Below are positions 1-64,000 of a stretch of DNA of 64,000 nt, one piece after another. The stretch spans positions 6,829,489 to 6,893,488 of the forward strand of contig CM119265.1 of the NCBI GenBank assembly GCA_051294375.1, written 5' to 3'. Every line of letters begins with the position of its first letter. The first letter of the stretch is position 1. The position numbers were made by a program, and so were the translations under genes. Source of the stretch: Paraspadella gotoi. Its lineage: Eukaryota > Animalia > Chaetognatha. The notes below the pieces were generated by a model, which saw nothing but the letters and a program-made list of their open reading frames with translations, was not told where the DNA came from and did no database searches.

Positions 1-73
1 TCCATCACCCTCCACATCTGTTGCGCCTTCCGCCGACTCCGCGAACCAAAACGGCGCTATCCCTAGTCTCGAT

Positions 74-3000
74 ATGAAAGGCGTGTTTTACAGTTTCGCG
101 GAGGCTTTTGATCAACCTCAAAAATTAAATGCGACTCCCATAATTTGGGTAGACCCCACAAAGCCTCTTTTTCGTGTTTCGATAGCTTGGTCTTCCTCCG
201 TGTATACAACTGACCCTCATCTTCATGCTTTTTTCGAACATTGCGGGATGCTGAACGGAGGCCTGGTCGATTATGTTGCCACTGATCAGTTAGTAAAGGC
301 TCTCCATGCTGTCGAAATCTCCACTGTTGTCCGATTTTTATGCCCACTTTTGAATCAGCTTTTTCAGCTTCTTTGTCGTACGGCCCTTCCTGAGTCCGTC
401 GCCTTGCAAATACTTCGTTTGCTGGTTCACATTCTTGGACAACTGTCCGACTTGAAAAAATCCCACTTTGCACGGGCCTACGTAAAGTACGTTTTCGATA
501 TATCTATTATCCCTGGACGAGTCCAAGGTACTGATTACAACAACAACAAAACTATACACGAAGAGTTGATCCGATGCATGAGACAATTGTTGGATCATTA
601 TGCACTTTTAGATACCCAGTTACTCTCTGCATTTTTCTCTCATGCATGGTTTTTCTTTCATGTCAGTCTTAAATCTATGGCACAGTTTTTGCAAAGAACA
701 GGACGCAGTCGGGATTCTCATCGCGATGTTAGATTTCCTCAGGAGTTACACAACAACATTATGTCATTGTTCCGAAAATTGTGCGACCGAATTCGCATTC
801 ACAGCCAACGTGGCAAATCTGCTCATGAAGAAGGGCGCATCGCCAATAAGTCTATGGCCCAGTTTGTAAAGCGCGCTTTTTCTTTCATGGATCGAGGGTT
901 CTTGTTTAAAGTAATTAACGAATTTGTTGATGAATTCTTGCCAGGGGATCCCAAGCCTCTATTTGAGTACAAGTTTGAGTTTTTACGAATCATTGCACTT
1001 CAAGAACATTTTATTCCTCTTAATTTGCCAGTTATGAGAAGGGGCTTTGTTCGAAGTTTTCCGGAACTTCAGCAGGAATTCTGTCTAACAGAAAAATTTT
1101 GTCGGACACATTTTTTAGTTGGGATTTTGCTAAAGGAAATTCAGAGCGCCCTTCGAGAAGTTGGCGAAATTCGCCTCTTAGCCATTCATTTGTTAAGAAA
1201 TATTTTAGCAAAACACTCTTATGACGATCGCTATCGATCAACAGAAAAACAAGCGCGAGTCGCGTCTCTTTATGTTCCTTTTATTCAAGTAATTTTGGAG
1301 AATAAGCCGAGACTGATGATCCGCGAAGAAGAAGGACAAGAGCTTTCGTCGGGTAGTCGTTATAGCATGGCGCCACTGGCTTCTCCAGAAGACACCGGAA
1401 GCAAGCGGCAATCGTACAATGGAGAGGGGTTTGACATAGGCTCTCTTGGTCCACCTCCGCCCATTCCAGAGGTGAGAACGACCAAAGCGAACACTATTGG
1501 AAGTTCAACGCCCACTGCTAGCGGAGGAAAAAAATATACTGGTGAAGGTCCCCCTTCGACGCCCGGTACGCCAAAGCCTCATCTAAAATCAAGTGGTCGT
1601 GAATCTTCTTATTTGGCCATGATTGCTGGTAGTAACAATGCCACAATCCCGAACAATTCTACCGCTCTGCTTACTGGGAAAAAAGGAGGGGATTCGATGT
1701 CCTCATTGAACAGCAGCGAGTCTTTCCCATCATCGTCAGAAGGATTGGCATCACCTCGACATGATTCTGTATCGTACGACCACGTCAGCGCCACTCCATT
1801 GACCTCTCCTGTTACGGACAGTGGAGTTTCTGTTCTCTCTGAAACTAGACCGCCTACTGGCCCATTTAGACGCGGTTTACAGAGAGGATCGGGCGCTTAT
1901 TCTCAACCCAACTCTACCAGCAACAACGTTGAATCACCTAGCAACACTACTGTTGTTCGATTTGACAAGTTTGAGCCTGGAGAAATCCGCGATCTTCTTA
2001 TCTGCTTTTTGCACATTGTCAAGAGCGTCAATGACGACGTTATTATTGGCTGGTGGACGCAAGCCAGCGAGTACGAGATACTTGATTTTTTTGGCATCCT
2101 CGAAATTTGCCTGCATCAGTTCCGCTATCGTGGACGTCAGCGAATTCTCACGTCTCCCTCGTCCTCACCGAGTCATAGTCCGGACCCGAGATCACAGACG
2201 TTACCTCCGAGAACCTCGAACCCACTTTCGGAAACACAGCGAGGATTGTATCTGAGCAGCGTTTTTGGTGAGCCAAAGGGAGGGTCCGATTATCTTCCAA
2301 AGGGATTTGCTCCTACCAAGGGGGACTTGGAAGCCGCGCATAGAGTCATGCAAGAAGGGAATTTGTCCTCGGAAGTTGGGACCATCGTTTTAGACATCGT
2401 ATCTGTTTATATGAGTAATTTCAAGGAAAAACTTGAAGATAATTGCGGTGACAACACGAAGATGAGAAAGATTTTCGACATTCTTATCTCCCTTTTGCAT
2501 TCAAATCTGCAGAGTGAGATGGTTGTTAAGCACGCTTTTGCCTCGCTTAGAGCCTACGTGAAAAAATTTCCTTCTTTACTTTTTCACGGAAATCCATTGT
2601 TTTGCCGAACGCTTTGTTACGAGCTTTTAAGAAGTTGCAACGCTTGCTTGTCGTCGACTCGCAGTGAGGCCTGCGGTTTGCTTTATCTCCTGATGCGCAG
2701 CAATTTTGAATTTAGTAAACGACGTGGATTTACTCGAGTTCATTTGCAAGTCATTATCGCGGTTTCTCAGTTGATATCTGAAAACGTAGGACTTAGTGGA
2801 ACGCGATTTCAGGAATCCCTTTCATTTGTAAATTCCTACGCCAATAGTGATCGGCACATGCAAGTAACCTCCTTCCCATCCGAGGTAAAAGACCTGACTA
2901 AGCGAATACGCACTATATTAATGGCCACCTCGCAGATGAAGTATCATAAAAACGATCCGGAGATGCTGGTCGATTTGCAATATTCGTTGGCTAAGTCGTA

Positions 3001-4414
3001 CGCTTCTACTCCAGAATTGAGAAAAACCTGGTTAGACTCCATCGCAAAAATTCATATCACTCACGGAAACTATTCCGAAGCTGCCCTGTGCTACATCCAC
3101 ATTGCAGCTCTCATCGCTGAGTTTCTCAGGCGTCGTGGACTTTTGGAAGAGGGCGGCGCAGTTTTCTCCAAAATCTCGCCCAACATTGTGCCGGAAGAAA
3201 TGGGCGTCAAAGATGACGTCGTTGGAAGCTTAGGTACCGTCGACGCGACTGGGTTGCAAGAACAACTGTCATTCAGCGATTTAACTATGGTAGAGCAACT
3301 TGAAACGGCAAAAAATTTTCTTGTCAAGGGCGAACGGTTCGAGGCACTGGGCGAATTGTTTCGTATCGTTCTACCAGTTTATGAGAAGCATCGTAATTTT
3401 GTCGCACTGGCGGAGGCTTATAAATCTCTTCATCTTGCATATCAAAACGTGAACCGGATCATGACTAGTGGAAAGCGTTATTTGGGCCGATTTTTCCGGG
3501 TCGCATTTTACGGACAACCGTTTTTCGAGGAAGAAGACGGTAAAGAATACATTTATAAGGAACCGAAGGTAACATCCTTGACCGAAATTTCAAATCGCCT
3601 GTGGAAACTTTACGGTGAAAAATTGGGTCAAGAAAATGTCCGCCTAATTATGGATTCTAAAAAAGTTGATGCTGCGGAATTAGATCCAAAATTTGCTCAT
3701 CTCCAAGTCACCTTCGTCGAGCCTTATTTCGACGCCGCTGATTTTACCGAACGCGTCACGTATTTCGAGAAGAATCACAATATTAGACGCTTCGTTTACG
3801 AGACGCCTTTCACTAAGGACGAAGGCGGACGAGCACGAGCCGGGAACGTGGATGATCAGTGGTTGAGGCAGACCATTTTGACCACGGATCAGGCCTTTCC
3901 TTTCGTTAAAAAGCGTATCGTAGTTGTTTACCGGGAGATTAAAGAACTGTCACCGATCGAAGTCGCTATTTTGGAGCTGAAACGTCAAGCTGAAGGTCTG
4001 AGCGAACTTAGTGCCCGAGATCCACCCGATTTGGTTCAGTTGCAACTTCGACTTCAAGGTTCGGTGGCTCCGCAAGTCAACGCCGGAGTACTTGCCTACG
4101 TTTCTGCGTTTTTGTCGCCGCATAAAGTCGCATGCTTTGACTCCGCCATGGTCGACTTTCTCCGTGACACGTTCCTTGGTTTTCTTACGACTTGCGCCAA
4201 TGCGCTCGAAGTGCATTGTAAGCACGTGCCTGAGCAGCAGGAGGAATACCACGCCTCTCTTGTCCAACGTTTTGATAAGATGCGTTCGAACGTTGCCGAG
4301 ATCCTGGGAGGCGGTGAGACGAGATCCGACAGAAACGGACCGGTGGCTAACTTGGCACCGGTCGCTGATAACGAGTGCGTCGACAGATTGCTTGGACCTG
4401 ATTCTTGTGCTTAA
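74..4414 (+). CDS. DOCK9: Dedicator of cytokinesis DOCK-D family (DOCK9/10/11, Zizimin), C-terminal part including the DHR-2 GEF domain; 5' end lies upstream of the window
   Basis: 1446-aa uninterrupted ORF with DOCK-D motifs (WFFF..LKSMAQ, DPEMLVDLQYSLAKSYASTPELRKTWL, YIYKEPKVTSLTEISNRL, LQLRLQGSV..VNAG). The ORF-track Met is probably internal. Confidence 0.9.
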   Translation: MKGVFYSFAEAFDQPQKLNATPIIWVDPTKPLFRVSIAWSSSVYTTDPHLHAFFEHCGMLNGGLVDYVATDQLVKALHAVEISTVVRFLCPLLNQLFQLLCRTALPESVALQILRLLVHILGQLSDLKKSHFARAYVKYVFDISIIPGRVQGTDYNNNKTIHEELIRCMRQLLDHYALLDTQLLSAFFSHAWFFFHVSLKSMAQFLQRTGRSRDSHRDVRFPQELHNNIMSLFRKLCDRIRIHSQRGKSAHEEGRIANKSMAQFVKRAFSFMDRGFLFKVINEFVDEFLPGDPKPLFEYKFEFLRIIALQEHFIPLNLPVMRRGFVRSFPELQQEFCLTEKFCRTHFLVGILLKEIQSALREVGEIRLLAIHLLRNILAKHSYDDRYRSTEKQARVASLYVPFIQVILENKPRLMIREEEGQELSSGSRYSMAPLASPEDTGSKRQSYNGEGFDIGSLGPPPPIPEVRTTKANTIGSSTPTASGGKKYTGEGPPSTPGTPKPHLKSSGRESSYLAMIAGSNNATIPNNSTALLTGKKGGDSMSSLNSSESFPSSSEGLASPRHDSVSYDHVSATPLTSPVTDSGVSVLSETRPPTGPFRRGLQRGSGAYSQPNSTSNNVESPSNTTVVRFDKFEPGEIRDLLICFLHIVKSVNDDVIIGWWTQASEYEILDFFGILEICLHQFRYRGRQRILTSPSSSPSHSPDPRSQTLPPRTSNPLSETQRGLYLSSVFGEPKGGSDYLPKGFAPTKGDLEAAHRVMQEGNLSSEVGTIVLDIVSVYMSNFKEKLEDNCGDNTKMRKIFDILISLLHSNLQSEMVVKHAFASLRAYVKKFPSLLFHGNPLFCRTLCYELLRSCNACLSSTRSEACGLLYLLMRSNFEFSKRRGFTRVHLQVIIAVSQLISENVGLSGTRFQESLSFVNSYANSDRHMQVTSFPSEVKDLTKRIRTILMATSQMKYHKNDPEMLVDLQYSLAKSYASTPELRKTWLDSIAKIHITHGNYSEAALCYIHIAALIAEFLRRRGLLEEGGAVFSKISPNIVPEEMGVKDDVVGSLGTVDATGLQEQLSFSDLTMVEQLETAKNFLVKGERFEALGELFRIVLPVYEKHRNFVALAEAYKSLHLAYQNVNRIMTSGKRYLGRFFRVAFYGQPFFEEEDGKEYIYKEPKVTSLTEISNRLWKLYGEKLGQENVRLIMDSKKVDAAELDPKFAHLQVTFVEPYFDAADFTERVTYFEKNHNIRRFVYETPFTKDEGGRARAGNVDDQWLRQTILTTDQAFPFVKKRIVVVYREIKELSPIEVAILELKRQAEGLSELSARDPPDLVQLQLRLQGSVAPQVNAGVLAYVSAFLSPHKVACFDSAMVDFLRDTFLGFLTTCANALEVHCKHVPEQQEEYHASLVQRFDKMRSNVAEILGGGETRSDRNGPVANLAPVADNECVDRLLGPDSCA

Positions 4415-5160
4415 CGATTATAATTTTTTATTTGGTGATATATTTTTATTTTCAAGTTTTAGTTGGGAACAGTTATTATATGCACAAATAAGTTAAATTG
4501 AGTACTTAAGAAGTCGTAGTTTTAGTATACTTTAATTAATGAAACGTTTAGAAATTAACGTTATTTTGTTTAAGTTTTTATTTTTATACTCCATTTTTCC
4601 GTATGTTAGATTGGAATTTCGTATTTAATAAAATATTTTGCGTCGATTTCGAGGCATTTCCACTAGCGTCACTTAAGTAGTACTTAATTTTGTTTTTTGT
4701 TTTTTCAATATTTGTTTTACTGTAATTTAATAACTCATGCATACGTATTAACGCCTGTATTATACTCTCGGCTTTCTATGCCTTTTACCGGTGACAGAAA
4801 ATTACACAACCTCTGTTGGTCTCTTTTGATTTTATTACGTGTTCTCTTTTTCTTATCAGCCTTTGCTGTTTGTTATTAATTATTATGATAATTATTCGGA
4901 TACAAAAGTTATTTAAGCTTACCATTTAGTGCCTTGTTTCGGGGTGTAACTCATTAAATTTTAATTTTGAAAGACCACTGCCAATAGATCAAACCAGTAA
5001 AGACAAAATCAATGATTTTTGTAACCATTATTATATGACATGTTATTGTTTCTTCCTTGGTCAAGCACGTAATAATTTGATTTTTAACTCTAGGAATTTT
5101 ATTCTTCAGTGACATTCTTTAGGTCAACTTTTATATTTCGTTTTAGAAAATAGACTTGAG

Positions 5161-6674
5161 ATGGCTTCAATAGCAGCCGTAGCATTACGGCGTCAAATGC
5201 TGAGCTCGCTGCGCAAAAAGGGTCCTTCGACGAATGGACTGTTCATATCTCCTACCCGTTTGCGATCGACGGCGGTCAGTCTTGAACAGGCGCTTCTCAA
5301 TGTTCCTGCGACCCAGAGCACAACGCTGGCTAATGGACTAAGAGTCAGCTCTGAGGACTCTGGCATCCCGACTTGCACTGTCGGTTTGTGGATGGATGTC
5401 GGATCGAGGTACGTGACTAGATGGAAATTTTTTGTAAATTTTATATTTTTTTTTTGATATTTATATTTATTAGATACGAAAACGACAAAAACAACGGCGT
5501 CGCGCATTTTTTGGAACACATGGCTTTCAAAGGCACGACGCACCGAAATCAGCAGCAGCTCGAGCTCGAGATAGAAAACATGGGCGCCCACCTCAACGCC
5601 TACACATCGCGGGAGCAGACCGTGTACTACGCCAAAGCGTTCTCTTCTGACTTGCCCAAGGCCGTGGAGATTTTGGCCGATATCATTCAAAACTCGGTCC
5701 TGGGCGAGGAGGAGATCAACCGCGAAAAGTCTGTAATTCTGCGAGAAATGCAAGAGGTGGAAACCAATACCCAGGAGGTCGTTTTTGATCTTCTACACGA
5801 GACGGCGTATCAAGGAACTTCCTTGGGCAAGACTATCCTCGGCCCCACCGAGAACATCCGCAACATGAAGCGCGAAGACCTTGTCGACTTCGTCAGGACC
5901 CATTATAAAGCTCCGCGAATGGTTTTGGCCGCCGCAGGCGGCGTCGACCACAACGAGTTGGTTCATTTGGCCGAGAAGCACTTGAGCGGTCTGGACGACA
6001 AGTTCCAGGGCGAGATTCCTCTTCTTCCCGCCTGCCGATTCAGCGGCTCCGAAATTCGACTTCGCGACGACTCGATGCCCCTCGCTCACGTGGCCATAGC
6101 GGTGGAGGGAGTGGGGTGGGCTGACGCCGACAACATCCCGCTCATGATCGCTTCCACCATTGTGGGATCCTGGGACAGGACCCTCGGATGCGGACCCAAC
6201 ACGGGGTCCAACCTTGGTCGAGCCTGCGGCACTCTGAATTGCGCGCACTCTTATCAGAGTTTTAACACTTGTTACACCGACACTGGTTTGTGGGGTTGTT
6301 ACTTTGTTTGCGACGGAATGGTAATAGACGAGATGATGTGGCAACTACAAACGGAGTGGATGCGTCTGTGCACTATCGTTACCGATCAAGAAGTCAACCG
6401 CGCCAAAAACATTCTCCGCGCCAATCTGTTGCTCCAACTCGATGGTTCGACGCCCATTTGCGAGGACATTGGTCGTCAAATGTTGTGCTATGGTCGTCGC
6501 ATCCCTTTGCCCGAACTGGAGGCTCGAATCGATGAGGTCAACGCGGATATTGTACGGGAAGTTTGCAACAAGTATATATACGATAGATGCCCCGCTGTAG
6601 CCGGGGTCGGTCCAGTCGAGCAATTGCCGGATTACAACCGCACGAGAGCGCAGATGTATTGGCTGAAGTATTGA
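5161..6674 (+). CDS. PMPCB: Mitochondrial processing peptidase beta / UQCRC1 family (M16); exons 5161-5408, 5474-6674
   Basis: Arg-rich presequence, [24 protein letters not shown] (HxxEH zinc motif), [17 protein letters not shown] intron 5409-5473 restores GSRYE. Confidence 0.93.
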
Positions 6675-6944
6675 AAAGTTTTTTTCTCCTTAATCTACTC
6701 TACGAACGAGACGCTGAGAGATCCTAAAAACTTGAATTTACATAAGTTTGCAAATTTTGAATTCTTTTGTAATCGTAATGTGAATAGGATTAAATATAGA
6801 CTATCACCAATTCACCATCCATCTTTGGTAGTTTTTCTAATTTGTTTTTTTCTTCTCTCCTAGTTATTTACCGTAGGTGTACTGCTATTTGCGTATTATT
6901 TAGCATTTGCTAAAAATACTCTATCGGAAACCCTTTTCCGAGCC

Positions 6945-7204
6945 ATGACTAGCAAAGAGTCTAACGGCGACAGCTTGCAGGGTGGTGACGCTATCCCCGG
7001 CAACGGCCACAACAACCTTCCCGTCTACATCCCCCACCCGACGACCGGGGGGACTACTTCCGCCGAGGCGACGCCCCAAAAGCACGGCGCCGCTCAACAG
7101 ATTGCAGCGCCGGCGTCGGACAAAATTGCCAGCGAATCTGAAGATGAGGGCGAGGATAGCGAAATTTTAGAGGAGAGTCCATGCGGGAGATGGCAGAAAC
7201 GGTA

Positions 7205-7254
<50 letters not shown>

Positions 7255-9200
7255 AGATTTGTAGTCAAGAGAAATGCCAATTGAGAAAAGAGCATTGTTT
7301 AATTCAAAGATTCAGAAATTGACCTTGTCGAAATTATCATAAAAAGCAAGCAGTTGGAAAGGGAGAGGAGATAGGTGGTACATAAATTAAAATTACCCCC
7401 AAAAATTTGTTTTTACCATAACGAAATGTAGATTTCAAATTCTTTTATAATAACTAAACATGGAAACCTTCCTCTTATACCTACACAGGGACGAACGTGT
7501 TCCTGGTCTGAACTTGAACGAGTCCGACGTGTCTTACCTGGCGATGGACTCGGAAGAAGGAGTCGAAGTCGTCTGGAATGAGACTTACTTCAGCAGCTTG
7601 AAAAAACTTAACGATCAGAAAGACAAAATTCAAAAGGTTTACGATCACCTCATCGCCCTCGAACACGCTAATATTGGACGGTTTCACGATTACTGGATCG
7701 ACACCAACAGAGAGAAGCCTCGTGTCGTTTTTATTACAGAGTACATGTCGTCCGGTAAGAACATTTCATTTCCTTTTTTAATTTTTTATATCCGTCCCCG
7801 GTACCATTCTATAATCAATTAATTATATATATATATATATATATATATTTTTTTTAGGAACGATGAAGCAGTTTCTTCGCAAAACGAAGAGTAACAAGAC
7901 TTGGAAACGATGTTGTTCCCAAATTCTCTCCGCCTTGAGTTACCTCCAGAGTTGTAATCCGCCTATTATTCATGGAAACCTTAACTGCGACAACATCTTC
8001 ATCCAACACGACGGTCTAGTCAAGATCGGACCCGTCGCCCCTGATGCTATCCAGCTGCAGTACATGCCGGGAAAGCACGTTCTTGTTTCCTCCATGTCAT
8101 CGCGGTAAGATGGTTTTATTTTTCCCGGATTAAAAGTGATAAAAATAGAAAAATCTTATTGATCATCTCAACCTCGACTTATGTACAGGACTGAAAAGAA
8201 AAACCTTCATTACGTCGCTCCCGAGTACGGCAAGGCTCAGCCATTGACGACGGCCTCAGACATTTACAGCTTCGGAATTTGCGCTCTCGTCATGGCCTGC
8301 CCAGAATTGCTTCAGGGAGGAGAAGAAAACAAACTTGGGTCATTAGCCAACTTGCAAGCGACAATCGTAAAAATCATTAATCCTTTGCTGGTAGAACTCA
8401 TTCAAAAATGCGTCCATGAAGAGCCAACGAGGCGTAGCGACGCCATCCACCTTCTGTTCCATCCAGTCTTTTTTGAGGGTCACTCGCTCAAACTCTACGC
8501 CGCCCACACTGTCGTCGGACTTGACATGGCTGAGACTTTCAGCCAACAGCCTCTTGTCAAGAAGATCAAGGGTCCCTTCACCGCCGAAGCTATACGTCAC
8601 CGTCAACCGTACGTGATCCAAGGGAAGGCATCTTGGAAGCTGGACGTCGAGCAATATTTGGAAGACGTCAAGATCGGCGCACATCCTTTATCCTTTTTCG
8701 ACAAAGCGAGCAAGAAGCCTTCGAACCAGAATCAAGCCATTTCCACGACGCGATCGCAGACACCCGAAGACCCCTACACCCACAAAATCGCTGGTGGCGA
8801 AGAGGTCGTCACTAACGGAGCCATGACGGCCGAAATTGTTTCTTACGAGGCCGAGGTGCGCGAGGTGCAACAGATGTCCTGTTCGATTCTCCCGCGTGAA
8901 GAAGGTGCATTCACTTGGAACTTGACGTTGCTTCTCCGTTTGGCCGATAAGATGAATCGACAACTGACTTGCGACATCGACATTGAAGAAGACACTGCCG
9001 AGTGCCTTACCGACGAACTTATTCACTACGGGTTTATCAGTAAGATAGACAGGGATAAAGTCAAACATTTTCTGGATCAAAGCTTTCAGCGTCTCAATAT
9101 GCCGCAATCCCATTCACGAGGGCCCCAGGAACTTGGCGATGCGGTGTCCAGCGTGAAAACTCCTTTGCAGCAGAAACCCGTTGCCCAGAGTGATTGTTGA
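6945..9200 (+). CDS. NRBP1: Nuclear receptor-binding protein (NRBP/Madm pseudokinase); exons 6945-7201, 7489-7754, 7858-8104, 8189-9200
   Basis: EILEESPCGRWQKR, YLAMDSEEGVEVVWNE, RVVFITEYMSSG, PPIIHGNL.CD.IFIQH.GL.KIG, MNRQLTC. Three GT-AG introns keep the frame. Confidence 0.9.
7207..7252 (+). repeat. Poly(T) tract of about 46 nt at the start of NRBP intron 1
   Basis: Direct observation. Confidence 0.9.
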
Positions 9201-9666
9201 TTCAACGTTAATTTTCTATGTTGATTCTCGACTTAATTCAACTCTGTAAAACTTTTTTCCCGATCATGGCTCAAAAATCCAACTTGTAGAGTTAAAGAGG
9301 CCGCGCAAAATTTTAGTATTTCTAACGAAAAAGTAGTCTTTTAAGCTGGTTATTCAGTTCACTGTTCAAAAGACATTTTTTATTCATTTGTCGTTTCTTG
9401 CCTTATTTTTTAACACATTTGATTCGTAGATAACGAACAGTTTATTATTGAATGCTTTCCTCAACAAAATATTTTAGTGAGGCCTCGATGTAGGAGTTGT
9501 CATCCTTTTTGCTCATTTTAAGAAACATATTTATGTAACTATTGTACGGTATGGTGAAATTTCGTCAACTGCATTTTTTTTTCTGGAAACATTTAATTTG
9601 CCTTTTACAGTCAATCTTAAACGGATTCTTATATAAAAAATTAACATTTCATAAAAACTGAACAAA

Positions 9667-12600
9667 ATGGTTAAAGTAAAAAAATCGAAGAAGCCCCCTC
9701 CTGAAGGTTGGGAGCTAATAGAACCCACGCTGGACGAATTAGAGCAAAAAATGCGCGAGGCCGAGGCAGAGCCTCACGAGGGAAAAAGAAAGGTTGAAGC
9801 CCTTTGGCCAATATTCAAGGTCAGCTTTGCATTATTGTAAAGTACAAAAAATATCTCGCATACAAAAACATTGACCTTATTATATAGCATTCAAACATAT
9901 TAATACTATATGCCATTCTTTTTTTTACAATTTCAGATCCATCATCAACGCTCTCGATATATTTACGATCTATATTACAAACGAAAAGCCATATCCAAGG
10001 AACTGTATGAGTTCACGATTAAGGAGGCCTTGGCAGATAAAAACCTCATAGCCAAGTGGAAGAAACAAGGGTTGGTATTTCGTAATATTGGCTAAAGACC
10101 GAATAATGTTCATAATTTTATTCGATTTATTAGTTGGACCTGCTTTATCGGTCTGTTGGTCACTCCTGACCCATATTATTTTGTCGGTCACTCACATAAA
10201 ACCTTTCGCCGACCGGGGTTAAGGATTAGGGGTTACTGTTAAGCGTGGTTTAGGGTTAAAAGGGGTTAGGGTGATGGAGTAATAATTTTTTTTTTAAAAT
10301 AAGTATTTTTAAGTGGTTTTTCAAAAGACGACAAAACCACGGTCAGCGAAAGAAAAATTTAGCCCATTAAAAGTAAAATTTTAAAAAAATATATTGAAGC
10401 GGTAGTATTTCATACCCCTTTACTCGTCCGAGAATCAACAGCACCTATGGCGGCGGAGGTAGTACGAGCTCCTCCTAACCCAAAGAACTCGGGTTCGCGC
10501 ACTGCTGATTCCCACAAAAAAGCACGACGGGCGTCTAACCCACCTTTTGTGACGGACGACGGCCCGATCCGACCTTGTATTCAAAGGACGGTCTTCCACA
10601 ATATAAAAAAAAGTTTATTTGGGTATATTTCTTTTTGTCAGTCCGTCCGTCCTTCCTTATTTTTAAATTCCAATTATTTGTGATTGGATGGATGGCTTTA
10701 GTTAAAATCTATATGTACATAGTAAAGTATGCTTGAACTTGAAATCAAGTTTCGAAGGAATCGTGGTATCGAATTAAAATTATTCTCTTTATTTACATAT
10801 TATGAATTGTGTAAGAATGCTGCAACAATAATTAGTACCATTATTATAACTATCACATCTACTACAATAACTATAATTACTTATAATAATTTACTATAAT
10901 TATGTTAATGATTACAAAAATAGTAATTAAAATTAAAATAACTTTATTACAGCCACCTACAATATATACATAAAGACAGGACATCGGCCTATAAAAAAAA
11001 AATATATATATATATATATATTCATGGCGTACCAGGCCAGAGGGACATTTGGGTGACCTTGGGTTTGTTTCCTCAGGGAACAATACCTGAGCCAGCTAAC
11101 ACGAGATCAACTCCATTGTCCTCTCAACCTATGACACGCCAATGACCCGGCACCATCAGCAATGCCTTTCCTTCATGAGACCGGGGGGGGGCCAGCTCAT
11201 TTTGAGCTCTTTCTTAAGTCTTATATATTTCACTTTAATCTTTACTTATCTATCCCTCTATTCTAAAAATCTCAATTTCAACTTTCATATATTTTTCATT
11301 TTCATTCTCTCAAATTTCAAATTAATTTATTTTCAATTTGTTATTAGACAGAATAATTCAAGTTTCTATTGCTTTTATCTTTGTTGTACATTGCCCAAAT
11401 GTAATTGTTTATATTTTCTCTCCTTGTCTCTCCCCTTCTCTCTCTCTCTCTCCCTCACTTACTCTTTCTCCAAATTTTCACTTCTTTTCACAACTTATTC
11501 AAATTGGCCTTATCTAAAATCTGTCCTCACCACTGACCACTATTCTTTCTAAATTCTTTGTTGGAAACTTTAACCTTGCTCTTCTCTCTCTCCCTCTCTT
11601 TTTCTCTTTAACTCATAAAAAATTGTTCTAATTCACAAATGCCAAGCGCTGAAGAAGGCTTATATTAATTTAGAATTCAGGGTACTTTTTGGCTAAATAT
11701 TTACTTAAAAAACGATATATAAATATATATTAAAAAATTTTGAAAATTAAAACATATGAAAAAACTCAGTATGTATCCCTATCAGAACATACAGTTCTAC
11801 TATGTAGTCTTATCTTATCTTGTCCTTATGATAAAAATAACATACAATATAACCTTAATCCCCCACATAATTATCCATTCCCCCCCTTTTTGTACTGCCT
11901 TGTAATTATGAGTTTCTCATTAATGATTTTCCAAAAGGGCCAATCTTTGTCAATGGGGTGGGTCAGAAGTTTGATTTTGGAACCTTCCCAAATGAAACTT
12001 CATACATTTCTGAGAAAACTTTCAATGGACCAAATTTTCTTTAAATGGCTAGAAGCACTAGTAATTAATTTATTAATATTTATTTATAGATAGGAAATGT
12101 TTAAACAATTTTTTTAAAATTTTATATTTTTAAAAGCAGATTCAGATAACTCATGAAAAGTGTTCTGCACAAGGTATAATTCTTTTTTCAATATTTTGAT
12201 GATAAGTGTTTTAAAATTGGGAAAAACCTAAAAAAATCATCCTCATCATTATCCGATGATTTTAGCAGTTTTTATTAATTTTTAGTAATAAAACATCAAT
12301 TTTAAAAAGTTGTAATTACATTTTTTGCCTAACTTTTTGAGCTCTATCAGAATCAATTTAAAAAAACTTAAAATAAAAAAAAATTTAACATTATATAGCA
12401 ATATAATAATTTTAATTAGTGAATTACTCATAGTTCGGAACATTTTTGCAAAAAAATCTTTCGTTGTTTTTTGTAGATTTAGAGAAAAACAAAGTTTTGT
12501 GGACGTAACAAGTTTTCAGAGTAAGAATGATTTATTCTTCAACAAGTAAATATAACGATAACAGTGAAAAGGCTCAGATGCTAAGTCTATAACAATGGTA

Positions 12601-13367
12601 TTTACAAGGTCAGGTTTGACCATAAAGGAACTGGGGGAAAACGATCGAGGGTAAGGTTAAAGTAAGGTCAATGGTTTGACCGAGGTTGCGTGTTGTGGTT
12701 GTTCGTCCACAGTTTATTTGTTTATTTCCTACGATTTTTATTTTTACTTTTACATAGGGACATGTTTCGGCTTTGTGTATAAAAACGCTGATGAAGGCTT
12801 ATACACAAAGCCGAAACATGTCCCTATGTAAAAATAAAAATCGTTGTAAATAAACAAATAAACTTTGTTTTTCTCTAAAAAAAATATTTGAACACAATAA
12901 TTAATACCAATAATAGATTTGTTTATTGTTGTACTCATTAAAATTTGAATTTGGTCATCTACAGCTAGGAATGATGTACGATATCTATTAGAAAACTTGA
13001 ACCGAAGGTAATCTAACCTTGTGTTGTGTAGATGCACCCTCTATTTCCAGAAGGCAACACTAACGTCCCCATCCCAAACAGATACATAATATTATATTTA
13101 AATATTTAACACAAATATTTTAACAAATAAATAAAATCATAAGTAATTGTTAATTTTGCAACGTTTATAATTGTTTATATTATCAATAAAAACTTCTATC
13201 TTTCTTTTAATATTTGTAGGTATGAAAATCTGTGTTGTCTTCGCTGTATTCAAGTTCGCGATACGAATTTTGGAACAAACTGCATCTGTCGGGTGCCCAA
13301 AGGAAAACTGGAAGACGGCCGGATCGTCGAGTGTGTTCATTGCGGGTGCCGAGGGTGCTCGGGATGA
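9667..13367 (+). CDS. BUD31: Spliceosomal protein BUD31/G10; exons 9667-9819, 9937-10070, 13220-13367 (3.1-kb second intron)
   Basis: Manual translation [22 protein letters not shown]...[15 protein letters not shown]|[14 protein letters not shown]...KWKKQG|[11 protein letters not shown]...[13 protein letters not shown]. Exons 1 and 3 are not in the ORF track in this frame. Confidence 0.95.
11945..12385 (+). repeat. Interspersed repeat family A, copy 1 (copy 2 at about 41239-41665)
   Basis: Shared CTTTGTCAATGGG.TGGGTCAGAA, GGAACCTTCCCAA, AAATGGCTAGAAGCACTAGTAATTAA, AGCAGATTCAGATA, CTCTATCAGAATCAATT. Confidence 0.85.
12711..12864. repeat. About 150-bp imperfect palindrome containing the hammerhead motif
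   Basis: Arms AGTTTATTTGTTTATTT...TACATAGGGACATGTTTCGGCTTTGTGTAT and ATACACAAAGCCGAAACATGTCCCTATGTA...AAATAAACAAATAAACT. Confidence 0.9.
12786..12823 (+). ncRNA. Minimal type I hammerhead ribozyme motif (Penelope-like/retrozyme type) in BUD31 intron 2
   Basis: CTGATGA-A-GGCTT/AAGCC (stem II)-GAAA-CATGTC, with palindromic ACATGT helix III. Stem I is weak. Confidence 0.7.
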
Positions 13368-13580
13368 AATCCTTCCATAAACTATTATTTTTCACATGTG
13401 GTATTTTTTATCACTTACCTTTTTTCCTAAACTATGTAATGGGTGTCCTTGTTTTCTGTTACAATAAAACGGAAACATTGACAGTCGTTCGTTGTACAAT
13501 ATTAACTTGTTTATAACCCTTGTAGAAAGCATTCGGTTCAAACACGTACTTAAAACGAATTTAAAAAAACTTTCATAGCC

Positions 13581-14595
13581 ATGTCGACCACAAGCTCCAA
13601 ACCCGATTTCAAGCAGCCCGCTGTTCAATGGGCTCAACGGGCAGACTGCGTCTGGCTCACCATTATTGTAGAAAACTGTACCGTGCCGATCATCAAGATC
13701 CTTCCGAATCGATTGTCCTTCAAGGGCAAGGGTGGACCGCACGGCGGCGAAGAAAAATTCTACTCTTGTGAGTTGGACTTTTACGCTTCGCTGTTGCCCG
13801 GTGCCTGCAAATACTCAGACCCGAAGAAAAACAAAAATTCCCGCGCGATAGTATTTAAGCTTGTCAAGAAAGAAGAGGGTTGGTGGCCGCGACTTTTGGA
13901 AACCAACGTCAAACAACATTGGCTCAAGGTTGACTTTAATCGATGGGCCGATCCAGTGGACGCGGAAGATTCAGACGTCGAGGAACAGGTTCTGACTTTT
14001 GGCTTTTTTAGCATTAGTTATCGTAGTATATGTGAATTGCGTACCTAAAATGTGGTTGTGGGGTTTTAATTATATGTAAATAATTTTAATTGGTTAGCGT
14101 TCTAACGGGGACGCCAACTAGATTAGGACTCACACTCGAACACGTACTTTCTATGATAATAAATACACGATGCTCACAGGGCTGAAAGGGAAAACAATAA
14201 TATAAATAGACATGAATCAAATAGACAATGTTTAATAATAATATGCATCGGTAAGTTTAGAGTCTTTGAGATTGTCCATGATATTGTCTCCATCACTAAC
14301 AGAATTGAATTATCAGAAGCATTAAAAATTGAGGCCGTTAGAGGTGAAGCATTACATTTTGTTTCAGGAATGGCAGAAGAAGATGCAAGAAAAAATGGAT
14401 TTGGATTTGGAAAGGGAGTTGATCTCCGCAGAGGCCGAACAAATGCTACAAAAAAAGAACAAAAACATCAGAAAGGATCAGTATGGAAGACCAGAACTTG
14501 GAGCTCTCGACTCCGATGAAGAAGATGAAGCGGAAGAGGATGAGGAAGGAAAAGTCCGACCTCTCTCTGAGAAAGAAAAAGCCGATTTGGACTGA
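13581..14595 (+). CDS. PTGES3: p23/PTGES3-like HSP90 co-chaperone (CS domain, acidic tail); exons 13581-13988, 14368-14595
   Basis: PAVQWAQR, WWPRLL, HWLKVDFNRW motifs. GT-AG intron 13989-14367; acidic C-terminus. Confidence 0.85.
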
Positions 14596-14842
14596 TTGTT
14601 ATTAAAATAACAAAAAAATATTTATTTCATTTCATTTAAATTATTCAACATCAAGCTTGCTGTTTTCCTTGTCTGATTCTTTAAGATCTAGTATTTTGCC
14701 GTGTTTGATATTGTGATCGACCCGTTTCGCTTTTTCTAGGCTTCCTCACCATGAGTGCCTCGTATTTGAATAAATTTAAAACTTTTTTTTTTATATTTTT
14801 TATTCGTTTTGTATTTTTAAGAATTTTTCTGAATATTAAAGT

Positions 14843-15641
14843 ATGACGGAACGTGCTCCGTTAAAAATACTTTGCATCCATGGTTATAGACAAAACGAAG
14901 CGACTTTTCGACAAAAATTAGGTTCGCGTTTGTTTTTCAAAAAAAGCTCAAGTTTGTGGTTAAAAAAGTCGACTTGATTGTTAGGCGCATTTCGCAAAGC
15001 ATGTGGGCCGAAGCGGGCAGAATTCGTTTTCATCGATGCGCCTCATCGCGTTCCAGAAAACTTAGAAGAAAGTGCTTCAAAGGAAGACGGCCGCGAGCAG
15101 CAGAGAGGGTGGTGGTTCTCGGTCGAGGTTCATTTATCTTCAATGATTTTTGTTACGATTTTTTGTTCAAGTGTTTCATTTTCCACTTATCAAGACCGAC
15201 CGTCTTAGCTTCAACGCCTTGGAAAGCTCTAACATCTGTCCCGGGTTCGATCAAAGTCTTCGGACGATCGAGGACGCGGAGCGCACTCTGGGACCCTTCG
15301 ATGGCGTGCTCGGCTTTTCTCAAGGCGCCGCAATGGTAGGATTATATTTGGCGACAAAGAGGGAGACATCCTTCAAATTCGTCGTTTACGTGGCCAGCTT
15401 TCGTTCTAAATCCTCCGCTCACGACTCGCTTTACGAAAAAAAGATTTCAATTCCTTCGCTTCACGTCTTCGGCGACTCGGACGCTGTCATACCGAAACCA
15501 ATGAGCCTCGAATTCCTCGAATACCACGAAAATCCGCGGACATTGAACCACTCTGGTGGACATTTTCTCCCTACGGCGGGTCCACAGAAAAAGGTCTTCA
15601 ACGCCTTTCTCGACGAGATGCTGGAACTTTTGAGAAGATAA
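14843..15641 (+). CDS. OVCA2: OVCA2/FSH1 family serine hydrolase; exons 14843-14921, 14985-15127, 15195-15641
   Basis: LKILCIHGYRQN, FIDAPH, RGWWF, GPFDGVLGFSQGA (GxSxG), PSLHVFGDSD, HSGGH. Introns of 63 and 67 nt. Confidence 0.9.
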
Positions 15642-15716
15642 ACTATATTCCCCTGTTTGGATAGTAATGAAAAGCTTGTTTGTTTGCTTTCCTTTAGGCA
15701 GCGTTACAGATAAGCC

Positions 15717-17189
15717 ATGAGTGATAAGACCAGTTTCCATCTTGATGTCGACCCCGATGTGGCGGCGAAGGAGACTGAAGACCGGGTAGAAAGAAGTTGG
15801 ATCAGATTGACCGAGAACGGCGTCCATGTTAAAGTAAATGACGAGACATTTTCTCGGCGGCCGACGAGGACCAAGTTTTTTTTCAATCCTCGTATGATTA
15901 CGAACCGCGAGATAACCTTGTTATCGCTAGCCGCGATTTGCGAGGAGAGGAGAGAAAAGACGGACACCGCCTCGCAAGAAACGCCGGCGGTGGAGGCATT
16001 GGACGCCTTCGCCTCTTCGGGAATCGGCGGAATGCGTTGGAAAAAGATTCTCGGGTCCAAAGCCAAAGTATTTCTGTGCGAAAACGAAAAAACGACATTC
16101 GATCGGATGGTTACCAACTGCCAAGATAACGGTCTCGATCCGTCCATTTCCGAGGATTTTCTCGATTGCTCCGACGATTGTGGACTTTTTGCCGCCTTTC
16201 AAGATTGTAACCTCATTATGATGACGCAAGGATTCGACTTTATTCACCTGGATCCTTTCGGGTGCGCCACTCACCACTTCGACTCATGCTTCAAGAACGT
16301 TCGTAATGGCGGCGTCGTCGTGATCACCTCCACTGATACAGGGTCGCTCTTCGGAAAAGTTCCAGCCGTTACGAGGCGTAACTATGACGCTTTCGTAGCC
16401 AGGACGGAATATTTTCGCGAGCTCGCCGCTCGTCTGGTAGTGGGCGCGGCTGCTCGAGCAGCCGCTCGATGTAACAAAGGATTGCGGGTACTCTACGCCG
16501 TCGCGATGGAGCATTTTGTGCAGGTTGCCGTCCGCGTTCAACGAGGGGCACAACACGCCGATGTCAGTATAGAAAAAGTCGGAAAGATTCTTCATTGCCT
16601 CGTCTGTGAGGAAAGAGCTGTTTTTCCTAACTCTAATCATCCGCTGGACGCGACGAGTTACTCTGCTCTTAACTGCGATTGCACGCAGCAAGGCAAGAAT
16701 CGCATTTTCCTTGGTCCTTTGTGGTGCGGATCGATTTTTGACTCGGATTTTATCGAAAAGATGGGCGCTGTCTCAAAGAGCGTGGAATGCTGTCCCAAGA
16801 CTAAAGAAATAATCGCCTTGCTCATTAACGAAGCCGCTTGCCCCAGGTCTCAAAGCGAGACCGACCACAACAAGCACACAAGCAATTCGCCGTCGGGGTT
16901 GCCCGCGGGGAGCAAAAGGGCCAGTCAGAATCTCTCCTTCCCTTCGAAACGAATTAGAACCGAATCTCCCATTCATGAGCCCATGTTTTATTATTCGACC
17001 CATATTCACGTACCCAAAGGGTTGGAATTGATTAAAATGCCAAGATTAGTGGAGCTTTTGAGGCAGGAGGGGTTTCGAGCGAGCAGGACTCACTTCGACA
17101 CAATGGCTGTGAGAACCGACGCTTCGGCGAATGAATTAAAAAAGGTGCTCGCGAAACATTGCAAACCTATTCCTTCGAATAGAAATTGA
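15717..17189 (+). CDS. TRMT1L: tRNA (guanine-N2) dimethyltransferase family, TRMT1-like; single exon
   Basis: FFNPRM..NR, LDAF..SG, FDFIHLDPFG, TSTD, GPLW.G, GFRASRTHFD..AVRTDA. Confidence 0.85.
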   Translation: MSDKTSFHLDVDPDVAAKETEDRVERSWIRLTENGVHVKVNDETFSRRPTRTKFFFNPRMITNREITLLSLAAICEERREKTDTASQETPAVEALDAFASSGIGGMRWKKILGSKAKVFLCENEKTTFDRMVTNCQDNGLDPSISEDFLDCSDDCGLFAAFQDCNLIMMTQGFDFIHLDPFGCATHHFDSCFKNVRNGGVVVITSTDTGSLFGKVPAVTRRNYDAFVARTEYFRELAARLVVGAAARAAARCNKGLRVLYAVAMEHFVQVAVRVQRGAQHADVSIEKVGKILHCLVCEERAVFPNSNHPLDATSYSALNCDCTQQGKNRIFLGPLWCGSIFDSDFIEKMGAVSKSVECCPKTKEIIALLINEAACPRSQSETDHNKHTSNSPSGLPAGSKRASQNLSFPSKRIRTESPIHEPMFYYSTHIHVPKGLELIKMPRLVELLRQEGFRASRTHFDTMAVRTDASANELKKVLAKHCKPIPSNRN

Positions 17190-17319
17190 ATTTCGATTCA
17201 CCGTGACTTTTTTTTACGTACAGTCCTATTCAGAAAAAAAAAACACGCCACTTTATAACTTTAAATTCCAGACGTTCTATAAAAAAATTTTTAAAAAATT
17301 GTATAATTTAAAAAATTGT

Positions 17320-17453
17320 TTGACTTTTGTACAACGAATTTTATTATTAATATGCAGACATGTTTCGACTCAATTACGAGTCTTCATCAGCGCTTAAAAT
17401 TGAGTCGAAACATGTCTGCATATTAATAATAAAATTTGTTGTACAAAAGTCAA
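17320..17453. repeat. About 134-bp near-perfect palindrome containing the hammerhead motif
   Basis: TTGACTTTTGTACAAC...GACATGTTTCGACTCAATT and AATTGAGTCGAAACATGTC...GTTGTACAAAAGTCAA. Confidence 0.92.
17354..17393 (-). ncRNA. Minimal type I hammerhead ribozyme motif
   Basis: Reverse complement reads GCG-CTGATGA-A-GACTC-GTAATT-GAGTC-GAAA-CATGTC-TGC. Confidence 0.75.
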
Positions 17454-18529
17454 GGAAAAAGAAAGAATAAAAAATTGTATAAAAAAAAAAGAATCTGTGT
17501 TTAATTTTTATTACAATCGGTCCAGTTGTTTAAGATTTTTTAAACTTGAGTATTTCAAAACCAAATAGGAAAATCAACTTTTAATCTACACAGATTTTTT
17601 TTAACTAAAAAAACTATAAAATAAAAAAGGGTGTCTTTGTGGTTGTAAAAAAGCTTTTCACATTCAGATTGCTTAGATATATTCTATTTTATTATATCTT
17701 TAAGATGAACTAAAATTTTAAAACTTTTTTTTTTATAAAATATATCTTTTGACAGTAAGGTTTTATTCAAATACTATTTTTTTTTTTTTTTTTTTGTAAT
17801 TCGATCATGCCATTGATGAGCACTTAATTAAGAAAATAAACCAGCTGGATTACTGGAAGTTGGAAAATATAAAATGTTAGCGATTTTTTATTTTGGTGCA
17901 AAATCTGAAATCGTTATATCAGATAATTTAGCCACAGTGTTTGAACATTTCATTTTACTCCCATTTGAAATCCGTGTAAAACTGTAAATGCTTCAGAATA
18001 TGGACCCGGATAGCCCAATTTTAATAAAATTTATGCCAAACTTATCATCTTTTAATAAACTTTAAAACATTTTGAAGTTTTTTTGTTTTTTTTAAATTAA
18101 GTATATACTATATAGGGGGATTTTTTTAAGTTTGAAATAAAGTGGCGAATTTTTTTGGAACAGGACTGTATTTAATTTTGCTTCTTATGTCTGTGCTTTA
18201 ATTCTGTTTCATTCTCATTAAAATGCATATCATATCATGTAAAGAGAAACCAAAACGTTTTATTGTTGCACTGAGATTCTTCAATTAGCGTTTATATACT
18301 TTTCTGTATTGTAGACGTCTTCTTTGGAAAGCTATCTTTCAAGGGCTTGTTTGCCAGTACTGTCAAATGTCAATTGATAATTATAAATGACTGTCTTATT
18401 ATACAAGATAATACTTGGACAAGATAAAATTTGTGATTTTAGCATTGATTTTCTTTATTTTTGGTACGTCATCGTTGATAGGCATGACTTTATAACATTT
18501 TTTTCCCCGTTTTATAACAGACAAAAAAT

Positions 18530-20953
18530 ATGGCGAAGGTCGAATGCGTTTACACGAGCGCTTCTGCAAATCCTTTGCCACACAATTTAGATTGGTCAAA
18601 AACCGGATTTGTCGCCTTTGGATCTTGCAATTCGATAGTCTTGTGTCGATCTGACCTCTTGCGAGCCGTTAATACGCTCGTTGGTCATCTCCAACGCGTC
18701 AACTGCGTCAAGTGGGTCAGGGATTTTTCCGACGGCGGTGATCAAGATCTCGTTTCGGGTTCCTGCGACAAAAAAGTCAAAGTTTGGACTAAAGACGGAG
18801 CCGACTATGTTCTCGCGCAAACTCTCGAAGGTCACGACGAGGCTGTCAACGTCGTCGACGCGTTGAGATTCGTGGAGGGTTCTTCGGCTCGAACATTGAT
18901 CGCCTCTACCGGTACTGACGCCACCGTTAGAATTTGGCAAAAGACCCGTGACAACGAATCTTTTTCCCCCACGTGTCTCTTAAAGCTCCACCATACTTTC
19001 TCCTTGGCTCTGCACTGGACGCTCGCGCCCGGCACCTCGTCCAAGCCACTTGTCTTCGTTGCCGGCGACGATTCTAACGCTCATGTCTTCGCCGAAGAAA
19101 AAGACGGAAATTTTATTAAAGTGCAAACGTTAAGTGGCCACGAAGATTGGGTGCGAGGTTTAGATGTCGCTCGTCGTTCGGACGAGTTGCTGATCGCAAC
19201 AGGGGGCCAAGATGCCCTCGTTAGACTCTGGACTTTAAAGGAATGGCGGGAGGACGAACTGGATCCCAACGACATCAGGCTGAAGGCGCATTGCTTCTCA
19301 CTCGGCTCTGGCGAAGCGGCGAAAAAATTTGGCGTAGTATTAGAGTCGGTGCTCGTCGGCCATGAAAACAGTATCTATGGCGTGTGTTGGGATGCGAAAG
19401 GAAAGACTCTTCTCACAGCCTCGATGGACAAGACTGTTATTCTCTGGAACCAAGACTCGGTTTCTGGCTTGTGGATGGACGATGTTCGCGTCGGAGAGGT
19501 GGGAGGCAACACCCTTGGCTTTTACGGTGGCCTCTTCTCCCCGATGGACGACGCTTTCTTGGGGTACGACTATCAAGGCGCCATCCACTTATGGAAGCGA
19601 CACGAGGACACTTGGCGTCCCCGCTTTGTCCTTGGTGGTCACTTTCGCTCGGTTGAGGACGTGGCATGGGATCCGTTCGACGGCGGCTATGGCATTTTTT
19701 CGGTTTCTTTAGATCAGACCACTCGACTACACGCGCCATGGAAGACAGAGATTAGGGAAGATTCGACGTGGCAAGAAATAGCTCGTCCACAGATTCACGG
19801 ATACGACATGACTTGCGTGGCTGCTATTGCTCCCGGATTCGCCATCGTTTCCGGAGCGGAGGAAAAGCTATTGCGAATTTTTCGGGCGCCGTTGAATTTC
19901 CTGGAGAATGTGCAAGAGTTAAGCACCGTTCGCGTAGACGAAGAACGGAAGCGGCAAGCCGGAAAAATAGCTATTGGCGCTGCCGTGCCCGCTTTGGGGC
20001 TTTCCAACAAGGCTATCGTCGACGAAACATGCAACACCAATCTAGAAGATGAGAGAATCATTCAACCGCATCCGAGCGAACAATTCGGCAAGGGTCACGT
20101 ATTTCATAGAATCTCTTTGCACGAACCGCCTTTGGAAACGGATCTTCTTCAGAACACCCTCTGGCCCGAGGTTCATAAGTTATACGGTCATGGGAACGAA
20201 GTATTTTGCGTGGCTTCGTCAATTGACGGAACTATTGTAGCGTCCGCCTGCAAAGCTTCACAACCAGATCAAGCTTCTATTCTTTTGTGGACTTCGACCA
20301 CCTGGCGTAATATCGGCTCCGTCAACGCTCATTCTCTCACCGTCACGCAGATGGCGTTTTCTCGCACCAGCGATGCCACTTCGGGTCATTTGCTCCTTTC
20401 CGTTTCGCGCGATAGAACATTGGCTGTGACTCAAGTAATTTTCGGTCTCGATGAGAACTCGTTTAATTTTGAAACGCTTTTTAAAACTGACAAACGAACT
20501 TGCATTCACGGAAGGATTATATGGGCGTGTGATTGGTCCTATGACGACAGTTTTTTTGTCACCTCGTCCAGGGACAAAAAAGTCATCGCTTGGCGACGCC
20601 AAGGGTCTTCCTTTTCGAGCGTGCAACCCGCCCTATCACTGCCTGATTCCTGCACGGCCGTAGCCTGTGCCCCTAACAATATTCCGGTTGGCGACGAACA
20701 CGCTCACTTGATTGCGGTTGGTCTTGATGATGGGCGAATTTTCTTGCACTCGTTCGATCCTTTCACAGGACATTTTTCCGAACTCTTCCGCTTTTCCGTA
20801 AATATGTCGCATCATCTTACCGTTAAAAGGCTTAGTTTTCGCCCTAAATGTAGAACTGCTGAAACAAAGGACTCTGATAAAAATTTATTTCAGCTGGCGT
20901 CATGCGGCGCCGACACTCACGTGCGGATATATAACATATTTTTGTTGAATTAA
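18530..20953 (+). CDS. ELP2: Elongator complex protein 2 (WD40); single exon
   Basis: GHEDWVR, RVGEVGGNTLGFYG, EIARPQIHGYD, VPALGLSNKA, QNTLWPEVHKLYGHG. Confidence 0.95.
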   Translation: MAKVECVYTSASANPLPHNLDWSKTGFVAFGSCNSIVLCRSDLLRAVNTLVGHLQRVNCVKWVRDFSDGGDQDLVSGSCDKKVKVWTKDGADYVLAQTLEGHDEAVNVVDALRFVEGSSARTLIASTGTDATVRIWQKTRDNESFSPTCLLKLHHTFSLALHWTLAPGTSSKPLVFVAGDDSNAHVFAEEKDGNFIKVQTLSGHEDWVRGLDVARRSDELLIATGGQDALVRLWTLKEWREDELDPNDIRLKAHCFSLGSGEAAKKFGVVLESVLVGHENSIYGVCWDAKGKTLLTASMDKTVILWNQDSVSGLWMDDVRVGEVGGNTLGFYGGLFSPMDDAFLGYDYQGAIHLWKRHEDTWRPRFVLGGHFRSVEDVAWDPFDGGYGIFSVSLDQTTRLHAPWKTEIREDSTWQEIARPQIHGYDMTCVAAIAPGFAIVSGAEEKLLRIFRAPLNFLENVQELSTVRVDEERKRQAGKIAIGAAVPALGLSNKAIVDETCNTNLEDERIIQPHPSEQFGKGHVFHRISLHEPPLETDLLQNTLWPEVHKLYGHGNEVFCVASSIDGTIVASACKASQPDQASILLWTSTTWRNIGSVNAHSLTVTQMAFSRTSDATSGHLLLSVSRDRTLAVTQVIFGLDENSFNFETLFKTDKRTCIHGRIIWACDWSYDDSFFVTSSRDKKVIAWRRQGSSFSSVQPALSLPDSCTAVACAPNNIPVGDEHAHLIAVGLDDGRIFLHSFDPFTGHFSELFRFSVNMSHHLTVKRLSFRPKCRTAETKDSDKNLFQLASCGADTHVRIYNIFLLN

Positions 20954-21035
20954 TAATTTTTTGAGCTTTTTTCCTAATCTGTGATAAGTTGATGCCATTT
21001 TTATCAGAAATGTATTAAAAAGTCCCGCGCAAGTC

Positions 21036-22586
21036 ATGGCGACTTCGTCGAACGACCGTATTTCCGTCGCATCTTCTTTCACTGTTGAAGAAGACGAAAA
21101 TCCGGGAAACTTTTCCTCATTGACCTCGACGGAGCCTTATCCGGGACCTGGAGTCATCGAGAGCGCCACCGTATATATGAAAAACTGGGTACGTCAAGGC
21201 TACCTCGATTTCCTTTCCGCCTGCAACGACGACGGCGGCGGCGGCGTCGCAGTCAAGGCATCGTCTCCCGACTCTAAAGCAACTACGGGCGACGCTTCTG
21301 CCGAGTATGATGCTATTCCTCCTACCGAGGAGATATGTACCGTCCTGGGCCGCCGCTACAGCGCGCTCAATCACCGCGCTTCTTTGATGAAAGACTTAGA
21401 GACTCGTCTCTGGTTCACCTACCGTCGCGGGTTCCCACCCATTGGTGGCACCGGCCCCACCACCGACACCGGGTGGGGATGCATGCTCCGTTGCGGCCAG
21501 ATGATGCTGGCTCAGACTCTTATGGATCGACATTTAGGGCGTGATTGGCGTTGGGATCCAAAAGGAGTTAAACGAGGAGGATCCTACGAGGGCATCCTAA
21601 AGTTATTTCAGGACAAAAAAGACGCTCTTTACAGCATTCATCAGATCGCACAAATGGGGCAATCAGAGGGAAAACCCGTCGGCAGCTGGTTCGGCCCTAA
21701 CACCGTGGCGCAGGTCATCAGAAAACTTTCCATCTACGATGACTGGTCCTCGATTTGCGTCTATGTGGCGATGGACAATACTGTCGTCATAGAAGATATT
21801 GAAACTCTCTGCACTCGGTCGATTCCTCATCCCGCAACCGACGACTCCCTTGAAAAGGACGTTGACTCGCCTCCTCCTAGTCTTTCGTCGATTATCCTTG
21901 GCAAGGACCTCGTCACATCTGCTGATTTGCATTCCTTCTTTCCAACTTCCCAACGACAGTGGCATCCTTTGCTTTTGGTTGTCCCGCTGCGCCTAGGACT
22001 GTCTGAAATTAACCCAATGTATCAGGAACCCCTTAAAACTTGCCTATCTATGCGGCAGTCGGTCGGTATGATCGGCGGTACACCCAACCACGCCCATTAC
22101 TTTGTTGGCCACGTTGGTGACTCGCTTTTTTATTTCGACCCTCATACGACTCAGCCCTTCGTGGATTTAGATGAAGTAGCGTTATTTTACGATACCGACG
22201 ATTCGCCCGATATCGTTGCATCCGACACAGTGCTCGACCGCCCCTTTGAGCCGCCTCGGTTGCGTGGCGACGACACTTATCATCGCCCCTTGCCCGAGAG
22301 GATGAGAATGATGGACCTGGATCCTTCCGTTGCCGTCGGATTCTTCTGTAAGGACGAAGCCGATTTTCGACATCTTTGTTCGGCGATTGAAAATGACATT
22401 GCCGGAGCCAGTGCCCGGCCTTTGTTCGAGATAAGTCGTACTCACCCACCACACTGGCCTCCCTTCGAACCCTACCCCTCGGCTTCCCCTAGTTCGATGA
22501 GGGGCGCCGCTGCCTCCATCGCCGAATTTATGCTTGTCGAGTCGGAGAGACATTACGACACTGACGATGAGTTCGAACTCTTGTAA
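21036..22586 (+). CDS. ATG4B: Cysteine protease ATG4 (peptidase C54); single exon
   Basis: WFTYRRGF, DTGWGCMLRCGQM (catalytic Cys), YSIHQIAQMG, DPH motif, C-terminal LIR-like DDEFELL. Confidence 0.92.
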   Translation: MATSSNDRISVASSFTVEEDENPGNFSSLTSTEPYPGPGVIESATVYMKNWVRQGYLDFLSACNDDGGGGVAVKASSPDSKATTGDASAEYDAIPPTEEICTVLGRRYSALNHRASLMKDLETRLWFTYRRGFPPIGGTGPTTDTGWGCMLRCGQMMLAQTLMDRHLGRDWRWDPKGVKRGGSYEGILKLFQDKKDALYSIHQIAQMGQSEGKPVGSWFGPNTVAQVIRKLSIYDDWSSICVYVAMDNTVVIEDIETLCTRSIPHPATDDSLEKDVDSPPPSLSSIILGKDLVTSADLHSFFPTSQRQWHPLLLVVPLRLGLSEINPMYQEPLKTCLSMRQSVGMIGGTPNHAHYFVGHVGDSLFYFDPHTTQPFVDLDEVALFYDTDDSPDIVASDTVLDRPFEPPRLRGDDTYHRPLPERMRMMDLDPSVAVGFFCKDEADFRHLCSAIENDIAGASARPLFEISRTHPPHWPPFEPYPSASPSSMRGAAASIAEFMLVESERHYDTDDEFELL

Positions 22587-23097
22587 AGGAAATTTTTGGA
22601 GCTAATTTTCTTTTCTTGACTGTCATTATGTTATACTAACGCTGTAAAGACGGTTTTTTTTATTTTAAATATTATATGTTGAAATGTATAATTCAGAGTG
22701 AAAATCTAAATTTGACTTCTTCATTGTTATTTAAAGCTATAAGCTGAATTAATCCTGTTGCTAAATTCTAATTTTAATGTGGTCTTCATTGTGGGTAAAT
22801 TATGATAAAATTTGTAGTGGAAATGATGTTCGAAGCTCAAAAGAAAATACGAAAATTCAGATCTTTTCGGATGCAAAAATTGATGTAGATTACTTCTCTC
22901 CGCATAAATGGAAGTTTTTCATTTCGATTTGTTAATTACGTGGGACAACACAACGATTCCTCATAATTCCCCTTTGAAATTCCGGCCGGTTCTAAGTCAT
23001 AAGTGCGTATCGAATTATTTATCTACGTTTTGATAAATTTTAGCTTTTAGGTGCCTATTGATTAAGTGCCGTTCCATATCGGTTTCAAATATTGACA

Positions 23098-24188
23098 ATG
23101 GGTAAAAAAAGACTTCGTAAAAACCCGCCGGCCGAGGCCAAAGAAGCAGAGCCGGTGAAGGCGGTTCGCGACTCCGACGAACCCCCGGCAAAAAGACCCA
23201 AATGGGTGAACAAAACGCGAGTCCTCATTTTCTCCTCGCGCGGCGTCACTTTCCGCGCTCGTCACTTGATGACTGACCTAAAGAACATGATGCCCCACTC
23301 CAAAGCTGACTCCAAGATGGATCGCAAGGACAAAATGGCCGTTATCAATGAGATTTGTGAGATGAAAAACTGCAACAAGGTCCTCTATTTTGAGATGAAA
23401 AAGAAACAAGACCTGTACATGTGGCTTTCCAACACGCCCAAGGGACCTTGCGCTAAATTTCTCGTCGAAAATGTTCATACTATGTTGGAGCTAAAGATGA
23501 CGGGAAATTGCCTCAAGTCCTCTCGACCCATTTTATCTTTTGATAAAAGCTTCGACGATCATCCTCATTACGCGTTATTGAAGGAACTCTTGGTACAGAT
23601 CTTTGGAACTCCGCGCAATCATCCTAAGAGTCAACCCTTTATCGATCACGTTCTTTCGTTCCGCGTGGCCGACAATCGTATATGGTTCCGAAACTTTCAG
23701 GTTAGTATTATTAGATCGAAACGAGCGTAAAAAATATTTTGGGTATACTGACTTTTGTCATTAACAATGGCCTATTAAGTCAATTCAGTTATTTATACTG
23801 AAAATACAGGCAGCTTTTTATCTTATTTATTATATAAAAATAAAGATACAAATAAAATCTTAAAATTGTATTTGTTCAAAGGTGATTTAAATTTTTTTAA
23901 ATTTAGATAAATGAAGAAGACGCTTCGTTGGTGGAGATTGGACCTCGATTTGTCCTCAACCCCATAAAAATCTTCATGGGAAGCTTTAGCGGCTCCGTTC
24001 TTTGGTCGAATCCCCATTTCGTGACACCCAACTTCCGACGCCGACTAAAGCGACTCGCCGGTTCCGCAAAATACGTAAACCGCGTCGGGAAAAAGGCTTC
24101 GCTCGAGGAGAGGAAGCCCAACGACGCCTACCGATTAGACGCGACAGACGCTATTTTCGACGCCAAACCAATTGAAGCGGCTAACTGA
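23098..24188 (+). CDS. BRIX1: Ribosome biogenesis protein BRX1 (Brix domain); exons 23098-23700, 23907-24188
   Basis: KWVNKTRVLIFSSRG, HTMLELKMTGNCLK, RIWFRNFQ|INEEDASLVEIGPRFVL. GT-AG intron 23701-23906. Confidence 0.95.
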
Positions 24189-24330
24189 TGACTTATTCTG
24201 TTGTTACTGAGACGTTTAGTTAATTTGTCCCTGACAATTATTACTGTGTCGGAATTTTTTTGCAGTTAAACGTGAAAAAAAAAAATGACCTAGAAAAATC
24301 CATTTGATCTCCTTTCCATTCAATGACGCT

Positions 24331-25584
24331 ATGAAGTCATCAACAAAAATGCGTTTCTCCAGTCCGTCATGCATCGCAGTTGCTGTCTTCGCGTCGTTGA
24401 TCTTTTTATACACATTCAACATATCGCCTCTCTTTTGGCTCCGGACGCTTTTTGAGAACGAACCAACCTTTTACGTAGTCGTCTTCGACGCCGGCTCCAC
24501 CGGGACTCGCGTTCACGTCTTCCACTTCGAGCGCTCGGGAAAACGCATGCGTTTATTAAACGAACTATTTGAGCACCTCGAACCTGGTCTGTCCGCCTAC
24601 GCGGAAGACCCTTCGCTGTGCCGTCCGTCCTTGGAGAAGTTGTTAAACTCTGCCGAATCCGAAATTCCTCCGTCGAAGCGAGCATCGACGCCTCTGGTTC
24701 TCAAGGCGACCGCGGGTCTCCGACTTTTGCCGGGCGATAGAGCTGAGAGGATTCTTCGGTTCGTTCGGACCGTTTTCAACGAGAGAGGATTTCTGTTTCG
24801 AGATAGCGACGTTTCTATTTTGGACGGAGTTGAAGAGGGAAACTATGGATGGGTGACTGTTAATTTTCTCTTGGGTCGACTGATCGACTTCTCAAAACCC
24901 AAAGTCGCCACCATGGATTTGGGTGGGGGCTCAACGCAAGTCACGTTCGCTGTCGATTCGCCAGCCGCGGTCCAATCCGTGCCTCGAAATTTTCTCAAAA
25001 GCATTAGCGTCTTAGGCCAACAAATAAACTTTTACTCTCATTCATATCTTGGCATGGGACTCATGGCCGCCCGGCTGTCCATCCTGCGCAATTATTCCGG
25101 GGATAATAAAAATGTTATGAACTCATTAATCAGTCCGTGCTTGCCATCGCGTCACAGCGACGAATGGACTTATGGCGGGGTGACTTATCGCGTCAAGGGT
25201 AACGAAAAGAGCGGACCCTCCGCGTGTTCCCAAAACGTCAATAGCGTCATCCTCGGCGCTGAACTGAAAAAACTTCCCGCTTACGTGCATCAGAACGTGA
25301 AAGTCTTTGCGTTTTCTTATTATTTCGATCGCCTGCTGGAAGTCGGGACGATCGGGAACGAGGGCGGAATCGTACGCGTCGTCGATGTAGGCAACGCCGC
25401 GCATCGGACTTGCCGCGACTTTCCCGCTGGCAAGAGGCCTTTTCTCTGCATGGATTTAACTTTCATCTATGAACTGTTGACCACAGGCTTTGGATTTGCC
25501 GGCGAAAATACAATCGAACTTAGAAAGAAGATTGAAGGGAAAGAAGTTTCTTGGAGTCTGGGAGCAGCTTTTAGCTTTATTTGA
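24331..25584 (+). CDS. ENTPD5: ENTPD5/6-type nucleoside diphosphatase (GDA1/CD39 family); single exon
   Basis: Apyrase conserved regions DAGSTGTR, KATAGLRLL, GVEEG..GW.TVN, DLGGGSTQ, SWSLG; N-terminal hydrophobic segment. Start may be 24331 or 24349; ENTPD5 versus ENTPD6 not resolved. Confidence 0.85.
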   Translation: MKSSTKMRFSSPSCIAVAVFASLIFLYTFNISPLFWLRTLFENEPTFYVVVFDAGSTGTRVHVFHFERSGKRMRLLNELFEHLEPGLSAYAEDPSLCRPSLEKLLNSAESEIPPSKRASTPLVLKATAGLRLLPGDRAERILRFVRTVFNERGFLFRDSDVSILDGVEEGNYGWVTVNFLLGRLIDFSKPKVATMDLGGGSTQVTFAVDSPAAVQSVPRNFLKSISVLGQQINFYSHSYLGMGLMAARLSILRNYSGDNKNVMNSLISPCLPSRHSDEWTYGGVTYRVKGNEKSGPSACSQNVNSVILGAELKKLPAYVHQNVKVFAFSYYFDRLLEVGTIGNEGGIVRVVDVGNAAHRTCRDFPAGKRPFLCMDLTFIYELLTTGFGFAGENTIELRKKIEGKEVSWSLGAAFSFI

Positions 25585-26216
25585 ATATAAATTTTATTTA
25601 TATATTGGTGCGATTGGTAGTTAATTGGCGAGTCTGGCTAAAGAGGATAGGAATTTTTATAATTTCGTCGGCAAGGAGTTCATTTGCGATCAAATATCTC
25701 GTTAAAATATTTAAGCAAGCGAGCTTCAGGGGATGTCTATGGTTTAAAGTTGTTAAAAAAAATTATTTTATTTAAAATTAATTAAATTTATTATTATTCG
25801 CGGTCTTTCCGATTTTTTGTCTATTATAACGGCATAATTGCCCGATAGGCTCGGAACCGAGAGCATCTTTTCGACTGACTTTGTCTGCAAAACCGTTCCC
25901 GTCATGCTTTTGCAAGATGAAACTGGAATGCGCGATTGAAATGACGTGTCAGCCAAAGTCAGTCAGGCCGAGTGCGTCGGTGGGGGCGGTTTTTGTCATA
26001 TAGCTTCAAGTGCACTTTAAAATGCTCTCTAGTAATAGTCAAAACAATTATTTCGTTTGAAGCATTTTTTATATTTTAGTATTATTGATGAATCTCGTGC
26101 GTTTGCTGTGATTACAAAATAGTCTGACGTTTATTATTACCTCAAATATTTACCTGTTCGCTTTAAACAGAAAACTTTTTTTTTTCTGTCTGGCATTCCC
26201 AATCCCGATCGTTAAC

Positions 26217-28481
26217 ATGGACGAGGAAGAAATGTTCGAACAGAAAGGGGGCGCGCCTCCAGTGGCGCGTCGAATGCCAAAGGTCGCCAAGGTGAAAAAC
26301 AAGGCGCCAGCTCCGATGCAGATCACCGCCGAACAATTGCTTCGAGAGGCCAAGGAGCGCGAGTTGGAGAAGGTTCCCCCGCCGCCAACTCAAAAAATTC
26401 AGGACAAAGCGGAATTGCGCGATTACCAACTACGCAAGAGAAAGGCCTTTGAAGACGAAATACGAAAGAATCGCAGCGTCATGTCTAACTGGATCAAGTA
26501 CGCCGTGTGGGAGGAAAGTCAACAGGAAATACAGAGAATGCGATCGGTCTTCGAGCGCGCCCTCGACGTCGACCACCGAAACGTCACGGTTTGGCTCAAA
26601 TACGCCGAGATGGAGATGAAAAATAAACAGGTCAACCACGCCCGAAACATTTGGGACCGCGCCGTCACCATCCTACCGCGCGCCAACCAATTTTGGTATA
26701 AATACACATACATGGAGGAAATGCTTGGCAATGTGGCCGGCGCGAGGAACACTTTTGAGCGTTGGATGGAATGGGAGCCCGAGGAACAAGCCTGGCACTC
26801 CTACATTAATTTCGAACTGCGCTACAAAGAGCTCGACCGTGCTCGGGCCATCTACGAACGGTTCGTCATGGTTCATCCCGCGGTTAAGAATTGGATCAAG
26901 TACGGCCGCTTTGAGGAGAAAAACCATTACATTATTTCCGCCCGAAAGATATACGAACGCGCCGTGGAATTTTACGGCGAGGACCATATGGACGAGGAGC
27001 TGTTCATCGCCTTCGCCAAGTTCGAAGAGAACCAGAAAGAACACGAGCGCGCTCGTGTCATCTACCAGTACGCTCTCAAGCACATTCCCAAGGAACTTTG
27101 CGCCGATCTCTACAAGCAGTACACGATTCACGAGAAAAAGTTCGGCGATCGGGCGGCCATCGAAGACGTCATCGTGTCCAAACGTCGCTTTCAATACGAG
27201 AACGAAATTGAGGCCAATCCTCACAACTACGACGCTTGGTTTGACTATCTAAGACTCATGGAGGCGGAGGCCAACAAAGAGGCCACACAGGAAATTTACG
27301 AGCGGGCCATCGCCAATATTCCGCCGTCCAAAAATAAGCGTCATTGGAGGCGCTATATTTACCTTTGGATCAACTACGCTCTTTGGAGCGAGCTGGAGTG
27401 CGAGGACCCAGAGCGTACCGAACAGGTTTACAGATGGTGCCTAGAGGTCATCCCACACAAGGCATTCACCTTTGCCAAAATCTGGCTTCTTTACGCTCAA
27501 TGGGCCATTCGCCAAAAAAATTTAAACCTGGCGCGAAAAATACTTGGCACTGCGATTGGGAAATGTCCAAAGACGAAGCTCTTTCGGGGTTACATCGATT
27601 TGGAAATTCAACTGCGTGAGTTCGACCGGTGCCGAATTCTCTACGAGAAACTCCTAGAATTTAGTCCGGAAAACTGCTCCTCCTGGATCAAATATGCCGA
27701 GTTGGAGGCCATCCTCGGTGATGTCGAACGCGTTCGCTCAATCTTCGAGCTCGCCATCGATCAGCCTCGTCTCGACATGCCTGAGGTTCTGTGGAAGGCG
27801 TACATCGACTTCGAGATCGAACAAGAGGAATATGACCGTGTCCGCGACCTCTATGAACGCCTACTCGAGCGCACGCACCACGTGAAAGTTTGGATTTCCT
27901 TCGCGCTTTTTGAGCGCGGCCTCGAGACGGAATTCGGGCTCGCCCAGGCACGCCAGATTTTCTCTCGTGGCAACGTAGTGTTGAAAAAGTCGGGCGAGAA
28001 GGAGGAAAGAGTCATGCTTCTCGAGGCGTGGAAGAGTATGGAAGAGGAGGAAGGAGACGAAGTCTACCAGAAGAAGGTGGAGGAACAGATGCCGAGAAAG
28101 GTGAAGAAGCGACGGAAAGCGGTGACGGAGGATGGGACCGACGCCGGATGGGAAGAATACTACGACTATATCTTTCCTGATGATGAAGTTGCTGCGCCTT
28201 CCCTCAAGCTGCTGGCTCTAGCGAAGCAATGGAAGAAAAAGAGGGAGGATGATGACGAGGAGGAAGAGAGCGGCAGCGAAGATGAGAGCGGCAGCGAGCC
28301 GGATGGCGAAGATGGAAAGGAGGAAGGAGAAAATACGAAAAGAAATGTGGAGAAACCGAAGGAAACTTCGATCAAGGAACAAGACGACGACCAAGACGCC
28401 GATACGGACTTGGAAGACAGTTCCAGCGATAGCGATGAAGGCGACGAAGAAGAAAAACCTGAAGATAAAGAAGATCGTTGA
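26217..28481 (+). CDS. CRNKL1: Crooked neck-like HAT-repeat splicing factor; single exon
   Basis: [27 protein letters not shown] repeats, [13 protein letters not shown], acidic tail. Confidence 0.96.
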
Positions 28482-28682
28482 ACTTGAACTTTTTATCGTT
28501 TTTTCGTTTATTTCGTATTGACTATTGACCTCTCAATGTTGTTTACATTTTGAATTTTACATTTTTTAGGACACAAGTGCCTCACCTTCATCACCATTAG
28601 ATCGTTAAAACTCACAAATGATGCTGCGTATCAAATCAATATGATAACCTTTTTAGTTTAAGCCAACTTTCCTACAAAAAAA

Positions 28683-31600
28683 ATGCGTTCAGTTGCGACG
28701 TGGGTGGACAAAGTCCACGATCGCGATAAAGCCGAGCAATGCATTTACGATATGGCGTTTAGGTTAGTTGTCAACATTCGCGCGTTAAAAGAGCTTGGTT
28801 TGTTTATTTTTCATGCGTATTTACAGACCAGACGGCCTTCAGCTAATAGTGGCCGCAGGGAACAGGGTTCTCGTTTATGAGACGACAGACGGAACTTTGG
28901 TGCAACCTTTAAAAGGACACAAAGACACGGTCTTTTGCGTATGTTATTCTCGCGATGGCAAGCGATTCGCTTCAGGTATCCATTTGATTGACTCGAAAAC
29001 TAAGTTCGTACATTTCCTTCGAGCCGCCTGTGCGTTGAAAAAAAAACTTTTGTTGGCTTCTAGGGTCTGCCGACAAATCTGTCATCATCTGGACGTCAAA
29101 ACTTGAGGGTATTCTTAAGTACACGCACAACGACGCCATTCAATGTCTGGCCTACAATCCCGTCAACCAGATGCTCGCTTCCTGCGCAGTTTCTGATTTT
29201 GGTCTGTGGTCTCCCGAACAAAAATCCGTGGCTAAACATAAGGTTGGATAATTTTTAATTGATAATTATTTTACCATAGTTGTATTCTGCTTCATCAATG
29301 ATTCTTTTCGTTTTAAGATGAGTGTACGGATCACATGCTGCAGTTGGACGAACGACGGACAATATTTGGCTTTGGGTTTGATGAATGGCAACATCAGCAT
29401 CCGCAGCAAGGGAGGTGAAGAGAAGGTCAAGATAGACCGCCCGTCGGCTGCAGGTACTTAATCTTTTTATTTTTAATGCTCGTTCCTTATCCTTATTCAA
29501 CATTATTCGATGTCCTTTTGTGAGACAGTATAATTTTAATTAAAGTAAATGCCCGGATGTAAAATTAAATATTAAGTTTCTTATTATTTCATGAATTTTG
29601 AAGGAAATCCGGTATGGTCAATCTCTTGGAGTCCAAGCAAGGATGAGGCTTTCGACATTCTTGCCGTATCTGACTGGTCTCAGAAACTTAGCTTTTATCA
29701 ACTGAGTGGAAAACAAATCGGCAAGGACAAGATGCTTGGTTATGATCCTTGTTGCCTCGATTATTTTTCAAAAGGGGAATATCTTATCGTTGGTAAGTTG
29801 CATCCATTTTTTTTTCTTTTAATATTTTATTAATTTTTTGTTCGTATTACTTAGGCGGTGCTAACAAGCAGTGCCACCTTCACACGCGTGAGGGAGTCAA
29901 ACTCGGGGTAATCGGGGACGAGACAAGTTGGGTGTGGGTTTGCCGAGTTCGCCCCGACTCGAATTTCGTGGCTTTGGGTTGTCAAGATGGAACCATCGCT
30001 TACTATCAATTGGCCTTCAGCACAGTTCATGGTCTTTATAAGGAACGTTACGCGTACAGGTAAAGTGATGAGATGAAGAATGATAATAGGTTGAGTTGGT
30101 TTTGTTTAATTTTTTTTTTCAGGGATAACATGACGGATGTCATCATTCAGCACCTAATCACCGATCAAAAAGTCAGAATCAAATGTCGGGATCTGGTAAA
30201 AAAAATCGCCATATATAGACATCGCTTGGCTGTACAACTGCCAGATAAGGTCAGTTAAAACTAATAGCTAATGTTTTTTTAGTGGTTAGCTGTAACTCTC
30301 ATCATCGTTAAATCAGGTCGTCATTTATGAGTTATACAACGACGACGCGGCCGACATGCTTTATCGAATAAAGGAAAAGATGATGAAAAAATTGGAGTGC
30401 AACCTCCTCGTTGTTACAGCGAACCACATCGTCCTTTGCCTTGATCGAAAGTAAGATTATCTCGATGTACTACATGAAGCTTTGCAATGAGGCTTCACTC
30501 TCGAAGGGTTATGACGGTTAATAAGGCGTAGTAAAATTTCTAAATTTAACTTTAATTAAAATTCTAAAAGTGAGGAACGAACAACATTATATTAATGAAC
30601 ATTTATGTAATAAAAAAATTTTTAATAAATTTTACAATTTACGCAGTAGGCCATATTCATACTAGTACTAAATCATTAAATGTTAAAATTTCAAAACAGT
30701 TTTTTCTCAGATTTTTTTGCAGATTTGGATTCGTCATAAAAAGTTGATAAAAAGAAATATAATTCTTTTTTAAAAATTCCTTCATTAAGTGGGTCAAAAA
30801 TTAGAAAAAACTATATTTTAAGCTGAAAATTAACTTTTTATATATTAAATATAGTTTTTTTAATTTTTAACCCACTTAATGAAAGAATTTTTAAAAATGA
30901 TTTATATTTTCTTTTATCAACTTTTGACGAGGAATTCAAATCTGCAATCAAAATTAAGAAAAGCTTATTTTGAAATTTTTCAATTTTATAAGGATAGTAC
31001 TATATATAAATATAGCCTACTGCGAAAATTAAAAAACATAAAATTCATTTTTTTTATAAATTAATGTTCACTGATGGTATGTTGTTCATAATTTAACTTT
31101 CACTACGCCTTAACGGTTAAGTGGATCGCCCATATCCTCTTCCACTTTGCAGGTTGCAAAGCTACTCCTTCACAGGCGTGAAGGAAAAAGAATGGGTCTT
31201 GGAATCTCTAATTCGGTATATTAAAGTTACCGGTGGCCCAGCAGGCCGCGAGGGGCTCCTCGTTGGACTAAAAAGCGGCCAGGTGGCCAAAATCTTCGTT
31301 GACAACCCTTTCCCTATCAACCTGATGAAGATCGGTTCGGCGGTGCGTTGCCTGGACTTGTCCGCTTCTAGAAAAAAGCTCGCTGTGGTTGATGAGCATA
31401 ATACGTGTCTGGTGTACGACATCACCAATAAGGAGCTTCTGTTTCAGGTTTAATATATATTACTTATTAATTTAATAATTACTCTGAGTCAAATAAGTCA
31501 GGGGTGCCTAAGCGTGTAATACATTAAGTAATATATAATTTATATTTCAGGAGCCAAACGCCAACTCAGTGGCGTGGAATACCCAGAACGAAGATATGCT

Positions 31601-34600
31601 GTGCTACAGCGGGAATGGTTTACTTAGCATCAAAGCTGGCAACTTTCCCGCGCATCAGCAGAAGTTACAAGGCTTCGTAGTAGGTTTCGCTGGCTCCAAG
31701 ATCTTTTGTCTTCACATATACTCCATGACAACAGTCGAAGTTCCTCAGGTAAACGACGAAATGTTTAATAGCTCTTTAAGTCCAAATTTGAGTTAAAAGC
31801 GCGACTTGTGTCTTTAGTCAGCGGCCATGTACCAATATTTGGAGAAGCAAAACTTCGAGAACGCCTACCGCGTCGCCTGCATGGGAATCACGGAGGGAGA
31901 TTGGGAGTCCCTCGCTCACGAGGCGCTCGTCGGTATGGATATCTCCACCGCCAAGAAGGCCTTCACCAGAATCAGGGATTTGAGGTCAGCAGATGAGATG
32001 CGTTTAAAAATTATAATCATCAACTATGGCAACAGCCGGGTTGCCTGTGATGCCCATTTGGATGGGGCTTCTCACTGTTGGCTGTAGAGGCTACCGACAC
32101 TCATTGATGCCTCCTGTCACCGGCGCGGTAACCCTAGGACGGTCTCGCTTTGCCAACACAGGGAAGTCATGAGGACTGTGGAAGGAACGTAACGCTTGGG
32201 ATGGTGCGTTTCCCCTCTTAGCCAATGGGATTGCCTAACGATGGTGGATGTGAGGCTGTGTGATATACCGCCACACGTTTTAATTCACGTCTGTTGATCT
32301 CTTGCATTGCAGGTATTTAGAATTGATCCACAGCATCGAAGAGAGGCAACGGCGAAGCGATTCGAATGATCCCGCATTGTTTTTGGCTGACATTGCAGCT
32401 TACAGAGGTACGAATCATAAAATTTTGTTTTAACATCTTTTGACATTGTATTCTGTTTAATTAATTTAGGAAAATTCGCCGAGGCTGCTCGATTGTACAA
32501 GAAAGGGGGTCGAGCTACGAACGCTATGCACATGTACTCCGATTTGAGAATGTTTGAGCAAGCTAAAGATTTCATGGACAGTGGCGATCCTAGCGATAAG
32601 AAAATGCTCATAACCAAACAGGTTGGCTGCATGGATATTTTTAATTTAAGAAAGTCATTTTTTTTCTGACGACGGTTTTAAATTACAGGCGGAATGGGCA
32701 TCGAATATCAACGAGCCGAAAGCCGCAGCAGAAATGTATGTTTCGGCCGGAGAATATGTCAAAGCCATTGAGATCATGGGAAAGCATGGCTGGGGAGATA
32801 TGCTGCTCGACATCGCAAGAAAGCTCGACAAGGTCTGATCTTATGGGGATCCAATTTAAAAATGCCATTTTTGAAGAAATTAAATTTTATACCGAAGGCC
32901 GACACGGAAACTCTGAATCTTTGTGCCGACCATTTCAAACGTCTCAATCAAGTTCATTACGCGGCGGAGGTCTACAACAAAACTGGCGACAAGAAGTAAA
33001 ACATCTTATTTTTCGATTCTAGAGGGAAAGATTTCTTGACAACTTTTTTTAAAAATCAGAGCCTTAGTGGATCTTTACATCAAGTTCCGGAGTTGGGAAG
33101 ACGCGTTTACTCTGGTCGAACTTCACCCAGAGTTCAAAGACGACGTCTACGTCCCTTACGCCAATTGGTTGGCGGAGAACGACCGTTTCGAAGAGGCGCA
33201 AAAGGCCTTCCATAAGGCCGGTCGCCAAGACGACGCCGTCCGCGTCCTCGAACAACTCACCACTAACGCCGTCTCAGAATGCCGTTTTTCCGACGCAGGT
33301 TCGCGTCTATTCCTTCTTTGTATTGTGGTTGTTTTGGTAACTATTTGTCTTATTCTTATTCTGTCCAGGATATTACTACTGGCTCCTTTCTATGCAATGC
33401 CTCGACATTGCGCGGGAGGACGAGACTAAGAGAGAAGTTATGTTAAGCAAGTTTAGTAAATATCAATTAAACGCGGATATGTACTACGTATATCATCACA
33501 TTCATAGGTTTGAATGCTAAAAAATTCCATACAATGATAAAAAAAATTGTTCCAACTCATTCAACGTATTTTTGTTTTATAAATTATATTTTTAGGTACA
33601 CCGAAGAGCCGTTTACTTTTCTCCAGCCCGACTGTCTGTTCAACATGGCCAGATATTTGATGCATGCTATGCTCAAGGAATCCCCACCAGGCATTTCCAA
33701 GTTCTACACATTGTACACTTTGGCCAAGCAAAGTAGAAATCTCAACGCTTTCAAGTTGGCTAGATCCACTTTCGAAAAATTGCAAGCTTTTTCCGTCCCG
33801 CCGCGTTACCAGGAACTCATTGACCTCGGTTCGATCACCATACGATCCAAGCCATTTCATGATGCAGGTAAAAGAAAAATAAATAAAATTTTACTATCAC
33901 GATTCGTACATAAAAATTTTTTTCCCCCACGCAGAGGATCTTCAACCGATGTGCTATCGATGTCAAACTACCAATCCGTTGCTGAACAACAATCACGGAA
34001 ATAATTGTATCAACTGCGGTCAACCCACCGTCAATTCTTTCATATCCTTCGAGGTTCTTCCCCTCGTAGAATTCGTTTTGGAGAAGGGGATATCGGACGC
34101 GGAAGCTTTGTCCCTCTTAGAAACTGGTAGAGCTCGTTCTTTTATTATTATTTGAAAATGTTATCTATTATTGACAAGATAATACATACCTGAACCCTCT
34201 TTAATCGCTCCTCAGAATCCCCGCGTTCAAAACTAACCAAGGGCGGAGGTTGGCGAGAAACTAACAGTGGTGATGTTCAGACTATGCGTTTCGACGCTCC
34301 TTCGGGTGGAAATGGGGATCCTGGGGCGAATGAAGACCCTTTCAGTCGGCGATTTCTCTCTTTTTCCGGCGACCACACCGGTGGGTACCTTAAAAAACCA
34401 CCTTAGAAAATATTTTTTTAAATGTTTCAGCAAGGTCTGTTCTATATTTTTTGAGGCTCTTCCGAATTTCAACCGATCACCGTGGGACGTGAGGCGCTGG
34501 TTGATATGGATCGAGTGAATGTTATCGTTTGTAAGTGGGCGGCACCACTTCGCTGGCGTTGGTACCGAAACATCGTTCCCGACATCGGAGTCACCCAATG

Positions 34601-34703
34601 CGACTCGTGTAACCGTCTCTTTCACACCGAAGACTTCGAACTAAAGTGTCTTCAGCTCGGACACTGTCCGTTTTGCAAAAAGAAGGCGACCCTTGGCGAG
34701 TGA
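28683..34703 (+). CDS. IFT122: Intraflagellar transport protein 122 (IFT-A); about 20 exons: 28683-28762, 28827-28975, 29064-29242, 29318-29453, 29604-29792, 29855-30059, 30123-30249, 30317-30450, 31153-31447, 31551-31748, 31818-31984, 32313-32407, 32470-32621, 32689-32832, 32898-32995, 33060-33298, 33369-33507, 33596-33867, 33935-34126, 34216-34380, 34456-34703
   Basis: Spliced translation gives [91 protein letters not shown] and a C-terminal CPFC. Confidence 0.93.
30522..31112. mobile_element. hAT-type foldback MITE in IFT122 intron
   Basis: TIRs TAAGGCGTAGT and ACTACGCCTTA; 8-bp TSD ACGGTTAA (30514-30521, 31113-31120); interior is an imperfect palindrome. Confidence 0.85.
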
Positions 34704-35242
34704 ACAGCCACTTAGTTCTTTTAGCACATTGCGGGATTTGCACGGTGTAGTAAGTCGCAAGTGTTCCGGAAGCGAACCGAAAAAAAAAAGAAACATTCCG
34801 TCCATTCAATATCTCGGAAGCACTTGACTCTGTGTATACCTATTGAACACACAACACTTTGTCTTTCTATCTCACACCTTCATTCTATTTTTCGTTTTAA
34901 AATAAGGTTATACGTACGCTATTTTTTTTTTTATTTTTTTTTTATTAATACCAACACATTCCGTCCTTTTTTAAACTAAAAAATGTATATTACGCATATG
35001 CCTTAAGACAGCGATTAAATTTTGAAATGTTTAAAAAAATTTTAAGTTTAAAGTTGTACCGAGTGACTAAAATTCTCAGCATTCTTTTTACCTATTTATT
35101 GCCTTTTAAATATACAAGAATAAATGCATAAAACCTTATTTATTTTTATTCTTACCAGATTACGGGATTTTAAACATTTTCTGAAAAAGAGAACTTGTTG
35201 CACGACTGATCCCCAAATTCCTCAATTTTTTCTTCCCCAAAA

Positions 35243-38200
35243 ATGTTCGTTTTTGCACGACATTGTCACAGACTCTTCATTTATTTGATATCGTTATCTT
35301 GCATCATTGACGGTCAGAACGCTGCTCAAAAACTCCAGCCCTGTAACCGTTTGCTTCCCGGCCAGTATCTTTGTCGTCCGCCAGAGATCGATGCTGGTAG
35401 GTTTTTGGTTGGTGTTGATTGTTGACTCACCGCGTCCCGACGTATTCAGTATCTGCGACTTCATTAATAAGTTTGTCATTGACGTCATTTTATTTATCCA
35501 GCTGGTCGCGTATTTCAATATTTTACTACACTGCGGCGCAAAAAAAAAGACACTTGGTAGCTTTAAATACACCACTATTTTTTTTTTAATTTTAAGAAAA
35601 TATATATGAAAAGTATAGCTCTTTTAAAGAGCTGTCGATTGGTGCAAGAAAAATTTGAATCGGTTCAATCAGTAGAATATAGCAAGACTTTAAAGTCGGA
35701 GTCTCAAAACAGAATTGGGAAAAAGTGATTTCCAAAGTTTAGTATTGATGACATTTACAATATAGAATTGCTTTTATTGCTTTTACTTTATTATTAAAAG
35801 ATTGTTTTTCTAAATAGTTTCCCTACTTATTTTAATTTGATTTAGGTTGAAAATGGTTGACACCTATCCTTACAGATATTTGATCCTGAATTTGTTCAGC
35901 TAATTTCATATTATAAATATGAAATTGGTACAACCAATATAAAAATTATCCATTCATTTAATAAATAAGCTATCTTGCCCCTGACTTTGGACAGGCTTTG
36001 GTGGTTTAAGGCCTCCATCACTCTTACAAGATAATGACATAGCAGGTCCCTGCAAGCTTTCAATCAAGACTCTCTCACAGTCTCGTTTATTCACTCCCAG
36101 AGTACCTGGCTTCCCTATCAATGAAGTGGTATAATATTCAAAGAATGTTTCAATTGTATGAAAAGACCACTCCCTTATATTATAATAAGGAAAAGTTAGA
36201 GACTCTTCTTGATTAAAATGAATTTATTCTCGTCAGATGTTTTGTACCAATTGACTGACGTCCTATAACTTTCGAACGCTTCGAAAGCTTTGATCGATGT
36301 TAATGGGACCTGGACCAATCGCTTTGTTTTATGTTTCTATATCTCAGTGAAATTCATCCATCCAATATAGTTTTTTCAGTGTGAAAGAAGTGTCTTCTTT
36401 TTTTTGCGCCTCAGTGTATGTATTTGTCTCTTCTTTGGAATTTTATTGAATTGTTGACGTAATCTTAAATAAATATAAATTCGACGCGAGTATCCGCGAG
36501 CATGCGACAATTGTCATCACTGACACCCCAAACCTTCAGCGACGCAGCAACCCGTCGGTTGTACGGACAATGTGGCCCTCGTGTCCTGCTACCCGGCGCC
36601 TAGCATCTCGTGTTGCCGAGACACATCTTCTTCCGGCGACTGCGTCGACGTTTTCACCCAAATCTCCCGATCGGAATCGGACGTCGCTGGCGACGTCAGC
36701 CTCCCTCTCAATTTTACGGACGCCTTCGAGAGGAAAATTCCGTGTGTGTCAACCGAAGGACATCGCTTCGAAACCGCGCTCCTTCTCTCCGTATTTCTCG
36801 GTTAGTGATCGAGACTCGAAAATTTAAGCCGGAGACAAATAAGGGTTTTCTGCTTATTAGGTCAAACGAACCTTTTATTTTTTTGCACTTGGTAAGAAAC
36901 AATACTTCTCAAGATTTTTTGAATAGCGAGCTGAGCAGGGCGATCTTTGCTTTTTTTTTTGCGAGTAAACTTTTCTTCTCCTCCGAGACATTTGTCGGCC
37001 TTCCACCCAGCGCTGCTTTTAAAAAAATTCGTATCACTATTATTAAAAAAGATAAAACAAATTATCGTTTATTTTTGTTTTCTCTGTCTTTATACCAAAT
37101 GAAAGGACCGCTGTTGGACTCAAATCATCACCGCTATCCAACTAATTTTATATACATTAGACTTCATATTAGAAAATGTGTAACTCTCGCTCTTTCCCCT
37201 TTTCGAACCGAGAATCGGTTCTGACCAAATCATTAAACAAATATGATACCATTTTGCGTACAGTATCCCAATGGCCGTACAAATGGGACTATCGAGGCGA
37301 TTTTCAATATTTTACCCCTGAGCTATGATACAGGGGTCACCCCAGGGGGACAAAAAATGACAATGTTTTTTTCAAGAAAATGGTATCATTTGCATTGTCT
37401 CAACTTTGTAGAAAAACCATTTTAAAACGAATTTTAAAAAATGTAAATTTATTTTTCTTCTTTTGAACATTGTTAGTCCATAATTTTAGATCTCAGTTTT
37501 GCTCCCCTAACGGAAGTTGGCATGAACCTCCTATGTTCATGATCCTGGAAATAGAGCAAAAATTGGTTTTTAACAATAATAGATTTACTTTTCAGGACAA
37601 ATAAACGTTTCTGCAACTATTTAGGATAAAAAAAGTTTGAGCAAACAATGTCGGATCTGCCTACGATAATTAAGCGGTAATCAGCAAATCAGATGATAAA
37701 TCACGATAATTCTTTCAATTTGTGATCCTACCTGATCATAACAGATCCTACCGTACCAAACCAATATATTCTTTAACTTGCATCATATTTTCAAATGACA
37801 TCATTTTTTCACGTTAATTAATTAATTAAACCATTTATGAGCGAGCATGAATAATAAAAATTCAAGTCAAATTTACTATAGTTTTTTCCATGCAAACTCA
37901 TTTCCACTTCTCCACTTTCTTACCCACACAAAATATTATATCTCAATCTATCCAATTGTTTATTTAGATTAATTAGATTAATTATGGGTTTAAAATAGTA
38001 AAAAGATTCGAGTAAATGTAAATGTTTTTTCCATTTAAATTAATTTCCATTCGTACGATTCCATCAAAACTTTATATCCAGCTTCGTCACACACTTTCCT
38101 ACCATTACACAAAATTTCATTTCAATCTATCCATCCAATTATGATTAATTAGAATAATTATAAGTTAAAATTAGTAAAAAGATTCAAGTAAATGTGACTT

Positions 38201-39513
38201 AGGTTTTTTTCCATTTAAACTCTTTTCCACTCACACGATTACATCGAAACTTTATATTCAATTCAATCACACAATTTCCTACCCACACACAAAATTTAAT
38301 TTCAATCCATCAATCCAATCACGAGTAATTGGAGTTTTTTACTAAGGTGGGACGGCCGGACGGACATAGTTTTTTGGCATAATTTATCACAATTCGATGT
38401 CCTGACATGATTTAAGTGAATACCCGATAAGATTGTGGGGGCTGACCGACTAAGTGAATTATATAGTCGGAATTTGTTCATAAGCAAATCCGACTAAAAA
38501 TTAAAAAAATTTGGAAAAAAAATTTGTCCATTTTTAGCCCACCTAGGCTGACCTACCTTTTAAGGGCCCATATTTCGGGGTCATAGGTCAAATTTAAAAA
38601 ATCTCATTTTTATTGCCCTGTAGTTACAAGTTCATGCATAATTTCATCATTGTCGGTCTAGTACCTTGTTTGATCGGAACCGATTCTCGGTTCGAAAAAA
38701 CGAAAGGGCATTTTCTAATATGAAGCCTTCTGTATTTAGATTAACTGAAATTAGTATTATATTTTTACTCGCGAGGTCTTCACTATTTTGTATACCGACT
38801 AATTTCTTCCTTCGTAGTTCGGTATTATTTTTCTGATTTATTTTTTTCTACGACTGCATCCACTAATTTCTCTTCTCGATAATCATTCTTTAAGTATGCT
38901 TTAGGGGGCCCCCACCTTGCCAACGTCTTAGCCTTTTTTTCTCTCAGTCGGTGAAAGTTCACTCGATCCTTTTGTCGGTTGAACGAGTCCCCATCGTCTC
39001 AAATCGGAGAGGAGTAAAAAAAAATAATCGAATCCGAAAACAAATATATACGTAGTCGAGTTGAAAATAGTCTTCTTCTGAGATGGGGAGAAGACGGAAA
39101 GAGTCGAAATGTTTCTTAAAGACTCCTGATAAATCAAAAAAACGTTTCATTTTTTCGCTTTATTTCTCCGTTTTAACTTATGCGAATTGCTTTTATACTC
39201 GACTCGATTTATTATCGTTGTCCCTTTCCCCCCCTTTTCCCTTCCGCCCCCCCATCTCCCTCCTTCCGATTTTCCTCTTCTAGGCATGTTCGGCGCGGAT
39301 AGGTTTTACCTCGGCTATCCTGCGCTCGGTCTGATCAAGTTCTGTACTCTGGGATTCTTTTTCCTAGGTCAGTTGATCGACGTGATCCTGATCGCGACGC
39401 AGGTTGTCGGGCCGGCCAGCGGCAAGGGATACGTTATTGATTTTTACGGACCAAAACTGAGCCGTCTTGAAGTGAACGAACTCACCTATTTCTACGCCGA
39501 CTACGAAAACTAA
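35243..39513 (+). CDS. TM2D1: TM2 domain-containing protein 1 (BBP-like); exons 35243-35396, 36540-36800, 39284-39513
   Basis: Signal peptide, C..LLPGQYLC..PEID|ATQQPVGC, FETALLLSVFLG|MFGADRFYLGYPALGLIKFCTLG. Introns expanded by repeats. Confidence 0.92.
35529..36416. mobile_element. Tc1/mariner-type non-autonomous element in TM2D1 intron 1
   Basis: TIRs CACTGCGGCGCAAAAAAAAAGACACTT and AAGTGTCTTCTTTTTTTGCGCCTCAGTG with TA flanks. Confidence 0.8.
37155..38732. mobile_element. Related composite TIR element in TM2D1 intron 2
   Basis: Ends CTTCATATTAGAAAATG and CATTTTCTAATATGAAGCCTTCTG (shared with the 42575 element); subterminal IR TTTTCGAACCGAGAATCGGTTC / GAACCGATTCTCGGTTCGAAAA. Confidence 0.75.
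37905..38330 (+). repeat. Diverged tandem repeat, about 180-bp unit, roughly 2.5 copies
   Basis: Recurrent ACACAAAAT...TCAATC.ATC...AGTAAAAAGATTC.AGTAAATGT...TTTTTTCCATTTAAA blocks near 37925, 38107 and 38287. Confidence 0.7.
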
Positions 39514-39529
39514 ATGATCACGAGTAGCG

Positions 39530-39617
39530 CTCTATTTCTTTCTCTCTATTTCTTTCTCTCTCTTTCTTTCTCTCTCTCTCTCTCTCTCCCTCTCTCTCTC
39601 TCTCTCCCTCTCTCTCT
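39530..39617 (+). repeat. (CT)n microsatellite
   Basis: Direct observation; a similar tract lies at 43311-43375. Confidence 0.9.
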
Positions 39618-39868
39618 GTGGGTGAAAAAAAATTACCCTCAAGCGAGGCCGCGAATGTGTATGCCCTTTGCCTTGGATGTTGAACTAATAAAATTAATTG
39701 GTCCTTCGCTGCGCGATGATACATTTTTTTTTTTTTTTTTCATTTGAGTTTCGATTTTTTTTCATTTCGTTCAGGGTAGTAACTCACTTTTTTTTTGCTC
39801 GGTTACAAAAAAATTTCAAAAAAGGGGGGGGAACCAAATTAAAAAAAAAAAAAAAAAACAAACTAAAA

Positions 39869-42800
39869 ATGAGGTTCTCTTCGGAAGAGGGTCAACCTCT
39901 CGCGAACCCTTCATCCCTCGTCTTTTTCCGCTCCGACGAGGGTCTTTACCTCCTCGTCCTCTTCCTCTCCTTGGGGGCGGGATTCGCGATACGTCGGATC
40001 GCGGACGGACCACGCAAAGGAATCGTCGCTTCCCTCTCTGGTTTCGCGTTGATCCTCGGACTCTGCGGTGCCGACGCTCTTTACTCCCTGGTGGCGGCGG
40101 CGATCAACACCGTCGTCGTTCGGCGCTGCGGGCGGCGCCGTCACGTCGCCAGCTTCCTTTTCGCCTTTGCATTTTTGGGCGCCTTTCGATGCGCCGACAG
40201 ATTTGGACTACCGACGCCTCGTCCCCTTGCCAACGCCGTGCAACTTGTTTTAACGCTAAAGATGGTCGCTTTGGCTTTCGAAGGTGATTTGAATGTTTGT
40301 TATTGACTTTAGATATTATTAATTTTTTGGGTTATCAATCGCTCAAGGCGGATATATTTTTAGCTTGGTTTAGATTTTCATCGGCATGAAATTGAAGCGA
40401 TGAGCATTTACTGTTTATAATTTGTAACTAACTTTTTAAACTGTGGCTGTAGCATGATGAGTTTGTCCAACAACACCTCTCAGCCAATCCCCGTTGGGGT
40501 TTAAATCCTGAATTCGATTCTTTTGATTGGCAAAACAAAATTGTGGCCGAAAGCGGGAAGTCGGGGTTCTTGTGTGATTACGCGTACGGAAGATACTTTT
40601 ATTATATTATATAGATAGCTTATTTATTAAATGAATGGATAATTTTTATATTGGTTGTACCAATTTCATACTAAATAGTGACGAATAAATATTGTTAATG
40701 CTACAATTTAAAAGAAAAAAATTTTTTTTTTTATGAATCGATCGTGGGATAATTTTTAAAAAAATTACGTTAAAAGATTTCACATTCGTCTTCGCGATTT
40801 CGAGATTAACAACGACCAGATGAAACGCTAAATCGAAGAAGAATTCTGTGATATTATCTCCTAAGTTAAACAATTTTATTATCCGAATTAAATTAATTGA
40901 AGGTGACGGTCGAAAGAGAGTAAACGAAAGATGAGAAATTATTGGGACGGACGTGAGTGTTCGAAATATTGAAGTTGCAGCGATGAATAAAGAGCGAGGT
41001 AAAGCTTCGGAAGAAAAGTAATTTCGTCTCTATTGTCGATATCTCCTCTTATCTCAAACTTGAATCGGCCAACATTTTCTGTTTCTCTCTTACAAGTTAT
41101 ACTCCGCTTCTAGACTGGCTATAAATTAAAAAAACAATAAGATACTTTTTAGTCGGTCTGTCTGATAGAACATGAAATATTTTACAAAATTTAAATAGAA
41201 TATTATTCGATTATCAATATCATATAGGTAGAGCCAAACTTTGTCAATGGGATGGGTCAGAATTTTTTTGGGGAACCTTCCCAACTTCATACATTTCTGA
41301 GAAAGCTTTCAATGGACCAAAATTTTCTAAAATGGCTAGAAGCACTAGTAATTAACTTTTGAATATTTATTTAATATTTATAGATAGGAAATGTCAAAAA
41401 AATTTATTTTTATTTTTAAAAGCAGATTCAGATAGCTTATAAAAAGTTGTCTACACAAAGTATAATTCTTTTTTCAATATTTTGATGATAAGTTGGTTAA
41501 AATTGAGAAAAACCTGAAAAAATCATCATCATCCGATCATTTTAGCAGTTTTTTTTGTTGTTTTTTTTTTCAGTAATAAAACATCAAAATTTAAAAAAGT
41601 TGTAATTACATATTTTGCTTAACTTTTTGATCTCTATCAGAATCAATTAAAAAAACTTAAAATATCTAAAAAAATTTTTTAAAATCACACACTTCCCTAC
41701 CCACACAAAATTTCATTCCAATCCATCCCTGCAATCACGAATAATTGCTAAGGTGGGACGGACGGACATCGTTTTTTTGTTTTTTTTTGGCATTTTTTTT
41801 TATAATTTATTATATTTCTATATTTTGATATGATATATGTGAATGCCCGACACGATTGAGGGGGCGGACCGACGGGCCGACAAAGTGAATTATAGATTAT
41901 TATATTATTATTATTATTATTATTATAGATTATAGCAGATCCGACTAAAAAAATTGTATTTTGTTAACAAACAACGATTTTTCACATTATAACAAACTGA
42001 AAATCATTTAAATCGCGCTGATGAAGACTTACAAATAAGTCGAAACATGTCCGTTATAAATGATTAAATTAGTAAGCAAATATGTTCTTCCCTCATTCCA
42101 GTTAATGACGCCCACGAAGCTAAGGCGATAATTGAATCCGTGGGCTTCGAGGACAAGGCCGTCCTGATTCGGCTCGAACGTTTGCGTCGAGTCGGGGATC
42201 CAACCTGGCTTCAATCTTTCGGCTATTACTTTTGCTACGTTGGCGTCTTCACTGGACCCTTCTTCAAATACGGGACTTATCTCGACTGGCTCGACGATTC
42301 GGATCGAATTCGAAGCCTTTCGACCTTGCCGTTTCTTTTGCGAAATCTCGCCCCGCTTCCCGCCGTCGCCGTCGTCCATCTGGTGACGAAGATATATTTT
42401 CCGCTCGATCACGTTGATACGCCATCGTTTGCTGCTGAGCCGTTTTGGCGAAGAGTGTTTTACATGGTCCCGACGTTTATCGTGTTTAGAACCCGAATGT
42501 ACGTTGCCTGGCTTTTGGCAGAGTGCGTCGCTATCGCTGGTGAGTTACCTCAATCAGAAATATTGAAAGAAATACAGAAGGCTTCATATTATAAAATGAG
42601 GTACCCCTTTTTTGTGACCAGAACACGTTCGGAGAAAACTATTTTACTCTTCCACAAAAACGTATTTATTTAACGTATTTATTTCCACAAAAATATTAGT
42701 TTTCCTTAAGTTTCAGCTTCATGAACATCAGCGGTTCGCGTCAGATTTGGAATAATTCGGGAAAATAGAGCGAAAAACGATTAACCATGCATCTTCAAAC

Positions 42801-43340
42801 ACCAATTAATTAGAAAAAAATTTATTAATTTAAGTTTTAAAAAAGATTTTTATATGTTTAAGACATCGATGAACCTGATTCTACTGAAAAAATATTATAA
42901 TTAAAAAAACAAATTTTTAGCATTTTTTGGCCCCCCGGGGTCCAGCCCCAGGGCCCTGTTTCTCTTGTCAGGGGTTGAATATTAAAATTCGCCTCGATAG
43001 TTTCATTTATATCGTCATTAGAACTCTAAATGTAAAATTTCATGAAATTCGATCCGATAGTTTGGTGGGAACAGATTCTGGTCACAAAAAAGGGGTACCT
43101 CATTTTATAATATGAAGCCTTCTGTACACTATTTTAATTAAAATTTTAATTCGTCTTCCTCGTCTTTCAGTTTAAAGTAAAGTGAAAAAGGCAGTCAAAA
43201 TAAAGAGGGATCCGAAGGGATCCTGAGGCAAAGAGAGTGCATAATCCTGAAACGGACAGACGATTGTTCTGTAACTGGAAAAAGTACTTGTAATTTTGCA
43301 GTTAAAATGAGTCTCTCTCTATCTCTTTCCTTTTTCTCTC

Positions 43341-43375
<35 letters not shown>

Positions 43376-44535
43376 GAAAAGCTCTTTCTCACAGGTTTAA
43401 GAGGATTGCCTTTCGTCTTATCCTCATCTTTTGTTCACAGCCGCTTTCGGAGCGTACCCGAAGAAAAGCCAGTGTCGTCCGGGCGAAGGCCCTCGAGATT
43501 TGATTGCGCTCAAAGAAGCCACGTCGTCCGATGTCTCAGCCGAAGAATACGATTTCGTGGCCATAAAAAATATCGACATTAAAGGTTTTTCCCTCGCTTT
43601 TATGGTATTCTTTTATTTTTTGCAGTTTGTATATTTTTAATTCTAAATTTTTTTTATTTTCTCCATTTTTATTTTACGTTATATAGCTGCTGGTTAAGAT
43701 ATATTTAAACCCTTAAATTTTGACGTATTATACATTTTATTTTTGTCTTGGTTTTGATTTTGCTTTAAAAAATTAATTCTTTGCTGTTCAACGCCATTGC
43801 GTTAGGCTTTACGGTTTAAATAATTAAATTATTTGTTTGCTTTGTAGACGATTTTATTCTTCTGTTTTGTGTATTAGTTTTTCTATTATTCACGTTTATT
43901 TTTACTCAATTTGAAAAAAATCTTGCTTCAAGTAATAATAATACGGAGTTTACATAGTAGGAGTTATAAATTGTTATAAATAGTTAAATAGTTTTGAGGT
44001 GCTTATTTTATCGTTGCATGAACTGATTTCACCTATTTCCCGCCTTCATTTCGTTTTGTTTTCATTAGGCGTTGAATTGGAGCCGACTGCTCGCGGCGCT
44101 ATGCGGTGTTGGAATATGTCCGTTCAATTTTGGTTGGCGCAGTTCGTTTACAAACGCTTTCCCATTCGCTCTTTGGGAACTGCCGTGACCATGCTCGTCT
44201 CAGCCTACTGGCACGGCGTCCACGCTGGATACTATCTCAGCTTTCTCACGGTGCCGCTGGTCGTCGCCGTTGATGATGCTTGGGGCGCCTCCCTTCGCCA
44301 CCGGCTCGACTCGTGGCATAGAGGAATCTTCGATTGGGTCTCCTGGTTCTTGCGATGTCGCGCATATGACTACATGTGCATGGGATTTTTGTTACTCTCC
44401 TACGATAGGACGATGGCCTATTGGCGTTCTATTTACTTCGTCGTTCATATCGTTTACTTCATTCTTTTGTTGGCCGTGATTCCACTTAAAACGCTTTCTT
44501 CGATGTTCAAAGAGGATAGTGCCCGCAAAATCTAA
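39869..44535 (+). CDS. MBOAT7: Lysophospholipid acyltransferase 7 (MBOAT7/LPIAT1); exons 39869-40283, 42102-42539, 43441-43584, 44069-44535
   Basis: NAVQLVLTLKMVALAFE, YVGVFTGPFF, RMYVAWLLAEC, GAYP...CRPGEGP, WNMSVQFWLA, SAYWHGVHAGYYLSF. Confidence 0.92.
41239..41665 (+). repeat. Interspersed repeat family A, copy 2 (MBOAT7 intron 1)
   Basis: Colinear similarity to 11945-12385. Confidence 0.85.
41685..41950 (+). repeat. Interspersed repeat family C (GGAC-microrepeat, HINE/DINE-like appearance); other copy at about 38270-38500, related reverse fragment at about 10560-10700
   Basis: Shared CCTACCCACACA.AAATTT, CTAAGGTGGGACGG..CGGACAT, GAAT.CCCGA...GATTG.GGGGGC.GACCGAC, AGCA.ATCCGACTAAAAA. Confidence 0.7.
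42002..42065 (+). ncRNA. Type I hammerhead ribozyme motif in MBOAT7 intron 1
   Basis: AATCATTTA-AATCGCG-CTGATGA-A-GACTTA-CAAA-TAAGTC-GAAA-CATGTC-CGTTA-TAAATGATT: full core, 6-bp stem II, stem I extended by a 9-bp distal helix. Confidence 0.8.
42575..43124. mobile_element. Young Tc1/mariner-type MITE in MBOAT7 intron 2
   Basis: About 49-bp perfect TIR CAGAAGGCTTCATATTATAAAATGAGGTACCCCTTTTTTGTGACCAGAA, TA flanks. Confidence 0.9.
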
Positions 44536-44625
44536 ATGTTAAAAATAATTATCAATCTCATCGGAATTTCGTTATTTTAATCGTTTACTATATATTTATA
44601 TATTCCTGTCCCAAGTTTCTGAACA

Positions 44626-46323
44626 ATGATTAGGACGCTAGGAAATAGATATTCACGAAATCATCACTCCTTCGTCATTCGATGGATCTCGCGTGGACTG
44701 ATCTCGTCCCCTCCCACTACCAACCTGTTCAAATGGAAGGAAGAAGAGAGCGGCGGCTACGCCAGCGTCACCGAAGGATTAAAGCACGTCTACAAGACAA
44801 AATTGTTGCCGCTTGAGCAGCACTATAAATTTCATGATTTTCATTCTCCCCTGCTGCAAGACGCCGATTTTGACGCGTTGCCCATGATTATGTTGGTCGG
44901 GCAGTATTCGACTGGAAAGACGACATTCATTCGCTATCTTCTCGAGAAAGATTTTCCCGGCATCCGCATTGGTCCCGAACCCACGACCGACAGGTTCATT
45001 GCCCTTATGTACGGACGCGAAGACGGCGTCGTTCCGGGCAACGCTTTGGTCGTCGATCCAACGAAACAGTTCAAGCCTCTCTCCAAGTTTGGCAACACAT
45101 TCCTCAACAAGTTCCAGTGTTCGATTACGGATTCCGAGGTTCTTCGCTCCCTTTGCGTCGTGGACACGCCGGGAATCCTATCCGGGGAGAAGCAACGAGT
45201 CGATCGCGGTTACAACTTTTCAGGCGTCATCGAATGGTTCGCCGAGCGGGTCGATCGGATCCTCTTGCTTTTTGACGCCCACAAGTTGGACATTTCCGAC
45301 GAATTCAAACGCGTCATCGAGAGTCTCCACGGCCACGACGATAAGATCCGCATTGTCCTAAACAAGGCAGATTTAGTAGATCACCAGCAATTGATGCGAG
45401 TCTACGGGGCTTTGATGTGGTCTCTCGGAAAAATCCTTTCTTCGCCCGAAGTTGCAAGGGTCTACACGGGGTCATTTTGGGATCAACCGCTGCACATTGA
45501 CACCAACCGAAGACTCTTTGAGGCTGAAGAACAGGACTTGTTCAAAGATCTTCAATCGCTTCCGAGAAACGCGGTTCTGCGAAAACTGAACGATTTGATT
45601 AAGAGAGCACGGTTAGCAAAAGTTCATGCTTATATTATTGGTACTTTGAGGGCTGAGATGCCTATGCTCTTTGGGAAGGAGGACGCCAAGCAAAGATTGA
45701 TCCTTAATCTTGATAAGATCTACAAGCAGATCGAATCAGACCACGGTTTCTCGCCAGGGGATTTTCCCAACATTGACAAGATGAAAGAGGTGTTGCAACA
45801 GCAAGAATTTAACAAATTTAATACTTTACACAGAGATTATATCGTTTCTTTGGATACCATGTTGGAAAACGACATTTCCAACCTCTTGGCAGCAATTCCT
45901 ATGGAGTCGCCAAAAGCGTCAGAGAAAAGTGGATCTCATGGAGACAATATGGATACCCTGTTGACAAGAACATCTAAATCGCCATTTAAGCTGGGTCACC
46001 AGCTGGATACCGTCAAGGATGGTCAACATTGGATAGTTGACTTCGAGCGTGAACCGTACGACGTTATGTTCGACTCACTCGATCCTGTCAATGGAAAAAT
46101 AAGCTCCACCAAAGCCAAAATCCACTTTGACAAATCAAAGCTTCCCAATTCTGTTCTGAACAAAGTTTGGAGATTGGCCGATGTTGACCAGGATGGCATG
46201 TTGGACCGTAACGAGTTTTGTCTGGCAATGTATCTTATTTCTATAAAACTTAATGATAATGATCTTCCCGATTCACTCCCTCCGCATTTGATTCCCCCGG
46301 ATAAAATTAGACGTGTGGGCTAA
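44626..46323 (+). CDS. EHD1: EH domain-containing dynamin-like ATPase (EHD/RME-1/Past1); single exon
   Basis: GQYSTGKTTFI P-loop, RIGPEPTTDRF, DTPGILSGEKQR, LNKAD, C-terminal EH domain (KLPNSVL.KVW.LAD). Confidence 0.93.
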   Translation: MIRTLGNRYSRNHHSFVIRWISRGLISSPPTTNLFKWKEEESGGYASVTEGLKHVYKTKLLPLEQHYKFHDFHSPLLQDADFDALPMIMLVGQYSTGKTTFIRYLLEKDFPGIRIGPEPTTDRFIALMYGREDGVVPGNALVVDPTKQFKPLSKFGNTFLNKFQCSITDSEVLRSLCVVDTPGILSGEKQRVDRGYNFSGVIEWFAERVDRILLLFDAHKLDISDEFKRVIESLHGHDDKIRIVLNKADLVDHQQLMRVYGALMWSLGKILSSPEVARVYTGSFWDQPLHIDTNRRLFEAEEQDLFKDLQSLPRNAVLRKLNDLIKRARLAKVHAYIIGTLRAEMPMLFGKEDAKQRLILNLDKIYKQIESDHGFSPGDFPNIDKMKEVLQQQEFNKFNTLHRDYIVSLDTMLENDISNLLAAIPMESPKASEKSGSHGDNMDTLLTRTSKSPFKLGHQLDTVKDGQHWIVDFEREPYDVMFDSLDPVNGKISSTKAKIHFDKSKLPNSVLNKVWRLADVDQDGMLDRNEFCLAMYLISIKLNDNDLPDSLPPHLIPPDKIRRVG

Positions 46324-46636
46324 TAGGAATTTTTATAAGCACATCGTTATTGCAATCCACCGCGGATATATTTAATAATATACCTTGTTACAAATATACT
46401 GTTGCTGTTTTAGGTTACCTATGAAATTTTATGATTCACGCATGAAAAAAATGAGCACATTAATATTCAACTGTACCAAAGATGTCTCCATAACTTGCAA
46501 TGAGCGTGGGCCGAGCTGGCCCTCGCCCCCCTCGTGAACGGTAATCCGGCCTTTACAAAAAAAAAAAAAAAAAAAAAAAAAACAAACAAACAAAAAAAAA
46601 CAAAAAAAAAACGAACTTTAATACTTGGTCGCCAAA

Positions 46637-49600
46637 ATGAAGTCGAACTGCTTCCCTTCTCTCTTGATCTCAACTCTCATGAAAATCATCGTCTTAATCT
46701 ATTTGGCGTCGCTGCTGCAACAGAACTCTGTCGCATCGACGGAGACGGAATGGAGTCTTTCCTGCGACCAGAGCATACTCTACGGCGCAATCGACCGCAG
46801 CGTGACTCTTCCGTGTCGCTTACACGGCGCCATCCTAGACTCTGCCGACGTCACTTTTTACCGAATAAACTGGTTAAAATTGCCCGAAGAATCCACCGCG
46901 CTTGAAGTCGTCAAAGGCCAAGGATCGGGACCGGATATGAGAAGCGACAGCGCCTTTCAGGATCGGGTGTCCCTATTGGGAACGGGAGTGTCTCTCACGA
47001 TAGACAAATTGACGACTGAGCACTTCGGCACGTACAAATTAGAGGTGATGTTCGCAAAAGGCGTTATCTTCGAAAACCCCAAGGAGTACTACGTGGTTCT
47101 GGAGGAGGCTCACGGCCCAGCCGGCGTTCGCATACTCGGTAACAGACCAATTCGCTTTGACAATCTTCTTGTCCTCAAATGCAAGGCCGAGGACGTGAAC
47201 CCCAAACCTCGCATGCAATGGCTACACAACAACGCCCTCGTTAACGTCACTGTCACCTTCGAGTCCAACGTAACGACGGATGCGAACGGTCGTCGACAAA
47301 TGGACGTCGTCCACGAGTACAATTTCGTCCCTTCTCGCGAGCAAAACGGAGACCGCATCGAGTGCCGCGTCACCAATGACGTTAACGGCGTGGAGCGCAC
47401 CGATTCGGTTAAGCTCAACGTCACATTTCCACCCGCTGGACTCGAGCTGCGGCTTCGTCACAAGCACTCTATTTACATCGTCGCCGACGTGGATTCCCTC
47501 ACAGTCACCTGCGCGTTGAGGGAATCGGGCAATCCGCCGTCCGAACTAACGCTCTTGCGAGACGGCGTCGTTCTAAAGTCGGAGGTGGCACCTTCGCTGG
47601 ACTTTAAGACGCTGGTGGGTCGAGAAGACGATAACGCCGAGTTTCGCTGCGTCGCTAAAAACTCCATCGCCGAACTAAGAACGGAGGCACGAGGAATCAA
47701 AGTCGCATTTGGGCCCGTTAGTGTGGTCATCAACGCGAGCCGGACGGAAGCCAGAGCTGGGGAAACGGTTTCTCTCTATTGCGTGGTGGAAGGCAGTAAC
47801 CCAGCGCCCGAGGTTCAATGGCTTAAAGGATCCGAATTATTCCAAATAGGGTCTGTGTCCAATCAGATTCCCGAAGATAGGGAGGTGAGTCGTTATGAGT
47901 TGATTTAATCTTTAGTGAAGCGTAGCATTCGAATTCCTCACGAAAATTGATAAAAGGAAATATAACTCTTTTTAGAAAATTATTTCATTAAGTAAAATCT
48001 TAAAAAACTGTTATATAGTTAACTTATAATTTAATTATAGTATAAAAAATATTGTTTTTTTTATTTTTAGCCAACCTTATGAAAGAATTTTTGATTAAGA
48101 CTTATATTTTCTTTTATCAACTTTTTATGAGGAATTCGAATCTTCTTTCAAAACTAAAAAAAAATATTTTATGGTAAGTACTATGAATAAATAAGGGGCG
48201 TATGCGAAAATTTAGAAATTAATTTTTTTTTATATATTAATGTTCTTTAGTACAAGACTGTTCGAATTTTTATCTGCAACTTTCACTACGCCCTGATCTT
48301 TAGTATATTCATCTTTTTTTTCATATTTCCTCTTCATTTTTAACATTTATTTTTCAATTTGCAACGTTAAACCTAATTAATTTAATCAGTGCAAGTACTA
48401 ATTTTAAATATCATTTTATTATTTTTTCGTTTGACATTTGTAAAACATAAAACCGCATTCCTTTAAAATGTATATACTACGTTTAAACTTATCCGACGTC
48501 TCGGCCCCTTTTTCTCCAACCATGGCGCCCCAAGGGTCGATTTGGCTCGAAGATCCAAATTGAATTGTCTCCCCAAGACAAAGACGCTGAATATTTTTGC
48601 CAAGCCGTTCACAAAGTCAGCCAACAAACGGTCAAGTCGGGTCCAGTAACGTTTGGAGTATTATACCCGTGCGATAGTCCCTCCATTCACGTAGTGGGCG
48701 TCGACGACATTTGGTCCGTCCACGAGGGTCATATACTTCCCGAGGTTGAGTGCCGGTTGGCAAGGCCGGGAAATCCTGTTGCCGTTCTAACCCTGGTCAA
48801 GTCTAACCGAACGTTGGCCACTGCCAAGGGTACAAACTTAACTCACCGTATCAATCCTTTTACTGCCGCGGAAGATGGCGCGGAGTTACATTGCCAAGCG
48901 GAGAATCCTCTAACGGGTTCGCCACTGCTTTCTCGAAAAGTTACTGTTGACGTAGCGTTCGGGCCTACCGAGCTCGTCATACAACCCGCCTTTAATGGAC
49001 TCGTCGTTGGCGAAGTTGGGGAAGTGGTGAATATCCTTTGCCGAGCTGTCGACAGTAAACCGCCCGCCGACGTTGAATGGATCGACTGCCCATTTCATTC
49101 AACGGTCGATCCCCTACAATGCCATGTAAAGCTTACTATTTCCTTAATCCATGTTTCCCCACATTTTATTTGGTATTTTTAATCTTCACGGAAATAGCGA
49201 AAAATACAAAGCTTGCTTTGGCTTCTTTGTTGGTTGTGTTGTTAGTTTTTATCTCGCTTATATCTGGTAAATGGCATCACTCTTAGTGACTGATTAAAAG
49301 CCAATGTGGTAGTAGTTTTTGCTTTCAAGGAAGCATGGTAGTTGGATGCACTTGAAAAAGAAGCATATTTGTTGAGAGATTAATATTACTATAAATTTAT
49401 ATCATTTTTAGCTCATAGCTCCAGCTCATACAAGCTTCCAGGTCATGGTTTTGTGAGGCACTAACATAATCCAAAGTGAGAGAAATCTATATAAATCCCA
49501 CTGGTGTGATAATTTGCACTTTGTGGATTTTAAATGAATGATCCCTTTTCAGTGACGTTACGGTTATATTCCCACTAATCAGCAAACTTAGCCCATTTAC

Positions 49601-50745
49601 AAAATAATGAATAGGAGAAATTATAATCCCTTCTTGTTTTTCTGTCCCCTCCATTCCATATGGAAAATGCTTGCAGCCACAAACCGGCGTGACTACAGTC
49701 AGTTTGCAGCTAAAAGTCTCCGAATTCGACAACAATAAGTCGTTTTCTTGTCGCGCGGAGAATCGGCGTACAAGAATCGTCCGTCAAAGTCCAGTTACAC
49801 TAAAGGTTCTTTATCCGCCCAAATGGATTAAAGGCGAGTATAAAAATATCTAGTAAGTTGTTACACTTAATCTTTAAAATATTATTAAGACGTAAAACAA
49901 CGTTTTGCAGATGGTCGGAGGACCCACTCAGCTAAAGTTGGCAGTATGAAACAACTGGTTTGTCCAATCGCTGCTAATCCTCCTGTGAACAAATGGAAAT
50001 GGTTTTTCGAAGATAAGGAACTGCCAAATTACGAATATGGTTCTACCAAAAAGTCGCCATTTAACACTTCTTTATCGTACGAACAAAGTTCAATCACCAT
50101 TAAGGAGGTAATATTTCAAATAATAATTTCACTTATGACATTTGTTAAATTTGTTTTTATTTTCAGATAACTATGAAAGACTTCGGTAATTACACATGTT
50201 CGGCCAGTAATGACAAGGGAAAAACTTGGAGAAGCTTTACGATCGTGTTGACGGTGGCGCAACCTCCAGACGACCCCATCAACTGTACGTTGGAAGATTT
50301 AAGCCCGAAGAGGGTAAACTTCGCGTGCTTGGCGTCCTTTGATGGCGGAGCTCCGCAGAACAAATACAAACTGCATATCAAAAGCGTCAATGACGAGGAA
50401 AAGGACGACATTGAAAACCTAGACCTTGACAAGGCCCCTCGCAAAAACGAACCTTTCGTAGTTTCGTACCGGGCGGCACGACCCTTGAGACGTGGCTCCT
50501 CCTACAAAGTATGCATCAATCTTTGTAACAAGTTCGGTTGCAGCAGCTGTGTAGAACGCTGGTTCCTTTTCGACGTTCCTACGACACCAGCACCGACTTT
50601 AGCGCCGGAAATTAAGCTCGGCTGCACAATTGGGTGCTCTAACAGCTCTTCTCTTTTTCCTAGCAAGGTCTTAATTTGTTATGCTTTTCTTATTTTTGTG
50701 TATCTGGATCTTATACGTTTAAAGAAGCCAACCCATCGATTTTAG
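46637..50745 (+). CDS. Multi-immunoglobulin plus FN3 cell-surface protein (nephrin/sidestep-like architecture); exons 46637-47884, 48535-49125, 49677-49833, 49911-50107, 50167-50745
   Basis: Signal peptide, repeated Ig Cys/Trp patterns (C...GSNPAPEVQW, D..AEF.C.A.N, DFGNYTCSASN), FN3-like segment (FDGGAPQ), hydrophobic C-terminal end. Confidence 0.75.
47916..48295. mobile_element. Shorter copy of the same hAT-type foldback MITE in Ig-gene intron 1
   Basis: Right end AACTTTCACTACGCCCTG; shared interior (TTGATAAAAG.AAATATAA, TATATTTTCTTTTATCAACTTTT); TSD ATCTTTAG (47908-47915, 48296-48303). Confidence 0.75.
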
Positions 50746-53589
50746 GAAAAAAGTCAAATGATTTTGATTTGCACGAATAGTTGGAGATCAAGTTTGATGA
50801 TTTTATCATTCTCGTTCATGGTGCCAATATGCGCTCCGTGTTTCAAAGTCGTATCCCTTCCCACTCTTTCTTACTGTCGCTAGATAGACGCCTGCTATGC
50901 GTCACTAAACCACTCGCAGTCGTGCCTCCTCCGCTTTTCTTTTCTCTCTCTCTCTCTTTCTCTGACGTTCTCACAATGTGCTCCGCTAAAATTCCAAAAG
51001 CACGCTCTTTATTGCTCACAATTTGGTCTGGACGATCAAATCAGAACTTGTAGTCATAATGACATCTTTCTCATTATTATGATTTTACAAATTAAATCAT
51101 CGGGCATTTATTCTGGGACTTGCCATTCAGTTGATTTGAAGGGGTCTCAGGATAATAGCTACAAAAGGTGATAAATTGTTCCTACAAATATTGTAGCAAC
51201 AGTTAATTTTTTTCTTAATCATGTGATGCGTCCTACTTCTATGATCCTCGTCATGTCATTCATGGTTATTCGCTTTTGTTATGCATGTGACAGGGAAATC
51301 TTTACTTTAGATATAGGAGCTATTCTCGAATCTGTAAAAGGTCGTTCGTAAATTTAACATATGATAAAAACGTTTCATATCTAGCTCGTTACTTTTAGTA
51401 ATTTGTTTTGAAAATTTTTTTCTTGAAAATGTTTTTTGAATGTTTTTACTTGTCTGATAATATTTTCGTAGAAAGAATTTTCTACAGGAACACTTCTTTT
51501 TAAAAAAAGAAAAACTTGCTTATGTATTGTTCGAACATGTTTCATACCATTTTAACTGAGATAGGTAAATTTCTAACTCTGTTACGAGAAATAAATAAAA
51601 GTATTTACATATCCGTCAGTCATTTAGCTCAGTAAGATATTCTATAATGGTGTACGAATCTAATAAATTTACAGATTAGCACGAGAAGTTGGATATCTTT
51701 CGTTTAGAATTTTAAACTGTTCAATTATGTTGGCACCCCTTTCGTCTCAATCTATCTTAGCCTCCGGTAAATAAATTTTGGATTTGTAAATTTTGGTCAA
51801 TTAATTTGTTATTAATGAGCAAATTTTAGGTATGACTTTTGCGTCTTTGTTTTTGTACAAATGTATGAATCATGATTGCACGAAACTCATAAAAAATTAT
51901 GTGCCTTTCCTTTTGTTTTTGTTTTCCTATGTCTTGGAAGAGTGAGTAAAGGAGTACAAATAATGCTTAATATAATGTCATTAACTGGTACATATCATAT
52001 TTATGCATTAAGTATGTTGTCGAAAATGAAAGTACACGCTACACAACCACTTTTCTTTCCCAATAGTTACGGAGTAAAATTTAGCATCTATAAAAAATAA
52101 GTTATTCAGCATATTTGAAACTAAAAAATAGATTCAAGAATCCAGGTGAAATCATCCTATTGTTTTTTGTAACTTCGTGCTACCACGGATACAGTATAAA
52201 AAATAAAAGATGCACCACGAGTCTTTATAGACTTAAGTGAGATTTTTAAAGACTAATAACAACTGGCATCGAGATTATACAGAGTTACTTACTATATGGA
52301 GAAATAATTTCGCTTGTCCAGCCAATTATCCAAATGTATCCCTCTTTCTGTAGCTTCTCTTTAAGCATGTTGCTGTTTAATTCATTGGAAGTATTCTAGA
52401 ATTAAAGTTGGCGTTTTGTGGAAAGAAATATGTAGAATACCGAGATACAATATCCTAATTTCACCGAACATGCCAGAATAATTTTTCAAAATATTGAGGA
52501 CTATCATTATTTTTGAACCGCCGAACTTCCTCCCGTTCACTCGCCTCATCGGTCCATTTTTATAATGTTTTTACCATTGTTTACTTTTTAAGCGAAGTTT
52601 TTAATAATTTATGGAATGAGGAAATTCTAATCGGAGATCAATACCCCAGGGTTATCTCTTAATCATTAAGACAAATTACTAGTTTAGTTTTACAAATTCA
52701 TTTCATTTTTGTAGTTTTTTTTTTTCATTTCCAAAAATTACCAATTAATAATAATAATACGTTTTTACCAAACATGACCGTAATTACTTAAATTGTGTCA
52801 CTAAGCAGCTGGCACAAGCTATTTAGAAATAAATCAAAAAATGTATCGTTGAAATGGTAACGGGAGTTCTTCGGTTATATTCTCTGAACTCATTTATGAA
52901 ACACAAAAATACTTGATCGCCAACTTTAAATGTTCAATTTTAGCATTTTGGTGCTCTATTTTTTTCTCGATAATTCAGAAAGTTAATATTAATAAACAGG
53001 ACACTAATGAAATTGTGCATTGTTAGCAATAGAATACGCTCTTGCCAACTTACTATTATTCAGAATTAAGTTCTATGTAACATTGTGTAATAAGCATCAT
53101 GAATATCATATTTGCCATTATCATCCTCATAATCGAATCCCCGACCTCATCGACACCAATCACGTCTTTTGGAGGATTAGAGATTTAGGTTTTAACTCTG
53201 GGTTTGATTAGTTAATGATCGAAGAACTTGATTTTACAAGTCCCGCTTTTACCAGACCTAATAAAACGCTCGTTAACACTAAATGTGTAACAAAATTAAC
53301 CAAACAAATTTGTTTTGAATCTCTCAGAATTCGACTAGCCATAATTAAAGCATAAGTTTATGATTTTTTTCATTGAATTTAATGTTTACGGAAAATATTT
53401 CCAATAGGATTAACGATTTTTCAAAAGGTTCAGTGATTTCCTTATTCCTCTTTATTGCAGATTATACCAAAAAAAGTCAATGTCAAAAATATAATGAAAA
53501 CAATATAAATTCAGGTAACTTTGTTACGAAAATCATCAACGCCGCGTAACTTGCGAAGCCTGCTAATCGTTTCAGATTGTTGCGACGAA

Positions 53590-54696
53590 ATGGATCCACC
53601 CATGTACCGTCCTGGTCGGCGAGCCGGCTCTAATCCTCCTCCACTATTTGAGGATACGAGTTCCCCTATGCCGGCTTATGGGGCGTCATATGATCCCAAC
53701 TCCTGGTCGTCTTCTTCAGCCGGGGCCGGCGGTGGCGGCGGTGTTGTCCCACCATTTGGAGTAAACGACGCTTCCGCTAACTTTTTGGATCCTGCGAATT
53801 TGGCCGCGGTCGCGGGGTTCTCTGCGCCGATGGCAGACGCCGCGGCCCAGTACGGGCAACAGTTGGCTGATCAGGGACGTGTTCATGTTGAAAAAAAACT
53901 CGAGTCTTGGTTCGCTCTATCCAAGCTCAAATACTACTTCGCCGTGGACAACGCGTACGTCGGAAAGAAACTCGGACTGCTGCTTTTTCCCTACGCTCAA
54001 AGCGATTGGTCCGTCCCTTACGACCAAGCAGAACCCGTGGCTCCTAGTCTCGCCCTTAATGCGCCCGACCTGTACGTTCCGCTGATGGGCTTCGTCACCT
54101 ACATACTTGTTGCGGGACTCATGCTCGGAACAAACAACCGATTCACACCCGAGGCCTTGGGAATGCTGTCTTCTTCGGCTATGGCATGGCTGGTGCTAGA
54201 AGTCGGGGCCGTTCTACTTTCCCTTTACGTCTTAGCTGTCAACACAGGTTAAATACTAATGTAATAAACTTGAACTAATTTTTGGTTTTTTTTCGCATGC
54301 CCAAGTATCTTTTCTGAATACTAAATATATTTTCACCGTGTCTACGCAGAATTGAAATTTTTCGACCTTCTGGCGTTCAGTGGCTACAAGTATGTCGGGA
54401 TGGTCGGCACGCTGCTTACTCACATTTTCGTGGGTGAGAGAGCTGGATACATGTTTCTGCTCTGGGTTAGTGGCTCCATATCATACTTCCTCGTTCAAAC
54501 TCTCCGGATTATGATCCTGCCGGAAGTGAATTCGAGTAACTTCGTTGGGGGTCACAAGCGGAGAATCTATCTTCTACTCTTCATCGCCGTCGTTCAGCCC
54601 TTTTTGATGTACTGGCTGACCTCTACGGCAATCAAGGCCTCCGTCACACCTCACTTTTTCGGATACTACTCGTACTACAGTGGAAAATACTATTAA
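53590..54696 (+). CDS. YIF1B: YIF1 family ER-Golgi membrane protein; exons 53590-54247, 54350-54696
   Basis: LFEDT, LKYYFAVDNAYVGKKLGLLLFPY, NAPDLYVPLMGFVTYIL, DLLAFSGYKYVG. Confidence 0.92.
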
Positions 54697-54993
54697 TGTA
54701 AAGTGTAGACTTTCGTATTCACTATTCAGTTACTTGGGTTTAACTTACTGTATTTCACTATGTAATTTTGGAGACGGCAAAATTTAACAAAGTGAATTAT
54801 TCATGTATAAGCCTAATAACCTAGTCGCTTTATAAGTTTGCTCCTTACATCTTAAGAGATGCCGTTTACAAAAGACCGAGGATACCGAATTTATATTCAG
54901 TTGTTTTTTTTAAATATTTTCAGGTGACCCTTTTGAATTGAATTATGTATTGAGTTTCTAGACTTAACCTGTCCATTTGAACTTTGAAGAACA

Positions 54994-55911
54994 ATGGGGA
55001 GGAAAACTAAAGGATCTGGTACTTTTGTTAAATATCTCCTTATTATCTTCAACACGCTGTTCGTCCTAGCGGGACTGGCTCTATTGGTAATCAGCGTTTG
55101 GGCGTTGGCTGACGAGCAATCGCTTTCCATTGTCATTAAGACTCGCGTCTTCCTAACATTTGCCTTGGCGCTTCTAGCCATTTCCGTCACCATCATTTGC
55201 ACGGCGGCGCTCGGCTGTTTCGGCGCTGTCAAAGAGCTCAAGTGGGTCATGGTCCTTTTCAGCGGAATCCTTTTATTTTTCCTCGTCGTGACTCTCAGCG
55301 GTGTCATTGCGCTTTACATGCTGCGCCACCCAGCGGGACGCGCCATTCGTGCCTCTTTGACCTTCTCTCTTAAAGAGGGTTATCTCTCAGACCCGAAAGA
55401 TCATCAATCACGCGCTATCAAAGATTCGTGGGACTGGCTGCAACAAAACTTTCGCTGCTGCGGCGTTCGTGGCAACGTCAGCGCCGCTTACTATGCCTGG
55501 CAATACAGCCAATGGTTTCGCGACCCCCATCGAGACGACGCTCTCGTCCCAGAGAGCTGTTGCGTGCCTCGAGGACCCGGGATTGTTATCGTAGAAGGGG
55601 ATTCGACCACCTTTATTAATCGCGATAAATGCCTTGCCGTCAACAATTACACGGATTTCCGAGGACCACCGAGAACCCAGACGAAAAGTGGAGTGTGGAG
55701 GAACGATGCCATCTTCGACGAGGGATGCTACGATTCTTTCAGGAAATTTATCGGACAAGAGATGAATCTCGTGATCATCGTTTGTATTGTTGTCGCCATG
55801 ATTCTTCTGGAGGTCATAGGACTCGGACTTGCCTGCCATTTGTGTAGGCGCATCAAGTCTTACTCTCAATTGGAGCTGGAAAGCTTCACCAAAGGAAAAA
55901 GGAACTATTGA
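54994..55911 (+). CDS. Tetraspanin; single exon
   Basis: Four hydrophobic helices, LGCFGA, CCG motif, PESCC, GC before TM4. Confidence 0.9.
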   Translation: MGRKTKGSGTFVKYLLIIFNTLFVLAGLALLVISVWALADEQSLSIVIKTRVFLTFALALLAISVTIICTAALGCFGAVKELKWVMVLFSGILLFFLVVTLSGVIALYMLRHPAGRAIRASLTFSLKEGYLSDPKDHQSRAIKDSWDWLQQNFRCCGVRGNVSAAYYAWQYSQWFRDPHRDDALVPESCCVPRGPGIVIVEGDSTTFINRDKCLAVNNYTDFRGPPRTQTKSGVWRNDAIFDEGCYDSFRKFIGQEMNLVIIVCIVVAMILLEVIGLGLACHLCRRIKSYSQLELESFTKGKRNY

Positions 55912-56736
55912 TACCGTCAAGTCCAACGGAAGACCTTTTTCAAGAAGCATCTTTTTCGCTTCATTGCAAAATTGGGCACACATGAGTTGGTATATATGGT
56001 GATTAACTTTTGCGAATAAATTTTAAAATTCGTCACTCACTCTAAACTAGTTTATTATTATTAAGACCTTTATTATGACCTAATATTTATGTAATAAATG
56101 GCTCTAATTAATTTTAAAATGTGGAGATCAATATATACATTATACTAATGTATACTTATGTATTCATTAGTAAAATTCCTGTCATTGATTTATCTAATTT
56201 AGTTTTAACTTATTTTGTTTGTCACCATATATACCTACTATATTTAGCATTAAGACTGCAGCATTCAGCCAATTTACCTGGTCTAATTCTCGATTGAGTT
56301 ATACATATTTACGTTCTACTCAAATATACACTGCTCGACTATAATTCTTAGCCCGCCTTCTTGGACGGGTTTGACCTTTACGGAAGTTAGCAATATTTTA
56401 AAAATTTTTAAATGTGTCTCTTTCCTTTCGAATTTTTTAGCATGCCTTACATTTGGATTTTGACATACATTTTTTTTTTTGGAAAATTTATTTTTACAAG
56501 GGAATCGCTATTAGTTACATTTCTATTTCTGTTTCTCAATTATAATTTCTATTTTTCTCGTTCTTTTTTCTTTTTCTTAGACTAAAAAATTTCAACAGTT
56601 CCAAACAAAAATGAAAAGTTCATTTATTCGTGAGTTTTTAACGAAAACTATGCTTTCTAAATGGTCATTAACAAATCGCTTTAAAAAAAAACCGATTAAC
56701 TGTTTTCTATGATATAACGAGAAAATTTTTTTGAAA

Positions 56737-57774
56737 ATGGCCCAACCTCCTTGGATCACATGGCTTGTTCTTTCTCCCGGTCCCGCTGTATGCGGTCACG
56801 TAGCCGTCGCTTGCGGTGATCGTTTGTTTGTACACGGTGGAAAGTCGTCTTCGGATCCTTCGATAAAAGATGTTCGCAACGATTTGTGGATTTTCAATCT
56901 AAAAGTCAATGCTTGGGAAACCTTCACGAGCCCACAATCTCCATACTTGTCCCAACACTGCGCCGGCCTAAGTTTCGACGGTTCTCGGATCTTCTTTATC
57001 GGAGGATGGACGGGTCACCACCGAGCCTTTGATGTTTATAGTCTTAATCTGTCCACGCTCGTTTGGTGTTCCCACAGCACAACCGGCTTTCCGACCGGAG
57101 GAGGCCTCTCCAGCTTCACTGCGACGCAACTGATATCGAAGACGCCCGGCGAAGATCTCTTCCTCATCTGCGGACGGGAGGGTAGTTTGCGAATGCAGCG
57201 GAGGCATGGGAACGCGTATCGTCTTCTTTGCCGTCCGAGCGGAGAATGTCGCTACGAGCCCCATCCTCACGCTATGGCCTCGCGTTCCGGGCACACGGCA
57301 TGCGGAATGTCAAAGACCAAGGAAATCGTTATCATCGGTGGTCGAGACGACAAGCTAGTGGAGAGGGTTTCGGGCCTGAAATCGAGACCGAAGCAAGGCG
57401 ATTCCGTCTTTCCTAATTCGTTCATCGAAAGGCTGTCGACTGTTCGTCCCATGATCAAGAGTCCAAAGGCCCGCCAACGTCACGTCGCCGTCGTCATCGG
57501 CGACGCGATTCTCATCCACGGAGGAGAAACTTTCGACGGACGATTCATCAAGGCTTCTAAAGACGTTTTCGCATTCGTCCCCGGATCGAGAACGTCGGAG
57601 GGTAAAGGCGACGAGGCTCAGGCTTCTAAGTGGTTTGCGATAGAGAGCTACGACGCGCCCAACCTGGCAAGTCACGCCGCGGACGTCGTCGAGGGCTCCA
57701 TCGTCGTTTGCGGTGGATTCACTTCCGGACCGGCTCTCGGAAGTTGTTATCAAATCAAGTTTTTAGAGAAATGA
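56737..57774 (+). CDS. Kelch domain-containing protein (KLHDC9-like); single exon
   Basis: Kelch GG repeats (LFVHGG, FIGGWTG..R, GREGSLRMQRRHG, ASRSGHT, LIHGGETF). Subfamily call is from memory of motifs. Confidence 0.75.
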   Translation: MAQPPWITWLVLSPGPAVCGHVAVACGDRLFVHGGKSSSDPSIKDVRNDLWIFNLKVNAWETFTSPQSPYLSQHCAGLSFDGSRIFFIGGWTGHHRAFDVYSLNLSTLVWCSHSTTGFPTGGGLSSFTATQLISKTPGEDLFLICGREGSLRMQRRHGNAYRLLCRPSGECRYEPHPHAMASRSGHTACGMSKTKEIVIIGGRDDKLVERVSGLKSRPKQGDSVFPNSFIERLSTVRPMIKSPKARQRHVAVVIGDAILIHGGETFDGRFIKASKDVFAFVPGSRTSEGKGDEAQASKWFAIESYDAPNLASHAADVVEGSIVVCGGFTSGPALGSCYQIKFLEK

Positions 57775-57833
57775 TTTTTTTTTAATAACTATCATTATGA
57801 TTATGAAATGAACGTTTGACTTTCAGTAAAACT

Positions 57834-59210
57834 ATGACTTGTATTAAAATTACGTAAAATTGTTAATTATTTAATTATTATCTTAGTGAAGACCGTCTTA
57901 GATTCCGCCAGCGATCTCTTCGGAAAGGGATTGTTGGAGTCGGGTCTAACTTTGGATGGACACCATGCTCCACTCACCGGACTATCAATATCATCCTTGT
58001 TCGAAGAATTTGCAATTAAGAAGGAACCAGTCAAGATTTCCGCTCCTATGGTTAGATATTCGAAACTTGCTTTCCGGAAACTTGTTCGGAAGTACGGGGT
58101 TGATTTGTGTTTCACGCCGATGATCGTTGCTGACGCATTTGTGAAAAGCGTAAGAGGTTGGACATTTGTGATAATTCACATTCTTTTAGGTTTTCATTTA
58201 GAAATAAATTGCTTTGGTATTAAAAAATAAGTTTTGATTTTAATCTCAGATTTTTATCTCGCCAGACGGGCTTTAAGATTTTTTTGTTTCATTCTTGAAA
58301 TATAAATGACAACGGCTTATCGTTAACTTATCATTAACTTACAAGCGACCATAACTTTAGTAAAGTTTTATTATTACCAATCATAGAACATTAATAATTA
58401 CTTTTGGTGAAGTTTTTTAAATTAGTATTAAATAATTTTGAAAATCATAATGTCCAAGCTCGCGACAGTGACTTTAGCACCGACCCTGCCGAAGATCGAC
58501 CTTTGATAGTTCAGTTTGCGGCCAGGGACGATGCTGAATTTGCGGACGCAGCTGCCATTGTTCGTCCCTTTTCGGACGGGGTCGACCTTAATTGTGGCTG
58601 CCCTCAGCGATGGGCTATTCAGGACGGATTGGGCTGTTGTCTGCTCAAAAAGCCACAACTCGTGCACGAAATGGTCCGCGCTGTTCGTCGTCGAGTTTCC
58701 GATCTCGATTTTAACGTCTCCATCAAAATAAGGATTTCAGATAATCTCGCCGAGACTGTGGAACTCTGCCGACGGGCGGAGGCTGCCGGAGTCGGCCTTA
58801 TCACGGTTCACGGTCGGACGCCGGCCGAAAGACATCAACCTGTTCATTTGGACAAGATCAAAGATATCGCGCGAAGCGTCGGAGTTCCTTGCGTGGCAAA
58901 CGGAGATATCCGGACATCGTCGGATGTGGTCAGCACATTTACCCGGACCGGCTGCCAAGGAGTCATGGCCGCCACGGGGTTGTTGAAAAATCCCGCCATG
59001 TTCGCCGGTTACGATATGACGCCTAAAGAGTGCATCGCGGATTGGATTAACGTCGCTCTTGACGTCGGAACACCTTTCAGCTGTTTCCATCATCATCTCG
59101 TTGACATGACGGAAAAGATTATGAGTAAAAGTGACAGAATCTTGTTTAATTCCTTGACGTCAACTTCTGCTGTTATTGAGTTTTTTCGCGAAAAATACTA
59201 CTTTGAGTGA
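57834..59210 (+). CDS. DUS4L: tRNA-dihydrouridine synthase 4-like; proposed exons 57834-57840, 57887-58156, 58459-59210
   Basis: KISAPMVRYSKLAFR.LVRKY, FTPMI, DRPLIVQFAA, GVDLNCGCPQ, ITVHGRT, VANGD. The first micro-exon is inferred. Confidence 0.88.
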
Positions 59211-59372
59211 AATTGGATTCATCATTTTAAAATTTTATTTTTCTTACGCCCATATTAGATTTTAATGCGGACTATTTTGCTCGAAACTTTTCTCCTCGCT
59301 TAATCTTTGCTTAATGGAAGTGAATCCCTCTTCATTTGTTCTGAGAGATCGCGTGGGAAAACACGTCCGAAG

Positions 59373-61381
59373 ATGGCACGCGTTGAAGGATCCTTTGGGC
59401 GTTTGTCCTTCAGGATGCTCGCGATCGTCATCGCGCTTTTGGTGGCGCCGGGCGCGGGATCAGCTCTTCGAGTCAAAGATGAGAAAGATGCAGATCGGGC
59501 ATCGACGACGCCCGCTGTCGCGACTAAGGCTATCTCGGGTGCCGTGTCAAAGAAGCGCCGATGTTCACTGGAAAATGGGCCACTTGGACTGGATTCAACG
59601 ACTGATCTCTTTCTCAGAGTAATGATTGACTCGTATATAACGGGCCCCGATGGAAATCTGACCGTCCAGTCCTTTTTCCGAGTTCTGAACGTCGTTGCGG
59701 CTCGAGCGAAAGACGACGAATACCACCTCGACTCGAACCTTCACCTCTTGAAAACGTGCGAGTCAGAGCAGTCTTTTTTTTCCGAATTAGAATCTTTGAC
59801 CGTTTGCCTAAAAAATCAATGCTCAACACTGGAAGATCTCGTTAAAGCTGAGCCCGAGATATTATCCGAAGAGATCGTAGTTTGCTCGCTTTACCTTGCG
59901 GTGGAGGGGCGTTGCCGCTCCAAGAACGACAAAACGCGCGCCGAAGAAATGTATTCTGAACATAAGAAAATTCCCTGGCAACATAGTCTTGGATACGGAT
60001 CAGCCTTCACGTTCGTCATTGTTTTAGGTTCCCAGTTCGGTGGCCTGCTGTTTCCTTTTCGTCACAGTTTGGTTTACAAGATCTGCCTTACGTATTTGAT
60101 TGGATTAGCGGTGGGGACGTTGTCGGGTGGGGGCATTCTTCATCTCATGCCTCATACTTTTGGTATGGATGAATCTGAGGAAGGAGTGGAGTTTATTTTT
60201 CGTGCCTCGACTATTCTCGGGGGAATCTATTTGTTTTACATAGTAAGTACTATACTTTTAAATCGTATTCCTTTTCGCTTTGTACTCGCCGACAAAAAGG
60301 TTTCCGTCTCTTTTAGGTTGAGCGACTTCTGCGGGACTTGAATCAGTGGCGCAAAGAACGTCGTCGAATTCAAAGTGAACAATCCCGAATGCAGCAGCGT
60401 TGGGAGTTGAAGCAGGCGAATTTGAAGGTCGGTAACCGTGCTTCTACTAATGCCGAGCTGGGCCATGAGGGAACCTCCGTAGCAACACCATTATCCGTTG
60501 GTTTCGAGAACAATGTCACCGTAATACCTACTAAAGAAGCTACACCTTATAACGGTACTGTTGCCAAAACCGTTGACGTAGTTCAGTCCTCCGACGGAAA
60601 TGGCGCTCTTATCGGCGCCTCTACGCCGGTATCACCAATTTGCAATGCTGGGTTTCCAGGGGACGGGTCTCACGATTTTCTCATCCTTAAGAGAAATCTT
60701 GAGAGAGAAGAGAGTCTAGGAGCCGACTACAAATCTCACACGACCGCGGAAAACCAAGAGAAACAGCGACAACGCCGACGCTGTCCCTCGGAGACGCACG
60801 TGCAGAACGCGATGATGGAGGAAGAGAGCCACCGAGTACGTTTGCCTTCGCACACGCACGCGGAGGTCAACGACACGCAACACGAGGTTGGGGAGATCGC
60901 TCCCATCGCTTGGATCGTAATAATGGCGAAAGCATTCTCCTCTTTCATCGACGGGCTCTCCATGGGCGCCGCATTCACCGAATCAACGCTTACTGGCGTT
61001 AAAATCGCTATAGCCATCATTTGCGAGGAGTTTCCTCACGAGTTGGGCGACATCGCCATCCTGCTCAATTCGGGCATGAACTTTAAGCAGGCGCTTTTTT
61101 CCAACTTTTGCGCTGCAAGCCCGACATTCTTTGGCCTCTGCATCGGTATCGCCGTAGGCGAAAACACTGACGCCAACCCTTGGATCTTCGCTATTGCCGC
61201 TGGAATGTTTCTGTACATCGCGTTGGTTGACATGATACCTGAGCTCAACGCTTTGGGGCAGGACCTTGTCAGGTCCGGAATCAATCAGATTGTTGTATGC
61301 CTAATTCAGCACTTGGGGATGCTCTCCGGATTCGTTCTCATGCTCATTATGGCCATATACGGGAATGACATTAATGTTTGA
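59373..61381 (+). CDS. SLC39A14: SLC39/ZIP LIV-1 subfamily metal transporter (ZIP8/14-like); exons 59373-60242, 60317-61381
   Basis: Signal peptide, LAVGTLSG..ILHLMP, FIDGL..GAAF, CEEFPHELGD (EExPHE as in ZIP8/14), GMFLYIALVDM. Confidence 0.82.
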
Positions 61382-61806
61382 TACTTTTTTACATTTAACC
61401 CTCATATCAGATTTATTTTGATTAACTGCTTTTAACGCCGATAATACTTTAACTTCCGGCGTAACCGATAAATGTCTACCAAAGTACGGAATACACGGAT
61501 TTCAAATAGTAGTGAAATGAAAAGATTTGTTCTTACTCTTAACTGACTCAATATGATTGATATTTGATCATTTCATTAGTTAGAAAATTCCCTGACGTTT
61601 ATGTTCCTCTATTGCTAATTGATAATACTTTACAACATAAACACTGGTGTGCTTGCCTTCCAGCAGATTTTTTCGCAACATTTCTCCCCTCTTATTTGAT
61701 AGTTCTATTTTAAACTCATTGTGAAAAAATTGAGCCGAATATTTTATTTTTTTTAATATTGATTAGTTAGTATATCTAGGGAGCATGTACACTGTACATT
61801 GTATAG

Positions 61807-62316
61807 TAGGGTGAAGTGAAAGTTTGGAATCAAAATTTAGCAGTTATATCTTGAAAACTATCATATTAGTTAATACTAATCTGTAGTTTTTTTTATTTTT
61901 ATAAATAAGTAGCCCAGTCAGCTTATTTTGTGTATTGTATTACCCTTATATAATGTCAGAATTTTAAAATGTTTTTTTTTTTAATTCTGAGAACAGATTC
62001 AGATTCCTCGTAAAAAGTTGATAAAAGAAAATATAAATCATTTTCAAAAATTATGTCATTAAGTAGGTTAAAATTATAGAAAACTATATTTTTAAACCGG
62101 AAATTGAAAATCGGCGTCTTAAATATAGTTTTTTACTTTTTTAACCAACATGAAATAATTTTTAAGAAAGAATACTTTCTTATGTTAACTTTTGGCAAAG
62201 AATCTAAATCCGATCTTAAAATTAAAAAAATTGCAATTTGAAAGTTTATCCTATTATATACTTAATACTACAGGGTAGTGATTCAAAACTTAGAAAATCC
62301 GTATCACTTCATCTTT
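61807..62316. mobile_element. Diverged copy of the hAT-type foldback MITE
   Basis: Starts TAGGGTGAAGTGAAAGTT; interior AAAAAGTTGATAAAAGAAAATATAA...CATTAAGTAGG..AAAACTATATTTT matches 30740-30820. TSD not clear. Confidence 0.6.
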
Positions 62317-63640
62317 TTTTATTTTGTGACGCATTGGGTGCATTTAAAGAAAAAAATTTAATTGAAGATACTTAACCAGACCTTGACTATTAAAGCACTG
62401 CTACAAAAACCACTCCTGCCACAGCACCCAAAAGAATCACAGCTGCTCTTCATAAACGCTTCTGAAAGATTGAGCCACAGAGACGGTTTACCATATGCAA
62501 TGGATATTTTGGTTGAAAGTTATATGGGTCTCCCCCTTTAAAACGCCTTACTTAGCACAGTTTAAGGGAATTCGATGTGGATATTATCAGACCCGAAAAT
62601 CATTCAGTCAAAAATTAAAATGTTGCTGCAGCTGAAATCTTTATTTTTTTCAGCTGTATACAACAATGCCCTTGTTCAGCCATGCATAATAACCCCAAGA
62701 GTATTGTCTCTTTATACATGTCAAGAAATGGAATCTCCGAACAATATAGTAGACTGCAGCAATGGACTTTTGCCTAATAGCAAAAATATAAGGAAGTATT
62801 TAACGTTCATCTGATGCTGAAGTACAGTGCATTCAGCTATTTACTTGATATTTTATACAGAGAGTCCCAACTACATTAGTAATTGATTTCATAAGCTCAC
62901 AGAGATGGCACTCAACCAGAGAGGCTGCTGATACAGTGTGAACTTAAGAAAAAAAATTTTTACACCATCTTAGAATAGCTTTTATTTATTAAGGTTAAAA
63001 TAGGTCTTGTTAAACTGTGACAGTTAAATGGCCATAGGATAGTAAAGATAAGATGTCCTAGTAAATATTTCTAAATGGAGTTCTTCATTTGCTCTCTTTA
63101 GAATTTTCCTTTTAGCATAGAAATTAGCTATTAGCGAGCATATTGTTGGTTTTGAGTATGCTGCAATTGCTACCTGCAGCATCCTTATAAATCGCCTTAT
63201 TAGGCTCGGGCTTGAGCGCACGATTTCCCGACTTAGAATAGTAGTTATTCCTTTTTTTAATAGCCTTTTTAATAATATAACATACTGATAGGGAACCCTA
63301 ACATATTTATTAGTGGTTTTAAGCTCTAAACCGGCGTAGAGCAAATTCAACCAATGTTGCATTCTTTTTAGTAGCGCAGCGTATTGTAAGAGCATGAGAA
63401 AAATAAAACTTATATTAGAAACAGAAAACATCAGTAATTATTTTAGTGTATTATAAAAATCCATGAAGGGTATAGGTTCCCAACTGATGACCTTCCCATT
63501 GTATAAACATAAAAGATAAAAAATATTCAAAAAAGAAATAATTAAAAAATAGGATAAAGAAAAAATAAAATTTTCATTAAATTATTTTAAAATTATATTT
63601 ATGACATAAAGGTGCCCCTATAGACTTTTCCCCAGTATGA

Positions 63641-63905
63641 ATCCCTATCAGAACATACAATTCTACATGGTAGTCTTATCCCTATTGGTAAAAAAATCAT
63701 ATATAACGTTGGTCCCTCAAAAAATTATCCATTCCCACCCCTTTCTGTTCAGCCTCTTAGATATTATGATTTTTCATTAATGACTTTCTAACAGAAATGA
63801 TGTATGATATCTATTAGAAAACTAGGACAGATAGTAATCTAACCTTGTGTTGTATAGATGCTCCCTCTATTTCCAGAAGACAACACTGACTTCCCCTTCC
63901 CAAAT
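63641..63905 (+). repeat. Interspersed repeat family B, contiguous copy (split copy at about 11775-11935 plus 12970-13080)
   Basis: ATCCCTATCAGAACATACA.TTCTAC, ATTATCCATTCCC, GATATCTATTAGAAAACT, TAATCTAACCTTGTGTTGT.TAGATGC.CCCTCTATTTCCAGAAG. Confidence 0.85.
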
Positions 63906-64000
63906 TAAATTATTAGATAAAACATTTTTAAAAAAGAAAGCAATAGATGTTTGAATAAATAATATAGATTAAATACTAAATTCTTCATAAAAATATTAAA

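Follow-up and report, generated by a model that had tools for sequence, protein, structure and literature searches.

A 22-gene one-strand block in the arrow worm Paraspadella gotoi, read as a possible chain of spliced-leader-resolved operons

Twenty-two genes, mostly housekeeping and functionally unrelated, lie head to tail on the + strand between positions 2 and 61381 of the 64-kb stretch of Paraspadella gotoi DNA analysed here (the window). All features below are on this strand. The block opens with the 3' part of a DOCK-family GEF gene (2..4414), which encodes DHR-2 lobes A to C in 1470 codons without an intron. The preliminary description had started this gene at 74; its frame runs from 2 and is open at the left edge, and 74 is probably an internal Met. 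Because the frame is open there, the block may extend further left. Next comes PMPCB, mitochondrial processing peptidase beta (5161..6674; Pfam M16 and named homologues, 1 intron), followed by a pseudokinase gene with kinase domains and 3 introns (6945..9200), which we take to be NRBP-like, and by BUD31 (9667..13367; Pfam BUD31, a 144-aa model with 2 introns). The second BUD31 intron measures 3.1 kb and contains repeats; an extra BUD31 exon inside a repeat was judged spurious and dropped from the model. The next gene (13581..14595), presumably a p23/PTGES3-like co-chaperone, has 1 intron, which is spliced in the RNA run X1; it is the sole gene modelled without a Pfam match.

The middle of the block holds the OVCA2/FSH1 serine hydrolase gene (14843..15641; 2 introns), an intronless TRM1-family tRNA methyltransferase gene (15717..17189; presumably TRMT1L-like), an intronless WD40 protein gene that we assume to be ELP2-like (18530..20953), the intronless peptidase C54 gene ATG4 (21036..22586), BRIX1 (23098..24188; 1 intron, spliced in X1), an intronless ENTPD gene for a GDA1/CD39 nucleoside phosphatase (24331..25584), CRNKL1 with its HAT repeats (26217..28481; intronless), and IFT122 (28683..34703), of whose 20 introns 13 are listed as X1 joints. 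These are followed by a gene for a TM2-domain protein, TM2D1-like (35243..39513; 2 long introns), an MBOAT acyltransferase gene (39869..44535; 3 introns), which we take to be MBOAT7-like, an intronless EHD ATPase gene (44626..46323), and the gene for a multi-Ig-domain surface protein (46637..50745), alternatively spliced and with 4 modelled introns. The block closes with YIF1 (53590..54696; 1 intron, spliced in X1), a tetraspanin gene with an intronless coding region (54994..55911) and a GT-AG intron downstream of it (55990-56247), an intronless kelch-repeat gene (56737..57774), a dihydrouridine synthase gene with a candidate start codon (57834..59210; presumably DUS4L-like), and a ZIP zinc transporter gene (59373..61381; 1 intron, spliced in X1), the final gene of the block in the window. 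Eight of the 21 complete genes are intronless.

Pfam matches at E<=0.001 identify 21 of the 22 genes on the + strand (27 of the 34 segments scanned). On the minus strand of the 64-kb window, none of 126 stop-to-stop frames of at least 70 aa has a Pfam match, a screen that would miss genes of short exons or outside Pfam families. The earlier count of 22 genes, all on one strand, is thereby confirmed. A minus strand without genes found over 64 kb favours the most far-reaching reading of the locus: that the whole block, at least 22 genes over more than 60 kb, is transcribed as one unit from a single promoter upstream of it, which would give an animal a directional cluster of the kinetoplastid kind. 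We regard this as unlikely, for reasons set out below.

The distances between genes are mostly short. Eleven stop-to-ATG gaps had been quoted beforehand (59, 75, 82, 90, 142, 162, 201, 213, 247, 270, and 297 nt) and all were reproduced; the other 10 of the 21 measure 313, 355, 466, 511, 539, 632, 746, 825, 1340, and 2844 nt. The median of all 21 is 297 nt, with 9 gaps below 250 nt and 19 below 1 kb, and the longest sub-run by stop-to-ATG distance comprises 4 genes at <250 nt, 6 at <500 nt, and 10 at <1 kb. At junctions of at least 250 nt, the intercistronic distance depends on 3' ends, which contigs cannot fix. The 59-nt gap between kelch and DUS4L is correct as a measurement but rests on the candidate ATG at 57834, which shares the reading frame of the Dus domain only once a 46-nt GT-AG intron (57841-57886) is taken out. 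An X1 contig crosses this putative intron unspliced. DUS homologues have a Met 18-30 residues ahead of a conserved motif, and the upstream stretch in the window does not align with them. With or without the intron, at most 112 nt separate the kelch stop from the Dus coding exon.

How surprising the strand bias is depends on the null. The chance of 1 in 2^21 first attached to it uses the wrong null where a genome has operons. Per 21,000 genes, 22-gene one-strand runs are expected 0.005 times at 50% co-orientation, 0.07 times with the published Paraspadella operon fraction, and 3.5 times if 70% of neighbours are co-oriented. The figure of 0.07 per genome counts in favour of a single unit; that of 3.5 favours the opposite extreme, in which operons are limited to the tightest pairs or triplets, every other gene being driven by its own promoter and trans-spliced at an outron. 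We hold this to be rather improbable, and similarly doubt the accompanying proposal that the long run arose where short operons happen to have accumulated in a compact stretch of housekeeping genes. A 250-nt stop-to-ATG rule divides the block into 13 units of 1-4 genes, operons in P. gotoi have a mean of ~2.4 genes, and about half of its trans-spliced genes are not called operonic, all of which suits short operons. The price is some 12 independent same-strand coincidences.

RNA contigs bear directly on these readings. X1 is a single run from a single study, in which 0.93 of the words were present and whose assignment as RNA was a guess; its contigs are spliced RNA of P. gotoi, 15 of 15 listed joints being GT..AG. 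Runs X2 and X3 held next to none of the words, with only 3 and 1 short partial matches. The contig comparison took in 14 of the 21 junctions, leaving out the TM2-domain, MBOAT, and EHD genes. Single X1 contigs bridge 8 of these 14 (p23-OVCA2, OVCA2-TRMT1L, ELP2-ATG4, BRIX1-ENTPD, CRNKL1-IFT122, YIF1-TSPAN, kelch-DUS, and DUS-ZIP), and 6 are without a listed bridging contig. One contig carries p23, OVCA2, and TRMT1L together, the CRNKL1 contig holds spliced IFT122, the kelch-DUS contig reaches the first Dus exon, and splice joints are present on 5 of 7 bridging or spacer-covering contigs. The proposed search for RNA joining neighbouring genes thus found bridges, but in contigs and not in single molecules; a two-gene contig is not equivalent to a single transcript, since overlap of a 3' UTR with a 5' outron, read-through, or DNA in X1 gives the same result. 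That 13 of all 21 junctions are either unbridged or outside the contig comparison counts against one unit.

Could the block contain no operons at all, its genes being ordinary monocistronic ones that lie close together because the genome is compact, or could it be an artefact of assembly or annotation, with bridges from read-through or DNA? X1 is labelled RNA only by guess, and no leader is seen among the listed loose ends of its contigs. Set against this are stop-to-ATG gaps of 75-90 nt and a phylum known to use SL-resolved operons; moreover, the X1 contigs are spliced and collinear with the window over gene borders, which argues against misassembly. We consider this explanation very improbable.

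Coverage is nearly continuous: all 30 depth bins are covered in both contig comparisons, a point for the single unit. By depth arithmetic, uncovered positions are confined to 56478-56682 (between tetraspanin and kelch), 53462-53475, and five intron stretches; such contig holes prove nothing, and we take them neither as operon borders nor as a control against DNA. The first 30 bases of the YIF1-TSPAN contig are neither window sequence nor a published leader.

Contig ends form a separate observation. Of the four X1 contig ends listed within spacers, two (26174 and 53461) coincide with the final A that follows a YAG acceptor just ahead of the next gene. Positions of this kind make up 0.5% of the spacers (binomial p ~2e-4; post hoc, from one study, and a lead only). 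Polyadenylation at the acceptor would produce such ends, and so would a homopolymer or a SNP variant.

The longest spacer is the most informative. The preliminary description divided the block into runs of 17 and 5 genes, a division that holds only if the distance cut-off is set above 1340 and below 2844 nt and that the RNA does not support, since a spliced contig of the Ig gene spans the 2.8-kb gap at its border to the acceptor before YIF1. This contig alone runs unbroken through the region downstream of the Ig gene (50746..53460, 2.7 kb) and stops at 53461, one base beyond the best acceptor before YIF1 (53460). Because it covers 50746..53461, the gap looks like 3' UTR or intercistronic RNA; the 50.8-53.4 kb interval, meant as a silent control, was covered as well. 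That a spliced contig extends over even the 2844-nt spacer as far as the next acceptor agrees with one unit. On that unlikely reading, the poly(A) tail of each mRNA would be added exactly at the leader acceptor of the next gene, and long 3' UTRs would hide true operon length from distance rules. The short-operon reading is weakened here: contigs that come from the upstream gene reach across the 297-, 632-, and 2844-nt spacers, so promoters there could lie only inside upstream transcripts.

Lineage and leader were approached through PMPCB. In a tree of this one gene, without any named chaetognath in it, the window copy falls in a 12-row clade with support of 100/100, apart from 23 named animals. 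A member of this clade (L001), a metatranscriptome PMPCB orthologue on a single-gene contig, is 83% identical to the window PMPCB, and its first 21 bases match the 3' end of the chaetognath spliced leader SL2.0 at every position (Table 3, PMC2481426). It is the only leader-bearing locus among 67, that is, one gene in one relative. On this sequence evidence, the tree and the leader of L001 very likely place the window genes in a chaetognath. The original suggestion of SL-resolved operons in an animal, with chaetognaths among the candidates, is supported. None of the X1 loose ends inspected (12 listed of 171, and 6 listed of 7) resembles a published chaetognath leader; this is not evidence of absence, because contig assemblies can drop such joints. 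Within the window, a search for an SL RNA gene matched 0 of 4227 Rfam families, and short leader motifs gave only scattered partial matches of 9-13 bases.

Trans-splicing would need an unpaired acceptor before each downstream gene. In 16 of 21 spacers the best acceptor within 170 nt before the ATG scores higher than the minus-strand control (median 6.0 versus 3.3 bits, p=0.03), a weak test that is confounded by T skew, T exceeding A on the + strand in 20 of 21 spacers. PMPCB has a strong unpaired acceptor at 5146 (score 9.1); those of the p23, EHD, and Ig genes are poor. Along the block, the predicted acceptors are 5146, 6903, 9522/9610, 13525, 14685/14821, 15709, 18520, 21007, 23050, 24265, 26170, 28569, 35158, 39774, 44615, 53460, 54923, 56580, 57826, and 59258. 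In a k-mer screen of the spacers for a shared motif against 200 resampled sets, none survives the number of k-mers tried.

Two spacers stand out as candidate internal promoters. The EHD-Ig spacer (46324..46636) is the sole spacer with more A than T on the + strand, has no good acceptor, and contains the richest GC patch of all spacers (67% over 60 nt at 46497). The ENTPD-CRNKL1 spacer (25585..26216), which the BRIX1-ENTPD contig covers to 26174, has a GC/CpG-rich patch at ~25930-25990 and acceptors at 26062, 26079, and 26170. Judged by sequence, both are better candidates for internal starts, if there are any, than the Ig/YIF1 gap, and EHD-Ig is the best candidate. These patches and the Ig gene without a good acceptor speak against one unit, as do the literature maxima of 6-9 genes and the Ig gene itself, which encodes a surface protein, a class described as depleted in the operons of chaetognaths (PMC12460157).

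Taken together, we lean, with modest confidence, to an intermediate reading: the 22-gene block is a chain of a few (two to four) back-to-back SL-resolved chaetognath operons with internal promoters. Each operon would have one promoter and yield a polycistronic pre-mRNA, from which spliced-leader trans-splicing would release single-gene mRNAs. The leader would be joined to each downstream gene at an unpaired acceptor lying 7-160 nt ahead of the ATG, with the poly(A) site of the upstream gene at this acceptor or immediately before it; if so, the longer AT-rich spacers would be mostly 3' UTR and not promoter space. Internal starts would be most plausible at EHD/Ig and ENTPD/CRNKL1. At least one unit would hold six or more genes; that a unit comprises 10 or more, yet fewer than all 22, is quite conceivable, though we stop a little short of expecting it. 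The block would have grown because a gene that inserts behind others on the same strand can do without a separate promoter, provided that it brings a splice acceptor. The mechanism is thus already known; the length is unusual and may exceed the nine genes published so far.

With its 21 defined junctions, the block bears on the maximum length of animal polycistrons, and on the discrepancy between the half of chaetognath genes that undergo trans-splicing and the only 18% called operonic. As one unit, it would hold more than double the genes of the longest published animal operon (6-9 genes in the literature compared), chaetognath housekeeping genes would be transcribed in very long polycistronic domains, and many "non-operonic" trans-spliced genes would be downstream cistrons. 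If long units are real, no other animals would come as near to trypanosome-style gene organisation as arrow worms, and operon counts based on distance would be too low in animals. If they are not, the block is an ordinary though dense example of the published system.

In that system, 10,197 of 21,072 P. gotoi genes are trans-spliced and 18% of genes lie in operons, which are enriched for metabolism genes; a 250-bp rule yields 5,061 genes in 2,151 candidates, the longest of nine genes (PMC12460157). In Spadella cephaloptera, RPS14 and PCNA form an operon (PMC2481426). The block resembles chaetognath operons in its unrelated housekeeping genes set head to tail, its short gaps, and the leader on the orthologue of one member. 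It differs in its 22 co-oriented genes over 61 kb and its contigs over spacers of up to 2.7 kb, and, unlike the nine-gene P. gotoi operon, which holds ribosomal, ubiquitin, and proteasome genes (PMC12460157), it contains none of these.

Among other animals, Ciona intestinalis offers a likeness in its single-exon genes (38% of operon genes in Ciona, 8 of 21 in the block); its operons hold at most 6 genes (PMC2760879), or 7 according to PMC7986045. An upstream 3' end abutting the downstream acceptor has been demonstrated in Ciona and would apply by inference to the block; Ciona, by contrast, is a chordate with a single leader. Operons of Macrostomum lignano, C. elegans, and Oikopleura share the conserved housekeeping content (PMC8629364, PMC11067885). 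Those of Macrostomum reach nine genes, and a 1-kb repeat-adjusted rule was needed there because repeats inflate spacers (PMC8629364, PMC11067885); those of C. elegans reach eight, as cited in PMC8629364, and C. elegans has an operon-specific SL2, which chaetognaths lack (PMC12460157). In trypanosome directional gene clusters, too, many unrelated genes follow one another on one strand and a leader resolves their transcripts, and all trypanosome protein-coding genes are polycistronic (PMC7986045). The block, in contrast, keeps its cis-introns, 20 of them in IFT122, and the published share of trans-spliced genes in P. gotoi, only about half (PMC12460157), does not agree with trans-splicing of all protein-coding genes from polycistrons.

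The window (64,000 bases, 0 N) carries a block of 22 protein-coding genes, from DOCK and PMPCB to DUS and ZIP, every one on the + strand, as the preliminary description had claimed. Pfam matches occur in 27 of the 34 plus-strand segments scanned and account for 21 of the 22 genes; the p23-like gene lacks a Pfam match, yet is spliced in RNA contigs. On the minus strand, 0 of 126 frames of at least 70 aa match Pfam. We modelled 21 complete genes from open frames and GT/GC-AG borders; Pfam assigns family only, and the orthologue-level names, PMPCB excepted, are presumed. The DOCK frame is open at the left window edge, so the same-strand run may extend further; no gene was seen in the final 2.6 kb of the window.

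The genes are packed as well as co-oriented. All 11 gaps quoted earlier were reproduced, and the remaining 10 measure 313 to 2844 nt. The 59-nt kelch-DUS gap was recovered with the others, but it hinges on a 46-nt intron absent from the RNA contig. In DUS (57834-57887), an in-frame ATG precedes the conserved motif only after removal of this intron, which is shorter than all other introns of the block (59 nt and up). The odds first put on such a run, about 1 in 2 million, do not hold: the expectation is 0.005-3.5 runs, depending on co-orientation. We computed 0.005 runs of 22 per 21,000 genes at 50% co-orientation, 0.07 with the published Paraspadella gotoi operon fraction (5,061 genes in 2,151 operon candidates; PMC12460157), and 3.5 at an assumed 70%. 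A 22-gene run is unusual even for an operon-bearing genome.

X1 is a sequencing run whose assembled contigs were aligned to two stretches of the window containing 14 of the 21 junctions. It holds 0.93 of sampled words and is classed as RNA by guess only, but its contigs skip introns. Splice joints are GT..AG in 15 of the 15 listed at 13,000-32,900 (28 in total) and in 5 of 7 at 48,450-61,800, where one further fits a GC-AG intron. Among the pieces listed (14 of 836 and 8 of 34), single X1 contigs span 8 of the 14 junctions: p23-OVCA2-TRMT1L (2,882 nt), ELP2-ATG4 (4,818 nt), BRIX1-ENTPD (2,739 nt), CRNKL1-IFT122 (6,325 nt), YIF1-tetraspanin (2,442 nt), kelch-DUS (1,474 nt), and DUS-ZIP (3,032 nt). 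The contigs listed hold no bridge for BUD31-p23, TRMT1L-ELP2, ATG4-BRIX1, or ENTPD-CRNKL1 (14 of 836), nor for Ig-YIF1 or tetraspanin-kelch (8 of 34). The BRIX1-ENTPD contig enters the ENTPD-CRNKL1 spacer from upstream to 26174, 42 nt short of the CRNKL1 ATG. The 2,844-nt Ig-YIF1 gap, where the block had been divided into runs of 17 and 5 genes, is covered except for its final 128 nt by a spliced Ig contig (50165-53461) that by itself explains the contig depth there; the division is not supported. Such cover fits polycistronic precursors and long 3' UTRs, but a contig is not a molecule and carries neither strand nor ends, so it is no proof of either. A block with no operons is hardly credible. 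The longest X1 contig has 24,984 nt, whereas the maxima of the other two runs listed are 14,168 and 11,748 nt; contigs of such length would be expected from chained operons and may reflect them here.

Trans-splicing enters through PMPCB, the second gene. Among the matches listed (120 of 935), ten relatives on transcript-sized contigs share 80-88% identity, and named animals come next at ~71%. We built a tree from the window protein, these ten, the metatranscriptome contig L001, and 23 named animals hand-picked from the match list, named chaetognaths and rotifers being absent from the rows; a 100/100 branch separates the first twelve from the rest. Of 67 loci, L001 matches the window PMPCB best over the full length (83% identity), and its first 21 bases agree exactly with the 3' end of the leader SL2.0 (PMC2481426, Table 3). 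Tree and leader together make a chaetognath the very likely source of the window. Judged by sequence, this orthologue is evidently trans-spliced in a relative, the one case in which leader addition was shown. None of the other loci of the 67 has a leader motif near an end, and no X1 loose end among those listed (12 of 171; 6 of 7) resembles a published leader.

We lean towards a few long operons. RNA polymerase II would start at few promoters and transcribe several genes consecutively, the leader would be spliced onto an unpaired acceptor ahead of every downstream ATG, and the upstream mRNA would be polyadenylated at, or slightly before, that acceptor. We infer the co-transcription, 3' ends, and promoter number of the block. 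In Spadella the RPS14 poly(A) site lies three bases away from the PCNA acceptor (PMC2481426), and operon genes abut in Ciona (PMC2760879); long spacers therefore need not contain promoters. Scored with a matrix built from 20 X1-confirmed introns, the best acceptor within 170 nt of the ATG does better than its control from the minus strand at 16 of the 21 spacers (medians of 6.0 and 3.3 bits, p=0.03), a weak test because true acceptors themselves score -7.6 to 10.4. T exceeds A on the + strand in 20 of 21 spacers. The exception, EHD-Ig, lacks a good acceptor and contains the most GC-rich patch of all the spacers (67% over 60 nt); ENTPD-CRNKL1 ranks second (63%). Both spacers are candidate sites of internal promoters. 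That the whole block is a single transcription unit is unlikely, and this very long reading is directly testable; many short operons interspersed with outron genes are likewise improbable. RNA families were not found in the window.

Coding introns number none in 8 of the 21 complete genes, one in 5, and 20 in IFT122. ELP2, ATG4, CRNKL1, TRMT1L, ENTPD, EHD, tetraspanin, and kelch lack them, as does 4.4 kb of DOCK; vertebrate counterparts of the intronless genes have many exons. Such strong loss may reflect reverse-transcription-driven loss or retro-insertion into operons. A GT-AG intron (55990-56247) is spliced out downstream of tetraspanin, before kelch, and the Ig gene is alternatively spliced (47884-49677), exon 1 joining 48535 or 49677, with one contig continuing into the following intron. 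Palindromic MITE-like repeats occupy introns and spacers (30579-31087, 47927-48264, 61927-62247, 12708-12867, 17320-17453), the family at 30.6-31.1 kb reaching X1 contig depths in the thousands, and a perfect 58-bp inverted pair (35918-35975 / 40613-40670) lies 4.6 kb apart in TM2 and MBOAT introns. The YIF1-tetraspanin contig is headed, at 53476, by 30 purine-rich bases absent from the window, unlike published chaetognath leaders and joined at a poor acceptor; an exon lying far away, a different donor, or a chimeric contig may account for them. At the p23 5' end (13597), the alignment of an X1 contig begins only within the first codons, its leading 31 bases being unaligned. Since ~14 listed differences separate X1 from the window in 14.5-16.6 kb, against 0 in 48.4-61.8 kb, this may be an allelic difference.

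The preliminary operon reading was right in kind; chaetognaths are known to use operons resolved by spliced leaders. The literature searched, most subscription papers lying outside it, yielded no report of an animal operon of >9 genes and, for chaetognaths, none of long runs on one strand. Leaders and one operon are described from Spadella and Flaccisagitta (PMC2481426). In P. gotoi, trans-splicing affects 10,197 of 21,072 genes, a 250-bp rule places 18% in operons, the longest operon has nine genes, and there is no operon-specific leader (PMC12460157); the operon list of that study may already include parts of such a block. Elsewhere, Ciona operons hold up to 6 genes, 38% of them single-exon (PMC2760879), or up to seven by SLOPPR (PMC7986045), Oikopleura operons are defined by a 500-bp rule (PMC11067885), and operons reach nine genes in Macrostomum and span two to eight in C. 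elegans, the latter as cited in the same paper (PMC8629364). Set beside these, the block is a real feature of unusual length whose probable mechanism is a known one.
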